Assembly (NCBI RefSeq): GCF_026210795.1
Contig: NC_089429.1
Location: 2,728,001-2,792,000 of the forward strand
Length of the DNA stretch: 64,000 bases
Direction of reading: 5' to 3'
From: Rhizophagus irregularis
Taxonomy: Eukaryota
Of this stretch, positions 1 to 64,000 are shown in pieces. Within the stretch, counting starts at the first letter, position 1, and each line of letters starts with the position of its first letter. The translations under genes and the position numbers were made by a program. Below the pieces are notes generated by a model, which was not told where the DNA came from, did no database searches, and saw nothing but the letters and a program-made list of their open reading frames with translations.

Positions 1-44
1 TAAACCTCTTGGAACGGAGGGTTCGTTATATCCAGAGTTGACTG
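1..44. mobile_element. Right end of a Tc1/mariner-type element cut by the window edge
   Basis: Ends GAGTTGACTG+TA, the same terminal decamer as the 913-1873 MITE, but with a different subterminal sequence. Confidence 0.6.
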
Positions 45-549
45 TATATAACTTTATAAAAAAGGTCTTTACATTATTTTTTACTGTAATTTTATTATTA
101 ACATTATTTTAATGTTATTATCAAAATAAAAGTATAAAGTAATATTAGATTAGCTTTAAAAGTAATGTTAATGTTATAAATATGTAATTTACAACCTTTT
201 TTAAATAACTTTGCTTAACCTCAAAACTTTTTAAAAAAACACTTGATTTCCAAAATAATATCAATATACTGTATCATAAAACTCTTCAAAAAAAAAAATA
301 ATAACATTTAGTATTATCATAAAACTACAATAAATACAATTAAAATTAAATATATAAACTGAAATGAAATATGAAATACTAAGTATTAACATACCACAAA
401 AAAGAATAGAGAAAGAGTGAAAGATAGGAAGAGTGAAAGATAAAATAAATTATACCAGATAAAAGTGCTGATTAGCCAATCAAAAGTTGACTGGTTCAGA
501 ATAAGTGTCTGGACCAGTAGATTAGGTTAAGGATGACTGGCTCTATAGC

Positions 550-814
550 CAGTGTTGTCATAGGGACGGGACATGTCCATGGACGGGATGGGACAGAACA
601 GTCCAGGACACGTCCAAAGATTTTAGCAATGTCTAGGACATTTGGGACATTAAAATCACGTGATCTCAAATATAAATTATAACCCATTAGGTGTTGTCTT
701 GTTAAGACAAATTGTAAACTTGGACAATTTTTGGACGGGACATAGACGGGACATAGATGGGACAATGTCCAGGACATTAAAATTTTGGCATGACATGTCC
801 CATATACAACACTG
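550..814. mobile_element. hAT-type MITE
   Basis: TIR CAGTGTTGT/ACAACACTG; 8-bp flanks TCTATAGC and TCCGTAGC (differ at one CpG); internal GGACA/TGTCC subterminal motifs. Confidence 0.75.
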
Positions 815-912
815 TCCGTAGCGATCTTCCTAACATGTGTAACTTCGTTTTAAGCCTATGTTCACTTTATGTAATATTAGTGCATAAAGATGCATAATTT
901 CCTTATATAGTA

Positions 913-1873
913 CAGTCAACTCCCTCTATAGTCACTTCCGTTATAGTCACATTCTACTATATAGTCACACCAGTTGAATGTTCAAAACACTTTATTATTA
1001 AAATCTATCCTATATAGTCACAATCTATCTATAGTCACTAACACACCTATCCTCAAAAATCTTATATTAAAAAGAACCGTTTATAATCACAGTTATATAA
1101 AGAATATATTAAATAACTTGGCATCTAATAATCGTACAAAGATGTACCATAGCTTGTTAGAATCGTCTCACTGAGACGAATCGAATGGTGGTAGTTTTAT
1201 CCTTTTACGATCACTGGCTGATGAGTTATTCAACAAAATGTTAAGCATCGGCATTATTATATTCCTTGATTTACGTTTACTGCGCCATTTAACATTTTGC
1301 TAAATATCTCGGTACCTAGTGATTGTAAAAAGACGATTAATAGCTCGTTGGAATCGCCTCATCAAGACGAATCTAATGGTGGTAAGCTCATCTCTCTATG
1401 ATCAATATTGACGGAGTTACTACTTAAAAACTATTTAATATTTTTTAATTTCGGAAATTGATCTAGTGATTGGATTTCGATGTATTTTATACCATTAGAT
1501 TCGTCGCATCAAGACGAATCGAATGGTAGTAAGATCGTCTCTCTAGGATCAATGTTGGCAGAGTTATTACACAAAAACCATTAATATTTTTTTAATTTCG
1601 GAAATTAATCTAGTGATTGGATTTCGATGTATTTTATACCATTAGAACCGTCTCATCAAGACGAATCGAATGGCGGTAAGATCATCTCTCTACGATTAAT
1701 ATTGGAGGAGTTACGATACAATAAAGTTTTAAGTATAATTTTGGCCAAAATTATGTTAATTTTTGGCCGGAATTATGATATACTAATATAAGAAATTTTT
1801 TATATAGTCACATCTCTTTATAATCACCAAATATGGACTGTTCCAAATGTGTGACTATAAAGAGAGTTGACTG
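913..1873. mobile_element. Tc1/mariner(pogo)-type MITE, 961 bp, copy 1
   Basis: 23-bp TIR CAGTCAACTC(C/T)CT(C/T)TATAGTCAC, TA on both sides, TATAGTCAC subterminal repeats, four internal palindromic cassettes; near-identical inverted copy at 37780-38740. Confidence 0.92.
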
Positions 1874-2108
1874 TATATATGTTACATAAAGTAAACATAG
1901 GCTTAAATCGAAGCTACATATGACAGGAAAATCGTTACAGAGCTAGAATTATGGTATTAGAATACAGTTATAATTTTAGTAAAAATTTTAATTTTGGTCA
2001 CGTGATATTATAACAGCCAATCAGAATTTTGGAATAGTTTTAGCATTTCGGAATTAAGTATTTTTCCTAAATTAATTTTACCATTTCAGTTTCGGCAAAT
2101 GGTAAAAT

Positions 2109-2912
2109 TAAAGCTCCTAATGGTTTAGACTAAACTGGAGAACTAATCGAAACTGGCTCAAAATTCGGTTCAGTTCAGTTCAGGTATTAGAACTGAAAAA
2201 CTGGCAGTTCAGTTCAGTTTAAGGGGAGAGTGTAATCACGTGACTTTTAATTGATTATCATGGCGCAAAAATTTTTTTGTGCTATTCAAAACGTCCATGT
2301 CTAATAAAACATTTGTAAATTACTAAATATTAAAAAAAATATATTATTTTCTTACCTTTTGGAACTTGAAAGTTTACCAGATATAGTTTTATTTTATTTA
2401 GACCTAAATATTATATTTTGGAGAAAATATCAAAATAAGTTCCAAAAAGGTTGCGAATCGCTTAGTGAAAGTTTAGAATCTCTCTACTAAAACATAATAT
2501 TATTTTTTTAACAAAAGCATTTTATCCAGTGGTCATATATAGACAAATTTATATTCATTGGATTCATCTCACTGAGATGCATCGAATGACGCTAAGATCA
2601 TGTCTCTAGTATTGATAGATAGCTTGATAATTTCAATTATTAATAAATCATTTAGCGCGAATTAATGTGTGATCTATCAATGCTAGAGACATAATCTTAT
2701 CACAATTTGACGCATCTCGTCAAAACAAATCCAATAATATATAGATCAACTTTGTACGATCACTAGATGAACAGCTATTCAATTTTTCGCATTTTTATAA
2801 AAATCAGATTGAACTGAACTGAACTGCCAGTTTTTTGGTTCAGTTCTTACGGATTTCAGTTTTAATCTGAACCATCTATAATCTAGACCAAACTAACCCA
2901 TTCAGAGCTTTA
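2109..2912. mobile_element. hAT-type MITE
   Basis: Ends TAAAGCTC/GAGCTTTA; perfect 8-bp TSD GGTAAAAT (2101-2108, 2913-2920); inverted subterminal (GTTCA)n/(TGAAC)n arrays. Confidence 0.8.
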
Positions 2913-3226
2913 GGTAAAATTCCCTAATTTCAGGAAGCAGCTTTATATATAGTCTCCTAAAGAGTAATTAAAGTAAAAATAAAAAACTAAAATAAAGAAG
3001 ATTATCAGTACACTAACACTCCTTAGATCATTCCCTGTGTTATATTTCAAGCATAGTAGATGCAATTATACTGATCAGACAACGAAAAGTGCATCCATTA
3101 TAAAAATCGATATCCAGTTCTGCTAGAAGAGCAGTTATCTGATAGCACCGTTAGATGACCTAGAAAATCTGAAAAGTGATTAAACCAATTTAATTCTTGA
3201 ACGATCAAATTCTTAATCCAATTCTT

Positions 3227-3688
3227 CACAGGTCGAAAAATAAAAAATCAGGCATCAATCAGTCACTAATCAGGCAGTTTGCTAACTTTTGATCCAGTAA
3301 TCAAAAAAGAATAAAATATAGCTCATTGGAATCGTCTCAACAAGAAGAATCTAATGGTAGTAAAATTACATCTCTAGAATTAATAGTTAATAAAAAATTA
3401 AATAAAATATAAATGATACATTTTTATTTTTATATTTTACTTAATTCTTATCAAGTATTAATTCTAGAAATGCAATTTTACTACCATTAGATTCGTTTTG
3501 TTGAAACAATTCCAATGAGCTATATTTCATCTTTTTTTGATTATTGAATCAAAAGTTAGAAAACTGCCTAATTGGTGACGATATTTGGTGAAAATGCTAA
3601 TTAGTCACCAATCAGTCACCAATCAGTTATCTGATTGGTGACTGATTTGTGACTGATTGATACCTGATTTTTCACTTTTCGACCTGTG
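3227..3688. mobile_element. CACTA/CMC-type MITE, almost fully palindromic
   Basis: ~40-bp TIR CACAGGTCGAAAA..TCAGTCAC; 3-bp TSD CTT on both sides. Confidence 0.85.
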
Positions 3689-3715
3689 CTTGTCAGTATC
3701 ACGTGATGGCTCGAT

Positions 3716-4480
3716 TTAGGTTAGAGGTGATAAAGTAGAAACGGGCAAATACAGTATATATGAGGACTTAGGCAAATTAGAAGGCTTTGAGTGGATTTTA
3801 AAAGTAGTAGAAATATTGACAGAAGTTCCCAGTGACTTTTTCATAGTTACGGGCATTCCAAACACGTTTGCACAACTTGCGAATAAAGTTATTATGTATA
3901 GTAGAGATAACTTTATATATAGAAGAACGTGGCACTGCCAGGTCAGAAAAAATATTGGAAAATAGTGTAGAATAAAACCATGCATAAGACCATGAGCAGA
4001 CCAACTTGTGGAAGAAAAGGTCTAACAGAGTAGTTGCGATAAACGTGTAAGATGCAGAGCAGGATCCACTTTATTAGCTTCACAGACTGCATCTTTAATT
4101 TTCTGGGAAAGATGATTTTGATATGAGGAGAGAATTGATTGCATGATTTGACAATGATTTTTACACATATAAATATGTGTCAAATCTTTGTATCATTGGA
4201 GGCAAGAACGTCATAATAAATTATCAATATATAAATCAGGCCACAAAATTTTTAATTTTTCCAGGATAGGTAAGTCATCCAGCAAAAGTTGAATTTAAAT
4301 GCGGAATGATGAGCTAAATTATCCATGGTATAAGACGTATTATTGATCGGATCATAAGCTAAAGTTTTCCAAGTAAGATCCCAATCAACGCATGTATATA
4401 TCAATTTGTTGTGATAAAATATTGGTGAAGCGAAAGCTGAAAAGACTAGCAAGCTGAGACATAAACCGTGAGTGGGCAGC
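3716..4480 (-). mobile_element. Degenerate non-LTR retrotransposon (LINE) 3' fragment, zf-RVT-like region
   Basis: Minus-strand translation VDWDLTWKTL..HSAFKF..WPDLY..SC..DLTHIYMC with stops and frameshifts, typical of the C-terminus of LINE RT proteins. Confidence 0.6.
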
Positions 4481-5903
4481 TTACAAATTTTCCCTTTAAG
4501 AAGATTACCTGACCAACTTCAAAATCTTAATTGTTGTTTTAATATTCTAATCTGAAGGTATAAATACCTTAATTTTTAAGTAGATAACCTTGGCTGGATC
4601 GTCACTATCAGTTCTTGTAATACCTGTGATCTTTTTGACAGTATATTCTTGAGTCAATTGCTCATAAACATAACAAAAAGTTGCAAGTTTTATGAGCATT
4701 ATTATTTTTTTTTTGGATTTAGAATTTTTTATTTATCAAAGATGTACGTAAATACAAGTAAAATTTTTCTTTTTTTTCTCAAGGTAAAAACTTCTAAATT
4801 TCTTATCCTGTGTACGTGAATTTTGTTCTTTCTCAGACTAAATAATAATATTTCTTTCATACTATTCACTTTTTTTTCCCAAAACTAAGTAAGCAGAGGT
4901 AATTTATATACTGTACAAGTTATTTTCGTGTAAATAATTATGAGAAATTACAGATTATTTACATAGTTAACGTTGTGTTATTAGAGAAGTGCAAAATAGA
5001 GGTCAAACGTGAAAAGTTCTTCATGCATGAGATGTTCAGAAAAGATTATGTATATATCTCATATGAGAGAACTCATTGTGTCATGATTTGATCATAAAAT
5101 TCCGTTTTTTTCCTAATATAAACATCCAAGTGTTTCCCATAAAAAACGTTAGTAGAATTTAAATTTATTTGTTGTAATTTTGTATATTACGAATTTTATT
5201 TTAATTTCTTACTTATTTAGTTTTAATTAAATTTACTATTTATTAATTTAAAAATTTTTTTTAAAAAATATAAATAAGACACGAATTCACAAGGAGGGTA
5301 GGTTCTATAATCGATTAGGAGTAGGAGTAGTAGTAGGAATAGTATTAGGATTATTAAATAGATTAATTAAATAGATTAATTAAATAGATTACTAAATAGA
5401 TTAATAGATTAAAGAGTATACCTGGCAAGTGTTTTGATGATCTTTCAATACTACATCACAGAAATTATACCTTTTTTATTAAAAACACTAACATGATAAA
5501 GTATAACACACACAAACCATACATAATAGGATAATAGAAAAAAAATAGTAGCTGTTTTCTATACTACGATAAATTGATAATACTGATCGGATTAAATTAC
5601 TGTTATAGTTCTTGATAAGAAAACTGGGGTTAAAAATCTTAATATATACATGATTTCCTCAAGAATTATGCGAAGATCAATGTTCAATAAAATTTTCGTA
5701 ACAGCATTTAATCATATGTAATTTATTCTTTCATAACATTTATATTTCATTAACCAATATTAATATTAATCAAGTTACATATTATATAAATTTCCGTTTT
5801 GTGTTATGGCTGGACTCCTGGTATATTCAATTGGGTCAAGATTATTAATAATAATTTTATTTAATAAATATTAATAAATATTCTTAATTAAAATATTACA
5901 TTC

Positions 5904-8900
5904 TTAATCATTTTTCTCCCTTTTCTTTTCTTCTTTTTCTTCATCTTCAGGTATAATAACTTTTCCAACTAAAACTTCACTTAATAAAAATAATAAAATC
6001 ATAAACAAAACAAATAAACTACTAATAACAAAATGACTTATAGTAGTACCGATTTCTAACCAACTACCATCATCCCTAACCAAGTAGAAAAAATTTAAAG
6101 TCATAATATCAGATATTGATAATACTAGTAAAAATAAACTAAACGGTGATAATCTAATTGATTTGTTTAATATATAAAATACTGATGATACGATAAAAAA
6201 AGGTATTAATATTTTTAATAATAATAATCCTCCCATTAAGAACGGATTAAATATTGTTGTAAGTCTATAAACACTTTGTAATGAAAATGAACTCAAACTT
6301 GCTACATTTCCTGTACCAAAAAATCCTACTTTAATAAAAAATAAAAATATCAATGAAATTCTTGAATCTCTCATTTCTAATTTACGATGGCTTTCTTGTT
6401 CTTGTTGTTTTTGTTTTGATTGTTCAAATAAAAATAATTTACGTTCAATTTCTAACCAAAGCAAAACTGTTTGTGTTAAGAAATAATAAAATAATACTTC
6501 ATACGAAATACTGAGTATAACAAATAATGGTGCAAATGCTAAAAAAAGTGTTGTAAGTCTTTTTAAATAGTGTTGTTTTCTTCTCAATCCATAAAAGAAT
6601 GGCGTTGCCGTGGAAATAGCTGTTTTAAAGAAACATTTGCTCAATAATAATCCATTAATCCAATTCAAGATAAAAATGCATACTTACCTAATATTATCCA
6701 GGCAGCATATTGGTTTAAAATCGGAAGACCAACTCTCCATTTCAATTTATTTGTCGTATCATAAACTATTATAATACTCAAAGCCACCAATAATAACTAT
6801 AAATAATGTAGAAGATTAGATAATAAATAAAAATTGTAAGTTTATATAAGGTTGAATTCTTACCTGAAATATTATCATTGTCTTTGAATCAGAATCGTTT
6901 CCTATTATATATTTAGAACTTTTAACCATCGAATTGATTCCTGTAATGAGAATCAAGATTCCACCATAAACCCTAAAAGGAATTCAAGAAAATATTCTAG
7001 AATCACAAAAAAAGTAAAGAAAAATATTGTATTAATAAACAATCAAATTTAAAAGATACTTACACCAACAAAATATCTTCTCCTTTTTCCACAGGCAATA
7101 ATGTAAAAATACTCGATGCCAAACATGATATTGACCAATAAAGCAAAAGTAATTTATTTTCGGATCGAAAACTTGATGGCATGATTAGTGGCCATAATAC
7201 TCCCAATACAAAACACCCGCTCAAAATGCTACGTTCAAAATAACTGTATACCTATAAGAAAAAAAAATAGATAAATCATTATTTTATTTAAGACATGTGT
7301 ATATATTAGAATTCACTTACGAAAATTTCCAACGCAATAATATGTCCAATTATGTATCCTGCAAGTATAAAAGGACTTCGCGACCCTAAAGCTAATTTAC
7401 AACTTTCCGTGAAGGTTTCATAATCTAGCAAACTGTTCCAACAAAAATAAACAGCAAATATTACGTATGTGTAATATGTTGCAGGTGATCCTTGTATGTA
7501 CATTATTGACATTAATATAGTTAAAGATATTATAGCTAGTATGTTAACCTAAATAAAATTACAAAATTAATTAATATTTGAAGACAATTAAATATTAATA
7601 ATAAATTAAGAACGTACATATTTAGCTATTCGATCAGAATGTCTATTTGAACTATTATTGTTCGGTAAGCAATATTCTTTTAAAGTGTGTTTTAAACTAT
7701 AAAAAATCCAACCCAGATATCCAACCGTCACGATAGATCTTAACATTAGCCAATCATACCTATAAGATAAAAGTTTTTAGTAACAACAACTCGACGAGGA
7801 TAAATAAAATCACAAACACAAATCTTAAAGATATTTACGTTTGGAAATATCTCAATCCTTCCAGAGACAATTGTATCAAAATTTCACACATGATTTCAGC
7901 TTCTTCATATTGTTCAGTATCAATAAGTTCCTGAATTTTACTTAGTAATATTTCCCTATTATGAGTAGAATTGCTGAGTGGTGCAAATGGCTTAAACATT
8001 ATTTCCGTTCTTTTCTTTAATTCTAATATAAAATAAAAAATAATTTATACTTTCTTAAAATATGCTTTCTAATTAAAAATAAATTATATATGCTTACCAT
8101 ATTTAACTTGATACTGTTCAGATATTTCTTTAGCATTGACAAATAAACTTTGTGCTTTAAATAAAGGTGTATTATTAAGATATACTAAAGGTAATTCTCC
8201 TACAGAATTGACTGGATAATTAATTCCGATTAGGGAAGCCTATTGATGGATGTACTTGTTAAATGAATAAAATTTTTAATTATAATAAAGATGTTTGGAT
8301 TACAACACAACATACCATAAACGGAGCAATATCTGCTTGTAAAACATCATTTCGCTGAACTTCATTTAAATACCAATCAGCAGAAAATTCATCATGCCCA
8401 GTTGGATGTGTCTTATTAGGTTTATTCACGCCAGCGCCCCATGCAATTATCGGAGTACGCGTGTTATCTGGATGTCCATCTCCATGATTGCCTAAATTGT
8501 GAAATCTTAAGAAAATTTTTCTTCGAATAATTAGGTTAATTAATCTTTAATGATCCCACCTCTATTACTCATCCCGTGATCTGCAGTAAAAACGTAAGAT
8601 GTTTTTCCATCATGTCCATAATATTCTTCAATTAGTCTAACAGCCTTGTTTATTCCCTCATCAACAACTTTAATATTATCTATATACTCTTTAGAATGGG
8701 GACCATAAACATGTCCATTTGTATCCAATCCCAATAAATGTAAAAATATAACAATTTGGTCATCATGAAGTTGCTGATATAATTTAGCATTAGATGATGA
8801 ATTTGTAAAAAGTTGAGCTAATTGATCAAATACCCAAATATCCAACTCCTTCGCATCTAATAATATATGTATATATAAATTGTTCTAGTTTAAAAAAATC

Positions 8901-9711
8901 AAAAAAAAAAATATATATCAGACTATAAAAAATATTTCTTTTTACCCTTAGCAAAATTTTCAGATTCATGACCATACATAAAAGTTTCAACTTTATCAGG
9001 ATCTGAAGCTCCATCGGCAAACATTGGCAATATGTCAGGTGATCCAAATGACCATGTATGTCTGCTTTGATTGAAGACTGAATCAAATTCTACGGGATTA
9101 GATTTCCATCCTAATCAATTAATGAATAAGTTAATAAATTCACAATAAGATATTTAATTAAATTAACAATTAAAAAAAACTTCTTTTTTATAAAACCTTT
9201 AGTTACAGCACTGACATCTTCATAGAATCCTGCAATAAGAGCAACATGTCCGGGTCTCGATTCTGTAGGTACTCGAGTATGGGAAACTCCAAAAGTACCA
9301 TGGTTCAAAATGATATCTCTCAAAAACGGTGCTTTTGTGATTGGTTGATCTGATTCATCCGAATAAAGCTGATATAATTTGTCTGCTCTTAATCCATCAC
9401 CTAAAATATCCTTTTAATATACAATCTTGGTGTATTTATCGAAACAAGTATAATTTTACAAAATTATAACAATTTACCTATTATAAGCACAAGTCTATTC
9501 GCTGGTGGTGGTAAGTCAACCTGTTGTAATGTAATTATTAAAAATATAAATAAATAAAAATAACAGTTTATAATACAATAACTACCTTATGTGTCGTCAT
9601 TCCATGCACCAGAGGCGAAGTAAAATATATATCAAATATACTCCATATGTATGCCACGTGAAAAATTATTCCTATAAATAAAATATTTCTTGAAGTTGCA
9701 AGGTTTGTCAT
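5904..9711 (-). CDS. MCD4: GPI ethanolamine phosphate transferase 1 (Mcd4/PIG-N), multi-exon
   Basis: ATG at 9711; [90 protein letters not shown]; canonical GT-AG introns. Confidence 0.97.
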
Positions 9712-10093
9712 AACTATATGAAATTTATGGAGAAAAGATCAAATTTTACGCTTACGCCTATTTATAGTCAATTTTTTTAAAGGACTAATGTGTTTGGATT
9801 TGATTGGTGGATAAAAAAAACTAAATTTCATAATTTTTTTTTTCGTTTCTGGACATTTTTTGGTTTAAAAAAAAAAATGATGAATTTTACGATCCTTTTT
9901 GAAACTAGAGATTCGATGATATATTACAGTACCAATTATTTATAAAATCAAAAAAATTAACGAAATATTTTGTGATAAGGATTATGATTTTAACTTTATT
10001 ATTTTATTAATTAAAACAAACATTTTTTTTAATACTTATTATTAAATTAGATATTCTAGGATTTACTACTTTTCAGTCATGAAATTATTTTTA

Positions 10094-10647
10094 TCACTTG
10101 TCATGAAAAATTTCACCTTTGTCAGTTTCAGTATAAATTTCTTTCTCGTTAATAGTTTGTTCGGGCCCTTCTTCATCGAGTACTCTAGCAAGAGGGACTA
10201 TTGGTAATTTCAAACCAACCCGATTTGCTGTCAATTCAATACGTTTTTCTACAGAATATCCATGAGCTGGATTGTTTAATTCCAAGAGCTCCTTAAATAT
10301 ATGTGGTTTTTTTTAATTAATTATGTAAAACGATGATTTAAAACCAAATTTTACTTACATTATATTTTCGGCTACTTCTCAAGAAACATAATATATCTAG
10401 CGCGTATTTGGTCGAATTTTCAATCTCTTCTTTATTTGATAAGTCGCGATTTTTTTGATATGTACTTATTACTTCTTCTCTCCATAATTTATTATTATTC
10501 CGATATGTGAACTTTCATTGTGAATAAAAGAAATTTTTTAATAAAATTTTCATGGGAAATCATGAGATTTTTTTTTTTAAATACCTGCTTGTCAACTTCT
10601 TTTAATAATTGGCGATACGTTGACAAAATTAACTGTTTACTGCTCAT
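10094..10647 (-). CDS. FMC1: Mitochondrial ATP synthase assembly factor FMC1-like (LYR family), 3 exons
   Basis: Spliced MSSKQLILSTYRQLLKEVDKQ|FTYRNNNKLWREE..FLRSSRKYN|ELLELNNPAHGYSVEKRIELTANRVGLKLP; LYR-like N-terminus and Fmc1-type C-terminal motif. Confidence 0.85.
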
Positions 10648-10753
10648 TTTTTTTTAAAAAAAAAAATTTTCCAACGATCATGTCACGTTCTTATATGGGA
10701 TCGACAATGCATAATCGATAAATTTCACAGGCTTTTCCAAATGTTTGAAAAAA

Positions 10754-11750
10754 ATGTTACCGAAATCGATAAGTTATCTACGCGTACTAAAAGTATCTTA
10801 TATAAAATTAAGTTCTTCTATCTATTCAACAAATATTTATAAAAGAAAATATTCTTTATCAACATTGTCAAAATCAATAACGCAAACGAGAACACAAACA
10901 CGAAAACTCTTTCCTTTAACCAGAATTGTTAAAGATTTTTCATTTATATTTCCTTTATTTAATACTATAAAAAGATCAATATCTAGTTTAGATACTCCGA
11001 AAGAGATAGAACAAGCTGAACGATGGTTAAAAAAATTTACAAAAGAAAAAATTCCAAAAGGTAAAAAATTATTTATTCATTAATGCGATTCTTATTTTGT
11101 TTTTCTTTACATTAAAAAAAGAATTTGATTTTGTTAGATTTGATAACATTTACTTTTGCACGGAGTAGTGGACCTGGAGGACAAAATGTGAATAAAGGTA
11201 AATTAATAATATTTCAGTTTTTTTTAATATTCATCTTTCATTTAATGTTTAATCTTTTCTTATTCAAAGTTAATACAAAGGTTGATATGAGATTTAATTT
11301 AAATGAAGCAACATGGATACCAGAATACGCTAGGAAAAAACTAGCAATTCAAGTAAATTCCTTTTAATTATAATAATACATATCCTCCAACAATAAACTG
11401 ACCATATTTTAAAAAATAGGAAGCAAGTCGACTTAATAAAAAGGGAGAATTCATGATAACTTCAGATAAATCCCGTTCTCAAGTTAAAAACATTGAAGAT
11501 TGTGTTGATAAATTGTATGAAATTATTTTGAAAGCTGCTGAAATACCAAAAGCCCCAAGTGAAGAAACCCTGAAAAGAATCGAACAATTGTATGTATAAT
11601 AATATTTAAAAAAAACAGATGGATAGATATGTTTTATAATTTTACTTTTAATGTATGAGCAGGAAGAAAGCTGAAAACAATAGAAGAAGAACGGACAAAC
11701 AATATAGATCAGAAAGAAAATCTTCTCGTCGCACCAAAGATTATGATTAA
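10754..11750 (+). CDS. Mitochondrial peptidyl-tRNA hydrolase ICT1/PTH4-like (RF-1 GGQ domain), 5 exons
   Basis: [40 protein letters not shown] and a basic C-tail; Ser/Arg-rich N-terminal presequence. Confidence 0.93.
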
Positions 11751-14370
11751 TACACATTTCTTATTGCAAAAACTGCAAATTGAATGTAAGCACATTAAAT
11801 CACTTTATTAACATTTTAATTAATAATGACTAATATTTTTGGTTTAAATTTTAGATTTGATAGAGATGAATAGTTGAATCTATCGGTATGACAGTTGATG
11901 AAATTATTTAATGAAAGTTTTAGTAAATAGATATTTATTAATTAGATTATACTTATTTCTATAATCTTTTGCAAACTTTGTAAAAATTGAATGTAATAAA
12001 AGTTTAGTACTTACAATCTTACATTATAAATATATTGTAATTTACTTTATCATAAATATTATTTTTATAGTTTGCTTGCAGAATTTCTCCTATTTGATAA
12101 CTTGAAATAGTTAAAACATTTTAAAAATTGAATAATAAGTAGATTATGAATAAAAGCAAATAATACTTTAAATTAAAAATAATAATAATACTTGCATTAG
12201 TTAAAATTCAAGATCTTATCATTCATTTTCATATAACAATAAAATTCATTTTTAGATATAATAAATATAAGCAATTGTTTTATTTAGATTTTGTATCATC
12301 TAAAATATTTTTAAACATAACTTATTAAATTTGTAAAAAATAGTTCTATTAAAAACTTTAAATAATAATTTATTAATAAATATAAAATTATTTTTTTATT
12401 ATTAATTTTTTATTTTAATTTTATACATTCAATAGTATTTTTTATTTAAATTGAAAAAATAAAAAAAAAGTAAAAAACTAATCAATTTATAATTAATTAA
12501 ATTAATCATTAATTATTTAATTATAATTAACTAAATTAATTGTTAATTAATCTTTATTTTAAGTAGTAAATCAAATTGGTAATAATAAACTGTAAAATAT
12601 AAATCTAATTTACTTATAAAATATATTCATGATATATACTATGTAATAACAGTAATAAAATAAATTTATAATACTGGACAAATATTAATTTTTTTTAATT
12701 TTCCTTCTTAAATATTTTTATTTCTTAATTTTAATTTATTAATTTATTATCTTTTTCAACAATTTTTTTTTTTTAAAAAGAAACCAATATTGCAAAAATT
12801 TTCGGCATCACGCGTGCTATCTGCGCAGTATCATAAAACTAATTATCCCGTGATCTAACATCGCAGTAAATTTTTGGTCGAATTCTTGATACTTGGCGCA
12901 GTATCGTGCTGGTTAGTAAGTGTCAAACTTCTTAAAAACGAGGACTGTAATGTTCTAAAAATGAGATGTAATGGTAAGAGAATTAGTAACATTACATTGC
13001 TTATTTTATCAAATTGCTAATCTCTCGAATTTACACTGTAGGTTTGAAATTACTTAGTTAAAATCGATACTTTCTATATAAATTATTCGGGCGAGAGTGA
13101 TTTAGATTGGCGAAAATTTTGTAGAAATAATTTATTTCGTGTTTGTAGAAAAAGGAGTGATATGAAAAAACGATTAGTATAGAAATTTATAAGAAACCTA
13201 TGAGAGCAAATGTGATGCTTAGACTCACATTAAATGGCCTAGGATCCACGTACTCACTCCCTCTTTGATGGCATCATATTTTGCTCGCTACTCTACCATT
13301 ATTCATATGAAAAATCGATAAAGTTTTCGTGTTTTACTTTTAATCTGTATTCGAAAAAAAATGACCGATGCTTGAATATACGTGATTGTGTACTTATAAC
13401 TTTCATATGGAACTAACTTGACTTTTTAATTATAGTAAAATATAGATGAATGACTGCGCTCGGCCGAATATCGAAGACATAACTGAAGTGTCATTGTATA
13501 CAGTGGACCATTCGAAGAAATGTGCCTACTGGCCAAAACCATCTTTATCAATGAAACACTTAAGGGTGCAAGCATCGCCACGCGACCATTCAACGATATC
13601 ACCACCCTCGATACGCTCAGACTTTCAGACCGAAACACTGATAGTTTGTGAACGCGTAGCTGAAAAACGAGTTGAAAAAATGAAAACGAAAACTGATTTA
13701 TCTGATGTCACATAATCACATGAACACATGATGATACTGCGCCAGTATTTTTTAATGAAAAAGTCATACGATAAAAAGAAAGTAGATTATTTTTCAAATC
13801 AATTGAACTTTATTCCAAAATAGTAAAATGTAATCAATATTAATTCAAATATAACAGATAATAAATAAATTTATGTCAAAATCCACCCTTGTTTCAACTC
13901 CCGCATGATTTACATGGATTAAATTATCATGTGATCGACGAAAAACACTTTCGTTTGTAAATTACCGTTTGTAAATTAACCGATTAAAGTTTATTTTGAA
14001 TAAAATGACAAATGATAATTAATATAATGATATATGTATGTAGTATAAAAAAAAAAGATTTATAGTTTCATTACGTTATTGATAAAGAAATCAATTGAAT
14101 AAGAATTGAATAAGCTTACTAACATTTGATCATTATAATAATCACGTAATATTAAATGATTACAGGTTTTTTTTTCAAGATAATCCCCCTTATAAATCCG
14201 ACTTTGTTTTTTTTAAGAATAATGCAAAGTGATTATGAATGACCGATCATAACATTAATCGTTTTAACAATAAATAACTTTAATTATTATAGTTTAAAAA
14301 ATATTCCCGATCTTTACTATATTTTTAATATCTTATATTTCCGGAATCTAGATAGGAATGATAGATTTGA

Positions 14371-14472
14371 ACATGATACAATACATGATACAATACATGA
14401 TACAATTACATGATACAATACATGATACAATACATGATACAATTACATGATACAATGAATTATAATACATGA
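14371..14472. repeat. 12-13 bp minisatellite (ACATGATACAAT[T])n
   Basis: About 7-8 directly visible tandem copies. Confidence 0.9.
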
Positions 14473-16183
14473 TATAATAATTTGTCTGAATCCATTGGTG
14501 TTCAAGTTATTTGAAAATAAAAAATTTATTTATCTTAAAGTTGATATACCTATATTCTCATTAAATGTCATTGCCTTCCTGTTATCTAAGAAAGAGCTGC
14601 AATTATAAAATCATTTAATTTATTAATCTTAAATGATTAGTAAATAATAAGTTTTATGATAAATTTGATAAATCTAAAAATAATTTTGTAAATCTGTATA
14701 CTGCATTTATGCAGAAATATGCATAATTTAAAAAAAATTTAGAAAAAAGTAATAACGAAATCTTATCTTTATCAAAACAAAAATGCAAAAACGAAATTTT
14801 TTGTTCAATATAACAAAAGCAATGATTACAACAATTCGATATTAGACAAATATTTTTGCGGTTTGTAAAATAATATTCTCAACGATATTAACCTTAATTC
14901 TATCCTGAACACTAAATATTTTAAATACACTAATTGTACATTTTATGACACCCCAAATATTTTATTTAATTAACCCTGTTAACCTAAAGAATCATATAAA
15001 AAACTTGTGCTTTTTTGCCAAGACAAGGAAAAAAAAAAGAGAGAAGAGAGGAACAAACAAATAGCCTTGAAAATTGTTAATTAAGTGCCTTTTCATGTGT
15101 TTTTTATAAATATAAAGAGATTTTGTTTCGTTATTATGGCATCTTATTGTCATTCGTAAGTATGATGACAATCTGTTTATTTGTTTACGATTTGCAGTTT
15201 TAAAAAAAAAAAAAGCTTGGCAAAATAAAAAAAACCGGTCTTGCATTAGCCAAGAATTACACAAATTTTATTACGGTAATCTGATTGGTTGTTAATATCA
15301 TATTCAATACTATCAAATTTTATCATTATCCGTAATTTCCTAATTAAATATATCGTACGGCGGATAAATGATTTATCATGATTGAATTTTTTTTTTATTA
15401 TTATTAATATTTAATATTTTTTTTAAAGTTCAAAACGAGTTCATTTGTATAATATATGTATAATAAAAGTCTCGGGATAATTTTTTTAAAAAAAAAAACC
15501 ATTTTTTTTTTCTCCCGTTTTATACAACAATCATATACTTATATGTTGTGATTGTCCGAACCCCGAAGTAAATCCGAAATATTAAAATATTTGATCTCTC
15601 TATCATAATGGACGATCAATTAAAAAAAAATGAATTTAGAAAAAAAAAATTATTCAAAATAGGGAAATTTAATTTTCATTTAATACTATAATATGATTAA
15701 AAAAATAGTAAAATCTTGTACATCCTTTTTGTTATATTAATAAAGAGTTCAAACAAAGATCATATATAATTTTAGTTTAAAGTGCGAAATAAGTAATTAA
15801 TAGTAAGAATTATAGTGCGAAATAAGTAATTAATAGAATGAATTATATTTATTTACACTAAAAAAAAAATGTGCCGCGCAGTATTTCACAATTATAAATT
15901 TTTTGTACAATACTTTTTTTTTTATTCAAAAATATACGGTAAAATAAAGCAAATCACTTCTAAAGAAAGAAAGAAAGAAAGAAAAAGAAGAAAAAAAGGA
16001 AAAATGCTGATTATGCTCAATAAAATAATTCCCGCAAAATAATCTAAAATGTGTATAATAAAAGAATGAAGAATTATATTGATCCGATAAATTATTAGTT
16101 GAAATTAATTAATTAATAATAAAATCTAAAGCGAAATTTTTTAAAATAGTCTTTTATGAAATTAGCAATTTTTGCTTTAGAAA

Positions 16184-17472
16184 TTAAACTAAAATCATCA
16201 TTATTAATCCACATACAATGCCTAACAACAAGTTCTTTTCAACAGAACTTGCGCCACTTGCGCTAATAGCTGGAGGTGTACTAGGTGATTTACCATTAGG
16301 AGCATTAGGAGTTTTAGCAGTGGGTTCTTGTCCTTTAATATTAGATGGGGGAAGTGTAACATTTTCAACATAAGGTTGTTTATCACCCGAACATACAGCA
16401 GCACTTTGTGGGGCAAATTTGGCATTAACAACAATATCCATAGCAGCCTCTGCTTTCGAAGAAGATTTATCAAAAGCATCATGTTCTAAAGAAGCAAATC
16501 CAGTTGTTGCAGTTTTATTCTGTACCCACATTGAAAAATTCCCTGTGATCCAATTTAAATCATAAGTTTGATCCGAATTTGATTCCCAATCAAATGTATC
16601 ATGATTCCAAAAAGCCATTTTATAACCAAGTTGTGATAATATTCCACGAACTCTATCATCAGCATCTCCTTGAGGAGCTCTAAACCATTTAGGAGTTAAA
16701 TTAACGGCTTCTTTAATTGCCATTTCTGTCCATTTTGTTTCAGCTATAATTTCTTCAGTAGTTTGAGATGTAAGAGCTGTATGAGACCAAGTATGTACAC
16801 CAATTTGATGACCTAATAATAAGAATAACAAACAACAAAATAAATTAATCCATCCTTTACATTTATAGTTTTATAGTAATTAACTTACCAGAATCAACGA
16901 TTTGTTTGAGAATTTGGGGATTTTCAAAAACTCTACTTCCAATTACAAAGAAAGTTGCCTTTAGACCTCTGTCATTAAGCGCTTTAAGAACTCTCAATGT
17001 ATTATTTCTAAAATATGTACGTGTGAATGCGTGAGCGTACGATAAGAAATGTAAATTTAACAAGTAATATCTATAGTTAATACTTACGTAGGACCATCAT
17101 CATACGTTAAAGCCCAATCTGAAAAGAAATTGAAAGCAAATATTAAAAACGAGAGAGATATATATATATACACACTTAAATAATTTTTGATTAATTACCT
17201 CCTTTCTTAGGACAAAAGTCAAAATCAGTATCTCTTACACAAGTTGTGCAAGACCAGACACAAAATTCGTCAGTAGGGGCACATGGGGTCCCAATAGGTC
17301 TAACAGGAGCCTTTGGTAATTTTGATTGATCTACGAGAGCAGTCCAAGCAGCTACGGGTGGTGGAGGTGTATCAACTGGAGGATATTTTCCTTTAAGCTG
17401 TGCTTCGACGTTTAATGTTGTAGTGGATAATAACAACAAAAAAATTGATATTGCCGAGAATAATTTATACAT
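16184..17472 (-). CDS. Secreted, probably GPI-anchored chitin deacetylase (CE4/NodB)
   Basis: Signal peptide; microexon WALTYDDGP (~17088-17118); ATFFVIGSR, HTWSH, FRAPQGD, LEHD; Pro/Ser linker and hydrophobic C-tail. Confidence 0.93.
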
Positions 17473-20400
17473 GATTGATAAATTTCTTGTAAATAAAAAT
17501 AAAAAGATGGTGTATTTTATGCGGTTAATCCTTTTCCTTTTTTGACCTGCTCAACAGAATCTTTTTTTTTTTATTATTATAATCTTTTTTTTTTAAAAAA
17601 AAAAAAAAAGGAAGAGAATTTTCCTCTTGTGTAAGTCAACCAGAATTGAATTCGGTGATTAAAAAATAAAGGGAAAAAATTGAAGAATCACGGCACTTAT
17701 ATAACTTTTTTTTTCAAAAATTTATTGAAAATTGTACAACACTCTTCCTTACAATTTATAGGTAACACTAAATTCTCCTACTTTTTTATACCTGTTATAT
17801 TTAAAGAGGTATCTAAAAAATTTATAATTGGTTAGACAAAATTTTTACAATTTTAGGTGAGATCATTTAATTCGGTCTTTACCTAATTATCAACTGTTTT
17901 TTTTTTTTTTTTGATACGTCATGAATTAAATGTAAAAGATTATGATGCAAGGAGTTATAAAATTAATTTATTAATATTTATTAATGGAAACTCTTGGCTT
18001 AATATATGTGTTGTATACCTTTGTATGTAACTAAAAATGTACGATTTTGCTCGTTTCTAATAATATATAAAATAAAAATAATTTCTTTTCTCCGATAATA
18101 ACTTGCATATAAACTTAAACTTTAAGCTTCTTTTTTACTGGTCAATCTTTTTAAACAAAAAAAATATGATTTTATTTGATCATCTATCTTCAAAAAAGAA
18201 AAGTCATTTTATTTCATTTTCTTTCGTAAAGAAAGAACTTTTTGCCAATACTAAATATAACTTTTTTTTTATTTTTATTTTTCTTTCTTTAATTTTAAAA
18301 TAATAAAAATTTATTATATATATAATATATAATAATGATAATTGACACGAATAATACTGTATAAATGAAATATATACAGTAATATATATATATATATATA
18401 TATAGTTTAACAGATTTAAAGATTTTTTTTTTCCTCATTTTTTTTTACCTTTTTTTTTTTTTGTTTTTAATAAACGGTTTCATATCTGAGACCATGAAAA
18501 TTGCCAAGTAAGTGCCAAGAAACTTTTTACAATTATAAAAGATAATTGTTATTACGTTTACATTATAGAAAATAGTTAGAATCATAATTAAACTTGTAAC
18601 TAAAACGTTCAAATAAACCAACAATTAACAAGTGTATTCTCAACGAGGTATGACACCGTTAAACCCAATTAATATGCAAAAGAATAAAATAAGGAATATC
18701 TTTATATTATTACTTCTTTATTTTTTTCCTCGTGAAATTTCTTTTAAAATATTTTACCAAAAATGTCGATACGACTTTGAAATAAATAAAACAATTCTAA
18801 ATTTGGGTTTTAAAGTTTACACGAAAAAAAAAAGATATACGGGATAAATTTTACGCGCAAGAAAAAATACCAAAAAAGTTTTGTTTAATAATAGAGTATT
18901 GCTTGGCATTTCCATTTAATAATAATTAGGTTAGATCAAATGTAAGATCTAAGCCGCAACCATTTGATTAACCTTTTCCTTTTTTATATAATTCGTGTAA
19001 TCTGTAATGTATTATTGTAATTCAATATGCAAGTGTACTTGTAACACCAGAGTCGGGCCATCTCTAAAAGGATTAGTACAAAAGATTAGTGCATTTCTTT
19101 GTAGAAATTTACGGGTTAAAATTTTCAATCTATAATTAAACATTCATACATTTCGACATGGAATGAATGGATAAGAATAGAAAAATGAACAATGCTTTGA
19201 TAAAGAATGGCTGAATGAATTCGAATGACATATTTTGGACTAATTTGGTCTGACACTATAAATTTGGCCCGAATTTAAATGGAAGTTTTTCCGTTATTAG
19301 TTTGGTTAATATTTAAAGATCTAGATCTTGAAATTGTGTTCAATATTATGTGTCAGTAAACGCGAACTTCAATTTTAATTTATTATAGTCTTTTAAGTAT
19401 TATTTATTAAATTTTATAAAATCGAATAAATTTTAATATATTCAATGAATTTTAATTTAATTCGAACACTATTCGATTCCCCTCCCTGTTCTTATCTATT
19501 TTAGGAAATTCAAGTCATCTTGCCCCGGCCCTCCCCCTCGATGTTAAGTGCAAGAATCAGATTATCAGATATACCAGTTAATAAAATTATTTAAGGTAAA
19601 ATCGCCGGTAGATATCTTAATCCAAATTATCTTCTATTTATAGTTTATCCCCTGAACTCGGTGCATTGCAATGGTTTAACCTTTCCTATCCTTCTAAACG
19701 GTATGTTAAAAGCAAAGTACGTGATATGGTATCGCCGTATCAGGACATTTCGTCGAAAGCCATTTCGCCGAAAAATAATTTCTCATAATGCCGTATAATG
19801 TTGGCTCACCCCCGTTGTATATATAACTTTCTTATCCTTACCTTTAAAGTTTAAACCGGGTGTATTCTATAAAATTGAATTTTTTTCTTATATAACCAGA
19901 TTGTTTGCGGATAGACAAACATTGCATGGTTTTGTATTGAACATAGCCACGTACGTCTAAAGCGTGATGTTTTAAGTATTAACATTTTAAAATTATTTAA
20001 TTCATTGGTTTTTTTGTTTTATTGATCTGGCAAAATTCATGTTACCGTATAGCGCTGACTAAGATAGGTACCCGGGGGACTTTGAATAGCAATTACTTAT
20101 TTTATCATCATTATTTGCCATTTATAATTAACAAATTATTGCAAAATCATTTTACAATTGGATAATCCATTTTAATTGTATGGAACATGAAAAAAAATCG
20201 TCCAGAATTAGCCTAATTTTACCAGAAACCATACCTGGGTATATTATAAGGGGGACGCCAAAACGGGTGTCCCTTAATCAATTCTATACGGTAAAGTCTA
20301 GATTAATTATTAATAGAAATATTGTTTTTATATATAGATTGATAACATATCATTTATTATAAACTTTTAAAGTTTAATATAGATTGATAACATATGAACT

Positions 20401-20710
20401 TTTAAAGTTTAAATTAATTAAATTAATTCAGTACAATTAATTTATCAGATATTTATAACACATTTATTATTAAAAAGATTTACAATAATTTTCCGTTCAT
20501 TGCTTTTTTAAAATAATCTCATTTAATTTAACCTACCAAATATACTACAGAACCCTTTTCTTTCTAGAATATGCATTTCTCTTATTAAGTGAACGATCAA
20601 CAATCACTTTTAACAATGACACTACCAAATTTATCAAACAAGGATATCAAATTAATAAAATTTTACAAAAAAAAAAATAATAATAATATTTTTTTTCTCT
20701 CGACTTTATA

Positions 20711-21313
20711 ATGAATACAATTGTAACTCTTAATGTTGGTGGTGTTCTTTACACTACTACAAAAGATACATTGTTAAAATATGAAAGTTTCTTTTCAGGT
20801 CTTTTCAGTAATAATTTCTCTTTTACACTTGATAATAACAATAACATTTTCATTGATAGAAGCGGTGAATTATTCAAATATGTGCTCGAATTTTTAAGAA
20901 ATAATACTTTACCAAAAAGAGCTTTGTCAGATAAGGCTCTACTTGAAGAATTATTGCAAGAAGCTGAATTTTATTGTATTGAAAAACTTATCACTGAAAT
21001 TAAATTAAACCTGGATTCTACAAAAAATATTAAAATTCGATTATGGGATCTTGAAGATTACTTAAAGAAAGGTTATCATGTCATTGGAAAGGGAATGGAA
21101 CTCATTCAATATCACCGATGCCCTCATAGACATGATCCTGAACGAATTGGTGAGAATCGATATCATGATTCAAAGTGCCGACATTCACATGTTGAAATAG
21201 TTGAAGAATATGTGCCTTTTTCAATAGTATCAATTAATAGTCCAGTATTACCTATATTTGACGTATCAACAGGAACATTTACGGGAGAACGAATAATTAA
21301 AAAATTTCATTGA
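20711..21313 (+). CDS. BTB/POZ (KCTD-type) domain protein
   Basis: VTLNVGG..YTTTKDTL..FIDRSGELFKYVLEFLR..EAEFY. Confidence 0.92.
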   Translation: MNTIVTLNVGGVLYTTTKDTLLKYESFFSGLFSNNFSFTLDNNNNIFIDRSGELFKYVLEFLRNNTLPKRALSDKALLEELLQEAEFYCIEKLITEIKLNLDSTKNIKIRLWDLEDYLKKGYHVIGKGMELIQYHRCPHRHDPERIGENRYHDSKCRHSHVEIVEEYVPFSIVSINSPVLPIFDVSTGTFTGERIIKKFH

Positions 21314-21689
21314 ACACAATATGTATTGGGTAAATATTATTTTCCAAGTGCCATTATATATGAAAATTCTGTTGTTGTGTGAATGATCCACTTCTAAAAA
21401 AAATAGATTTTAACTTACGTTCGATCCTTATAAAAGCAAAAACCTTGCTTTTTATAAAGACAATAGAATGAAGTAGCAAATAGCAATAGTTAAATTCAAT
21501 TGGACAATATTAAATACTTGATTTTTATGATTCAAATAAATTTCTGGTGTAAAGTTGTGAAATTGTGAATATTACAGTATTAATAAAGAATGTTTTGAAT
21601 AATTATAAGTAATTATATTTATTTAAGTATTTTGAAAACACTATTATTATAAGTCAAATTCTCAGCCATCCATTCTATGAATAGCTAAC

Positions 21690-23249
21690 CTAATTAAAAT
21701 CTAAAAAATATCTATATATTGATGTCCATTTAATATCAATTTTTTTTTTATCATATCTAAGTATTAATTTTCTATTTTTTGTCATTTCATCAATTTCACT
21801 TTTTAATACATCAACACATATATAATAATAGAAATCTAAATTAATTAAATTATCAATATAATTTCTCATAATTTCTTCTAAAAGATTAAGTTCAATTACT
21901 CCTTCAAATGAAAGAGATTTTAAAGATTTAGGAAGTGATCTTATAAAAATTAATATTAATTCTTCAGATAAATTAAAATTATAATATATTGAAGCAAATA
22001 AAATAATTTTTTGTAGATTTGGACAATTATTACAAAAAGATTTGAACTCATTTAACACTCCATCAACGTTCTCAAGATTATCACGTTCAAATCTTTTCAT
22101 ATAACCAAAAATATGTTCCAATTTTAATCCAATCAATGTAAGATTTTGACAATATAATGATAAAGTATCAAGGATTGATTTTAAATAATTTTGTCCTTCC
22201 CTTAATTCTCTATATGAAATTATCTTTAATTCCTTCAAATTATTACTATGATTCTTTAAAAATTCCATAATGTAATCTAGCCATTTAAAAAATTTTTCTT
22301 CATAACGTTTACCAGATCCAGAAATTATAAAACAATCTAATAATGAGAAAGAAAATAATTTTGGTAGGTAAATATCTTTTAAGCATATCATTTGATCAAA
22401 ATCAATAATCATAGAATCTAAATGTAATTCTTCAAGATTTGAACAATTAAATAAAAAATTCAAATCAGTTTGTTCTCCATTAAAACAACCTTTAATCATT
22501 ATATACTTTATAGAATGAGATTCGGAAAGTTTAAAGAAAAGTCCTCTCCATTTTTCCATATGCCTATTATAATCATCACTAAACATAGGAGGGTTCACAT
22601 TTAAGTTAAAATATTCCAAATTATTTTGAACAGAAATAAATTCAATAAGATCCTCAAAAAATTTCAAATTATTTTTATATTCTTCAAACAAAAATTCAAC
22701 GGTAAGATCTTTGATATTTTTAAAATAAATTGATAAATCAGAAAAAGATAAATTGAATCCATAAGTATTAAACTTCAACTTTGTAATATGATTAAGTAAC
22801 ATTTGTAAATTTGGTAAAGTAAAAATATTTTTACAAAGTTTTTTTTTAAAATTTCCAGAAAATGTTAATTCATCTAATCTTTTTGTTTTCATAAAAATAG
22901 TTTTGCTTATTGCCATGATATATTCATTATCATAAATTAAACTACATAATAAAGATATGTCAAATTGTTGAATAAACCATACATAATTAAACATAGTTTT
23001 AGTTGGAATATTTTCAAGTCCTAAATTGATTCTCTCTTGTAATGAGATTTGTGAAAGAAGGATTGGAATTATTTTTTTCATTTTCGTTGTTTCAAGATTA
23101 TGACCAAATGGTCTTCTCCACAAGACGGGGATGACATTTTCACACCAATTTTTATTTACAAATAATGATGAAAATAAAGAATCAATATCATCATCAAGGT
23201 TATTAAAAATGATTTGTAATATTTCATTTAAAAATGGGTTTACGGTCAT
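21690..23249 (-). CDS. F-box/leucine-rich repeat protein (AMF-expanded type), intronless
   Basis: N-terminal LNEILQIIFNNL..SLFSSLFVNKNWCENVIPVLWRRPF followed by degenerate LRRs. Confidence 0.85.
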   Translation of the reverse strand: MTVNPFLNEILQIIFNNLDDDIDSLFSSLFVNKNWCENVIPVLWRRPFGHNLETTKMKKIIPILLSQISLQERINLGLENIPTKTMFNYVWFIQQFDISLLCSLIYDNEYIMAISKTIFMKTKRLDELTFSGNFKKKLCKNIFTLPNLQMLLNHITKLKFNTYGFNLSFSDLSIYFKNIKDLTVEFLFEEYKNNLKFFEDLIEFISVQNNLEYFNLNVNPPMFSDDYNRHMEKWRGLFFKLSESHSIKYIMIKGCFNGEQTDLNFLFNCSNLEELHLDSMIIDFDQMICLKDIYLPKLFSFSLLDCFIISGSGKRYEEKFFKWLDYIMEFLKNHSNNLKELKIISYRELREGQNYLKSILDTLSLYCQNLTLIGLKLEHIFGYMKRFERDNLENVDGVLNEFKSFCNNCPNLQKIILFASIYYNFNLSEELILIFIRSLPKSLKSLSFEGVIELNLLEEIMRNYIDNLINLDFYYYICVDVLKSEIDEMTKNRKLILRYDKKKIDIKWTSIYRYFLDFN

Positions 23250-23495
23250 GTTTTATGTTTTCGGAGATTATGTTTTCGGAGATATTTATAGAGGATCAAT
23301 CGGTCAAAAAAATTATTTTTTCTGATGATTGATAATCAAGATAATATATAATAGTGCGCTTGCACGTGACTAGTAAATTATATGTTTTTAATTTATTTGA
23401 ATTCATAATTGATGTTTGATACAGTATTAATAATAGTATGATATATATATAATGACTTGAAATATAATATTATATAATAATGACTAAATTATTGG

Positions 23496-24674
23496 TTAAT
23501 TTTTTTCATTATAATTGGTATTATAATTATGATTATGATCGTTATTGTAATTTTGATAATCGTTACTGTAATCATTATTGTTATTGTAATCATTATTGTT
23601 GTTGTAATCATTATTATTGTTATAGTAATCGTTATTATTATTATTATCGTTATGATTGTGATTACGATTTTCCAATAAAATATTTTTAATTTCAATTTCT
23701 TTGTCTAATTTAATATTACTAGTAAAAATTCCACCACAATGAATTTTAATTTTAATTTTATGATTAACTTCAACATGTCTTCTATCATTTATAGTTAAAC
23801 AATAATTTTGATTCTTATTCCATTCAGGTAATTCTATTTTAATTTGAGTATTTACTTCACTATTAGAATTTAATAAAATTTCATCACCTTTAATTTGTTT
23901 TTCAATTATATAAAATGAAGATTTTCTAGTTTTCCTTTTAGTTGTTAATTTATTATATTCTTTTATACCAAAAGTTATTTTAGTAATTTTAAAATCTTGT
24001 TTATGAAATTTTAATAAAAGATTTATAATAAAAGGCATATTTGGTCCACCAATAGAATTTTCCAATGTAATATTATAACCTAAACCACGATCTATAGCTT
24101 CATAATCATTTAATTGATTCCAATTAAAAGAATGTAAACTAATTGGAGGTGAAATATATTTATTAAGATTAATTGATAATACAACAGTTTTTTCTGAACC
24201 TTTAAATTTCCATAAATTTCCTTTACGATTAATATTAGCAATTAATTTATATCTAATTTTTCCTTTACCTCCATCAATTTTAATTGAAGGTGGTAAATTT
24301 ATTGGTAAATTGATTTCAAATGGTATATCTAAATTACGAATTTCTTCATATCCTCCATCAGGTTTTGATGTTGTCCATAATTGTAATAATTGATTTACAA
24401 TAACTTCTTTTGCTTTATATGTTACAGATGATTCTCCTCGTCTTTCAGTCCATCTAACTTTTTCTGACCCTCTAAAAATTATATCAATTTTACTTGCTAA
24501 TATTGGTTCTGATGATGGAAATCTTAAATGTAAAGTTCCTGCTATCATAGCATTTGGATTTACTCCAAGATAATTGATTTGAAAATGTTCTTGATTTCCT
24601 GGATATGAAAAAAATACTTTTTCACTACTTTTTTTATATTCCGTTTTTGGTGGTACATTAATAAGTTCTGTCAT
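23496..24674 (-). CDS. Arrestin-N domain protein with Asn-rich tail
   Basis: IIFRGSEKVRW..DIPFEINLPINLPPSI..GKIRYKLIA; C-terminal (NNNNDY)n repeats. Confidence 0.85.
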   Translation of the reverse strand: MTELINVPPKTEYKKSSEKVFFSYPGNQEHFQINYLGVNPNAMIAGTLHLRFPSSEPILASKIDIIFRGSEKVRWTERRGESSVTYKAKEVIVNQLLQLWTTSKPDGGYEEIRNLDIPFEINLPINLPPSIKIDGGKGKIRYKLIANINRKGNLWKFKGSEKTVVLSINLNKYISPPISLHSFNWNQLNDYEAIDRGLGYNITLENSIGGPNMPFIINLLLKFHKQDFKITKITFGIKEYNKLTTKRKTRKSSFYIIEKQIKGDEILLNSNSEVNTQIKIELPEWNKNQNYCLTINDRRHVEVNHKIKIKIHCGGIFTSNIKLDKEIEIKNILLENRNHNHNDNNNNNDYYNNNNDYNNNNDYNNNNDYSNDYQNYNNDHNHNYNTNYNEKN

Positions 24675-26929
24675 TTTTTTTTTAAAAAAAAATTGTATTT
24701 ATTTTACGAGAAGAATAAAGAATATATTTTATTTTATTTTATTTTTTAATAATAATAAAAGTATTTATTACGAATAAAATTGAAATTGGTTGGTAATTTC
24801 AATAAACCCTTTTTATAAAAAAAAAAAAATTATTTGTCATTATTTGAATATATATGGTAATACATTGATTTCTTTTATTTTAATTATTCAAATTTAGTTA
24901 AATTTAAACACATGATAATGGAAGAAAATTCGATAAAGAAAAATAATAAAAATATTGCATCGTTATTGTTAAATGAAAAAAAAAAAACTTGTTTATTTCG
25001 AGAATTGTTCGAAATATCGAATTATTTTTTTTTTTATATAATTTGTGAAACTAACATTATTTAAAGAAAAAAAACTATGAATTATGAAATCAGTTTTTTT
25101 GATTTTTTAAAGTCCGGACTCCGTACGCAAATGTGTCACATGCATCATCTGGCCAACGTTTCTGATCACACTTAATATACTTTATGGGGTAATAATGGTT
25201 TCATAGTCCTTCAAGTTACACATGAATTATTGAATGATAACTTTCTTGATTGATGAATCGATGAATAATTGTTTTTTTTTTACGATTGCATTGATTCACC
25301 CTTGTGTTTGCTTGGGATAATAAATTTAGGAATTAGATCCGGGTGCTTTCAAGGGGGTGCCAAGATGGTAATTGAAATTAATTTCTGGGAAAAATTTGAT
25401 AATTTGAACCTTCGGCGGTTCGGCCGATAACGTTGACATGTGACCAGGTGGCTATACCCGCAGTTGCTTTGTATGTAAGACGTAATTTGGTAAAGTCAAT
25501 TAAATGACAATTGGACAATTGGACAATTGAACTATCGGACTATTTGAACTATGACCAAATTTAAATTGTCACTTTATACCATTATAGGTTAATCATATTA
25601 ATTTAATGAATTCTAACTAATTTTGTTATTATTATTATCTAGAAACTGTATTAGATACAATATAACCTTTACATCAACACATTTATTTTAACACGTGATT
25701 TTACTCCGCCTTAGGGAAAAAAATCTCAACCCCCCTATATATAGTTACACTCCGAAAAAAATAGCGAGATTATAAAAATACTGTATGGTGAGAGGTTCTT
25801 TTTTAATAAGCTAATTAGTAACTTGGACCAAACGTAAATGGGCTTATAAGGAAGGATGTAACTATGTCTGTGAGGGGTCGATAGTGGGTCGATTGTATAT
25901 CAAATTCTTATCGGTACGGATTAGTAGACTATAAATTTGGAGTATATATGTAAGTAATGTTGGTGGAATTTTTACTTTGTATGTATGATTTTTTATGGTA
26001 CATATATACTTATCACAATATATAATAATAGTATAATAATATGTATGTATTATAGTATGATTTAAATTTTTTATTACGTACAAACGAGTGAAACAACACA
26101 TAATTATGTTTATTTAAATTTTTATTTTCATATTTTAAAGAAGGAGCTAGCGCCATCGAAAAGGTGTATGACGAGGCTGGTAAAAAAGTATGATTTATAT
26201 ACGTATGTATATACATGTACGTACAGTACGTACGATTTAAAATCATACGTACTAACAAAAAAACAAAAAATGCAATATACATACTGTTTTACAAAATCAT
26301 ACTATAATAAGATCGGATACACCGTAAATTTGAGCCAAATTATAATTTATACTAAGACCAACATCTAATTTTTAACGGAATTAAGATGGCGCAAAATTAA
26401 AAAAAAAAAAAATTAAAAAATTTTAATAACCACAAAATCGTCAAGTGCTGGCCAGTGTAACCTAAAAGCTAAAACTTATAAGATTACTGTAATTGCGAAA
26501 CGGGACATGGAAAATTTGTTGGTACATTGGTATACGCATAATTACAATACCAAATCCATTATAGTCCAACATTGTTTAAATCTACCAAACAATTTTATTC
26601 CAAGTTTTATTAAACTAGGTAAAACGGAAATCATTGAAGTCCTTCGCTCGATATGTTCATTATGTTTTTTAATATCCAAGTAGATTTCATAGTATAAATT
26701 ACAAGTAATTAAATATAAAGTAGAATATAAAAGCTGGAATAAAGACCATGATCAAAATCTCAAAAAATTCAGACTTAGTAAAATTTGAAATCACGTGCAG
26801 ATGGTGAATGTCAAATTGAAAAGATTCTTGTAAAATTATAAAATTTTAATATTAAAGCAATCGTGTCATCACTGACCGTAGAAAATTACATTTAATAAGC
26901 TCTATATTATGAATGAAAATGCATTCACT

Positions 26930-28555
26930 TTAAATATCATCTGTAACAACAAATAAAAATTGTCCAGCAATAGCACCAAATATTACTAATAACAAAGATG
27001 TTTGAGATCTTCTAAAACTATATAAAGCTGCTAATGATAAAACGTACAAAACAGCTGCTACAGAACTATGTTGAGCAGCAACCAGAGTTAATTTATCAGG
27101 TGATAACTTTTTTAATATTGCAACATTAGAAATAGAAAATTTTAATAAATCTAATGCCGTTACAGCAATTATACCTACTACGCTACCTGTAATACCATCA
27201 AAAAATGCTGCAAGAAATTTATTACGTACTAATTTTTCAAGAATATGATGTCCCATTATTGTAAAGAAAAAGCATGGTGTAAAAATTCCTATTGTAATTA
27301 ATAAAGCTTCCAAAAATGCCCATCCATGTCCTCCAAATACATAACCTCCATAGTATCCTATGAAAGTAGAAAACATAACTAGTGGTGAGGGTAAGATCTG
27401 ACCAATAGCAATCGCATCAAGAAAAACTTGTTTTGCCATCCATTTTCCAATACTAACGGCTTCTACTTGCAAGAAGGGTATAGTTGTCTAATATTTTTAT
27501 AAAAATAATTAGATATTCGTTACGAAATCTAAAACTATTTTTTAAATAATTTATAAACTTACGTATGCTCCTCCAAAAGATAAGCTTCCCGCAAGTAGAC
27601 CTAAAGCAAATATATGTCCAGGATCGGTTTCTTTTGCTACTCCAATTCCTTTATTATTTATGATTAAATTAAAAGTTAAAATTAAACGATTATATTATAA
27701 AAATGCGTAATATAACTAACCTATTGACGTAGGTGACGGAATTCCTTTCTTAAGTCCAACATAAATTCCAAATCCGATAAATTCCAACACAAAAACTGAT
27801 AATCCGAACCAATACATTTTCCTATCTATAAACATAAATGCTATACCACATACAGCTAACGTAATAAGAAAATTCAAATTCACTGCAGTTTGTATGGCAG
27901 ATATGATGGCTAAACCAAATAACCACTTATTAAATTGATTATTTTTATGGGATACAAATGAATGCTCTCCAATTTTATGAACAGCTCTTAATACCATTGC
28001 GGCTACAATAGGCTGTAAAGCACGAAATGATGCATTAAAATAAATATTATCTAATCCTACTTTAACATATATAAAAGAGAATAATAATATTAATATAAAT
28101 CCGGGTAAGATAAATCCTAATCCACCAAGTAATCCGCCTAATCGTCCTCTTCCTGCAAGAAAGCCAAAAAACATGCATAATTCTGTCGCTTCAGGTCCTG
28201 GTAAAATTTGATAAACACCATAGACTCTATTAAATCTTGCATGAGTTATCCATTGACGTTTTGTAACCAATCTTTCTTTAATAAGAGCAATTTGAGCAAC
28301 GGGTCCTCCCCAAGCATGAATTCCAAAATCAAGAAATAAGACGAAAATTTTCCAATATGATAAATGTGGTACTTTAGAATTATCTTCAAATTCATTCTCT
28401 GGAGTTTCAAAGGTTTCTACTTGAACAACTACGTTAGAATCATTATTCTTATTCTCGTCGTCAGTCTTGGTTGTACCTAACGTAATATCTGTTGTCGATT
28501 CAATGTTTTTTTCGACAATTTTAGTAGAATCATTATTAGGTGGGGAGGAAGTCAT
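26930..28555 (-). CDS. Chromate ion transporter (CHR/ChrA family), 3 exons
   Basis: AWGGPVAQI, QILPGPEATE, SFGGAY (exon ~27563-27649), FLDAIAIGQILPSP. Confidence 0.93.
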
Positions 28556-29291
28556 TATTAAGAAAAAATTTCTTGGTTCAAAAAAAGTTGTTGATCCTAA
28601 CCAAGCTTATTTATGATTAAATGAGTCTTACCAAAAAAGGTGAAATGTGCAGTATTTTTAATTGTTGCAGAATTGTTTATTGTACTATAAATATATCTCG
28701 CGAAAAATTGGAATATTTGATCACTTATCTTTACTAACAATACTACGCAGGTTACAAGATGTACTCATGTACATCGATTACCAAATAAATATCCCCTATC
28801 ACGCCATTTTTGTGTTAACATCTATAGCCAATAATCAAAGAAAACCTACACGACAGAAAAATTATCCTGATCTCTGGAATGCATTACACACAATATCAGT
28901 ATTATCCTATTCGACAATAATAATTATTGTAATTACATTATTACTAGGTTTTGGGCAATTACATTCTAGACATTCTAGAATTCTAGAACCAACCTTTTTT
29001 ATGAAGTACACGTGTTGCCCGAAACCGGATTTATATGCCGGATTCTTTATAATTAGGGTAGAGTTGTCATGTGATAACTTTGCATGTGATACACGTGATA
29101 TAAGTGATACAATCGACAAAAAATTTGGTAAAACGAACAATTTTTCACATTAAAAATGAATCGTCATGAATCATTTTAGCGTAATGAAGTTATTCCCACG
29201 AAACTCTTTATAAAGGATATCGTTCCCAACGATTTAAAATTACCAAAAAGTTTGTTTAAAAAACTTCTTTTAATAGGTAAAAATTTTAAAA

Positions 29292-30040
29292 ATGAATTTT
29301 GATGATTCTTTTCGTCGAATGCGACGTACATTCGACGACTTCTTTAATGACCCGTGCTATCGTAAACCTGCGATTGATGGTATGTAAAAATCCTTTTTAA
29401 AAAGAAGTAATCTACGGTCGATTAACTATACTAGATGTTGAATTTTGATGGCGCAGCACTTTGATAAAATTTTGATTATCTGTTATACATCATATAGTTT
29501 ATAACAAGTCTGATGAATATGTTTTGCACGCTGATGTTCCGGTAAGGAAATTTATTAATTGTTAATTATAATTTTAAAAGTTCTTTAATTACTTATATCT
29601 TATATTTTTTAAAATAGGGAATACAAAAATCTGATGTTAATGTTGAACTTGTAGGTGACAATAACCTAGTCATCGAAGGTGAATTTAAACCATATAAAGG
29701 TTTCGATAGAAATAAATTACTTGTGAATGAACGTGATTGTGGAAAATTCCGGTAAATTTTTATTTTTTAAAGCCTTTTGATGAATACTTATTATAACTGA
29801 TTTATTTAATATTTGCAAATTTAATGATTTGTTAGTCGAGAGATTTTTTTATCTTGTGATCTACAAGTTGATAAGATGTCTGCTGTGATTGAAAATGGAA
29901 TCTTGGAAGTTAGGGTAAATTAAATGTGTAAATTTGATCAGATAATTAAATGGGACTAATTACTATTTGATTGTTAAATTTAATAGCTTCCTAAAGCTCA
30001 ACGAACCAGCTCTACCGGTAGAAAGATCGAGATCAATTAA
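29292..30040 (+). CDS. Small heat shock protein (HSP20/alpha-crystallin), 5 exons, absent from the ORF track
   Basis: Spliced MNFDDSFRRMRRTFDDFF..PAIDVYNKSDEYVLHADVPGIQKSDVNVE..ERDCGKFRREI..SAVIENGILEVRLPK..RKIEIN*. Confidence 0.92.
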
Positions 30041-30269
30041 TTATTATGAGAGTGGTTTTCTAGATGACACTTATAGAATATGAAATATGTAAATCAATAG
30101 CATAGCTGATAGCTCTCATTTAATTTTACACAAATTGGTCTAAATATTTGTTTACAAATAATTGAATGTGTTATTTTAAGAATGTTTTCAACCAATAAAT
30201 CCCTTGTAATTTACCATGTCCAGTTTATGATTTTTTAATTCAATATCTATATTTGTCATTGTTTATTTT

Positions 30270-31720
30270 TTTTCGCCCTAAAACATTCGATCAGTGTTGA
30301 CAAGCATGGGAAAGGTTGTATATTATAATTGTTTTGAATACAAGATAATATTTAATTAATAATTTTTAATTTAATTTTTAGATGGTGTCGTAATTCTGCT
30401 AATGGAATTTCCTTAGATGCACGACCAACAGTTATTGCTTTTGTTAGAAAGCTTAAATTAGTTATTACTATTGAAGAATTTAATCAATTAGAACAAGATT
30501 TTATTAAATGGATTTTAACTAACAACTTAACAAAATTACTTTCTTACTATAAAAAAGAATGGCAGTCATGCCAACAACTTTGGGCAAATATTTATAAACC
30601 AAAATTTGTTACAGGTTGGATGGTTAATGAGACAAATAATTTAATAGAAAGATTTTTTTCTGTGAGTATAGTAATTATAAATGTAATATTATCTTCTTAA
30701 TTATATAATTTACTAAATTAATTATTTAATTCCTAGACATTAAAGTGGAAATTTTTGCATGGAAAGAAAAACAAAAGGATAGACATGCTAATAAATATTT
30801 TAATAAATCAATGCTCTGATTTTTTTACTATTCGATTTTACACTCAAATTAATCAGCAAATTTTTAATGAAAAAGTAAGTAACAGTATTTATTGTTTTAA
30901 ATAATTTGTTCTAATATTAATTTTTATTTTTATTTTTATTTTTGATAGAAATTTAATGAAATTAAATCTCGTGAACTTAAAGCACGTGAAATTGCAGAAA
31001 ATAATACTGTATGATTGACATTATAGATCCAATGAATGGATATTGTATTGTTTAAAAGTCAATCAAATTCGTCCAAAGTATATGAGGTATATTTATGTGA
31101 TGGATCTTATTGTAACTGTCAAGACCAGTCTTAAACATATCCGTGCAGCGGCTAGTGTTCTTGGAGGGTTAGAAATATGGAATCTATCATTAGATTCTGA
31201 AAGGATAGCATTTTATCAAAATAACAACATCAATATACCTTAAATTCAAATACTGCTAATCAATTTCATGAAGAAACTCCGGATCAAAGTCAAAATTCAT
31301 TAAATTCAAACGCTAATCCTAATCAACTTTTATGTGAAGAACTGGAAGGATTTAAAAATAATTATACAAAGAATACAAAATATACCAAATACAGACAATG
31401 GAATTGAAATAAAAAAGCAAGCAGAGTTTCAAATGAAAGAAGTAAGAAAATTTTATTCATTTTTTGTAGTTACCTAAATATATTATTAATAAAATTTTTG
31501 TTAAAGTTTTTTAGATCGTAATAAACTAAAAATTACACCACACTCATTTACAAGATCACACAGAACAAATAAAACCCAAGAAAACAAGGAAAATTCTTCT
31601 TGGATACCAAATAAAATTCGTGGGAAAAGACCTACAAATGTTTTGGGAAAAAATAAGTTAAATGTTAAAAGAAGAAAGGACGATAATGATATTATCGAAA
31701 ATGCACTTAAAGAAAGGTAA
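30270..31720 (+). pseudogene. MULE-type transposase remnant with SWIM finger
   Basis: EWQSCQQLWA..ETNNLIERFFS|TLKWKFLHGKKNKRIDMLINIL; YEVYLCDGSYCNCQD..KHIRAA; frameshifts and introns. Confidence 0.7.
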
Positions 31721-32108
31721 TAATTTAATTTGTACAGTAGAGAAAAATTACTTTTAGCTAATCTAACGTAATCTTTACTTGTTACATACAGTACACAGAT
31801 TTAATAACTACATTTGGAATCTTGAGTTTTATTTGCAACGCGTTTAATTTTTCAAACAAAAACTTTAATAAACGTTAAAGTCTTATTCCTTTAAACTAAA
31901 TTTGAAACAGGAATAAAAATATCTAATACGATCACTAATTCACAAAAAATCCGTGGCTCAGCTCAATGCTGATAAGCTGATTATCATTATGACAATTTGT
32001 GACACCTGCTTTGTTATAATACGCGTCTTTTGCTAACAAACAAATTCTAGCGCGTCTATTCTTTTTTACCTTTTGCATAATAGCAGAATAACTTTTTTAC
32101 ACTTTAAA

Positions 32109-33111
32109 ATGGAGGGACCAGTGGAAGATGGAAAAAAACAACCCTTTCCTCGTCACAGGAACTCTGGTAAACTACTGTGTATGGTGACGTCGTAGATAAT
32201 GATGAAATATTCACCTTTATTTTGCATGACCTGCAGGAAAATCAGATAACTGACAAGTACTTTGATTCGAAAAACTCTATGGAGTGGGATATCGTCGAGT
32301 TCCACCATTTTTTATAGAAAAAAACAAAGATAGACCGGAGAAGCTTGATTACAAGACGGCTGCAGACAAACTCACCAGGTGTTTGCGAGATATTGTGAGC
32401 ACATCAGTCAGTGCCGATACGATAAGGCAGGCATTAATTCTTCAGGAAAAGCTAAGGTGAGTGTAGATTTTTCTTGTACATATGTGATGTTGCAACTGGA
32501 TAGAAGTTCTCTTAGGCCGTGGCCATATCAACGGTTTAGTTGATTTGGCTCTCTACAACTACGCGGGAATTCTGCTGATGTACCGTTTATGATCTGTTGA
32601 TCGTTGTGGACGGCTAGCTTTTAGCAATAAGGTACTTTAATTGTATTAGCAACTGCGACTACGCGGGAATTCTGCTGATGAACTGTTGATCGTCGTGGCT
32701 GGTTGTAGCACTTTATTATTTGTAATTATATATTATTAAACTAACAACTACATAGCGAGCACGTCGAAAAGGAGATAAGATGTGGGTATCCGTTGAAGTC
32801 GAGCTAAAAGAGAAGAAATTAACAAATCTTCAGATATGCATGAGAAATGTTATCGACATTTTATAATAGAGCTTACATACGAAATTATTTTACTGCAAAA
32901 TAAGTTACATGGACTACTACAGGCAACGCAGGAGAGTCAAAATTATGCAAGTACGTTAAATCGCGGTGCCTTGAATAGGCTAGAGGATGTCATTGATTCA
33001 AATAAGCATAAGAGTGAACCTATTGATTTGAAGAGAAAGATATCTAAATCATCTATAAGTGACCATAATAATAATGACAGAAAAATATTTACACATGTAT
33101 TATTTGCTTAG
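32109..33111 (+). pseudogene. Degenerate gene remnant of unknown family
   Basis: YFDSKNSMEWDIVEF..TRCLRDIVS exon-like block with frameshifts, GT-AG intron and broken 3' exon. Confidence 0.35.
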
Positions 33112-33679
33112 AAAAATCTTCACGATCAGGAGAAAGTAATTAATGTGATGACCAATGAGCATCGCGGTATAAAAGAAAAGCAATTCACATGAATGAATGT
33201 AACCTACTGTTAAAACAGTAAAACCCATTACATAAACAATACATGTAATGATCATAAAGCATTTAAAGTTTCGAGTTTACTCAATTAGACCCAATTATTC
33301 GATTATCGAAAATCGAAAATCGAATTTTAGAATTCAAAAGATTTTAATCGCGTTAATCGATTTCCAATCCCTAATAGGAATAAACCAAAAGATCTTTTTT
33401 ACAGATATCATACATGAAATAAGTCAGACATAATAATCTTCGCATACTGTATATTCAGAAGAATAATGCACTGTACAACTCATTAACTCAATTAAGTGTT
33501 AACCTTTTTTACCTTTTAAACATTGTTTTATCTTATAAAATACTGTTGGGATAGAAACATGATAAGATTTTGATTACAAATACATTGTGTATGATACTAT
33601 TAACTTATGATGAAATACAAAATATGAAAAAAACTATCAGAATAGTAAATTGATTTTGCACGCCCAAATTTCACAATTT

Positions 33680-35371
33680 TTAGAATTTTCTTGGTTTAAC
33701 CTTGACAATGAAATCTTCAGCAGTGTTAATATATTCACGTCTAAGTTTAAGTGGTGCGTTGATATCAGCCATTTCAATATCATATTTTCTGAAATATATC
33801 ATTAGGGATTTTAATTCAATAATCGCCAACTTTTTTCCCGGACATATTCTGATCCCTCCTCCAAACATAGGGAAAACATTTTTCGCTTTTTGTTTTTCGA
33901 GTAAATATTTGTCACTTTCTTCAATCTTGTACCACCTATCAGGATCGAATTTATCAGGGTCGGTCCAATTATCCTTGTGTTTCATTATTGCAGAATAAAG
34001 CATTAGAAATCGAGTTGACGCTGGCCAGTCGTATCCTCCGACATTATCACTTTCGGTATTTAACCGATGCATCATGAACGAAACAGGGCAATTACGAAAC
34101 ACTTCGTTGATAACTGCCTCGCAATATTGTAATTCTTCAAGGTTTTCATATGTTACAAGTTTTGTTAAGTCATTTCCGAGAACTGCATCCAATTCACGTC
34201 GTACTTTTTGTTTCACTTCAGGATAACGTCCGAGATAATATACAATGAAGCAAAACACATTAGCCACCTATATGATTAAGATTAAAAAGAGGTGAATTTA
34301 TAATCTTAATGTTTTCTTAAATATAAAACTCTTATTTACAGTTTCAGTTCCACCAAGCAAACTATCGAGTACCATTCCACGAATCTCTCTGTCAGTCGCT
34401 GGTCTTAATAAATCAGCACCGGAACGTTTTACCGTGTTGATATCACGTGGCGTATTCGCGGTTATATAGGATGTCACCATGTCGTGACGAAGAGGCTGAT
34501 CTAACGGTGTATTCTCAATTTCAGCTTTTCTTTCTTTAACAACTTTACCTAACTTGTTAAGCAAATAATCCTTGTTTTCCAAATAACTTTTCCACTTTTC
34601 GCGAATAAATGGAACATAATGAAGCACAAACTGTTTACAAACTGTAAGATAAATCAGTCCCCTTACGTAAGTTTCAACTGACTTAACGAACTTATCAGAT
34701 TCCTCAACCGTTTCAACCGTTTCTACTTTTTTTCCTTTTAAAGTATTGTCACTTTCAAGAATGGAATTATAATAAGAAGCAACAGAATTATTTTTTATGC
34801 CGGTTGTAACTTTGAAAATTATCTCGTTTGTAAATCTATGCATCCATCTACTAAGATCTAATTCATAATTTTCTCCAAGGTCAACCCAATAAGATTCCAT
34901 TTCTTTACATAATACGTTTACCCATTCAACAGCTTGATAATTAAAATTCGGTGTCAAAATAGATTGATCAAAAAATTGACGATTAAACTTCCAAGATTCA
35001 AAATCATTGTTACTGCCTATTCCTACTCCATATAACTCATATTCAATAAATGCTTCATCTGTGACAAATCTAGTGAAGAAGTTAGATTTCGTTGAAGGCA
35101 TATTCAACTTATCAGTCAAATCTGCTCTACATAATACGATATTACGTTCACCTGCCAAATATATTTCGAACATGTCTCCGTACTTTTTATGCATTGACGT
35201 AAAAAATTCATTAAATCCCATTCCAATACTTAGATGAAAGTTACCAATAAGTGGAAGTGGGAATGGACCGGGTAGAGGGTTCTTACGGGTAAAATAACGA
35301 TAATAGAATCGAGATACATAGATAACTATCAAAGTTACCAAAAGAGAAGAAATCCCAAATAAAGAAATCAT
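33680..35371 (-). CDS. Cytochrome P450, 2 exons
   Basis: TM anchor + PGPFPLPLIGN; I-helix GGTET at the intron (~34268-34319); EVFR, FDPDRW, heme motif FGGGIRICPG. Confidence 0.95.
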
Positions 35372-36376
35372 TGTTAGTTGAACTATTGGAAAAGCGTTTC
35401 GTGTGAAATCTGAGATGAACTGTAATCTGGAATCGATTTTTATAGTTTTGTAGCATGAATAATGATATTTTTTTGGTTTAACAACAATTTTTCATTATCA
35501 TTGTACAGTACAACGATAAATAAAACTATCCGGAATACATATCATACATAGTTAAGATCGCTCATAAATAATTATCAACTGTTTATTAGTCCGGAGCGGT
35601 CTATCAATGTTAATCGGAGTCGATGCTGGTTGGGCCTTCACCGTTACATAAAAACCTCAATAAAGCAAGAACTGGATCGTTGATTTTTTTTTAGTTAAGA
35701 TCGCTCCGGATTTAACACGGCTTTGCCGTTCCCAAAAACTAAGGAGAAAAAATATGATAGTACCTTATAAAATGTTTATTAATTGTACAGTGTAAATAAT
35801 TACATAATAATTATATAAAATAACGTAATGGTTATTGCCAACTGTAAATAGCAACCAAATTTTTTCTTAGAAGCAAAATTATACCCATGATCATCATAGC
35901 TGATTACACTGATTTCGCCTGTATTCTAAGAATAACTATGATATACATTTATCTGCTAATTAAACATAGAGTCACTTATCACATCAGTATTATGTATATA
36001 CATCGATGGATTTTTTTGTAAATTATTCCACCGGTATAAAAAAAGTATAAAAAAGTATAAGATCCATCGGCGTATATGCCATACACAACGAGATAAACCT
36101 GTTATTCCATGGGTATCTAATAAATACTCCATATAAACTGATGCCTTGGGGGAGGGGAGCATCGGTGAATATTTCAGTTATTCATTGATACCCATGGAAT
36201 AACAAGTATATATTAAGACTATTGATTATAAGACATTAAAACTTTCGGATGCTAGACATACCTCAATAAGGAAAATTCCATTATCTAGACAAATGCATCT
36301 TTTTTGCCAATCACGATTAACAATATTCTAGAGTTTTTTGACATCTACTGCTATGAAAATGATGTTGTGCCCCAAT

Positions 36377-36994
36377 CCCTGTAAAAAAAGTCAATCCATT
36401 TTTTTTATTCCATCTTTTTTCCATAAAAGGAGGCCCGTTAAAGCGGGGTAGAATCACGTGATTTAAAATTATTATGATTTGATAAATTATTTATAAACTA
36501 AAATCAAAGTGAACTTGAAAATCATTAAATAAGTGTATTTCTGCCTGCTCTGCAAGTTTACTTAGGAAGGAAAAGTGGATTTTGAACAATGTTTTTAACT
36601 TTATATATGAGCAAACGAACTTTGCTGATCATACCCACAAAAGGATAGATCAATTTTAACGAAATTGAAAAAATTGAATAAATCGAAAACGGTGTTCTAA
36701 ACCTCATTCTGTGCTCTAAGTAAACTTGTAGAACAGGTCAAAATGCACTTAATATATGTTTATTTGGAAGGTTTCATATATAATAAAGAGTTTTATTTTA
36801 AAAAAAGAAAAATTTCGAAAGTCACGTGATTCTGCCCTGCTTTAGCGGTCCTCCATAAAAGGCTCATATTTCCAGAATTAATAGCTTTATATCACAGAAT
36901 TTATTGAATTATTTACATTTTCTGTGAATGAATCTGTGAAAGGCTCATTTTTACGGAGTTTTTACAGAAATAACGGATAAAATTTTTTATAGGG
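36377..36994. mobile_element. CACTA/CMC-like MITE with a nested insertion
   Basis: Ends CCCTGTAAAAAA / TTTTTTATAGGG; 3-bp TSD AAT. Confidence 0.65.
36429..36854. mobile_element. TIR MITE nested in 36377-36994
   Basis: ~36-bp TIR GGAGG(C/A)CCG(T/C)TAAAGC(G/A)GGG(T/C)AGAATCACGTGA; duplicated target ATAAAA (parses as 6, 8 or 10 bp). Confidence 0.85.
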
Positions 36995-37779
36995 AATGTA
37001 ATTTGATATTTTTGGAAGAAGACATCCATTCAAGAAAGGGAGCGATATTTGATCATAGGTTCCTCATTAAGAATTTTCTTGGTTATCTGACATCTAGCCT
37101 AGAATTTGCGATTTTTCTTAAATTCTCAAGCATGTTTTAGTTTTATAATTCTTTCTAAGAATTCAGCATGTCCTGGTAAGGAAGTGAAAAATATTTTTGA
37201 TGTAACAATATCTAATGCTAATAACAATCAAGTATCTTCACTCATAGAGGCAATTAGAACCCATCATCTAAATCAATTTTAAAATACAGGTTGGCTTTAT
37301 ATAAGATCAGCTTCATATCTGATAGCATCGTAATTCACAACTTAAGTAACAATAAATACTTCAAAGTAGATGGCACAATAAGAATGGAACTGCAAGACAC
37401 AATTTTTAGTCATTTTTCCATTCAGCCTCAATGTATCTATTCCAGTAAATGTTATCGTGTACGCTTCTACTAAAATGGTACCAGAAGTATTAAGCATCAT
37501 ATAACAGTAATATATTCGCAAATTTTTTTTGTATTAGTTGTTTCTCCAACAATGATTTATTTTTTAAATAAAACATATATTATGTTCTTTGTCATAAATC
37601 TCAATAAATGTTATAATCTAGGGGTAGATAAAATAAATAGGGGCTAACTTAAATGTTACACAGGCTAAGCTTTTATAAATTGGTTATATAACCGAATTTT
37701 TATATTAAAATTTCACTTTTTTTTATTTTTTTGATACGTACGTATAGAAAAGCAGTCAATTTCAGAAGTCAAAGTTGCA

Positions 37780-38740
37780 CAGTCAACTCTCTTTATAGTC
37801 ACACATTTGGGACAGTCCATATTTGGTGATTATAAAGAGATGTGACTATATAAAAAATTTCTTATATTAGTATATCATAATTCCGGCCAAAAATTAACAT
37901 AATTTTAGCTAAAATTATACTCAAAACTTTATTGTATCGTAACTCCGCCAATATTAATCGTAGAGAGATGATCTTACCGCCATTCGATTCGTCTTGATGA
38001 GACGGTTCTAATGGTATAAAATACATTGAAATCCAATCACTAGATTAATTTTCAAAATTAAAAAAATATTAATGGTTTTTGTGTAATAACTCTGCCAATA
38101 TTGATCCTAGAGAGACAATCTTACTACCATTCAATTCGTCTTAATGCGACGAATCTAATGGTATAAAATAAATTGAAATCCAATCACTAGATCAATTTCC
38201 GAAATTAAAAAATATTAAATGGTTTTTAAGTAGTAACTCCGTCGATATTGATCACAGAGAGATGAGCTTACCACCATTCGATTCGTCTTGATGAGGCGAT
38301 TCCAACGAGCTATTAATCGTCTTTTTACAATCACTAGGTACCGAGAAATTTAGCAAAATGTTAAATGGCGCAGTAAACGTAAATCAAGAAATATAATAAT
38401 ACCGATGCTTAACATTTTGTTGAATAACTCATCAGCCAGTGATCGCAAAAGGATAAAACTACCACCATTCGATTCATCTCAGTGAGATGATTCTAACAAG
38501 CTATGATACATCTTTGTACAATTATTAAATGCCAAGTTATTTAATATATTCTTTATATAACTGTGATTATAAACGGTTCTTTTTAATATAAGATTTTTGA
38601 GGATAGGTGTGATAGTGACTATAGATAGATTGTGACTATATAGGATAGTTTTTAATAATAAAGTGTTTTGAACATTCAACTGGTGTGACTATATAGTAGA
38701 ATATAACTATAACGGGAGTGACTATAGAGGGAGTTGACTG
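37780..38740. mobile_element. Tc1/mariner(pogo)-type MITE, 961 bp, copy 2 (inverted)
   Basis: Reverse complement of 913-1873 with the same length; flanks CA/TA. Confidence 0.92.
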
Positions 38741-39088
38741 TATATACTAGCTCTATATAAGCAATTAAAATTAGATCACAAAGTTAAAATTATATTCTTT
38801 TTTTTTTGACATTTCAAGAAGTATATATTAAATGTTTTATGTAAAATGTTTTAAATTAGCTTTTTCTTTTTATTATTTTCAAATGTGTAATAAAATTTTA
38901 TATGTTTTTAAGGTATTTAAACAGCTGATCCAAAATTTAAACAATATAGAAAAAAATATTTTCATTACTGATTTATCATTTTTTTTTTTCACAGATAATA
39001 TTGATTATCAGAAGATTTTTTACTTTGAACATAAAGTAATACCATATTCATCCAAAAATAAACAACAACTTTTGTATGTAATGCAAGC

Positions 39089-39364
39089 TAGTGTTCCGCA
39101 TGAATCAAATTTCTCCTCTGAAATTTGATTCGATTCGGACTCGATTCAGACTCGATTCAACCCCCAAAAATTATTATCTCAGGATCCAGTGATCCAATTT
39201 TGATGATCTATTTTTAATCGATAGGCCTCGTTGCTCTGATCAAAATAAAAAAATGATCGTTGAAATCGGACTGCTAGATCAAAAGATATTTGCAAAATAC
39301 GTTTTTCTTATTCGGAAGCAATCAGGGTCACACCGTGTCATGAATCGATTCGTGCGGAACACTA
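39089..39364. mobile_element. hAT-type MITE
   Basis: TIR TAGTGTTCCGCA(T/C)GAATC; perfect 8-bp TSD ATGCAAGC. Confidence 0.9.
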
Positions 39365-39602
39365 ATGCAAGCCAACTGGCCAAAATTTAGTAATGCAGGC
39401 CAAAAAATTCCATAATTCTGTCTATGTTACTTATTTTCTGATAAATATGGTATTTAATTTTAATAGTAAACATATAGTAATTTATTTTATATTATGACTA
39501 TACATAAAACTGAAATTGGTTAATTTTAACCTCTGAAATGGTCGAAATGGTTGAAATGATTTTGACTTGAACCCCTCTAAAAGTCGAAAGTCGAAATGGT
39601 CA

Positions 39603-40407
39603 AAATTACGTCATAGTCATATGATTTTATAGTAAACAATAATATTAAAATTCAAAGTTAACGAACTTCGCATCCAGTAATTCGATTTTTATGATCTTTA
39701 CACAGTTAGATTTAGCTCATTGAGAGAATCCCAATGATATGTATTTCATATTTGTAGCATCAATATTGACAGAGTTATTCACATTTAAAATTGGTATTAA
39801 ATAGTCTTATAATTTTTATAGTAAACAATAATTTTAAAATTTAAAGTTAACGATCTCCGCATCCAGTAATTCGATTTTTATGATCTTTACATAGTTAGAT
39901 TCAGCTCATTGAGAGAATCCCAATGATATGTATTTCATATTTGTAGCATCAATATTGACAGAGTTATTCACATTTAAAATTGGTATTAAATAGTCTTATA
40001 ATTTTTATAGTAAACAATAATTTTAAAATTTAAAGTTAACGATCTCCGCATCCAGTGAATCGATTTTTATGATCTTTACGCGGTTGGATTCAGCTCATCG
40101 AGAGGATTCCAATGATATATATTTCATATTTGTAGCATTAATATTGACGGAGTTATTTACATTTAAAATTTGGTATTAAATAGTCTTATAATTTTTATAG
40201 TAAACAATAATTTTAAAATTCAAAGTTAACGATCTTAGCATCCAGTGAATCGATTTTTATGATCTTTACGCGGTTGGATTCAGCTCATAGAGAGGATTCC
40301 AATGATATGTATTTCATATCTGTAGCATCAATATTGACAGAGTTATTTACGTTTAAAATTTTATATTAAATTATAATTATAAAAATCACATGACTATAAT
40401 GTAATTT
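39603..40407. repeat. Four tandem 189-190 bp units bounded by ~27-bp inverted repeats
   Basis: CATCCAGT recurs at 39671, 39860, 40049 and 40239; AAATTACGTCATAGTCATATGATTTT pairs with AAAATCACATGACTATAATGTAATTT. Confidence 0.85.
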
Positions 40408-40521
40408 CATATGGGCCAATTTGACGCATCTTCGATTTTGTCACAACATGATTATCATGATAATTATAAATAATTAAATATTTATTATACAAACTACAAA
40501 CTACATATTTTTCACGTCCTG

Positions 40522-41088
40522 ATGGTAAACCAGTTGTCTATTTGCTGCAAGCTTTGTTTTAAAGCTTTTACAACTTCCCAAAAATTATTTGTTTATGAAA
40601 GGAATAAACATTCACATAATAAAACAATACCCCACTTTTATTTTCTTTCTTGTCCTTCTTCAGAACAAATGTTTTTTTACATTAACTCCCTTATAGTTCT
40701 CATTAAAAAAAAGTTGGGTTTTTCTCGACACTCTATTGGAAAAAAACGTTTATCAATCGATATATTCCTAAAAAATATATTTGTATATCTATTTAAAGAT
40801 GAAGAAAATCTCAGATATAGTTCTGCTAAGCATAAATATCAATGTTATTTTCAGGGCTAGGGGGAAAGACCAGACTTAAACAAATACTCCAATATGATCA
40901 GTAGAGTTTTTAGCAAAATCCTCTAACTAATACTAAAGGTTATGTTTTACTTGAAGATTATGAAAATATGTATCAAGTTAAATTTATATGGAATCAGACG
41001 GTATTATCAGAGAATAATAAAGAATTCACATTAGAAAGAATGACGTGTAATTTTATTACTGATTTGGAAGAATTTGAGGAAAAGTAAT
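40522..41088 (+). pseudogene. C2H2 zinc-finger gene remnant, probably TE-associated
   Basis: CKLCFKAFTTSQKLFVYERNKH (first His decayed); reading frame continues past stops to ~41088. Confidence 0.5.
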
Positions 41089-42331
41089 AGATCTATATTT
41101 TTTTATTTATTTGTTTTTTTTTAAAAAAAGTATACATTATTTATCTTTAATTTTTTTTATTACAGTAATATAAATCAAGCACCTACACCAACAAATACGC
41201 AAATTTCAATATCTCAAGAGAATCCATCATTTTTATCCAACTACTTGAAGTAGCCTATTGAGAAGAAGTTTCGTTACATTTTACTACAGCCACCACTTCA
41301 AAATATAAATCAGAGTAAGTTAATTTTACCTTTATTTATTTTCTTTATCTCCTGCATCAATATGTCGCATTTGAATTTCTCATGGAGTATTATTTATTAA
41401 ATAATACAACTGACGGTTTTCAAATTTCATTATATCATGTACTACAGGTTTTTTTTAATTTTGCCACCCATAGTTGTTCTGCCAAAAAATAATCTAACCT
41501 AAAATTAAAATAATTAAATGTATAAATAATAATAATAGATAATTAGCCAATATAAACAGCTTAAAAATAAATAATAAATAAATAAATAAATGTAACGTAC
41601 CTGATTATAGTTTTTTTTTCAATACTTGAAGTAGAAAAAAGTTAATTTTTATCCTTTAGATTTTGCAAAAATTCTGGGATGTACTGGAAAAAAATATGCA
41701 TATAAGGAGTAACATCCTCTTTTCTATATAAACCTGGTATTTGTGATAATGAATTTAATTGTTCTTGACTTGGCCAATAAAATAATTTAATCCATTGCTT
41801 TGCTTTATTTTCAAAATTATCAATTTCAGAATTCGTTAGGTTAGGACTTTGTAAAACTAAGTATAATTCATAAAAATTATGCTATAGTTTTTGAATATCT
41901 TCACCGCATTAGGAAAATATTGCAGAACCTTTTTCTTGTCAGGTCCCATTAATGAAGTCCAATTCTACTTGCCACTATTTGATCTTGATTTAAAAAATTC
42001 AAAATGAACTTTAAATGATTTCATGGTTTGTTCAATTTGATTTTTAATTTCTCGTTCAAATTCCCTTTTTTTAAACAAATCATTGAAAAAGCATTCCATT
42101 AATACATCAGAAATACGTAATAATAGATGTAACAGGATCCTGAACAATATATATAAAGGTAGGTTTTGAGTTTAACCAACATATAAAAATTTTTCCTATG
42201 TAAAATTTATTATTGCTTATTTGATAACATAATTTTTAAATAGTCAGATATAATTATGCGTAGCAGAGTATTAAATTATTAATAGTCAGATATATATTTG
42301 CATAGCAGGATAGATTTTTTTAATATATATA

Positions 42332-42831
42332 TATTGTGCCTCAGATCAATTCTTGCCTCAGATTGAAGCTCACGCACCTCACATTGAGATTGTCACCTGA
42401 CACACCTCATTTGAATCATTCAATAAAGTCTGTTATAAAGTAAACTTTTTTTCTCATTAATTAAACCACTTTTTGTAACATAAACAAACTTGTGCACCAT
42501 AATGAGTTACATGTTTCCTGAAATATTTATGTAAATCCGATTTATATTGAAGTTTATATTTATGTTTTATCTGAAAAATAATTAAATTTTAAGTCATTTT
42601 TCAAATGAAAAGATTTAATAAGTATGATTCCAATTAATCTGAAATTATAGGATTGTATACTTAAAATAATGATAAATAAGTTTACTTAGTACTTAAAAAT
42701 ACATTAAAATTGGAAATTTTGATGTTTAATTATAGCTCATTTTTATTAGCAATTGAGGTACGTCAGATGACAATCTCAATGTGAGATGCGTAAACTTCAA
42801 TCTGAGGCAAGAATCAATCTGAGGCACAACA
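42332..42831. mobile_element. Ginger-like (TGT..ACA) MITE in a TA tract
   Basis: ~80-bp TIR T(A/G)TTGTGCCTCAGAT..; TATA flanks. Confidence 0.75.
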
Positions 42832-43477
42832 TATATATAATATAATATCTGATATATATTTACATTTTTCACATTAAAAAAAATTAATAAAATATATAAA
42901 CAAAGTTATAAATATATTTGTGTAAAAAAAAGTTACTATTTTTAATACAAAGAATAAGTTAATTGTATACGTAATATAGGAATCATTTTGAGACGTAATT
43001 GTGTAATGTGTTTTTGATAAAACAAATACGTGTCCACGTAACAGTAAAATTATAAATCATATACGTGTTCATGTAACAATAAAAAAATATATATTGAAAA
43101 TGAAAGCAATAGGTGGATGGGAAGGGAAAAATAAGTGGTTTTCTGTTTTTTTATAATTTTACACTATAATTTTTGTAATAATCAATAAAAGTTATTTCAT
43201 TTTTACTTAGAAAATTTTTTAAAAATATTTTTTTTAACAAATTTCACAGTAAATTTTAAAAATAAAAATTCCACGTATTGGTGGCATTACAAAAAACATG
43301 AATAAATCCATAAATATCTATTCAATCATAATAAATATTTATATATATAAGTAGATTCGAACCTGCTGAACAACTTTACTTAAGACAGTTTCAGATGTTT
43401 CCTTTGACTAAAGTGCTTAAATTACGCTCTGAAGTTACAGAACAAATATACGAAATATTAATAAAAAACATTTATAA

Positions 43478-43686
43478 AAGAATGGCCAGAAATGATGTCA
43501 TTTCCTTAGGGGGGAAGGGTTAAGACCATGATGATGTTACACACCTTCCATTTTTAGACACTTGTAGTTAATATAATTCTAGCCAGAATTGTGTTTTAAT
43601 TTTACATTTCCTAAAATGAATGATGATATAAAGAGAGAGAGGTCAAAAATCCTAAAATTTAAATTACGTCATTTCTGGCCATTCTC
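43478..43686. mobile_element. PIF/Harbinger-type MITE
   Basis: TIR (A/G)AGAATGGCCAGAAATGA(C/T)GT; TAA TSD on both sides. Confidence 0.8.
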
Positions 43687-44716
43687 TAAGTTGTAATATT
43701 ACAAAAAAATAATAATAGCTTTATCTATACATTATTTCAAAAATTTTTGTTTTTTTAGTTTTTTTTATATACATATTTTATAAAAAAAATTATATATAAA
43801 TATATATATGTTATAAAATAAATTGCTTAGCAGTGTAAAAAATTTATGGGTTAGATAAAAGTTTGCTTAGCAGATATGAAAAATATTTGCTTATTGACCT
43901 TAGTAAATTTTGAATTTTTAACTGACCTATATATATATTGTTTGGGGTCCTGATGTAACTCATCTGGAATGTAATTTTCTTGTTTAATAATAGGAAATAG
44001 CAATGGTTTTTTTTGACCTGTGAAAATTTTAAGATTAATTCGAATTTTTACATAATTATTTTTATAAATTTACACTTACACTTTGTGTTTTTATAAATTG
44101 GCCAGTATAAATCCATGTTCTAACGAACACTTGCCTCATAATCGCAAAATAGACAAAAATATTTTGAATTCAGTGCACCTAATCCCATTATATTGTACAT
44201 AAACTTCCAGTCAGCTGAAAAAAAAAACTCAATTAGCCAGTGCATACCGCTAATGGAAATCCCATTTTCTTGAAGATCTTGAAGTTGATATTTAAATAGA
44301 TTTCCAACTTTGGCTAATGTTTCGTTTCTTTCTTTACTTATATATAAACAAAAACTGATTTTTTATTATTTAGTAAATGTTCCAAAAAGAATTTATAAAT
44401 TATATTACTTATACTAATGATCAGGTTTTAACACATTGCCTTTTTCATTAATAAACACACAGTCATCATAACATGATTCTGTTTACAACCCACATTTCTT
44501 CCATCTCCACCAAGTTTCAAATTAATTGTATTTCCTGGTTAAAGAATTGGTGGGTTTGAACTATTCCAAATAAGAATAAGTATTTGAAGGAGATTTCTAA
44601 TAGATCAATAAACACCATTACTAATTTCTTGTTCATCAACTATAATTTCATCAGGATTACCTTGATGTTCTTCATCATCAAATATAAGTTGTTGATTAAA
44701 TTCTTTATCAGGATTA

Positions 44717-44916
44717 TACAGGTCAAAATGCTAAAAATTAGCAAAAAAAATGGCGCGAAAAGCAGTGGCTATTCTTGGCTATTTATGACTATTTATGGCT
44801 GTTTTTGGCTATTTGCGAATTAACTTATACTATTTGCAAATAGTTTATACAAATTTGCAAATAGTTTATGCAATTTGCGCCATTTTTTTTGCCTGTTTTT
44901 GGTCATTTGACGTGTG
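44717..44916. mobile_element. CACTA/CMC-type MITE inserted in the transposase
   Basis: Imperfect ~45-bp TIR (T/C)ACA(G/C)GTCAAA..AAAAATGGCGC; 3-bp TSD TTA; terminus resembles that of 3227-3688. Confidence 0.75.
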
Positions 44917-45198
44917 TTAATTGTTCCAATAGGTATTTGTTCATTAATCAATTTTGTAATCTTTATTCTCCTTTGTGCAACTTGATATTCACGTATTAAT
45001 CGTGCTTCTACAGAAGCAAGCCTTCGATATCCATCACGGCCTAATAAAGCTTCATCACATGCGCGTACATAGGCATTTAATTTTATATAATTTAATGATA
45101 AGTTGTATTTTATATTAATAATATGTTCTTCATATTCCAATTCCATATTACGTAAGTGAATTGGTTCTCTAAATTCTGAAAACATCCGATGTTATAAA

Positions 45199-46569
45199 CA
45201 CTAGTTGAAATAGTCCAAATCAAATAGAAATCGATCATCTGATTTTAATCTGATTTATAACTCAATTTTGACCAATTTTTTTAAAAAGGCAATATTCCAT
45301 TTGGATTCCGAGTGGTTGCCACTCAGATATAATTCAGAATAAGAAATCAGATATAAATCGGATATAAATTAACAAATACTACTAAATTCGACACTATTAA
45401 TTAGACATAAATCAACTAAATTTATTATATAAATCAGATATAAATCAGATATAATTCAATTACAATTCAATTTATAAATTCAGATATACTATAAAATATA
45501 TTATAATACGTAAAACTAAAAAAATAGAGTAAATAAATTCATATATGCTATAAAATATAATATAATATAATACACAAAACTAAAAAAAGAGTAAAATTAA
45601 TTCAGATATGTAATAAAACATACTATAATACGCAAAACTAAAAAAAAGAATAAATTAGTAATAAAATAGAATTCTGAAATTCCAACCATTAATCTTCTTG
45701 CATAAAACTTTCTGATTTATCCGCTTTATCTTCCAAAATTGCATCTAAATCTTCATCATCAATATTTAAATCGTCTGTATATTCTGTATCATATACCATA
45801 TCTGGTTGATCAACATATGACCAATCGGAAGCATCATCCAGTGGTACTTTATCATAGCATTATATCTTGTCATTATAGTTCTGAGATCACAATTGCTGCG
45901 CCGTTTGTCCCACTCTTAAATGTTTATCGAGAACATTTCTTAATAAAAGTCTCAATTAAAATGTAAAAATAAATAAAATCGGAAAATGTAAAAATAAGTA
46001 AAATCAGAATTAGTAAAAATTTATAGCAAAATAAATTATCAAGATAAAATAAGTAATCTCTTCTGAGCGTTACGATAGATCATAAACATTAATGACTGAT
46101 TTTGAACCTTCATCTTTAGTTTCACTCACTTCTGGTGAATGATATGCACAATTTGCCAGAATTTTTAACAGATCCCGTTTTCCATAACTCGTAATTTGGC
46201 TATCCTTTTATTAAAGAGATATTTTGCAGCCTTTATCCTTCGCAATTTTTTCTGATTGATAAATTTAAAATGAATTAATATGGATTATTAATTTGCCGCT
46301 GGATTACATTACATACATCATTTAATCTATTATTGGCATGAACTTGTCAATTGTCCATGCTTTCTTTGCCGGATATCCTCAAACTTAACTTAGATCGTTG
46401 AGATTTATGTAGGCTACTTAACCACCTTGTTACCTGATTAATGGATGGTTGATAATTCAGGAATTAATTTGAGTCGAATTTTAATGTTTTTTGCACTGTT
46501 AAACATTTCATTGTAGTTTAAGTTATATTTCTCATTAAGTGTTTTTAAGATTGATTTCATTTCAATCTA
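45199..46569 (-). mobile_element. Left end of an older CACTA element with accessory-gene remnant
   Basis: Starts CACTAG; many AAATCAGATAT subterminal repeats; minus-strand SPEVSETKDEG..VYDLS*RSEE|LLRNVLD remnant truncated at 46569. Confidence 0.6.
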
Positions 46570-47341
46570 CCCAGTAAGAAAAATCGCATACTGAAAATAT
46601 ACTGAAAATATACTGAATTTTAAGAATATTTAACTATATAATCATGTATATTATAAGTATAAATTAAATATAATTTTAGTATATTTTATGTAAGATATTT
46701 ATATCCATAAATAATGCTAAAATTATGTTTAAATATACTGTATTTAATATGTAAAAAGCTCATAAAACACCCTTAAATTTTGCCTCTTTAAGTATATTTT
46801 AAGTGCAAATTTTATGTCATTAATTTCTACTTAATTTCAGGATAATTTTATTTCGTGTTATTATATATATTTAAGTATATTTAAAGCCCATTTTCAGTGT
46901 ATTATAAATATGATTCAATTGTATTTTGCATATATTTTAATAATATTTCAATTAGAAATAACATATATTTTTAGTAGTTTTAAAGGTCAATTTAGTTCAA
47001 ATAAAATAATATTTTATGTATCTTTTAATTAAAAATAGCATACATTTTTACTTGCATTAAAGATTATTTTAATTACATTTTTACATTTGATAATAATGAT
47101 ATTTTTAGTATATAAATACAATATCGATATGGTTTGATTATATTTCAATAATAATTCGTGTACATTTTAAAGGCTATGCTAATAACCAATGATACAAATA
47201 ATTTCTATAGTAAAGTAAAATGTTTAATTTCATATTTCTGAAACTATATAAAACGAAAATAAATAAAGAATAAAATAAATAAAGAAAAGAAGATACAGTT
47301 AGGAAAACTTATTTTTCATACCCATTACACAATAACTCGGA

Positions 47342-47838
47342 GACCCATTTAATTTAATGTACTTATTAAAGAGGGGAAAAAGTTATATTAGTAATTTAGT
47401 TATTTAATTTTAAATCCAATACAATAAAGTTTGATGCATACCTGTTTAATAAACATAATTTTTAAGTAAAAAATACTTATACATGTCTACAATTAACACC
47501 TCGACACGGACCTATTTAATTTAATGTACTTGTTAAAGAGGGGAAAAAGTTATATTAGTAATTTAGTTATTTAATTTTAAATCCAATACAATAAAGTTTG
47601 ATGCATACCTGTTTAATAAACATAATTTTTAAGTAAAAAATACTTATACACGTCTACAATTAACACCTCGACACGGACCTATTTAATTTAATGTACTTGT
47701 TAAAGAGGGGAAAAAGGTATATTAGTAATTTAATTATTTAATTTTAAATCCAATACAATAAAGTTTGATGCATACCTGTTAATAAACATAAAAAAATACT
47801 TATACACGTCTACATTCTACAGTTAACACCTGACACGG
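47342..47838. repeat. Three tandem ~167-bp units
   Basis: AAAGAGGGGAAAAA at 47368, 47535 and 47702. Confidence 0.9.
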
Positions 47839-48368
47839 CTACATTAAAATAGAAAAAATAAAAGAATCAGTTAATATTAATTTCGACAGTAACTAACTAT
47901 TGGATAATTGATATTGTGGTGGAAAATTTATGTATTCATACCGTCTCTCCCTGTAATATAGTCAGCTTCTCTTCTAAGTAGGATTAATTAAAACTTTCTA
48001 ATTCCAGAAATTCAAGGTTTTGTATCTTGTATCCTTTATTCCTGGTAAAATATTTTTCGTCAGTAAGTTTATAAATAATATAGACTTATTACCAGAATAA
48101 CATAGACTTATTACCAATATTTTATCAGAAAAGAGAAAAGTAAAATAAAAAAACAGTGAAATGTTTTGCTTATAATAGGTATTTCATCTATTTCATCATC
48201 GCTTATCCGTGTTTAACTATTTTTAGATACAAATAAAGTTAATGGGATAATCTTATTCATGTTTAGCTATTTTTAGAAATTAATCAATATACAACAAATA
48301 TTCTTAATTATCGGGTTTTTTACTAGAACATAAAAAGTTTTATTATAAGTGCGAACTGCTGCAAGAAA

Positions 48369-51300
48369 TCAATGCCCAATATTTTCCCAATTAGAGTCAT
48401 CAAATGCATTTTCTTTATCAATTATATAATATCTATTATCTATTTTAGCAAAACCTATACAATGATCTAAACATCTTACATCGATAAATTCTTTTGATCT
48501 GAATTGAGTAAAATGTTTACATCCATATTCATCTTCTACAATTTTTGATGTTAATTGTACATAGGCTAACATGTAAACCTGATGGTTGAATTCATGGACA
48601 AGATAATAATTTACGATTCCATATATATCTACAATAACGAGTTGAGGAGGCGCATTGGGTCCGTGGGCAAGTTTATCTATTGTGCGTCTTATCTAAAAAT
48701 ATTTATAAATAAAATATAAAATCAATATTAAAATTATATCAAAAAAATAAAAAAATAGCAATGATAGTAATCAAAGATTATAAATTTTACCTGAAGCACA
48801 ATAATTATTTCTTGCAATTTTATTATTTCTTTTTATACAACAGCTACTAATATATTGTCCATCTGAAGTTCTTAATCTTCCATATCTTACACCATAATTA
48901 TTAACCTCCTAAAAAACGAAATTATTTTGTTATTGTAATGATGAATTTAAAATTAAATAAAATAAAGCTTTATATTACCATTTCTAAATCATTACGATTT
49001 ATATTGCTTGATCCTTCGTAAAATTTAATCAGATGTTTGTGTTCTTGGCTTGCAGAGAATATTGAGTAGAAGGGGAATAAAATTCTTCTTCATACCCTTC
49101 AGTACTAAAGACCCGTTCCTTACTCCATTGTTTTAGCGGGTTTTCTTTGAAAATAGCTTTTGAGATAGAAAAAAATGGTAACATATAAAATTGCTGTAAC
49201 AAAGTAAGCATATTTGCAAGGTTGCTATATGGCTTGATCTTTGATTTAATGAGTGGTTGTAATATACCACACACCCTTTCCATAGGAAACTGCCAATGGG
49301 TTCAACTAGGGCCACAATATTTAATAGAATTTGCTACATGTAAGAGGTAATGGAAACTTATCTTACATGCTGCTAAACGTCGGGCTATTGTTCGATAATA
49401 CTCTCTAAAATAATTAATCATTATTTTAATTATTATACAATTATAAATTATAAGACAGAAATCATTACCTTTCATAATAATCTGAAAATTTTTTAAGCAA
49501 AATTTGTACATCATCAATTTGTTCTTCAGATATTTCAGGTTCTAAACAAAGCTTTACAGACTTCACAAAGTTTGCCCATCCTTGAAGATGCCTATTATGT
49601 AACGAAAAGTAAAATTTACTTTTTGATTAGTTAAAAAAATTTAAAAATGTATTAATTTAACTTTTTACTTTTTATTAAAATACCTTTTATCCAGATACAT
49701 CTTTAGTAATGGTAATGAAAATAAAATTATCCAATTTCTCCATTCTACCGCTTTGTAACCATTATGATATTTAAATATGTCACGTGGAGGGCGACCAATT
49801 TCAATAGGCATATTTTTTTTTACTTTTTCCATTTGTATGCCAATACTTTCCCACTGTGATTTTGATAACTCATAATCACTAGACAATAATAGATTGTTAT
49901 AAAAAAATTTTCCACTCCAATGTGCATTGACGTGCGCCATTCTCGAAGAATAAATGCATTATATCTGTTGGGAAAGACCATGGAAATAATAATGTTTGTA
50001 ATTTTAACAATTCACTGGACCCTTTAATTCCTGTATAGTAAAGTAATAATAATTAATACAGAGATGTAAGTATACTTTTACTTTTTTTCTCAAGAAAATC
50101 ATACCTGTTTCTCTGATCATTTCATCTTTTCGATCTTTATTCGTTTCTTCTTCAATTAATTTTCCCATATTGATCGTGTCATCATGATTTCTTATATTGC
50201 AAAAAGCAGATGATGGATAGTATATGTGTTTATTTGATGGGTGACAAGTCCCTTTTATCATACAAAAACGACAACCTTTATACGAATTGTGTCCAGAGAG
50301 GTTTAAGCTTTTGCTTAACGCTGGAACATCCCCCGTCCATGTTAATAAATGTGCGCGTAAAATAAAAGGTTCATTTGTTCGTCCATCTATACATTGAACT
50401 CCTTCTATAATATTTAACAAAATAAAATTTCAATTATAGAAAAAATACATTTTTATTAGATATTAAAATTAGCTATACCTTCAAGTTCTTGTAATTCTTT
50501 TATAAGAGGGCATAAAAAAGAATTAAAATTCTTTGGCGAACGGGGACCTGGTATTATCATTGTTACCAGTAGATTTTCTTTTTTTACACGAATAGAAGGA
50601 TGAAGATTATTATTTATTAATAAGATGACCCAACAATCATCGGTTCGTTGTTCAAAGATCTGATATCCATCACATGTCCCGGATAGTGCAATATCCCGTT
50701 CATCTTTAAAAAAACCCCTTTGTAATAAATCCTTATATAACCTATTGAAAGAAACATATTTTAATGGCCTTTTTTTTAAAAAAAAAATTTACTTTAGTAA
50801 TTAAATTATACTCACAATCCATCAAAGATATCAGCATATATTTCCTCCTCTCCTTTGTTTTGGGAATAATTACTTCTATATTGTAATTCTTCGGCTCTTT
50901 CTTTATTCTTGTATTGAATTATTAGGCGTTCTTTTACCGAAAAAAAAAATGTTGTATTTACAGGTTTGCCATTATCATCAAATCTGTTTTCACCACAAAT
51001 AGGGCAACTGGCTAAATTTTCATATGATGATGTAAATGCAATACAACTGTTTTTGCAAGTATCGTATCCATGAGGTTCAAAAGGAACTATGCTATTGATT
51101 TTTTTTTCAACTTATAGATTGCTAAATTAGAATTAACATTATCAAGTATTTTGTTGAATGCGATGTCAGATATTGAATGGAGTACTTTTGTATGTAAAAG
51201 ACGTAAACCTTGAATCAATTCATCTAAAATAAATAAATATTATTATTCTATCAAAATTAAAATCAATAAACATAGTATTAACTGTACTATCGTTTATGTT

Positions 51301-51972
51301 TGTCATTTCAGATTCCTCAAATTCTTTATCATCATCTGTTAATTCATCATTCTCTTCAGAAATATATGCACTTGTTTGCGAACAATCACTTTCAGTTTCT
51401 ATGTCTCCTTTATCATCTTCTTCATCACAATCTTTATTATCAAGACTTTGCCTATCACTATTCTTATCGTAATCTTCGTTATTAGGAATTGGATTACCAT
51501 TATTATAATCTTCGTTGTCAAGAAATGGCTCATCGCTATCATCATCATCATAATCTTCTGATCTGCAATTAACATGATTTTGATGATTATTAAAGTATTA
51601 TTATAACAATAATGTTTAATAAAAGTAAAATTTACTTTTTTTTATAAAACAATTAATTAATTACCTTTTTGGTATGTCTTTTAAAATTACAGGAACATGA
51701 TCGTTATTTGAAATATTGCTTTCTGAACTTGTATCTGATTTATCCGATTCATCGTCTTCGAACTTTTTTTTTTCAGCTGCGTTACAACTTGAAATTGATT
51801 CACTATCGCTTTTTGTTTCTGATCCGCTTTCTGCTTCAGATTCATTAATTTTTTCAATATTTGCTTTTTCTCTTTTTTGATGTTTTTTAAAAGTTTTTCT
51901 AGTAGACAACCACTTTCCGTTACCATCTTTAGAATTTATTTTACAAATACGACAAGAACAAAGAAATGGCAT
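48369..51972 (-). pseudogene. CACTA/EnSpm (Tnp2, Transposase_21-type) transposase, multi-exon, disrupted
   Basis: YDTCKNSCIAF..CPICGENRF, YADIFDG, GTCDGYQIF, IIPGPRSPKNFNSFL, TGDVPALSKSL..GHNSYKGCRFC, DIMH, GYKAVEW, HYLLH, WQFPMER; in-frame TGA at ~49302 and frameshifts. Confidence 0.9.
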
Positions 51973-52145
51973 TTTGAAACGTGATAGAATTTATGTAATG
52001 ATATATTTTTATAAACAATCACATAGTTTGTATTACATGATTGTATTAAATTTACGCATTAAAGTTAGAGGTTGTGTTACAAGATTGTGTATCGTTATTA
52101 GAGATGATATAATAATGACAATATTCGTAATAATTATACTGATTG

Positions 52146-52310
52146 TATTATGAGCAATGGTTCACACAAAGCCATACTAATTGTTCAAAGCCTATTATGA
52201 GCAACGGTTCATATAAAAGCCATAATAATTGTTCAAAGCCTATTATGAGCAACGGTTCATATAAAGCCATACTAATTGTATTAAGAGATTGTGTTATGAG
52301 CAACGCTCGT
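52146..52310. repeat. 47-48 bp tandem repeat (3 copies + partial) between the divergent TE genes
   Basis: TATTATGAGCAA(C/T)GGTTCA.. at 52146, 52193 and 52241. Confidence 0.88.
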
Positions 52311-52884
52311 ACTGATGACCGATAAATTGAATCATTATATTTTATGTATTATTATCAATGAAGTTAATTTAACCGTGTTAATACTGACAAGAATGTAGTC
52401 CTAATACTTGTAATAATCTTTCATTAATAATTTCATAATATAATTTTCATGATATTTTTTTTCTTTATGACACCAACACTACAGTGAAATGCAAAAGTTA
52501 TATTTAAAGGTATAAACTCCTTCTCACCAATTGTTCGCAAGGCTCTCAATCAGTCAGAACCTAAAATAAAGTTATATCGGTTATTAGACATGTTTGATAC
52601 TGGTCTCCTTAGTGTCCTCGAGCTGGGCTTTGATGCATAAACGAGTCGTAATATATTATTGCACAGGGGTAATGAGTCAGTTTTTGGAGAGGCACTTTGT
52701 TAGACCATCAGGACAGAAAATCAGAAAATGGTGTCGAACAACTATAAATGGTATTTCGCGATCAATAAAAAATAAAAATAAACAACGCGTCAGTCGCGTC
52801 ACGTTTAAGTATAAAGTATAAATACATGCTATCTTTAGTGATTCTTCATTTCTTTACGCATTTTTTTAAAAAAATTTAAAAAAA

Positions 52885-53830
52885 ATGGAACAAACACCCG
52901 AAACTGAGGTATAAAAGTAAAAATATAAAAATATTTTTAATAATCTATAATCAAAAATTCTTACTTTATTACTATATTATAGCTCAGTCATATATAAGCC
53001 TACGTCTAAATATAATTTACAAGATGCGTTAGGATTAAAAAATGAAAAGCAACGCTGGCTTGCTTATTTGGTAACTATTTATTAATTTTTAATAAAAGAT
53101 AAAAATTGTTTTTTAATAGTAAATTTTTGTAATAGGAGATAATGCGAGAATGTCTCTACGAAAAGAATGTAGATTTTACCGCCGATTATAGGAGTCAAAA
53201 GCATACAATAACTGCACAAATAGTTCGTTCTGTAAATATTAAATTTTAATTTTCGTCATTTCTTTTTTTTTTGAAGTATACTAAAAATTATTATATTATA
53301 GTTTAAAAAAAAGGCTCCTGACTTCCTATAACCGCAGCCGATTGGGCTGTAAAGGAGATGCTTGTTAGTACTATACAAAATAAACGTAAGTTAATAATAA
53401 CTTTATTTATACCTAGTTGGTTTATAGTAGAAATTAATTATTTCATTTTATTTATAATAGGCTATTATCTGAAAAAAAAAAAAATGAATTAGAAAATAAT
53501 TTAAGAGTTCCACCACAAAATTCTCCAGCATTACAGGACCGTCCTCCACCATCTCCTCAAGCACAACAAGATCCTCCTTCTCCAGTTGAGCCTTCTGATG
53601 AACAAGTTCAGATCTGGCCTCCAGTTGAGCCTTCTGATGAACAAGTTCAGATCCGGCCTCCAGAACCACGTACTGATGAACAAGTTCAGGTCCGGCCTCC
53701 AGAACCACGTACTAATGAAAAAGTTCAAAGTGATCCTCCAAAAAGGGTCCGGAAACAACATGTAAATGACAAAGAAAATCAAAATAATGTCCCCAAAAAA
53801 AGAGGAAGAAAAGCAAAATCAAGTAAATAA
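52885..53830 (+). pseudogene. TE accessory (TnpA-like) gene divergent from the transposase; 39-bp repeats in the last exon
   Basis: Exons read KYNLQDALGL..WLAYL|EIMRECL..VDFTADYRSQK..|FKKKAPDF/ITAADWAVKEML..NKR; 4x39-bp PPVEPSDEQVQI repeats (53580-53735); ends KKRGRKAKSSK*; frameshifts. Confidence 0.65.
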
Positions 53831-54218
53831 ATAAACTTGATCTCGGAGATGACAATTTCTTCGTTCTTGTATAAAACGAATCATACATAGTTTTGACTTA
53901 ATTAGTTCAATAAATCTTGTTATGATAAACTATTGGTTAATTCATCTTCTCATACACTATATCAGTATTCGGCATTTCATTCGAATTAAATTAAAAATTT
54001 GAAGACGTTTAGATTACCTCCGCATAAATAATTTGAATTGTGTAACGCGTAATTTGTCCACGCCTCATTACGCAATGTTTAATTGTTCTAATCATTAATA
54101 AATAATCTACACACTATAAATTACTTTGATAAGAAATTTTACACATTTAATCTTTTTTGTTCTAAAAAATCGCTTAAATCTTATAAATACCTTTCCCTTC
54201 AATTATGATAACTTACAA

Positions 54219-54726
54219 ATGAAGATGGTTCACAAAAGAAGTCAAAATAAATTACAAGAACGAAAAAATAAATCCTTTTCGAATAATAAAAGAAAAAGAG
54301 ATAAGGTGAGTGAACACTTGAGAACCGCCTAGAGTGGTTACTAGGTTCGCCCGTAGTTTTTCAGATCTTTTAGATAGCTTTTTTTATTTTTTTTCTTCTA
54401 TTTTTTATTTTTTTATTTTTTTATTTTTTTTTGGAGGGTTTAATAAAAGATGGAGTATATAATTGTATTCGGTTGTTATCTGGTTTCTAATTAAAAAATT
54501 GGTTTAGGTCAACTCTTTAAACGAAACAATTGAAAATAAAGATAAAGGTAATTATAAATTATTATTGTATAAATAATATATATCAATTACTAACATTTAT
54601 TTAGAAATTACACAATTAAAACGGCAAAAAACATTTGCCGTTGAATTATATCAACAAAAGTTAAACCAAATAATAGAAATAGAAAATAAATTAGAAAATA
54701 ATTGCAAATGTATAGAAAATGAATAA
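54219..54726 (+). CDS. Small basic + coiled-coil (bZIP-like) protein, 3 exons, ~82 aa
   Basis: Exons 54219-54305, 54508-54547, 54605-54726 splice in frame: MKMVHKRSQNKLQERKNKSFSNNKRKRDKVNSLNETIENKDKEITQLKRQKTFAVELYQQKLNQIIEIENKLENNCKCIENE*. Confidence 0.6.
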
Positions 54727-55331
54727 TTTTGTTAATAAATTATATGTTATTATAATTCAAGAACTACGTGAAAAATTTTTTTTTTTGATGGGAGAAAAAA
54801 ATGATATGTTCCCATATGAAATAAAAATGATATATCTTCCATACAAAACAAGTTTTGTGAGAAAAAAAATCATTTTTTCACGAGAAAAGGAGTTTGTCAA
54901 ACAAGATCTGCTACTTTTACGTAATTACTAATAGCTCATTTATTTAATATTTGTATAATTTATAAAATAAAATACGAATACTGACAAAAAGTAAATTTTA
55001 CTTTCAGTTAACAACCAGATCGGCATACTGTACTATTCCGATTAAAGTTTCTAGCACGTTGTTTGTAATTAATTTTGTACTTTTCTTTGTCCCCATTTTT
55101 CCCATTTCACAAAAAATTCATCAGATCTTATCGTTCTCGTGTATTTGCTAAAATCCTTCTTTTTGAAACATGTATTTTCTCACGCATTTTTTCCTATATA
55201 TACAATCCAATTACGTAAAAATTATTTTAAGTTTTCGTAACGTCTAAAACTGTGGTCTGCTTGGAAGGTTTTAGCCTGCCGAGATAGTTTTAATGATAGG
55301 AATAACTTTTAATTTATATAATAGATTCACG

Positions 55332-55968
55332 ATGGTCGGACACCGCTCTCAACGTTCGAAGGAAAAACGAATTGCTCGCATTAAGAGCAAGAGAGGAAGT
55401 GCTCGTCAGGTAGTTGCAGGTGGGTTCCCTCTACATGATATCCTGGGGGCTTAGATTGTTCTAAAGAGGGCTTGTGGACGTTTGTCCTGAAATGATCCTG
55501 TGGACGTCTTTGGATTGTTCTAAAGGTGACTTGTGGACGTCTGTTCTAAAACGAATCTGTGGACGTCTAAGCGGTATCGGTGTCAACCTAAGATGGAGAA
55601 ACCCGCTTGGTCGAGCTGCGCATAGATCAAGTTAACCAATTTTTTTTCCCCCATTAGATTACATAAAGGAATTGGAAAAAAAGGTGCAGGAACTTCAAGA
55701 GCAAGTGAATGGTATGGATCGGGCTTACAGAGATGACCAGAGAGAATTGCTGCGGGTACATAATGAATTAAAAAAGGCAGAGAGGAAGTAAGTAATCAAC
55801 TTTTTTGCTAATAAGTTTCCTTAAATTAATATAATTTTTCACTTTTATTTTATTAGGATTACTTGTTTAGAAGGGGAGGAAAGGGATGAAGAAGGCCAAG
55901 AAAGAAGACAAAGAAGGGGACAGGGACGAGGGAAAAGGGGAAACGTTGTTGTAAGTTGTAAATATTGA
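55332..55968 (+). CDS. Small bZIP-like protein, 3 exons, ~109 aa
   Basis: Exons 55332-55419, 55658-55787, 55857-55968 splice in frame: MVGHRSQRSKEKRIARIKSKRGSARQVVADYIKELEKKVQELQEQVNGMDRAYRDDQRELLRVHNELKKAERKITCLEGEE..RGQGRGKRG..*. Confidence 0.65.
55451..55568. repeat. Intronic ~59-bp duplication with four TGTGGACGT motifs
   Basis: Directly visible. Confidence 0.75.
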
Positions 55969-57179
55969 CGTGCTTGGTAAACTAGTTTTAAGAATGAAGG
56001 ATAAAATCTAGCGCAAAGAGTAGTGACAATACAAAGTGCAATAAAATTACAGGTATTGCGAATAAAATGACTAAAGAGCCAAAAGACAGCGAATAAAATG
56101 ACTAAAAAGCCAAAAGACAGAATGAAAAAAAGAAAGATATAAATGAATGTAAACGAAAATGATGCAGACCTAACCTGACGTTATACATTATATGTTATAC
56201 TGTACGAACCCTGTTGTGATATTAAAGTCAATCGGCAAATATATATACAGTATATATATTTCAAATAAATCTTAATAAAAAAATCAACGTGTAACTGAAT
56301 GATAAATTTTCTTTACCTGAAGATTTTTTTAGGTCTCCCGGTTCGTAAGACGAAAACGTCTAACGTAATGATTCAATTTATGATCGCATTGCACATTGCG
56401 CAAGTTTAATAACCCACCTATTATTTTTTTTTATTTATTTATTATATATCTAATAATTATTTTCACACGAGAAAAAAAAATTTTTTGTCAATCCTAACTG
56501 TTACATTCTGCTACCATCAAAATTGTCATTTTTTTTTTAGTGAGAAAATTTTTTATTTGCGGAAAAAAAAATACCGAATGGGAGAAATGTGGATGTTGCA
56601 CAGAGTTTAATGTGTCATGCTAAGGTGGTGGAACATCATTATTATAACACAATTAAATCTTACGCGTGCACTTCCATTTTTGGTTCATCAAATCCACTTT
56701 GCCATTAAAGTATAAATACACCGCTTCCATTAAAAGATGTAAAGATGTAATTCAATATCGAATTACATATTACGATTAATATGTCCAAACAAAAAAAAAT
56801 CGAATTACATATTACGATTAATATGTCGCAGCAAAAAAGCCATGAAATAGAATTACATATTACGATTAATAAATTTATCAAAAAAAAAATTAAAAATTCA
56901 TTTTTTGGTTTTTCTTTCTCTAATTCTCTTCTTTTTTTAAAAAAATACTGAATTCTTTCTACCACCTTTATCGCAATTTTAAAATATGGACTCTTTAAGA
57001 TCATTAAAAATACCAATTATCCAGCTGCAAAAAAAGTATTTTACCTTATAATTTTGATTCTGGAGAACAACCCGAAACAGAACAGCCTGCAACAGGTTTG
57101 CAAAGTTAATTATTTATTTTGTATCTAATTCTAATAAATCAATTAATATCTACTTCAATTTTGAATCAATATTTCATAA

Positions 57180-59025
57180 TTGGATATATTTAAAGATAAA
57201 CAAGAACCATTGGTCCTAATAATTTCTCCAAGTGTTACAAGTGACGATGGTTCTTTTGGTTCTCCTAGTGTCGGGGTTGGGGTTTCTGAAACTTTTAGTA
57301 ATAATGGCACTAAAAAACCAAATATAAATAATGAATTTGACAATGATGATAGGAATGAAGAACAGGATCATGGTCGAAGGTTAGTTTTAAAATTAATATG
57401 ATTTTATATTTAATATATGTGCGAACACGGTATAACAGTAATATTAAAGTTTATTAAATAGTTATTAATTAACACAATTTTATTTACAAAAAGTAAATTC
57501 CTTTTTTCTTATTTATATTTTATAGATGATCAAGTAAAAGTATTGGATACCAATACTGATGATGCTAACGAAGATTTTTGTAAGTTTCAATTTATATCTT
57601 ATAATCTTAGTAATTTAGAGCAAACAGTAATATTTAAATTTATGTTTATTATTTTCTATTTATTGTAATGTATAAGGTTCAACCCAAAAAAATGATAAAA
57701 AAGAACGAAAATTGGTAAATTTTCGCATTTTTTTTCTTACCTTGTTGATTAACAAAAGAGATACTTACTTTTTGTTATTTTAAATTATATTAGATACCTC
57801 GATGCGTAAAAGGGCTAAACCGGGTATTGTATAATTCACAGAAAGTAAACTCTGAAACTTGAATTTGAAATAATATATATATTTTTCTTTAGACGAAAAA
57901 ATATTATTGGCCATTAATAAGATCGGAGGTCCCACAATAGATTCGTTATTATATTCATTGAGCAAATTGAAAAATACCGGAGTTAAAAGTGTAACAATGA
58001 ACTTGGTTAATAATAATATACGATTTATGGATTCCACAGGAACATTAGTGATAAAGCCAAATCACGTTAACTCCGATGATATAACAATTAATGCCAGTTT
58101 TCCTCATTATGATTATAATCAAGCCTCGGATCTCAGCTTCGAGGCAAATATTATCGAATTAAAGAAATTCAAAGAATTGGATATGGCAAGTATAAGATTG
58201 GCGGAAGATTTGCATAAGCTGCTAGGTTATATTGGTAAATTGCCAAATAATCCACCTATACGTGATAGGTCAATCTTCAGTAAAAAAGAAGAGTATAGAG
58301 AAGCCCTCATTAGTCATTTGGAAAAGATTAATTCAACACAAGATTTTCAATCTTTTCGTGGTACTCAACGTATTAATTTGATTTCTGATGACAATCAAAA
58401 AAGTTGCAGTTCTTTTAAAATTTTACCAATTCGTGTGCAAGAAAAGACTTCATCACTTACTGAATTATCTGATGAATTCAAGAAGATTGCAAAAGATTTA
58501 TCGGAGGATATATTTTTATCCGTAATGGGAGAAGCAAATGAGCAAGGAAATAAAGAAATGGCCAGACGTAAGGAACTAAGGTTTCATGTCGGGTTTTTTA
58601 AGTCATACATACAATTACAGGCTTTTTGTGAGATAAACTTAAACAGAAAACAATCAGAGACGACAAAATCTCAAGCAAAAATATTAATTGCTCAATTTTA
58701 CCCCTTAATTTCTTTACCGAATTTGGAATTGATGCTTCAGCGAGCACCACGTATATACAGGTTACTAGAAGTAGCCAATTTTGATTGGCGACTTTTAGAT
58801 TCTTTCGAAGAATTAAGCGCATGTTTTTTTAAGAGTGGAGTAAAGACGGCAATTAACTTTGAAATATGGATTAATTTGGTCTGTACAGGCAAGCTGATTA
58901 GTTATGACGAAGAATTAAAAACTCAAGAAAGAAATAGGGAAAACAAGAGGATTAAAATTGAAATTATTAAGGAATATTTTGATATTTCAGGGGTTAATTT
59001 TGACGAGATGGTTGGTAATGAGTAG
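57180..59025 (+). CDS. Multi-exon gene of unknown function; 5' end uncertain
   Basis: Microexons near 57527, 57678 and 57794, and a 1.13-kb open terminal exon containing QRAPRIYRLL..RLLDSFEELSA. Confidence 0.65.
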
Positions 59026-59359
59026 GTAGTAAACAGAGAAAAAAAAAATTTTTTTGCAGTCAAATAGTTTTGCATTATAATTAGAATGAATTTATATTAT
59101 AATGATAAAAAATGGACTCGAAAAGCGTTGCAACCTCCAGATTTATAAATTAGCATTATAAGTAATTTAGTAATTTTACATGAATAAAAGGCTAAATAAT
59201 ATGCAATCTTTTATTGTTTGCGCATTCTAACATTTGCTAAATAAACTTGCTATAATTGCTATCGTTTACTATCATAAATAAATAAATAAATAAATCAATT
59301 TGTGGCTTAGCCTATTTTTACATGAAAAAAACTCCGATATGTTATTTATGTATACGTTT

Positions 59360-60190
59360 TTATGTATCTAAAAAATTAAATGTTAATTAATGATCTAGTT
59401 TAAAATTTTAAATTTATAATATTAAACATACCGTCCCATATTTTATTCTCTTTTTCTGCTGTTATTTCAAATTCCTCAAAACCATCATACTCTTCAGAAG
59501 TACCACTTTCTGTCTCTGAATTATCATTATCATAATTATCAATGATCTTAAAAGGTCCATAATCATAATCATCAAGAATTTGATCATCGCTAAAGTAATT
59601 ATTAGGAAAATGTAAGTTATATTTTTTATTATAAATAATCGATCAATTACCTTTTAGATGTATCTTCTAACACTGAAGGAAATGGAACATCAAAGCTTTG
59701 ATTATTACTGTCACTAAAGTCATATTATAACAACAATTAGTAAATTAGTAAAAGTAATTTTTACTTTTAGCAATGACAGTACGATATATTAGCTAATATT
59801 TTAGGAGGTATAATGATAATTTTAATTATTCGTAGATAAAGTAAAAAAATTGACTATGCTGATTTTAAATAAGGGCAATTTTAACAAATAAGGGAAGGTT
59901 TTCACTTTGACAATCTCAATTTAGTGTAGCGAGAGGTCCCTGACAATAGGAGAAATAATGGTAAGACAACAGTAAAACAAAAATTTTAAAAACATTGATG
60001 AAACTTACCGAAAGTTCATCATTCCAAAAATATGTTTTTCTTTCATATTTACCTAAAGTCCATTCCAAAGTCCAGATGTTCTGATTCTAAAAACGAAAAA
60101 ACGTTAGTTATAATATTTTTAATATAAATACATTTACACCTAATTACCTGAAAGGCCGTTCCAAATGGTTTTTTCTTTCAAGTATCTATA
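59360..60190 (-). pseudogene. Multi-exon remnant encoding an acidic protein
   Basis: Phase-compatible GT-AG exons ~59651-59714 and ~59431-59589 (DDQILDDYDYGPFKII..EEYDGFEEFE); upstream exons contain stops. Confidence 0.4.
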
Positions 60191-60689
60191 TAGAAGGAAG
60201 ACATAAAATAGAGTAATAGATTGATTAATATACGTGAAGTATGAGTCTTCAGAAATAAAAATCAGCAAAAACAATGTGTATAAATAAGATAGAACAAGTA
60301 TCGATATGCGCCCAGTCTTAAGCCGCAGGATCCTCTTCAAGAAAATTTTATTTTCTAGAAGAAGAAACCTGAGTCTTGGACGATACCAATCCTATGTATG
60401 CGCTTAGTTTTAAGCTGCATGATTCTCCTTAAGAGAAGAAACCGAAAATAACTTAACAATTAATAAATTAAAATTTAACTATGGGCATAATACTGGTGTA
60501 ATGATGAAAAGATTGATGACATAGTAAATCATGTAAAATTTCTTTTTAGGTCATATTAACGAGGATTTTTTTTCCTTTTTTATGTATTCAACCGCAATAT
60601 GGAGAATCGTGTGAAATTTCTTAATGAACTGCAAATGCTTTTAACTCTCTTTTTTCCTTTTTTTCAACATCCAATTTTATATCGTAAAC

Positions 60690-61919
60690 ATGGATATCTT
60701 GCCAGAAATCGACTTAAGTGAGAACAGAATTACGAATAATACAATTGACAAACTAATCGAAACGCTTAAAACTACCAAGTTCAAGGTTAACCTTATTATA
60801 CAAATTAAGATATATTTTAAATATAAATCTAAAGTTTTTATTTGAATTAGAAATTGAACTCGAGAGTGTCTTCACTAAAAATAACAAACAAGAAACCTTT
60901 GAAATTTTGAGAAAAATATGCGAAGTAATTAAAGAAAGCACAAATTTGGAAGAACTGATAATTAGTAAAAATGCACTAGGAAAAAGCGGTGCAAAGGCGT
61001 TAAAAGTTTTTTTAACTAATAATGTTAATTTAAAGCACTTGATAATCGACGACGCGGGGGTTAGGCGAAGGAGGTACAGTTATATTAGAATCGTTATTGA
61101 ATTCGAGAAGGAAAACTTCTTATTTAGAAACATTTTCAATAAAAGAAAATGTTTTAGGAAAACAGTGTTCCAAACTGCTTTCTATGGTTCTACATAAACA
61201 TAAAATTACACTAACAAAAGTAATTTTGTCTCGAAACAGCTTTTATAACTCAGATCTTTGTCGAATAATAGAGTCTTTAAGTTTGTGTAAGAAGTTACAA
61301 ATTATTAATCTCGAAGATAATTTTTTCACTAAAAAAACATCGAAAATGCTTAGTCGATCTTTGGCTAACTGGCCGGATTTAAAACAACTAATAATTAATG
61401 ATTGTTTGATATGTAAAAAAGGTGTTATATATATTTTAGAGGCATTATTAAAGGGTACCAATAAAAATATTGAATATCTGGGGTTTCAATATTGTAGTAT
61501 TGATGAGAATGGGTTCTATACTTTGGCAAGTATAATTAAAAAAAGTCTAATGTTAAAAGTGGTGGAAATCAATGGGAATTATTCGATTAAAAAAAAATGT
61601 ATGTCAAAGCTAAATTTGGTCTCTAAAAAAAATGGAACCTTGATAAATGGATTTGATGATTTAATTAACGAAGATGATGAGGGAGAAGAAAAGGAGGGAA
61701 AGGAAAAGGAGGGAAAGGAAAAGGAACTGGACGATAATGAGGTAGAGGAAATTCATAATGACATGAAAGGGAAAGGTCGATGATGGAAAGGAGGGAAAGG
61801 AGGAGGAGGGGCTGGACGTAGAGGAAGAGGAAGGAGACTATGATGAAAAGGAGGGAAAGGAGGAGGAGGGGTTGGACGTAGAGGAAGAGGAAGGAGGCCA
61901 TGATAGAAAGGAGGAGTGA
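60690..61919 (+). pseudogene. Divergent RanGAP (Rna1)-like LRR gene with acidic tail; three single-base frameshifts
   Basis: IDLSENRI|LESVFTKN..ISKNALG..DAGLGEGG..NLEDNFFT..LANWPDLKQLIINDCLI..FQYCSI..EINGNY..FDDL + D/E tail; frameshifts near 60858, 61056-61060 (G5) and ~61766. Confidence 0.8.
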
Positions 61920-62194
61920 CTGATGATGAAATCATGAGTTTTATAATAATAATAAGATAGTGCCGTAGTACAGTTGCGATTTTATCGTAAAATTAAAATA
62001 TTTTGTATATATTGTGCCAGCTGGCAACTTAATAAACATCCCATGACTTTAAATTTTAGCTGAAAAGTTAATTGAACGAATAATTTACTTACATTAATTA
62101 TTCTACGTAAAAATCATTCATAATTTTTTATTTATTTTTTTTTTACATTTTATAATATAAAATTATAAATTCAGTCTAATGTGATAAATCGGAT

Positions 62195-63185
62195 ACTATT
62201 ATTAACCAAATTCATTGCTACACTTTTAACTCCAGTTTTTTTCAATTTGCCCAAAGAATAGAATAATGAATCTATAATAGGATCTCCAATATTACTAATA
62301 GCCAATAAACTTTCTTTGTCTAAAGAAAAAAATATATATATATTACTTCAGATTCAAGTTCACAAGTTTTGCTTTCTGTTAATTATACAATACCCGGTTT
62401 AGTCACTTTTTTACATATCGAAGTATTGCCTAATATAATTTAAAATACCAAAAAGTAAATATTACTTTTGTTAATCAACAAAGTAGAAAAAAAATACGAA
62501 ATTTTACCGATTTTCACTCTTTTTTTATCATTTTTTAGGGTTGAGCCTTATATAGAAACAATAAACATAAATTTAGTATTATTGTTTGTTCTAATTATTA
62601 AGATTATAAGACATAATTTGAAACGTACAAAAATCTTCGTTAGTATTATTGGTATCCGATATTTCTAATATTTCTACTTGATCATCTATAAATAAGTAAA
62701 GAAGAATTTTACTTTTTGTAAACAACAAAAGAAATGATGAAAAAGAACTACCATCACTTTCCCTAACATGTTTTTTGTTTGAATTTCCTTCGATATCTCG
62801 CGATGCTTATAATATAAATATGAAAATTGGATTAATAACTTTATAATAATTATACATAACAAAATCTCAATATTACTGCTATACCGTGTTCGCCTATATA
62901 TTAAATATAAAATCATAGTAATTTAAAACTAACCTTCAGAAAGACTTTACCAACCGTGCTATTAAGATTAGAAAGATCGATATTTTTAAAGATAATCCAG
63001 AACCATTTGTCCTAATAATTCCTCCTAGTATTACTGGTGGTGATGGTCCTCCTGGTTCTCCCGGTGGCATTGTTTCTGAAACTTTTAGTAATAATGCACT
63101 AATAAAAAACAAAATAAAAATAATGAAAATAATGAACTCTAACTTGGCATCGAAATCTATAATTATGAAATATTGATTCAAAAAA
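62195..63185 (-). pseudogene. Inverted, truncated paralog of the 57.2-58.0 kb gene segment
   Basis: 62195-62938 is a diverged reverse complement of ~57377-58020 including introns; 63160-63183 matches 57159-57182. Confidence 0.8.
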
Positions 63186-64000
63186 ATTGATATAAAATTC
63201 GATTTATATTGCCACACATTTTATTTTTTGTTTTTTTTTGTTCTCATTTTTTACCTGCACAATTCTTGCATTTGTCTTTAGTTTTTGACATCTTTTTTCA
63301 AAAAATAATTCGTGTCTTTTAAAGAAAGAAAGAAATTTAGTTTATAAAATTAAATAATCTAATTACGTTATTTTATTTAATTTTTTGCCGATCGAAATAT
63401 TCATGTACTCGATCAGAATATTTTAAGGACACATCATCACATACCAGGTCATTTGTGAAACCGATACGAATAGTATATAGTCCTTCCCGGAATATTTTAA
63501 AATATTACAATTCGAAACACTATTTTAAATATCCATTTGTACAATTTCAGTATATTTTAAGAATATTATATTAACATACCTAAATTACTGATAAATTACT
63601 TTTAAGGATATTTTCCATATCTAATCAGAATATTTTAAAATACCAGTCAATATTACATTTAAAAATTAAGTATATTTTTCGTATAATTTAAACTTATTTA
63701 TTATTATAGAACACTATTTTAAATATACTGTTCGTACAAATTTCAGTATATTTTAAGAATATTATTACTATATAAGGATATTTTAACCATAAAACTAGTA
63801 CAGTTTAAGGATGTAGACTTTTTATAGGGCTAATTGATATTTAGAAAAAGAAAAATTAAAGAAAGTATTATAAAATAATAAAATTAGCAACAAACAGATA
63901 TGTTAGTAGAAAATTCAGTATAAATTTGTGGAGCCAAAAACGTTAATTATTGAAATTAATAAAAAATTGGTAGTTTGTAAAAGTTAGTATACGAATTTGT

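Follow-up and report, generated by a model that had tools for sequence, protein, structure and literature searches.

A 117-bp sequence with two-fold symmetry was found to be common to transposable elements of several superfamilies in the 64-kb window (the whole stretch of DNA that was analysed) of a Rhizophagus-like mycorrhizal fungus, where it occurs as 16 full copies and one decayed copy. Metagenome contigs extended its carriers to more hAT families, to CATG-ended elements and to two LTR families; the cassette spans both class I and class II elements. With moderate confidence, it is proposed from sequence comparison that the cassette is a rigid, two-fold-symmetric platform where a putative symmetric complex of host proteins would bind, easing the mobilisation of the element that carries it.

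The first-pass annotation had placed about 17 copies of a quasi-palindromic unit in the window, and both their number and their places were borne out by regex and profile searches, by which all full copies were located unless other evidence is given. Four copies, all on the plus strand, lie in the MITE at 913-1873, which has CAGTCAACTC ends and a TA TSD; it had earlier been labelled Tc1-type, and from its CAGTC ends we take it to be pogo-like. These are the cassettes at 1113-1229 and 1304-1420 (centres 1171 and 1362; regex, profile and dyad analysis) and at 1451-1567 and 1598-1714 (centres 1509 and 1656), both of which miss the outermost left box, the former being a 147-bp tandem unit. A second, inverted copy of this pogo-type MITE at 37780-38740 is 96.6% identical to it, is flanked by CA and TA, one TSD base differing, and likewise holds the expected four units, here on the minus strand at 37939-38055, 38086-38202, 38233-38349 and 38424-38540 (centres 37997, 38144, 38291 and 38482). 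Copies of 97% identity to the 913-1873 element were also present in metagenome loci L007 and L024. The inverted pairs that had been described were recovered in the hAT MITE at 2109-2912 (TAAAGCTC ends, 8-bp TSD GGTAAAAT), at 2514-2630 on the plus and 2662-2778 on the minus strand (centres 2572 and 2720), and in the MITE at 3227-3688, at 3282-3398 on the plus and 3443-3559 on the minus strand (centres 3340 and 3501). The CACAG ends and 3-bp TSD (CTT) of the latter support CMC elements broadly, but not the narrower CACTA label given to it earlier. The cassette is also the core of a 189-bp array at 39613-40371, which contains four full plus-strand copies at 39662-39778, 39851-39967, 40040-40156 and 40230-40346 (centres 39720, 39909, 40098 and 40288); the element holding this array has approximate limits of 39503-40407, its right end not having been found, and its left end matches a CATG-ended element of L019 at 79% over 71 nt. 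Finally, the degenerate copy noted near 39184 corresponds to a decayed minus-strand unit at 39176-39289, with an eroded core, retained outer boxes and a 1-bp gap, within a hAT MITE at 39089-39364 (TAGTGTTC ends, 8-bp TSD ATGCAAGC) whose ends agree at 22 of 23 nt with the transposase-coding hAT found in L005. The host elements thus differ in their termini and TSDs, as had been claimed (TA at 913-1873, 8 bp at 2109-2912 and 39089-39364, and 3 bp at 3227-3688). All carriers sit in two TE-dense patches of the window, eight full copies being centred between 1171 and 3501 and eight between 37997 and 40288, and the cassette is absent from the other MITE-like elements at 550-814, 36429-36854 and 42318-42845.

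The resemblance among these copies exceeded that seen in shuffled sequence. With as many as 3 mismatches allowed, a 62-bp pattern was found 17 times in the window and never in 100 dinucleotide shuffles. A permissive regex for the 23-bp core yielded 18 hits, of which 16 were the described units; the remaining two, at 13569 and 24412, were without arms and were not counted. A profile built from the eight pogo-type copies alone recovered 8/8 full copies in other hosts, with E values of 1.6e-9 to 6.1e-14, and missed the decayed copy at E<1; that copy reached 24 bits when 4.8 kb were searched (E 7e-8). No cassette was found in the rest of the window outside the two clusters, where the top profile match reached 5.3 bits, and scores in 10 local shuffles of the window were at most 5.8 bits.

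The dyad symmetry originally attributed to the unit was confirmed, whereas its length, given as about 105 bp, was measured as 117 bp, extending 58 bp to either side of one central base. Conservation is blocky and mirrored, with boxes at distances of about 2-7, 10-17, 26-28, 39-46 and 52-57 bp to either side of the centre, and falls to background past 59 bp, giving the cassette sharp edges. When cassettes were found by the 23-bp core alone, 16/16 window copies aligned free of gaps. A MAFFT alignment of 24 units also contained zero gaps, although this near-fixed length comes partly from the selection of hits, since the metagenome pattern had preset the right-arm spacing and the PWM was ungapped. 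Mean identity across loci was 61% inside the cassette and 31-32% in the 60-bp flanks. Similarity does not track the host superfamily: identity was 0.618 for units of one superfamily and 0.610 for units of different ones, and the most similar units can belong to different classes of host (pogo-LTR 76%, pogo-hAT 77%). Units occur in either orientation, as singles, tandems or inverted pairs, at spacings of 137-199 bp with many at 137-140.

Despite CpG columns that are 5 to 6 times more variable among copies than other columns, the cassette retains a CpG observed/expected ratio of 1.52, which implies purging in active lineages. Once inserted, copies decay neutrally. Variable CpG columns made up 12.6% of 159 inside the cassette and 11.8% of 187 outside (p 0.87), and divergence of inserted copies was 2.0% inside and 2.5% outside (p 0.41). 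Neither measure is significantly lower inside, which speaks against selection for the host and, indirectly, against a role in preventing methylation; any selection would therefore act in mobile lineages. Nor is the cassette required, as an eroded core lies beside a perfect TSD in the element at 39089, the left arm is shifted in the cassette of L022, and cassette-free MITE-like elements exist. It is an internal, non-terminal sequence retained by non-autonomous elements, some of which are hardly more than ends plus cassette (371 bp in L019, 276 bp for the window element at 39089).

The unit had been envisaged as spreading independently, a view that found no support: no termini belonging to the cassette itself were found, and direct repeats of 3, 4, 5 and 8 bp flanked 13, 6, 1 and 0 of 25 units, against expectations of 12.8, 5.2, 1.7 and 0.1. 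The only route observed was passive. In one family (L003, L005, L006, L012 and L015), the cassette pair lies in all five loci within a 369-bp hAT MITE that has a perfect 8-bp TSD and is itself nested in a transposase-coding hAT, which shows nested insertion to be one route of transfer between families. For this family, then, all copies do lie inside one nested TE with its own TSDs, but the unrelated flanks of the other hosts do not fit that description. The earlier argument that descent from one transposon is insufficient was upheld, and the cassette extends even to LTR elements. In the two LTR families the cassette is located near the 5' end and is inverted between them; their upstream ORFs are homologous (E 1e-6). 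The nested insertions, the neutral decay of inserted copies and the grouping of carriers in two patches would all suit a neutral relic: an ancient MITE of high copy number would have carried the cassette in its interior, serial nesting and ectopic recombination would have dispersed it, and the donor ends would later have been lost. At 61% identity, however, such a relic would be expected to show indels, ragged ends and CpG loss, whereas sharp edges, kept spacing and mirrored, blocky conservation were observed, and the units of other hosts share no donor ends; this explanation is considered rather unlikely.

A site for site-specific recombination or resolution (for example, by a Crypton-type tyrosine recombinase), or an element resembling a replication origin, with the outer boxes as accessory sites, was judged improbable. 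The 33-bp central dyad with its variable 3-bp centre and fixed-spaced accessory boxes has the appearance of such a site, resolvase sites are of similar total length, and cassette arms occur in mixed left/right combinations. Yet no recombinase was found nearby in 19 ORFs scanned by Pfam (most loci being short), prokaryote genomes, phages and plasmids gave no match, and inverted pairs are fixed in 5 copies. Moreover, linkage of adjacent same-arm segments was no higher than that of mirrored segments (Mantel r 0.06-0.18 vs 0.19-0.34), so that there was no sign of crossovers at the cassette centre, at the low power afforded by 24 units. Very little probability was assigned to action as a hairpin or cruciform, or through RNA that is either structured or processed into small RNAs. 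Pairing within units was 66.2% compared with 63.6% (0/500 shuffles as high), covariation between the arms slightly exceeded shuffles (1/500; p 0.03 after removal of the 3 most symmetric units), and inverted pairs fold into long hairpins that match miRNA models below gathering scores. Against this slight excess, there was no consensus fold (-0.41 kcal/mol on one strand and 0.0 on the other), the median DNA fold z was -1.4, certain positions were unpaired in 23/24 units, and G-U and A-C oppositions were equal (123 vs 106, p 0.29), without strand bias. Rfam at gathering score returned 0 matches in the window; 43 weak matches in 10 loci all fell below gathering, their alignments shared no common sequence motif, and the miRNA matches were rejected as generic hairpins. 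Hammerhead-like and Pol III B-box-like readings were dropped by eye because the motif positions were not conserved. The cassette behaves more like a putative protein-binding dyad, as had been suggested earlier, than like a hairpin. A nucleosome or sub-nucleosome positioning sequence, to which the odd-length dyad and the 147- and 189-bp repeats might point, appears more doubtful still. Many unit spacings, those of 137-140 bp, are too tight for two nucleosomes, and invariant single bases suggest direct readout. A positioning sequence would be expected to show A/T phasing of about 10.2 bp, out of phase with the dyad, but the signal at period 10.2 was weak (amplitude -0.97 vs 3.64). The A/T peak lay instead at 11.3 and was in phase with the dyad; it was not significant (p 0.21) and was dropped.

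Under the preferred reading as a landing site, the cassette would be read by protein as double-stranded DNA. Since no transposase is common to the carriers, the candidate binding protein is probably encoded by the host or shared in some other way. MITEs need not be transcribed, so the gain to the carrier would lie at the DNA or chromatin level, through accessibility, bending or synapsis. Active lineages would be under selection, and inserted copies would drift. Long multi-box sites with fixed spacing that organise a nucleoprotein complex are represented in prokaryotes by res, att, dif and lox sites, the Mu enhancer and the strong gyrase site; the cassette differs from these in its whole-site dyad symmetry, with no sequence match in prokaryote genomes, phages or plasmids and no cognate enzyme seen. 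Among transposons, a non-terminal sequence of the Stowaway MITE Ost35 was shown by assay to boost excision in one family (PMC3660474, PMC12595863). This enhancer function (PMC3660474) is the role proposed here, by analogy, for the cassette, and the accessible text of the two papers does not mention a long dyad common to several superfamilies (PMC3660474, PMC12595863). MITE-amplified E2F, bZIP60, PIF3 and TCP sites are short motifs of known factors (PMC5950925), and would resemble the cassette as sites of a host protein multiplied by transposons, a putative likeness; the cassette, however, is a 117-bp rigid dyad whose inserted copies are without sign of host selection. VANC targets of VANDAL elements are TE-internal, often tandem and protein-bound, and aid propagation (PMC5735166), a possible parallel, but they vary between related TEs and their protein is TE-encoded, whereas the cassette is common to unrelated TEs and, unlike what these anti-silencing targets would suggest, CpG decay inside it is not reduced. 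The internal region of the coral CMITE is about 75 bp long and confined to piggyBac/TTAA elements (PMC2872659), in contrast to a cassette spanning several superfamilies and LTRs; its printed consensus differs by eye from the cassette, and the word palindrome is absent from that paper.

In the literature searched, the cassette was undescribed, although supplements of fungal TE papers, Repbase or Dfam may already contain the sequence. PMC11952901 contained 0 uses of MITE, palindrom or motif, the accessible portions of PMC8647823 and PMC7805219 do not describe the cassette, and two 10-mer hits in papers were attributed to chance. Two exact cassette patterns gave 0 matches in prokaryote genomes, blastn at E 1 left the cassette unmatched in phages and plasmids, and in IMG/VR four cassette patterns gave 0 matches, while one contig was matched by two core patterns. 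A 39-bp match to the cassette core was found in L026, a wasp polydnavirus segment, which hints at a range wider than fungi. A loose pattern returned 32 loci; besides L026, 30 were scorable, one of them a repeat of L026. Outer arms were missing from every one: their outer scores were all negative, compared with +12 to +84 for the fungal members when these were scored on their own model. It is conceivable, if unlikely, that the cassette is a portable cis-module older than the fungal-animal split, bound by a conserved candidate eukaryotic protein complex and captured or traded by class I and class II elements as a licence to mobilise, with the L026 core as its animal form.

The interiors of MITEs are usually viewed as family-specific filler. 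Retention of one long, rigid site by elements of the pogo, hAT, CMC, CATG-ended and LTR kinds would suggest that their transposition shares a dependence on the host, and the cassette would offer a precise bait for the candidate factor, so that why some MITEs amplify well becomes testable. It could also mislead TE classification in mycorrhizal fungi through false links between superfamilies and, if it raises mobility, may prove a useful part for transposon vectors.

A pattern for the 23-bp centre (core) of the cassette matched 18 sites in the window, 16 of which were full units, and a 17th, decayed copy was recognised at 39176-39289 within the hAT MITE at 39089-39364. A profile built only on the eight pogo-type copies recovered every one of the eight full copies carried by hAT, CMC and array hosts (E 1.6e-9 to 6.1e-14); profiles made from the copies of other hosts also gave reciprocal matches, part of them weaker. 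Apart from these copies no profile match in the window exceeded 5.3 bits, and ten shuffles reached at most 5.8 bits. GC content across the window is 22-34% per 2 kb, and its coding pieces are PIG-N, BTB, arrestin, chromate-transporter and P450; the chromate transporter shows 95% identity to a Rhizophagus protein, in keeping with a Rhizophagus-like arbuscular mycorrhizal fungus. The first-pass annotation had counted about 17 copies in hosts with differing ends and target-site duplications (TSDs), and both claims held. The hosts include a pogo-type MITE (913-1873, TA TSD), hAT MITEs at 2109-2912 and 39089-39364 (8-bp TSDs) and a CMC-type MITE (3227-3688, CACAG ends, 3-bp TSD), the superfamily labels following from the usual rules for ends and TSDs. 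The left end of the window's array element was also found in a CATG-ended element of metagenome locus L019. All six carriers are confined to two patches of about 3 kb each, a clustering that would fit a cassette attracting further insertions.

Several other structures were seen in the window. Positions 550-1941 form a three-level nest: a foldback (arms 815-877 and 1879-1941) has the pogo MITE at its centre and, in its left arm, a cassette-free hAT MITE (550-814; CAGTGTTG ends, TSD 6/8). Older MITE-like foldback elements, likewise cassette-free, lie at 36429-36854 and 42318-42845, and a 167-bp tandem array unrelated to the cassette (2.7 copies, 97%) at 47342-47838. An inverted duplication (57183-58028 and 62184-63127, about 81%) overlaps a 383-aa ORF (57874-59025), which had no Pfam match, nor had a 520-aa open frame at 21690-23252. 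Near cassettes of unrelated hosts, the ACTGCGCC motif and CCAAT boxes were seen repeatedly (window 1279 and 38367; L009, L010, L011, L023), and four of the six window occurrences of TCACGTGA fall within 656-3699.

One exact-pattern scan of metagenome contigs yielded 25 loci, all matched by the profile, with GC contents of 25-40%; the window's pogo MITE recurs in two of them (L007 and L024, 97%), and we infer that all derive from Glomeromycota. Together, window and metagenome supplied 60 units, 26 of them non-redundant (<88% identity), and added several more hAT families, CATG-ended elements (L018 and L019, with TATA at either side) and two LTR-like families. L008, L009 and L013 each carry one cassette about 50 bp past a purine tract and TGTTA start, L013 with a PBS-like sequence behind the repeat; L010 shares this arrangement, its cassette lying about 30 bp inside. 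The LTR assignment of these four contigs rests on such landmarks, since no reverse transcriptase or integrase was seen in them. ORFs upstream of both LTR families are homologous (E 1e-6), and cassette orientation is opposite between the families. These extra ORFs stand immediately ahead of the purine tract (L008:1300-1700, L010:830-1070). Elsewhere, the end of a cassette-bearing hAT MITE adjoins a reverse-transcriptase frame (L017:1-301), the MITE probably having inserted in a Gypsy element, and a poxvirus A32-like ATPase ORF adjoining a cassette-bearing MITE (L018:1049-1753) suggests an endogenous Maverick-like or viral element.

The cassette is a 117-bp dyad about a single central base, with mirrored conserved boxes, a variable 3-bp centre and conservation that stops about 59 bp from the centre. 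MAFFT placed no gaps in 24 units, a set that omits L001-23 (cut by a contig end) and L022 (left arm shifted) and represents the twin units of L007 and window 1509 by the latter; right arms of pattern-found loci are gap-free by construction, whereas left arms, second units and window copies were not so constrained. Between loci, identity averaged 61% inside the cassette against 31-32% for flanking sequence (276, 275 and 276 pairs); cassette identity was the same within superfamilies (0.618, 89 pairs) as between them (0.610, 187 pairs).

One route of capture was demonstrated. In all five loci of one family, an inverted cassette pair is carried by a 369-bp hAT MITE that is bounded by a perfect 8-bp TSD and is itself inserted in a 4-kb hAT, at the larger element's 5' end; the 4-kb hAT encodes BED-finger, RNase-H-like and dimerisation domains. 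One end of this composite has differing flanks in L005, L006 and L012, the other in L005 and L015; its two flanks in L005 form no TSD. As the window MITE at 39089 shares the ends of the transposase-coding hAT, its cassette having decayed, nesting followed by deletion is shown to be a means of capture. The possibility that every copy sits in one nested transposon with its own TSD applies to this family, but not to the other hosts, whose flanks are unrelated.

It is the retention of the cassette alone after nesting and deletion that calls for selection. In six families of copies, 2.0% of non-CpG columns were variable inside the cassette versus 2.5% outside, and 12.6% versus 11.8% of CpG columns, so inserted copies are neither conserved by the host nor shielded from CpG decay. 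Rhizophagus transposons are reported to be CG-methylated (PMC8647823). Despite this decay, CpG observed/expected was 1.52 in the cassette versus 0.37-0.88 in four neighbouring MITE segments, which argues for purifying selection in lineages still transposing. A neutral relic, with which the even variability of inserted copies is compatible, is considered unlikely.

Border repeats occurred no more often than expected by chance across 25 units, so the cassette does not constitute a transposon in itself, and the independent spread offered as one option in the first-pass annotation is not supported. Neither a consensus fold nor a G-U bias was present, and a conserved RNA or hairpin was rejected as highly improbable; the proposed check on arm covariation returned only a slight own-arm pairing excess (66.2% versus 63.6% by pair count; 32.5 versus 31.4 permuted, p 0.03, or p 0.07 once one near-perfect palindrome was removed). 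This excess and the correlation of mirrored segments fit occasional arm-to-arm correction or relatedness. A recombination or origin site, for which two-fold symmetry might speak, seems improbable; searches of prokaryote genomes, phages and plasmids did not recover the cassette. A nucleosome signal, rejected by the phasing analysis, is the least credible reading.

Similar long palindromes may occur in plant and animal repeat libraries. A literature search of openly available articles found no published description of the cassette. The closest phenomena (the coral CMITE interior, the Ost35 enhancer, MITE-borne factor sites and VANC targets) include, as described, no long rigid dyad shared across transposon classes. 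In an IMG/VR contig (L026) with an ORF matching an ichnovirus protein at 100%, a 39-bp stretch matches the core together with the inner left arm (31 bits), the outer boxes not being found there; by rough estimate a chance hit to the bare core could arise about once in the whole collection, and the additional matching letters lower that likelihood. The match is only a post-hoc hint of a wider range. About 300 bp from it, the polydnavirus segment carries a 164-bp CACGG-ended MITE-like inverted repeat (L026:2474-2637).

The cassette is, on sequence grounds, a real transposon-borne putative cis-element. Given that MITEs require neither RNA nor protein themselves, that no transposase is common to the carriers and that the cassette can point either way, its simplest shared role would be as a double-stranded, two-fold-symmetric platform for a candidate host complex, a reading to which we attach about even confidence. 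Such a complex would open, bend or tether the DNA and, once bound, may aid MITE excision and LTR activity.

What the first reader, a model, noticed from the sequence alone, without database searches (positions are those of the whole stretch)
46570..64000. Giant cargo-carrying CACTA/CMC element with a nuclear-regulation payload
Seen: a sharp CCCAGTAAG junction cuts an older TE gene and is followed by AAAATATACTG repeats. The same motif reappears, mostly inverted, at 63.5-63.9 kb. Between lie a Tnp2 transposase, a divergent accessory gene, two bZIP-like microgenes, an unknown gene with its inverted paralog, an acidic-protein remnant and a RanGAP paralog, with no recognisable housekeeping gene. 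Established: CACTA elements have short TIRs, subterminal repeats and capture genes. Inference: this is one >=17 kb DDE-mobilised gene island, functionally like a Starship but CACTA-driven, carrying candidate nuclear regulators.
Basis: partly seen in the sequence, partly recalled or inferred. Interest (0 to 1): 0.85.

Follow-up and report, generated by a model that had tools for sequence, protein, structure and literature searches.

The report
Large fungal transposon carrying rewired RanGAP
A complete 17-kilobase cut-and-paste transposon of the plant-symbiotic fungus Rhizophagus carries a conserved, multi-copy offshoot of the nuclear-transport regulator RanGAP whose hallmark RanGAP motifs are replaced, and which likely serves the transposon rather than the fungus.

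Summary
Real, and complete inside the window. The element is 46570-63829 (17,260 bp), CCC...GGG, with CTA on both sides. One contig from another run joins 46569 straight to 63833, the uninterrupted form. Two full-length 11.8-12.1 kb sister elements and four more single ends start at the same bases. The Tnp2 transposase (PF02992) has D-D-E, C(2)C and H(3)H motifs and the family is spliced; this copy is broken as assembled. Proteins match Rhizophagus irregularis, where transposase, unknown gene U and the RanGAP-like gene recur as neighbours at many loci. U and the accessory gene belong to the family core; only some subfamilies carry the RanGAP offshoot. It folds like Rna1p and has dN/dS 0.16, but the FTGR, DNAFG and GRNRLE motifs are replaced, mostly by clade-fixed swaps, so it is likely not a normal Ran GAP. 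First-reader corrections: the right end is not beyond 64000, the duplication is 3 bp rather than TA, bZIP is unsupported, and the acidic remnant is a second transposase fragment. Large multi-ORF EnSpm elements are known; no paper found in my searches describes a transposon-borne RanGAP offshoot. Cargo function is untested.

The parts
46567..46569 (+). left copy of the 3-bp target-site duplication CTA
   Evidence: sequence; present once in the uninterrupted form
46570..47019 (+). left terminus CCCAGTAAGAAAAAT and subterminal 11-mer repeats
   Evidence: first 15 nt identical in L015 and L017, which have other flanks; tandem 11-mer 46588-46617
47342..47842 (.). 167-bp tandem array, about 3 copies, downstream of the transposase
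48369..51972 (-). Tnp2/EnSpm DDE transposase, 10 coding exons, about 965 codons; 4 frame breaks and 1 in-frame stop as assembled
   Evidence: PF02992; splice joints in run X19; read-through with X gives D354, D444, CRFC 463, HYLLH 694, E718
52886..53830 (+). accessory gene divergent from the transposase, Pro-rich repeat tail; family core
   Evidence: spliced GT..AG joints in X19; homolog in L014/L015/L017, 72% aa, dN/dS 0.09 over 78 codons
54450..54726 (+). predicted spliced coiled-coil microgene
   Evidence: read by eye from sequence; no Pfam hit; inferred
55332..55968 (+). basic micro-ORF followed by coiled-coil exons; not a bZIP by Pfam
   Evidence: a weakly similar basic ORF plus coiled coil lies in sister L017
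56986..59025 (+). gene U, about 515 aa, no Pfam family, named homologs only in Rhizophagus; family core
   Evidence: dN/dS 0.15-0.21 against 6 loci; present in the 12-kb sister elements
59359..59770 (-). 5' remnant of a second Tnp2 transposase (the 'acidic remnant')
   Evidence: in L001 and L009 it runs on into an exon 88% identical to transposase aa 195-220
60000..60300 (-). decayed tiny gene with a hydrophobic N-terminus; looks intact in L010
   Evidence: 73% nt to L010; ATG and splice donor lost in the window; inferred
60690..61919 (+). RanGAP-derived LRR gene with acidic tail; frame breaks near 61058 and 61780 as assembled, first site intact in L001
   Evidence: model pLDDT 84, TM 0.71-0.73 to Rna1p; dN/dS 0.16 against L010
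62184..63140 (-). truncated inverted paralog of U (5' half), at the place U holds in the 12-kb sister family
63380..63829 (-). right subterminal repeats (7 inward-facing copies) and terminus, read inward CCCTATAAAAAGTC
   Evidence: same start base in 6 other loci
63830..63832 (+). right copy of the target-site duplication CTA
45200..46569 (-). 3' part of the older repeated gene that the element interrupts
   Evidence: depth about 600 in X8 against about 45-55 for single flank contigs; intron restored on joining
63833..64000 (-). 5' part of the interrupted gene
   Evidence: 30 of 30 loose letters of the X8 contig match 63833-63862

Best explanation
This is a complete 17,260-bp EnSpm/CACTA (CMC) DNA transposon that likely moved by cut-and-paste through its own Tnp2 transposase, and that carries a RanGAP-derived gene whose product is predicted to have lost normal Ran GAP activity and likely works as a decoy or adaptor that helps the element persist. 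Shown: both ends, one 3-bp duplication with its uninterrupted form, a DDE transposase with CMC motifs, spliced family transcripts of transposase and accessory gene, many copies with the same neighbours, and purifying selection on U, the accessory gene and the RanGAP offshoot. Inferred: the transposase binds the subterminal repeats and leaves a 3-nt staggered cut; the long form arose from a 12-kb ancestor (end-U-microgenes-Tnp-accessory-end) by inversion and nesting of a sister segment that already held U next to the RanGAP offshoot. The confidence given is for the element; the selfish-helper role of the RanGAP offshoot is about 0.4 on its own.
For: Uninterrupted form: X8 contig leaves the window at 46569 and its 30 shown letters match 63833-63862. 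Termini: 6 of 22 loci start at the base matching 63829 with 5 different visible flanks, 2 of these also end at 46570. Motifs D354/D444/CRFC/HYLLH/E718 in the window and the same motifs in L014, L015, L017; C(2)C and H(3-4)H define CMC (PMC12730594, passages). Neighbour triples by accession number on contigs of equal length: OCT59_011108/011104/011101-2, CAB4389698/693/690, CAB5202647/652/654, CAB4425653/657/660, PKY32794/792/791. In the OCT59 assembly RanGAP-like tags fall at 10 loci on 8 contigs, 6 of 10 with a listed U tag within 3 numbers (lists are partial). dN/dS 0.16 for the RanGAP offshoot over 254 codons, pN/pS 0.29 (95% 0.22-0.37). Clade swaps: D>K, R>E and Q>R in 6 of 6 members, NN>DA and I>F in 5 of 6.
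Against: Neither complete metagenome copy shows a duplication: 0 of 2 (TCT/AAA and CAG/ATA); collapsed assembly of a multi-copy element would explain this but was not tested. The duplication rests on one contig that likely comes from a paralog of the flanking repeat, not an allelic empty site. The window's transposase has 4 frame breaks and a stop, so this copy may be dead. TIRs are short and imperfect. The divergent RanGAP clade also occurs in two Funneliformis species, context unknown, so it may be an old host paralog. In a shared cytoplasm a diffusible product gives little copy-level benefit, which weakens a purely selfish reading.
Confidence: 0.85

Rival explanations
1. The element is real, but the RanGAP offshoot is an old Glomeraceae host paralog with a host role; the transposon captured and amplified it and the fungus keeps it functional.
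For: 41%-identical 356-aa relatives in Funneliformis caledonium and F. mosseae share most swaps; strong purifying selection; the 12-kb sister family spreads without it.
Against: In every locus where neighbours were visible it lies next to U (window, L001, L010; accession pairs); many annotated copies are split or truncated.
Confidence: 0.35
2. The RanGAP offshoot is now a passenger: the low dN/dS dates from before capture or from two independent captures, and present copies decay neutrally.
For: Frame breaks in the window copy and short annotated products; window and L001 differ too little to measure current selection.
Against: L010, at 72% nt and dS 1.2, already has U beside the gene, so selection acted while they were linked; L001 and many database copies are full length.
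Confidence: 0.2
3. The stretch is a chance pile of nested repeats or a segmental duplication, not one mobile unit.
For: Internal mosaicism (second transposase remnant, inverted U piece); no duplication in L015 and L017.
Against: Exact shared termini in other loci, the uninterrupted form with a single CTA, and an L001 copy running 56767-63696 at 93-98%.
Confidence: 0.07

Closest known systems
EnSpm/CACTA (CMC) transposons, including the CCC-ended TRC families of animals and fungi (PMC1636069, passages)
   Same: Transposase_21 domain, CCC termini, subterminal repeats, spliced transcripts, insertion into other repeats
   Different: 3-bp duplication here (one case) against 2 bp reported for TRC; two unlike ends with only 8 of 11 matching bases; 17 kb with several extra genes
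Enlarged 16-20 kb En/Spm families of Chondrus crispus with 4-5 ORFs (PMC6431247, passage)
   Same: superfamily, size and multi-ORF build
   Different: fungal host; content includes a host-derived RanGAP offshoot; the ORFs of the Chondrus families were not compared
TET/JBP-carrying fungal DNA transposons, including EnSpm with 3-bp duplications (PMC12730594, passages)
   Same: a CMC element in a fungus carrying a host-type gene thought to aid the element; 3-bp duplication
   Different: CAC..GTG ends and a catalytic DNA-modifying cargo there; CCC..GGG ends and a likely non-catalytic LRR cargo here
Starship elements (PMC12134995 abstract start; PMC13465315 passages)
   Same: mobile unit with accessory genes in a fungus
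   Different: tyrosine recombinase, up to about 700 kb, Dikarya; here a DDE transposase, 17 kb, mostly family-core genes
Drosophila Sd-RanGAP (PMC13460739, passages)
   Same: a duplicated RanGAP linked to a selfish element
   Different: Sd-RanGAP is truncated, enzymatically active and not on a transposon; this one is near full length with the hallmark motifs replaced; no drive is shown

Membership tests
EnSpm/CACTA (CMC) | Transposase_21 (PF02992) domain | tested here: met
   E 7e-13 on one exon; E 9.8e-22 plus DUF4218 on full-length family member P0189
EnSpm/CACTA (CMC) | D-D-E with C(2)C and H(3-4)H between the second D and E | tested here: met
   CDGY 354, WTGD 441-444, CRFC 463, HYLLH 694, FPMER 715; same in L014/L015/L017. 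Assignment of the three acids as catalytic is from motif position and recall, not from an alignment to a reference transposase
EnSpm/CACTA (CMC) | conserved terminal trinucleotide and short TIR (CACTA in plants, CCC in TRC) | tested here: met
   CCC at both ends in the window, L015 and L017; inverted match 8 of 11
EnSpm/CACTA (CMC) | 2-3 bp target-site duplication | tested here: inconclusive
   met in the window (CTA, with uninterrupted form); 0 of 2 complete metagenome copies
EnSpm/CACTA (CMC) | oriented subterminal repeats | tested here: met
   7 inward copies in the right 450 bp (0 of 2000 shuffles), 2 in the left (4 of 2000); motif was drawn from these ends, so the shuffle counts flatter it; L017 shows 4 and 2
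EnSpm/CACTA (CMC) | current transposition | not testable with these tools
   no allelic empty site or new insertion seen
Starship | DUF3435 tyrosine-recombinase captain | tested here: not met
   no such Pfam hit among the frames scanned; the mobiliser is PF02992
RanGAP (Rna1p) | LRR crescent fold with acidic tail | tested here: met
   model pLDDT 84; top three Foldseek hits are RanGAPs, TM 0.67-0.73
RanGAP (Rna1p) | conserved FTGR, SDNAFG and GRNRLE motifs | tested here: not met
   FTKN, SKNALG and KENVLG in P0082; that these motifs carry the Ran-contact residues is partly recalled (source paper not held; Arg189/Arg191 discussed in PMC13317620 passages)
RanGAP (Rna1p) | stimulates GTP hydrolysis by Ran | not testable with these tools
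   needs an assay
bZIP | Pfam bZIP domain | tested here: not met
   single exons scanned; only sub-threshold coiled-coil hits; a fused model P0133 gave the same

The most novel reading that the evidence does not exclude
A cut-and-paste transposon of a multinucleate fungus spreads a rewired RanGAP that alters traffic through the nuclear pore, keeping silencing factors out or favouring carrier nuclei: a transposon-borne, nucleus-level counterpart of Drosophila Sd-RanGAP, with gene U as a second helper that may ride more than one transposon superfamily.
Probability: 0.15. Interest if true: 0.9.

Novelty: new variant of a known kind. Interest (0 to 1): 0.62.

Why it matters
It gives exact ends, a duplication and a gene map for a large, expressed, recently amplified transposon family in the model mycorrhizal fungus, where two-thirds of TEs are unclassified (PMC11075540, abstract start), and it ties two multi-copy 'gene families' (U and the 'Ran GTPase-activating protein 1' copies) to transposon content. 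The RanGAP offshoot is conserved yet remodelled at its hallmark motifs, so it offers a direct test of whether a transposon can tune nuclear transport, and of selection among nuclei in a shared cytoplasm.

Tried and rejected
Run search: no RNA holder listed. Reads were laid only on 44100-53400; expression of U and the RanGAP offshoot is untested. Run X21 holds next to nothing of the element or its flank, so it is no evidence of an empty allele. An exact pattern for both ends found 0 metagenome stretches; the sister ends differ inside it. U: model pLDDT 53, no Foldseek match at E 0.001, best VIA Z 6.1, Atlas neighbours only hypothetical proteins; no relative in viral or prokaryote contigs. The RanGAP tree is the quick tree, SH-aLRT only, with biased composition in the divergent rows; its 44 canonical rows were picked for having the three motifs (44 of 45 such), so those columns are conserved by construction, and the donor is not resolved. 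No complex was predicted: no Ran sequence was in hand. Whether R. irregularis keeps a canonical RanGAP was not tested. A giant element across 0.9-38.7 kb was considered and rejected: these are two copies of a small element. Earlier scan findings: nothing. Literature searches without a report of this element or cargo: (listings only, open-access library). Repbase, the curated R. irregularis TE library and paper supplements were not seen and may already hold the family.

Full report
Source and approach. The window is 17-39% GC per kilobase, mostly 21-32%, and its proteins match Rhizophagus irregularis at up to 99-100%, so I treat it as that species or a very close one. No genome was held. Evidence comes from sequencing-run contigs, metagenome loci and annotated proteins.

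The ends. CCCAGTAAG is unique at 46570 and the 11-mer is enriched (20 against 6.4 expected). Laying four runs on 44100-53400 gave one X8 contig that follows the window to 46569 and then continues with letters that match 63833-63862 at 30 of 30 shown positions. The window reads ..CAATCTA [CCCAGTAAG ... TTTTTATAGGG] CTA ATTGAT.., the contig has a single CTA. The element is therefore 46570-63829, 17,260 bp, with a 3-bp duplication. Joining the flanks restores a 66-nt GT..AG intron with in-frame exons on both sides; the insertion sits in its acceptor. The flank is itself repeated (depth about 600 against 45-55), so this is likely a paralogous empty site. A search with an alignment of gene U returned 22 metagenome loci. 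Six of the 22 begin homology at the base matching 63829, all with CCCTATAAAAA and unrelated flanks (one starts at its contig end); two of them, L015 and L017, also end at the base matching 46570 and are complete elements of 11,774 and 12,146 bp. Against the reading: neither shows a duplication (0 of 2). The ends match each other at only 8 of the first 11 bases and not beyond shuffle level over 530 bp; what they share is an oriented subterminal motif.

The transposase. PF02992 hits two exons. Run X19, RNA only by guess, has a 2,997-nt contig that skips 11 introns in the transposase region and an 860-nt contig that skips introns of the accessory gene. All 11 can be set at GT..AG, two by hand, so the family is transcribed and spliced; this does not show that this copy is. 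Read through with X at four breaks, the gene has 965 codons with D354, D444, CRFC, HYLLH and E718 and one in-frame stop at codon 710; the sisters carry the same motifs. X8 shows other letters at these four break sites at or near its full depth, so the window copy is either decayed or poorly polished; I cannot tell which.

The content. The 12-kb sisters hold, from the right-type end: U (41-43% aa), microgenes, the transposase (82% nt) and the accessory gene. U and the accessory gene are thus family core, both under purifying selection (dN/dS 0.15-0.21 and 0.09; transposase 0.22; dS is near saturation for the most distant pairs). The window form keeps a 5' half of U at the ancestral position and carries an inverted block: accessory gene, microgenes, full U, a second transposase remnant, a decayed tiny gene and the RanGAP offshoot. 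The remnant is identified by L001 and L009, where it runs into an exon 88% identical to transposase residues 195-220. L001 is a 93-98% copy of 56767-63696. L010 has U (46-48% aa) next to the RanGAP offshoot (72% nt), so that pairing is old. Accession numbers place transposase, U and RanGAP offshoot within 3-8 numbers of each other on five annotated contigs, and in the OCT59 assembly the offshoot appears at 10 loci on 8 contigs, 6 of 10 with a listed U within three tags. This is inference from numbering and partial lists, not from DNA. U has no Pfam family and no fold match. In L004 and L005 a U homolog faces a hAT transposase (PF05699, E 1.3e-20), but no ends were seen, so shared carriage is only a lead.

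The RanGAP offshoot. After its own clade and multi-repeat LRR proteins, the best full-length relatives among 1.84 billion representatives carry the canonical RanGAP motifs at about 30-34% identity; the best solved relatives are Rna1p and human RanGAP1, and the model matches them best (pLDDT 84, TM 0.67-0.73). Yet FTGR, SDNAFG and GRNRLE read FTKN, SKNALG and KENVLG. Of 42 columns at least 90% conserved in 44 canonical proteins, 25 are kept; several changes are fixed across the six clade members, three of them charge changes (the 44 were chosen by these motifs). The clade is one long branch (SH-aLRT 100, quick tree) and includes R. clarus and two Funneliformis species. dN/dS against L010 is 0.16. 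So the fold is kept under selection while the hallmark surface has been rewritten. That these motifs contact Ran is partly recalled: the mutagenesis paper was not held; passages of PMC12369474 cite it for a conserved Asp needed for GAP activity, and passages of PMC13317620 model Arg191 as catalytic while noting that yeast mutants of the matching arginines had no effect.

Mechanism. Most likely the Tnp2 enzyme pairs the two ends through the subterminal repeats, excises the unit and inserts it with a 3-nt stagger (0.85; inferred from family knowledge and one duplication). For the offshoot I favour a GAP-dead decoy or adaptor that benefits the element (0.4) over a host-serving amplified paralog (0.35) or a passenger (0.2). 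No binding, localisation or phenotype is shown.

Novelty. CMC families are reported in R. irregularis (PMC11075540 and PMC8647823, passages), 16-20 kb multi-ORF En/Spm families in a red alga (PMC6431247, passage), and host-type cargo on fungal EnSpm (PMC12730594, passages). Anti-silencing VANC proteins of plant transposons are a further model for U (PMC5735166 and PMC10398659, abstract starts only). My searches listed no paper on this family or on a transposon-borne RanGAP; Repbase and supplements were not seen. Verdict: a new variant of a known kind, interest 0.62, carried mainly by the conserved, rewired RanGAP cargo.

Noticed in passing
window 912-1873 and 37779-38741: Two inverted copies (96.6% over 969 bp) of a small non-coding element with CAGTCAACTC termini and internal 147-bp repeats; TA flanks both ends of the first copy, like a Tc1/mariner-type MITE (label recalled). 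Not one giant element.
   Followed up: partly
window 3700-36200: Ordinary gene island: PIG-N, polysaccharide deacetylase, BTB, arrestin, chromate transporter, cytochrome P450, with long intact frames.
   Followed up: no
window 3227-3688 and 42318-42845: Two self-inverted (fold-back) stretches, likely other small transposons.
   Followed up: no
window 39613-40371: 189-bp tandem array, 4 copies, 94% matches.
   Followed up: no
window 43850-45191 (-): Decayed transposase-like frames of the older repeat; no Pfam hit above cut-off, superfamily not assigned.
   Followed up: partly
L005 1259-5863, L004, L008: A U homolog faces an intact-looking hAT transposase, and L008 shows two unlike U genes back to back; U may ride several transposon superfamilies.
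   Followed up: partly
L010 2560-2830 (-); window 60000-60300: A roughly 40-codon three-exon gene with a signal-peptide-like start sits between U and the RanGAP offshoot; looks intact in L010, decayed in the window (read by eye).
   Followed up: partly
window 48227-51622: One X8 contig joins these places (3,394 bases skipped, only 23 letters on the short side): a possible internally deleted derivative.
   Followed up: no
P0209 / P0350: Funneliformis caledonium and F. mosseae each have a 356-aa member of the divergent RanGAP clade that keeps the Arg of the first motif but shares most other swaps.
   Followed up: partly

What the first reader, a model, noticed from the sequence alone, without database searches (positions are those of the whole stretch)
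54219..55968. Two tandem bZIP-like microgenes invisible to the ORF track
Seen: both 3-exon models splice in frame with canonical sites and no stops, while the neighbouring transposase is broken. Both have a 29-codon basic first exon (MVHKRSQ.. / MVGHRSQ..) followed by a heptad coiled coil, and the second has the typical bZIP junction YIKELEKKV. The canonical N-x7-R basic motif is not evident. Inference: minimal TE-encoded zipper proteins that may dimerise with host bZIPs as dominant negatives, or bind element DNA.
Basis: partly seen in the sequence, partly recalled or inferred. Interest (0 to 1): 0.7.

Follow-up and report, generated by a model that had tools for sequence, protein, structure and literature searches.

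The report
Transposon-borne coiled-coil microgenes, not bZIPs
In the root-symbiotic fungus Rhizophagus irregularis, two tiny spliced genes sit in a repeated gene block beside a cut-and-paste transposase; they encode a basic tail plus a coiled coil, lack the DNA-reading signature of bZIP factors, and likely serve the transposon as helper proteins.

Summary
Both three-exon models are real. Gene B's two junctions are read in RNA (260 and 297 of 1,243 laid reads in one polyA run), though the reads carry other copies' alleles. Neither is a bZIP by motif: no N-x7-R/K-x9-L, no Asn in the zipper core, no Pfam bZIP row shown. B only looks bZIP-like: a predicted parallel homodimer (0.45 vs best control 0.00) and a weak Atlas resemblance. 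A and B are not clear paralogues. They lie in a conserved block, CACTA transposase (-) then genes C, A, B, D (+); gene C alone has 16 loci in one assembly. The 'intact microgenes beside a broken transposase' argument is weak: C and D are frameshifted here too, mostly in A-runs, and some A and B copies elsewhere are frameshifted. Best reading: orphan accessory genes of a young multi-gene CACTA-type element. Termini were not found; function is untested.

The parts
48369..51972 (-). CACTA/EnSpm-type transposase gene, multi-exon, frameshifted in this window (-1 in an A-run at 51099; -5 near 49930)
   Evidence: Pfam Transposase_21 on exons and on the 814-aa relative P0104, E 9.7e-22, with weak DUF4218; exon map and breaks; ends inferred from the ORF list
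52885..53830 (+). Gene C: five exons, about 210-220 aa; conserved three-helix N-terminal domain, Pro-rich 39-nt repeats, basic C-terminus; divergent from the transposase; two -1 frameshifts in A-runs here
   Evidence: no Pfam, PDB or fold assignment
54219..54305 (+). Gene A exon 1 (29 codons, basic)
   Evidence: product identical to P0138
54508..54547 (+). Gene A exon 2 (start of heptad region)
   Evidence: same junctions in public models
54605..54726 (+). Gene A exon 3 to stop (heptad region)
   Evidence: not tested by reads
55332..55419 (+). Gene B first coding exon (29 codons plus 1 nt, basic); RNA from other copies also splices a 5' UTR exon onto the acceptor at 55324
   Evidence: 66 loose ends and 8 joints at 55322 in X19
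55658..55787 (+). Gene B exon 2, zipper (a: I32 V39 V46 Y53 L60 L67; d: L35 L42 M49 D56 V63 A70)
55857..55968 (+). Gene B exon 3 to stop; other copies carry a 98-nt insert at 55943 that ends the protein earlier
55750..56319 (-). Spliced antisense transcript over the 3' half of B (minus-strand GT..AG introns 55750-56169 and 56102-56174); longest ATG frame tried 61 aa
   Evidence: CT..AC joints (13 X19 reads, 3 X22 reads; one X6 contig) and loose ends at 56213; splice sites; direction inferred from splice sites
56986..59025 (+). Gene D: multi-exon, long last exon, no Pfam family; +1 frameshift in an A-run at 57034 in this window, absent from L001
47342..47842 (.). Three 167-nt tandem repeats beyond the transposase 3' end; possible subterminal repeats (inference)

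Best explanation
A and B are two small spliced genes in a repeated block (transposase on the minus strand; genes C, A, B, D on the plus strand) that is likely one young CACTA/EnSpm-type DNA transposon of Rhizophagus irregularis, and their products, a basic tail plus a coiled coil predicted for B to form a parallel homodimer, likely act as accessory proteins for the element itself rather than as bZIP factors. Shown: gene structure, splicing of B-family RNA, multi-copy block order, transposase family, missing bZIP motif. Predicted: B homodimer over residues 28-81. Inferred: the basic tails give nuclear import and non-specific or element-specific nucleic-acid binding, and the coiled coils oligomerise, so that A and B would work with the helical protein C and the transposase as TnpA-like helpers (transpososome assembly or control of the element's own expression). 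B is made as its own mRNA, not as a domain of a C-A-B-D fusion.
For: B junctions in two raw-read runs and one contig set. Exact A on 25 contigs; a diverged homologue (53% over 85 columns) is annotated in R. diaphanus. Of 33 listed GenBank accessions of A- or B-containing models, 17 lie within four accession numbers of a listed gene-C accession or are fused to C; the other 16 had no partner in lists that are truncated; C, A, B are consecutive in CAB5202648-50. Of 25 listed transposase accessions, 2 are adjacent to a C accession (GBC53493/4, PKC54948/7) and 3 isoforms of one locus share a 60,591-nt contig length with a C model; a transposase fragment and a C-A-B model share a 14,372-nt contig length. 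Gene C has 16 distinct OCT59_ locus tags. L001 repeats the B-D link at 92-99.6% identity. B(1-83) homodimer: score 0.45, best of 3 controls 0.00, runs agree in 100% of contacts, pLDDT at least 81; the mark was reached by 21 of 30 microbial pairs and 0 of 23 single chains, by 17 of 29 eukaryotic pairs but only 1 of 7 without an older solved relative, so likeness to solved coiled coils may explain the pass. Separate accessory genes in EN/SPM families and predicted coiled-coil oligomerisation of TE proteins are described in PMC13547354 (passages); recent CMC expansion and CMC-EnSpm expression in this fungus in PMC8647823 (passages).
Against: No termini or target-site duplication found: 5 candidate CA..TG pairs against 1-7 in 20 shuffles, so that the block is one element rests on gene order. 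Transposase linkage rests on few loci and on accession order or contig length, not on aligned DNA. Copies are near-identical, so frame conservation is not proof of selection; some are frameshifted (P0139, P0142, P0145; an extra A in 7 of 406 X19 and 3 of 43 X22 reads). No B homologue outside R. irregularis was named among 15 hits in 1.84 billion representatives (12 R. irregularis, 1 R. diaphanus for A, 1 unnamed, 1 not looked up). No translation, localisation, DNA-binding or interaction data. A and B show no similarity to a known TnpA.
Confidence: 0.55

Rival explanations
1. A and B are transcribed passengers of the element: young or captured ORFs that are spliced but have no selected protein function.
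For: Orphans confined to Rhizophagus; copies near-identical, some frameshifted; B is overlapped by spliced antisense RNA; TE transcription is widespread in this fungus (PMC8647823, passages).
Against: Efficient constitutive-looking splicing into one frame (260 reads for the in-frame first junction against 5 for an out-of-frame donor); a regular seven-heptad core and a confident dimer model; A's frame is kept in R. diaphanus at 53% identity.
Confidence: 0.25
2. B (perhaps A) is a degenerate bZIP that heterodimerises with host bZIP factors as a dominant negative, or binds a non-canonical site.
For: Basic exon directly joined to a Leu-at-d zipper with Arg ten residues before the first Leu; first named Atlas cluster is bZIP_2 (70% of members, score 0.90) and 6 of the ten best family hits share its family or clan; parallel dimer model.
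Against: Ile at the invariant-Asn site, no R-x-R/K-K after the Arg, no Asn at any 'a' position; Arg/Lys at -10 arises in 34% of exon shuffles, and N-x7-R/K in 79% of A exon-1 shuffles, and A's Asn17 is Asp in R. diaphanus. Only 131 of 256 Atlas features shared, where 9 in 10 true members share 170 or more. No bZIP among the 25 best of 34 Pfam rows for B (to E 0.27) or all 6 for A, nor among 9 and 3 PDB hits at E up to 10.
Confidence: 0.12
3. A and B are exons of one longer gene (C-A-B-D or A-B), as several automatic gene models have it.
For: Fused public models P0004-P0011, P0016, P0020, P0132.
Against: The fusions disagree with each other; RNA depth falls from about 390 on B exon 1 to about 8 at 55000 and from about 230 to about 45 past the B stop; the loose ends shown lead to a short UTR exon and to the 98-nt insert, not to A or D (39 weaker loose ends were not shown); an in-frame stop lies upstream of B's ATG (sequence).
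Confidence: 0.04
4. The block is a host gene cluster amplified by segmental duplication, and the transposase is a bystander.
For: No termini found; only 2 of 25 transposase accessions are directly adjacent to a listed C accession.
Against: Dispersed near-identical copies on many large contigs of one assembly, with the same transposase adjacent in independent annotations; host-type genes of the window (PIG-N, P450, BTB, chromate transporter) lie well outside the block.
Confidence: 0.04

Closest known systems
Plant En/Spm (CACTA) elements with a separate TnpA accessory gene (Arabidopsis EN/SPM2, 5, 6, 9; PMC13547354, passages; maize TnpA role in PMC1636069, passages)
   Same: Transposase_21 transposase plus non-catalytic accessory gene(s) on separate transcripts; accessory proteins predicted to dimerise; accessory products poorly conserved between lineages.
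   Different: Here the transposase is divergent from a run of four plus-strand genes, two of them only 82 and 109 aa; none is detectably similar to TnpA; termini not found.
bZIP transcription factors (Pfam bZIP_1, bZIP_2)
   Same: Basic segment followed by a parallel two-stranded zipper with Leu at d (B).
   Different: No N-x7-R/K-x9-L, no R-x-R/K-K segment, no core Asn, no HMM match shown.
Zipper proteins with a degenerate basic region that sequester host bZIPs, such as HTLV-1 HBZ or CHOP (recalled, not from a call)
   Same: Small protein, basic region off-consensus, intact zipper, in HBZ's case carried by a mobile element.
   Different: Those keep recognisable bZIP zippers and have shown partners; no partner is shown here and the zipper core lacks Asn.
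VANC anti-silencing proteins of Arabidopsis VANDAL elements (PMC13547354, passages)
   Same: Element-encoded, lineage-restricted accessory proteins predicted to self-associate through coiled coils.
   Different: VANCs belong to Mutator-type elements, are larger and have a MAIN-like fold; no similarity was tested or seen here.

Membership tests
bZIP | Invariant N-x7-R/K-x9-L register from basic region to zipper | tested here: not met
   No match in A, B or the R. diaphanus homologue; B has only R25-x9-L35-x6-L42 with Ile17 at the Asn site (motif definition recalled)
bZIP | Heptad zipper with Leu at d forming a parallel dimer | tested here: met
   B: L35, L42, M49, L77 at d; predicted in-register homodimer 28-81, 0.45 vs control 0.00. 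A has heptads but polar residues at three d sites and was not folded
bZIP | Pfam bZIP_1/bZIP_2 match | tested here: not met
   None among all 6 rows for A or the best 25 of 34 rows for B, to E 0.27; none
bZIP | Language-model feature likeness to bZIP clusters | tested here: inconclusive
   Score 0.90, 131 of 256 features, 6 of 10 best family hits; A not searched
bZIP | Sequence-specific DNA binding and dimerisation with bZIP partners | not testable with these tools
   Needs binding assays
CACTA/EnSpm (CMC) element | Transposase_21 transposase with C-x2-C and H-x3-4-H motifs | tested here: met
   Pfam E 9.7e-22 for P0104; C-x2-C and H-x4-H visible in P0104; motifs as in PMC12730594 (passages)
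CACTA/EnSpm (CMC) element | CA..TG termini with short inverted repeats and 2-3 nt target duplication | tested here: inconclusive
   5 candidates against 1-7 in shuffles; ends of the block unknown, no genome held
CACTA/EnSpm (CMC) element | Dispersed near-identical copies with fixed gene order | tested here: met
   Accession order, fused models and L001; by annotation, not by aligned DNA
TnpA-like accessory protein | Binds element repeats and/or the transposase | not tested
   No complex with the transposase or C was folded; no sequence similarity to TnpA families in Pfam scans
BEN domain (for neighbour C) | BEN fold or Pfam PF10523 | tested here: inconclusive
   Atlas 0.75, BEN on 24% of that cluster; no Pfam hit in 21 members; best Z 7.5 to unrelated bundles from a pLDDT 58 model

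The most novel reading that the evidence does not exclude
Gene B is a transposon-borne degenerate bZIP: a highly expressed micro-protein with which a fungal CACTA element hijacks or silences host bZIP factors (or counters silencing of itself) in an arbuscular mycorrhizal fungus, within a five-gene element whose accessory function is split over several tiny proteins.
Probability: 0.12. Interest if true: 0.75.

Novelty: new variant of a known kind. Interest (0 to 1): 0.36.

Why it matters
R. irregularis has many high-copy orphan genes and a large unclassified repeat fraction (PMC8647823, PMC11075540; passages). This locus shows that some of those orphans are the fixed, spliced, transcribed cargo of one young CACTA-type block, which names a concrete set of candidate accessory proteins (C, A, B, D) for a fungal element and warns that fused automatic gene models at such loci are wrong. 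If B proved to bind host bZIPs it would be a transposon-encoded micro-protein regulator, which seven literature searches did not turn up for this fungus; nothing here shows that.

Tried and rejected
No whole genome is held for the window, so copy number and ends come from annotation only. The run search listed no holder on record as RNA; this blank is no evidence; raw-read rows were laid instead. X15 covered 5 of 30 bins and gave no DNA control for the junctions. The cassette-exon isoforms of DAOM models (P0002, P0015) gave no joint; intron-1 depth is about a tenth of exon depth. TIR searches were at chance. A-B paralogy: BLASTP E 11, no DNA similarity, different intron phases; left unproven despite the shuffle result. 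Folds for C: no Foldseek hit at E 0.001, best VIA Z 7.5, no PDB sequence hit. Earlier-findings look-ups were empty. Locus-tag search of papers found 0; supplements were not searched, and curated TE libraries of PMC11075540 and PMC8647823 may already hold this element. An A-B heterodimer was not folded.

Full report
Observation. Both models splice as described. Gene A has exons 54219-54305, 54508-54547 and 54605-54726 (82 aa; introns of 202 and 57 nt, phases 0 and 1); gene B has exons 55332-55419, 55658-55787 and 55857-55968 (109 aa; introns of 238 and 69 nt, phases 1 and 2); all four introns are GT..AG. All 11 proteins returned for B's second exon are named Rhizophagus irregularis, which identifies the host fungus. 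The genes are not new to annotation: A's product equals P0138 letter for letter, a hypothetical protein on 25 contigs, and B residues 1-83 differ from P0018 at two positions.

Expression. Four runs were laid on 55000-56250. In the polyA run X19, 260 of 1,243 laid reads join 55419 to 55658 and 297 join 55787 to 55857; X22 gives 23 and 17 of 138; X6 has a contig across each junction; X15 did not cover the gene. An out-of-frame donor ten bases upstream has 5 reads. Depth drops to about 8 at 55000 and to about 45 past the stop, and the loose ends shown point to a short 5' UTR exon and to a 98-nt insert of other copies, not to A or D (39 weaker loose ends not shown), so B is mostly a stand-alone mRNA. 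The reads differ from the window at three places in essentially all reads (330 of 331, 433 of 433, 353 of 353), so they come from other copies or another strain; expression of this copy is not shown. CT..AC joints with canonical minus-strand sites show a spliced antisense RNA over B's 3' half.

Are they bZIPs? No by motif. Neither A, B nor the R. diaphanus homologue has N-x7-R/K-x9-L (the motif is recalled). B has Arg ten residues before its first zipper Leu, but that arises in 34% of shuffles of its basic exon; the Asn site is Ile, the residues after the Arg are not basic, and no 'a' position holds Asn. A's N-x7-R/K matches are out of register, occur in 79% of shuffles, and Asn17 is Asp in R. 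diaphanus. Pfam shows no bZIP family among all 6 rows for A or the best 25 of 34 for B, and PDB sequence searches list none. B therefore works like a basic tail on a zipper, without being a family member. A and B are not clear paralogues: different intron phases, no DNA similarity, BLASTP E 11, though they share their first residues and beat 1,998 of 2,000 local shuffles.

Context. A Transposase_21 gene runs on the minus strand at about 48369-51972. On the plus strand follow gene C (52885-53830), A, B and gene D (56986-59025). This order recurs. Of 33 listed accessions of A- or B-containing models, 17 lie within four numbers of a listed C accession or are fused with C, including consecutive C, A, B at CAB5202648-50; 16 had no partner in truncated lists. 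Of 25 listed transposase accessions, 2 are adjacent to C and 3 isoforms of one locus share a 60,591-nt contig length with C. C carries 16 distinct OCT59_ locus tags, and B-type DAOM models are listed under several RIR_jg tags. L001 repeats the B-D interval. Among 1.84 billion representatives only 15 proteins hit an A+B query: 12 R. irregularis, 1 R. diaphanus, 1 unnamed, 1 not looked up. Termini were not found. C has a conserved three-helix domain with no assigned fold and only a weak BEN lead.

The broken-transposase argument. Against database relatives the window has five net frameshifts: transposase -1 in an A-run and -5 near 49930, C twice -1 in A-runs, D +1 in an A-run; L001 lacks the D change. 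A and B hold only four runs of 6-7 A/T, against 17 in C and the transposase. The pattern fits homopolymer errors of a noisy assembly or slippage (inference), so short genes staying intact says little. Full-length 813-818 aa transposase models exist at another locus, and some A and B copies are frameshifted (P0139, P0142, P0145; 7 of 406 X19 reads).

Mechanism. Most likely (0.55) A and B are accessory genes of a young CACTA-type element: basic tails for nuclear import and nucleic-acid contact, coiled coils for self-association, working with C and the transposase much as TnpA serves En/Spm. The gene block and B's splicing are shown, the dimer is predicted, the role is inferred. Rivals: transcribed passengers (0.25), dominant-negative degenerate bZIP (0.12), exons of a longer gene (0.04), host duplication (0.04).

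Literature. I saw passages only (term look-ups) of PMC11075540, PMC12730594, PMC13547354, PMC8647823 and PMC1636069; no supplements. They establish CMC/EnSpm elements as recent and expressed in this fungus, CA..TG termini for the clade, and separate, fast-evolving, oligomerising accessory genes in EN/SPM elements. Seven searches gave no listing that describes these genes; curated TE libraries in unseen supplements may contain the element.

Verdict. Real genes, correctly modelled; TE linkage supported by annotation; bZIP label not met; regulatory role untested. New variant of a known kind, interest 0.36.

Noticed in passing
window 55750-56319 (-): Spliced antisense RNA overlapping gene B's 3' half, two minus-strand GT..AG introns, no long ATG frame in the forms tried; could feed RNA silencing of B (inference).
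   Followed up: partly
window 52885-53830 (+): Gene C: conserved roughly 95-aa three-helix domain also in R. clarus, nearest Atlas clusters unnamed Basidiomycota proteins (0.95), weak BEN lead (0.75); a better candidate DNA-binding accessory factor than A or B.
   Followed up: partly
window 55256-55257: Other copies hold 35 more bases here that include the splice donor of B's 5' UTR exon; this copy lacks them.
   Followed up: partly
window 62184-63127: Diverged (about 82%) partial copy of gene D, mostly inverted with an internal segment in direct orientation.
   Followed up: no
window 47342-47842, 52121-52263, 56754-56885, 45474-45646: Tandem repeats of 167, 48, 42 and about 60 nt in and around the block; candidate binding sites or subterminal repeats.
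   Followed up: no
window 906-1874 and 37779-38746: Inverted 969-nt dispersed repeat at 96.6% identity with internal 147-nt repeats; another small mobile element.
   Followed up: no
window 42318-42845 and 3227-3688: MITE-like inverted-repeat elements (96-nt arms at 88%; a long imperfect palindrome).
   Followed up: no
window 39613-40371: About four tandem 190-nt repeats at 89-94% identity.
   Followed up: no
window 60757-61783 (+): Leucine-rich-repeat gene with an acidic tail in two overlapping frames, apparently frameshifted; RanGAP-like by eye (recalled), only a weak LRR_6 hit.
   Followed up: no
window 44120-45191 (-): Fragments that look like a second, different DNA transposase (C-x2-C motif); not tested beyond a Pfam scan of one ORF with no clear hit.
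   Followed up: no
window 5907-35491: Host-type genes: PIG-N, polysaccharide deacetylase, BTB/POZ, arrestin, chromate transporter, cytochrome P450.
   Followed up: no

What the first reader, a model, noticed from the sequence alone, without database searches (positions are those of the whole stretch)
60690..61919. TE-borne RanGAP paralog with its conserved surface motifs replaced
Seen: repairing three 1-nt frameshifts gives a full RanGAP/Rna1 architecture with LRRs in the right order and a long D/E tail built from ~60-bp repeats. The structural motifs are kept (DNFFT, W..L..L.INDCL, QY, EINGN). The family signatures are altered: FTGR->FTKN, SDNAFG->SKNALG, GRNRLE->KENVLG, QNGI->RNSF. Established: these motifs are highly conserved in RanGAPs, and a duplicated RanGAP is the driver of Drosophila Segregation Distorter. 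Inference: a captured, repurposed RanGAP (decoy or pseudo-GAP) could affect nuclear transport or nuclear competition in a coenocytic fungus. It could also simply be decaying.
Basis: partly seen in the sequence, partly recalled or inferred. Interest (0 to 1): 0.85.

Follow-up and report, generated by a model that had tools for sequence, protein, structure and literature searches.

The report
Transposon carrying a rewired RanGAP copy
In the root-symbiotic fungus Rhizophagus irregularis, about 14 near-identical copies of a remodelled nuclear-transport regulator gene (RanGAP) sit beside the same DNA-transposon gene; the protein has lost most contacts used to switch off Ran, so it likely acts as an inactive decoy, which is untested.

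Summary
The gene is real and RanGAP-derived (best PDB hit Rna1p, E 9e-30). Its homologues are named Rhizophagus irregularis. The three frameshifts are most likely assembly errors: short-read contigs lack them, and published models of the same copy read through all three. The host keeps a canonical RanGAP (about 30% identical). A published annotation lists 14 paralogues; 10 of 14 have a CACTA/CMC tnp2-family gene 4-6 models away, among different host genes, so the gene is transposon cargo. Relatives occur in R. clarus, Funneliformis and metagenomes (41-68% identical). The altered motifs are fixed across them, and dN/dS against one syntenic relative is 0.17, so this is a selected new surface rather than decay. 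Contacts to Ran's switch regions are lost; acidic contacts to Ran's basic patch are mostly kept. Five of seven lineages end in a nuclear-localisation-like tail; this copy does not. Present copies look silenced (CpG-type mutations; 0 of 33 RNA libraries, a biased count). Best reading: a transposon-borne pseudo-GAP. Ran binding, expression and any drive effect are untested; Drosophila Sd differs in being an active enzyme.

The parts
60690..60785 (+). RanGAP-derived gene, exon 1 (32 codons)
   Evidence: 100% match to P0002 residues 1-32; ATG and donor context
60786..60850 (+). 65-nt GT-AG intron, phase 0
   Evidence: sequence context; intron at the same position in relative L001; splicing not seen in RNA here
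60851..61919 (+). RanGAP-derived gene, exon 2: LRR domain and charged tail; three 1-nt breaks (after 60858, in 61056-61060, at 61779), most likely assembly errors
   Evidence: tblastn; contigs of 4 runs; syntenic models P0008, P0053, P0061; model pLDDT 80.7 and best fold match Rna1p
61679..61914 (+). repeats that build the acidic/basic tail (15 bp x3.1; 60 bp x2.2); unit number varies among copies
56986..59025 (+). neighbour gene 'N' (515 aa, multi-exon, no Pfam match), travels with the RanGAP-like gene
   Evidence: tblastn; adjacent locus tags at 7 of 10 loci; N-family gene in the same place in L001; no family
59403..60440 (-). small intron-rich gene and upstream region between N and the RanGAP-like gene (limits approximate)
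   Evidence: ORF pieces; window 60025-60440 is 74% identical to the same place in L001
62184..63220 (-). truncated, inverted paralogue of N's 5' part
   Evidence: self-BLAST 81-86%; tblastn 72%
48369..51990 (-). CMC/CACTA-type transposase gene (tnp2), multi-exon; integrity not checked
   Evidence: PF02992 E 7e-13 and 6.7e-5; tnp2-family gene 4-6 models from the RanGAP-like gene at 10 of 14 loci
53438..55887 (+). further probable cargo gene pieces of unknown function
   Evidence: ORF 53438-53830; 55492-55887 matches the N-terminus of public model P0154; no Pfam
46570..46740 (.). candidate left end of the element (inferred): CCCAG start and short ATATACTG repeats
   Evidence: 14-nt inverted matches to 63548-63561 and 63744-63757; AT-rich, weak; no terminal inverted repeat or target duplication shown
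63450..64000 (.). candidate right subterminal region (inferred); the true end probably lies beyond the window
   Evidence: 5-8 contigs in 3 of 4 runs join here from other sequence; inverted short repeats

Best explanation
This RanGAP-derived gene, most likely intact in the fungus, is carried as cargo next to a CMC/CACTA transposase, and its protein is predicted to be a catalytically dead pseudo-GAP that would still hold Ran. SHOWN: RanGAP descent; a separate canonical RanGAP in the host; about 14 dispersed near-identical copies; linkage to tnp2 and to gene N; a derived surface fixed across Glomeraceae relatives; purifying selection against one syntenic relative. INFERRED, step by step: (1) an ancestral element of 17 kb or more captured a RanGAP copy before Rhizophagus and Funneliformis relatives diverged; (2) the residues that contact Ran's switch I/II (human D86, D121, R189, R191 equivalents) were replaced, which should abolish or greatly cut GTPase activation; (3) the residues that hold Ran's basic patch (D245, D273, F302 equivalents) were mostly kept, so the protein may bind Ran-GTP without switching it off and compete with host RanGAP; (4) this would shift nuclear import or export in the element's favour when the element is active, which explains selection on cargo; (5) the host now keeps most copies methylated and quiet.
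For: Descent: Rna1p best in PDB by sequence (E 9.3e-30 against 8.8e-10 for ribonuclease inhibitor) and by fold (ranks 1-3 are RanGAPs; alignment held RanGAPs, so not independent); Atlas neighbours RanGAP at 0.95. Canonical gene: P0366 keeps all motifs. Intact. Cargo: 14 paralogues plus 1 canonical in orthogroup OG0000561; tnp2/OG0000002 gene 4-6 models away at 10 of 14, p about 2e-7 ignoring repeat clustering; gene N within 2-3 tags at 7 of 10 loci in a second annotation; same gene order in L001 at 61% identity. Selection: dN/dS 0.17, bootstrap 0.09-0.25, 263 codons. Fixed changes at columns invariant in canonical RanGAPs: D121->K/R 6 of 6, Asn(Sp131)->D 7 of 7, R189->E 7 of 7, R191->V/I/M/L 7 of 7; kept D245 7 of 7, D273 6 of 7, F302->Y 6 of 7. 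Roles of these residues from PMC13317620 section 7 (simulation, preprint) and PMC12246119 section 9.
Against: No binding, activity or localisation test. The kept Asp residues lie at positions where many LRR proteins have Asp, so they may be structural; E304 is lost in 7 of 7. Only 36 of 65 highly conserved RanGAP columns are kept, and 5 of 16 polar/charged ones, which fits loss of Ran binding as well. All 14 paralogues are under 1 RPKM in 33 of 33 libraries while the canonical gene is above it in 33 of 33; the best RNA runs held at most 0.32 of the gene's words apart from one run flagged as probably DNA. 26 of 35 single-base amino-acid changes among copies are C>T/G>A and 11 of 35 are at CpG, and several copies are truncated. 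This copy lacks the nuclear-localisation-like tail of most relatives. Element ends were not found. The tree does not place the family inside Glomeromycota RanGAPs, although that placement is not rejected (p-AU 0.34).
Confidence: 0.45

Rival explanations
1. Same origin and cargo status, but the LRR horseshoe was re-purposed for a partner other than Ran (the transposase, another cargo protein or a host silencing/transport factor).
For: The concave-face ladder changed from D,N,R,Q,D,D to K,D,E,R,D,D and is fixed across 6-7 lineages; only 5 of 16 conserved polar/charged columns are kept; stem branch 1.1-1.5 changes per site; synteny with N-family genes at 61% identity.
Against: D245, D273 and F302 equivalents and an acidic tail are kept; no partner is identified; neighbour N could not be folded with confidence.
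Confidence: 0.3
2. Passenger: a captured RanGAP copy without present function, amplified only because the element transposed recently, and now silenced and decaying.
For: 0 of 33 libraries for 14 of 14 paralogues; CpG-biased changes, 11 of 22 possible non-synonymous CpG transitions already seen; truncated or interrupted copies, and a stop codon in L002; N also occurs at loci where no RanGAP-like gene was listed.
Against: dN/dS 0.17 between two cassettes of the same gene order; 58 columns invariant among 5-7 lineages at 41-68% identity; the expression count used featureCounts defaults, which drop multi-mapped reads (recalled), so near-identical copies would score zero even if transcribed.
Confidence: 0.15
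3. Still an active GAP with a compensated interface, sent to the nucleus, where it would flatten the Ran gradient like Drosophila Sd-RanGAP.
For: Bipartite NLS-like C-terminus in 5 of 7 family lineages against 0 of 9 canonical RanGAPs; net charge of the ladder unchanged and Asn->Asp is conservative; RanGAP works by restraining switch II without a classical arginine finger (PMC12246119).
Against: Four columns invariant in 176-194 canonical sequences are changed, two by charge reversal; this copy has no such tail; no segregation or nuclear-ratio data.
Confidence: 0.1

Closest known systems
RanGAP/Rna1p (S. pombe 1K5D, 1YRG; human RanGAP1 9B62; R. irregularis canonical P0366)
   Same: LRR order and fold (TM 0.73, rmsd 2.3 to 1K5D chain C), structural Asn/Leu/Gly ladder, D245/D273/F302 equivalents, acidic tail.
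   Different: About 30% identity to the host's own RanGAP; N-terminal ~30 residues missing; FTGR, SDNAFG, NNGLG, GRNRLE and QNGI rewritten; about 14 copies on a transposon; no counted expression.
Drosophila Sd-RanGAP (Segregation Distorter)
   Same: A duplicated RanGAP beside an intact parent gene; several relatives here have a nuclear-localisation-like tail.
   Different: Sd is a C-terminally truncated duplicate that stays enzymatically active and mislocalises (PMC8284685 passages); this family is old, mobile, has a rewritten catalytic face, and no drive or responder is shown.
CMC/CACTA (EnSpm) DNA transposons with captured host genes
   Same: PF02992 tnp2 transposase, assigned to CMC in PMC5751038; CMC and Plavaka families are known in R. 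irregularis (PMC11075540); dispersed near-identical copies among different host genes.
   Different: Carries several whole intron-containing genes over about 17 kb or more, one under long-term purifying selection; terminal repeats and target duplication not shown here. That captured genes on plant CACTA elements are usually fragments is recalled.
Starship giant cargo elements
   Same: Large fungal element with a mobility gene at one end and variable cargo behind it.
   Different: Starships use a DUF3435 tyrosine recombinase and seem confined to filamentous Dikarya (PMC13465315 passages); no such domain among 72 window ORFs scanned.

Membership tests
RanGAP/Rna1 family (by descent) | Best sequence and fold match is RanGAP, not generic RNI-like LRR | tested here: met
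   no tree with generic LRR outgroups was built
RanGAP/Rna1 family (by descent) | LRR domain followed by an acidic tail | tested here: met
   tail of 87 aa with 45 D/E and 12 K/R; first ~30 residues absent
Active RanGAP | Invariant motifs facing Ran switch I/II (FTGR Arg, SDNAFG Asp, NNGLG Asn, GRNRLE Arg pair) | tested here: not met
Active RanGAP | Acidic/aromatic contacts to Ran's basic patch (human D245, D273, F302, E304) | tested here: inconclusive
   3 of 4 kept in this copy, E304 lost
Active RanGAP | Binds Ran-GTP and stimulates hydrolysis | not testable with these tools
   needs biochemistry; no Ran sequence was held for a complex model
CMC/CACTA transposon cargo | Linked tnp2 (PF02992) transposase at independent loci | tested here: met
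   window; 10 of 14 loci
CMC/CACTA transposon cargo | Dispersed near-identical copies with different host flanks | tested here: met
   10 loci on 8 contigs in one annotation; differing neighbours in another; judged from annotation tables, not DNA
CMC/CACTA transposon cargo | Terminal inverted repeats and 2-3 bp target duplication | tested here: inconclusive
   only short AT-rich inverted matches; right end probably outside the window
CMC/CACTA transposon cargo | Intact DDE transposase able to move the element now | not tested
   exon structure and catalytic residues of 48369-51990 not worked out
Segregation Distorter-type driver | Enzymatically active RanGAP mislocalised to the nucleus | tested here: inconclusive
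   catalytic-side residues changed; NLS-like tail in 5 of 7 lineages but not this copy
Segregation Distorter-type driver | Biased transmission against a sensitive target | not testable with these tools
   needs nuclear-ratio data in heterokaryons
Starship | DUF3435 tyrosine recombinase as first gene | tested here: not met
   no such Pfam match in 72 ORFs of 36-64 kb

The most novel reading that the evidence does not exclude
A selfish CACTA-type element of arbuscular mycorrhizal fungi carries a RanGAP-derived, nucleus-directed regulator that alters the Ran gradient of the nuclei that bear it, and so biases nuclear import, division or sorting into spores in the shared cytoplasm: a transposon-borne counterpart of Segregation Distorter.
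Probability: 0.07. Interest if true: 0.92.

Novelty: new variant of a known kind. Interest (0 to 1): 0.62.

Why it matters
RanGAP is normally a single, very conserved gene. A derived family that has been kept under selection on a mobile element across Glomeraceae suggests that a transposon gains something by touching the host's nuclear transport. That gives a concrete, testable candidate for how genomic conflict could act between nuclei in these coenocytic fungi, and a natural set of substitutions for separating Ran binding from GTPase activation. It also shows a multi-gene cargo element in a lineage without Starships, and that 14 genes annotated as 'Ran GTPase-activating protein 1' in this model fungus are probably not working GAPs.

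Tried and rejected
No whole genome is held for this window, so copy number and linkage come from public protein records and one published table, not from DNA. Pseudogene reading of the three breaks: rejected. Only RanGAP of the genome: rejected. The 81-86% inverted repeat round the gene (57376-58028 / 62184-62937) as terminal repeats: rejected, it is a truncated paralogue of gene N. TAGTG at 61958 as a CACTA end: rejected, since the sequence beyond it is also conserved in L001 and no CACTA was found in 45.5-48.5 kb. Terminal repeat search 36-48.4 kb against 61.9-64 kb: six 14-nt matches, none decisive. Pfam gives no family for P0028 or N. Atlas on N: only unnamed Mucoromycota clusters at 0.89-0.91. 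Fold of N: pLDDT 51.6, not searched further. Origin of the family in the RanGAP tree: unresolved, long branch and biased composition; the first tree held one badly trimmed row and stopped at the quick method, the second used 32 rows. Contig depth over the gene is about half that of the left flank in 2 of 4 runs, but that figure is no copy number. No complex was modelled: no Ran sequence was held, and a pass would rest on likeness to 1K5D. Three look-ups of earlier findings were empty. The supplement of PMC10234402 could not be read and may bear on expression.

Full report
OBSERVATION. The window has an ATG at 60690, a GT-AG intron at 60786-60850 and a stop at 61917-61919. A search with the longest open piece returned 27 proteins, 23 of them named Rhizophagus irregularis; the best are 94-99% identical and intact, such as P0002 and P0028 of 387 aa. 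The window differs from P0028 by three 1-nt breaks, and its 301 in-frame codons checked have no mismatch. The protein begins about 30 residues into Rna1p.

THE BREAKS. Short-read contigs of four runs lack break 1 (4 of 4), break 2 (3 of 4; the fourth has no contig across it) and break 3 (4 of 4); 12 indel rows were shown for this 9.5 kb and 29 more were not. Those contigs merge all copies, so they show the consensus only. Copy-specific evidence comes from a published annotation (PMC6123716, supplement file 7): RIR_3019600 has the window's neighbours (peptidyl-tRNA hydrolase, chitin deacetylase, BTB protein, arrestin, P450, tnp2). Its models P0008, P0053 and P0061 read through all three breaks and share the window's own variants, an Arg near the tail end and a Cys in neighbour N. 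Two residues near the tail end still differ. The breaks are therefore most likely assembly errors.

WHAT IT DESCENDS FROM. Rna1p is the best PDB match by sequence (E 9.3e-30; ribonuclease inhibitor 8.8e-10). An AlphaFold model (pLDDT 80.7; the alignment included RanGAPs) has RanGAPs at ranks 1-3, and Atlas neighbours are RanGAP clusters at 0.95. R. irregularis has a separate canonical RanGAP, P0366, with all motifs; it is 31% identical to P0028 but 81-86% identical to the canonical genes of Funneliformis and Glomus. The derived family includes R. clarus (P0218), Funneliformis caledonium and F. mosseae (P0217, P0358; 41%) and unnamed metagenome proteins at 55-68%. It forms one clade (SH-aLRT 100) on a stem of 1.1-1.5 changes per site. 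Its attachment point is unresolved: the trees put it outside the Glomeromycota RanGAPs, but holding it with them is not rejected (p-AU 0.34).

IT IS TRANSPOSON CARGO. A tnp2 transposase (PF02992, E 7e-13) lies at 48.4-52.0 kb; PMC5751038 assigns this domain to the CMC superfamily. In the published table the orthogroup holds 1 canonical gene and 14 paralogues. At 10 of 14 a tnp2/OG0000002 gene lies 4-6 models away in the same numbering run; 2 more have only the companion gene OG0001061 at 3-4 models, and 2 show neither in the rows held (the file is cut at 16,542 rows of 41,572 models, and not every flank prefix was searched). Chance is about 2e-7 if repeats did not cluster. The host genes beside the copies differ (P450, GSK3, RasGEF, cysteine desulfurase). 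In a second annotation the gene occurs at 10 or more loci on 8 contigs, with neighbour N within 2-3 tags at 7 of 10; member lists were capped at 15, so these are lower bounds. Metagenome locus L001 (61% identical) has the same order: N-family gene, small minus-strand gene, RanGAP-like gene with the same intron position. The ends were not found; weak inverted AT-rich repeats at 46.6 kb and 63.5-63.8 kb suggest an element of 17 kb or more (inferred).

SELECTED, NOT MERELY DECAYED. Against L001, dN/dS is 0.17 (bootstrap 0.09-0.25; 263 codons; dS 1.24; simple counting method on AT-rich DNA; one pair only). Against 194 canonical RanGAPs (118; 76 picked by motif, which inflates conservation; 4 long rows left out), P0028 keeps 36 of 65 columns that are at least 90% conserved, but only 5 of 16 polar/charged ones. 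The replacements are fixed in the family: D121->K/R 6 of 6, Asn(Sp131)->D 7 of 7, R189->E 7 of 7, R191->hydrophobic 7 of 7, Gln(Sp196)->R 7 of 7. D245 is kept in 7 of 7, D273 in 6 of 7, F302 as Tyr in 6 of 7; E304 is lost in 7 of 7 (human numbers counted from the alignment). PMC13317620 (section 7, a simulation preprint) has Ran K71 pairing with D86/D121, R191 approaching GTP, and Ran R95/K130/K132 pairing with D245/D273/E304; PMC12246119 (section 9) describes activation by restraining switch II and contacts by R93, D273 and F302. So the switch-facing half is rewritten and the basic-patch half is mostly kept. That Arg91 and Asn131 are needed for activity is recalled; one search found no paper for Asn131. 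A bipartite NLS-like pattern (recalled consensus) ends 5 of 7 family lineages and 0 of 9 canonical proteins; the R. irregularis copy has the 60-bp acidic repeats in its place.

PRESENT STATE OF THE COPIES. Among 63 public R. irregularis models there are 37 distinct isolated substitutions; of the 35 explained by one base, 26 are C>T/G>A and 11 are at CpG, against 1.1% expected. This suggests methylated, recently amplified copies; synonymous changes could not be counted. All 14 paralogues are under 1 RPKM in all 33 libraries, the canonical gene above it in 33 of 33. The count used featureCounts defaults, which drop multi-mapped reads (recalled), so it is weak for near-identical copies. Expression and splicing remain open.

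HOW IT LIKELY WORKS. My best reading (0.45) is a pseudo-GAP that holds Ran-GTP without switching it off and so tilts nuclear transport for the element when the element is active. Rivals are a new partner (0.30), a functionless passenger (0.15) and an active nucleus-directed GAP (0.10). The descriptive core (RanGAP-derived, intact, transposon cargo, selected family) I rate at about 0.9. Drosophila Sd-RanGAP is active and mislocalised (PMC8284685), so the parallel is one of origin, not of shown mechanism.

NOVELTY. Searches of the held library (listings only) showed no paper on this family or element; most subscription journals are not searched. PMC4771724 notes a KOG1909 expansion in Gigaspora without analysis; whether that is the same family was not tested. 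The genes are annotated in public records as ordinary RanGAP or RNI-like proteins. I file it as a new variant of a known kind.

PAPERS SEEN. Passages: PMC4771724, PMC2265111, PMC8284685, PMC11075540, PMC13465315, PMC5751038, PMC10234402 (supplement not readable). Passages and one section: PMC13317620, PMC12246119. Passages and rows of supplement file 7: PMC6123716. All others: search listing only.

Noticed in passing
window 56986-59025 and 62184-63220: Gene N belongs to a family without Pfam match, multi-copy in R. irregularis and R. clarus, with a 44% subtype; some copies sit at loci where no RanGAP-like gene was listed, which suggests element variants with different cargo.
   Followed up: partly
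window 60005-63300: Contig depth is about half that of the left flank in runs X1 and X12 but not in X2 or X5; it may reflect elements with and without this cargo, or presence in one nuclear type only. Depth here is no copy number.
   Followed up: no
window 59027-59141: Contigs of two DNA runs skip these 113 bases just behind gene N's stop: a length variant among copies or strains.
   Followed up: no
window 61957-61980 and L001 4505-4525: A non-coding motif of about 22 nt shortly behind the stop codon is conserved between the two cassettes, as are two short upstream motifs near 60480-60620.
   Followed up: partly
window 911-1874 and 37779-38742: Two inverted copies of a 964-nt repeat, 97% alike, 36 kb apart, each with internal 147-nt tandem units.
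   Followed up: no
window 40474-45191: Fragments of what looks like another decayed DNA transposon on the minus strand, without Pfam match; tandem arrays at 39613-40360 and 47342-47791.
   Followed up: no
window 3227-3688, 36429-36854, 42318-42845, 44718-44915: Short elements with inverted ends, MITE-like.
   Followed up: no
L001 3300-3382: In this relative the first exon seems reduced to about five codons, so the first LRRs are lost while the rest stays conserved.
   Followed up: partly
P0022 (public model): One R. irregularis copy is annotated as a fusion of transposase-like sequence to the C-terminal half of the RanGAP-like gene, probably an insertion into that copy.
   Followed up: no
P0216: An unrelated, unnamed 1094-aa protein holds three tandem copies of an animal-type RanGAP domain.
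   Followed up: no
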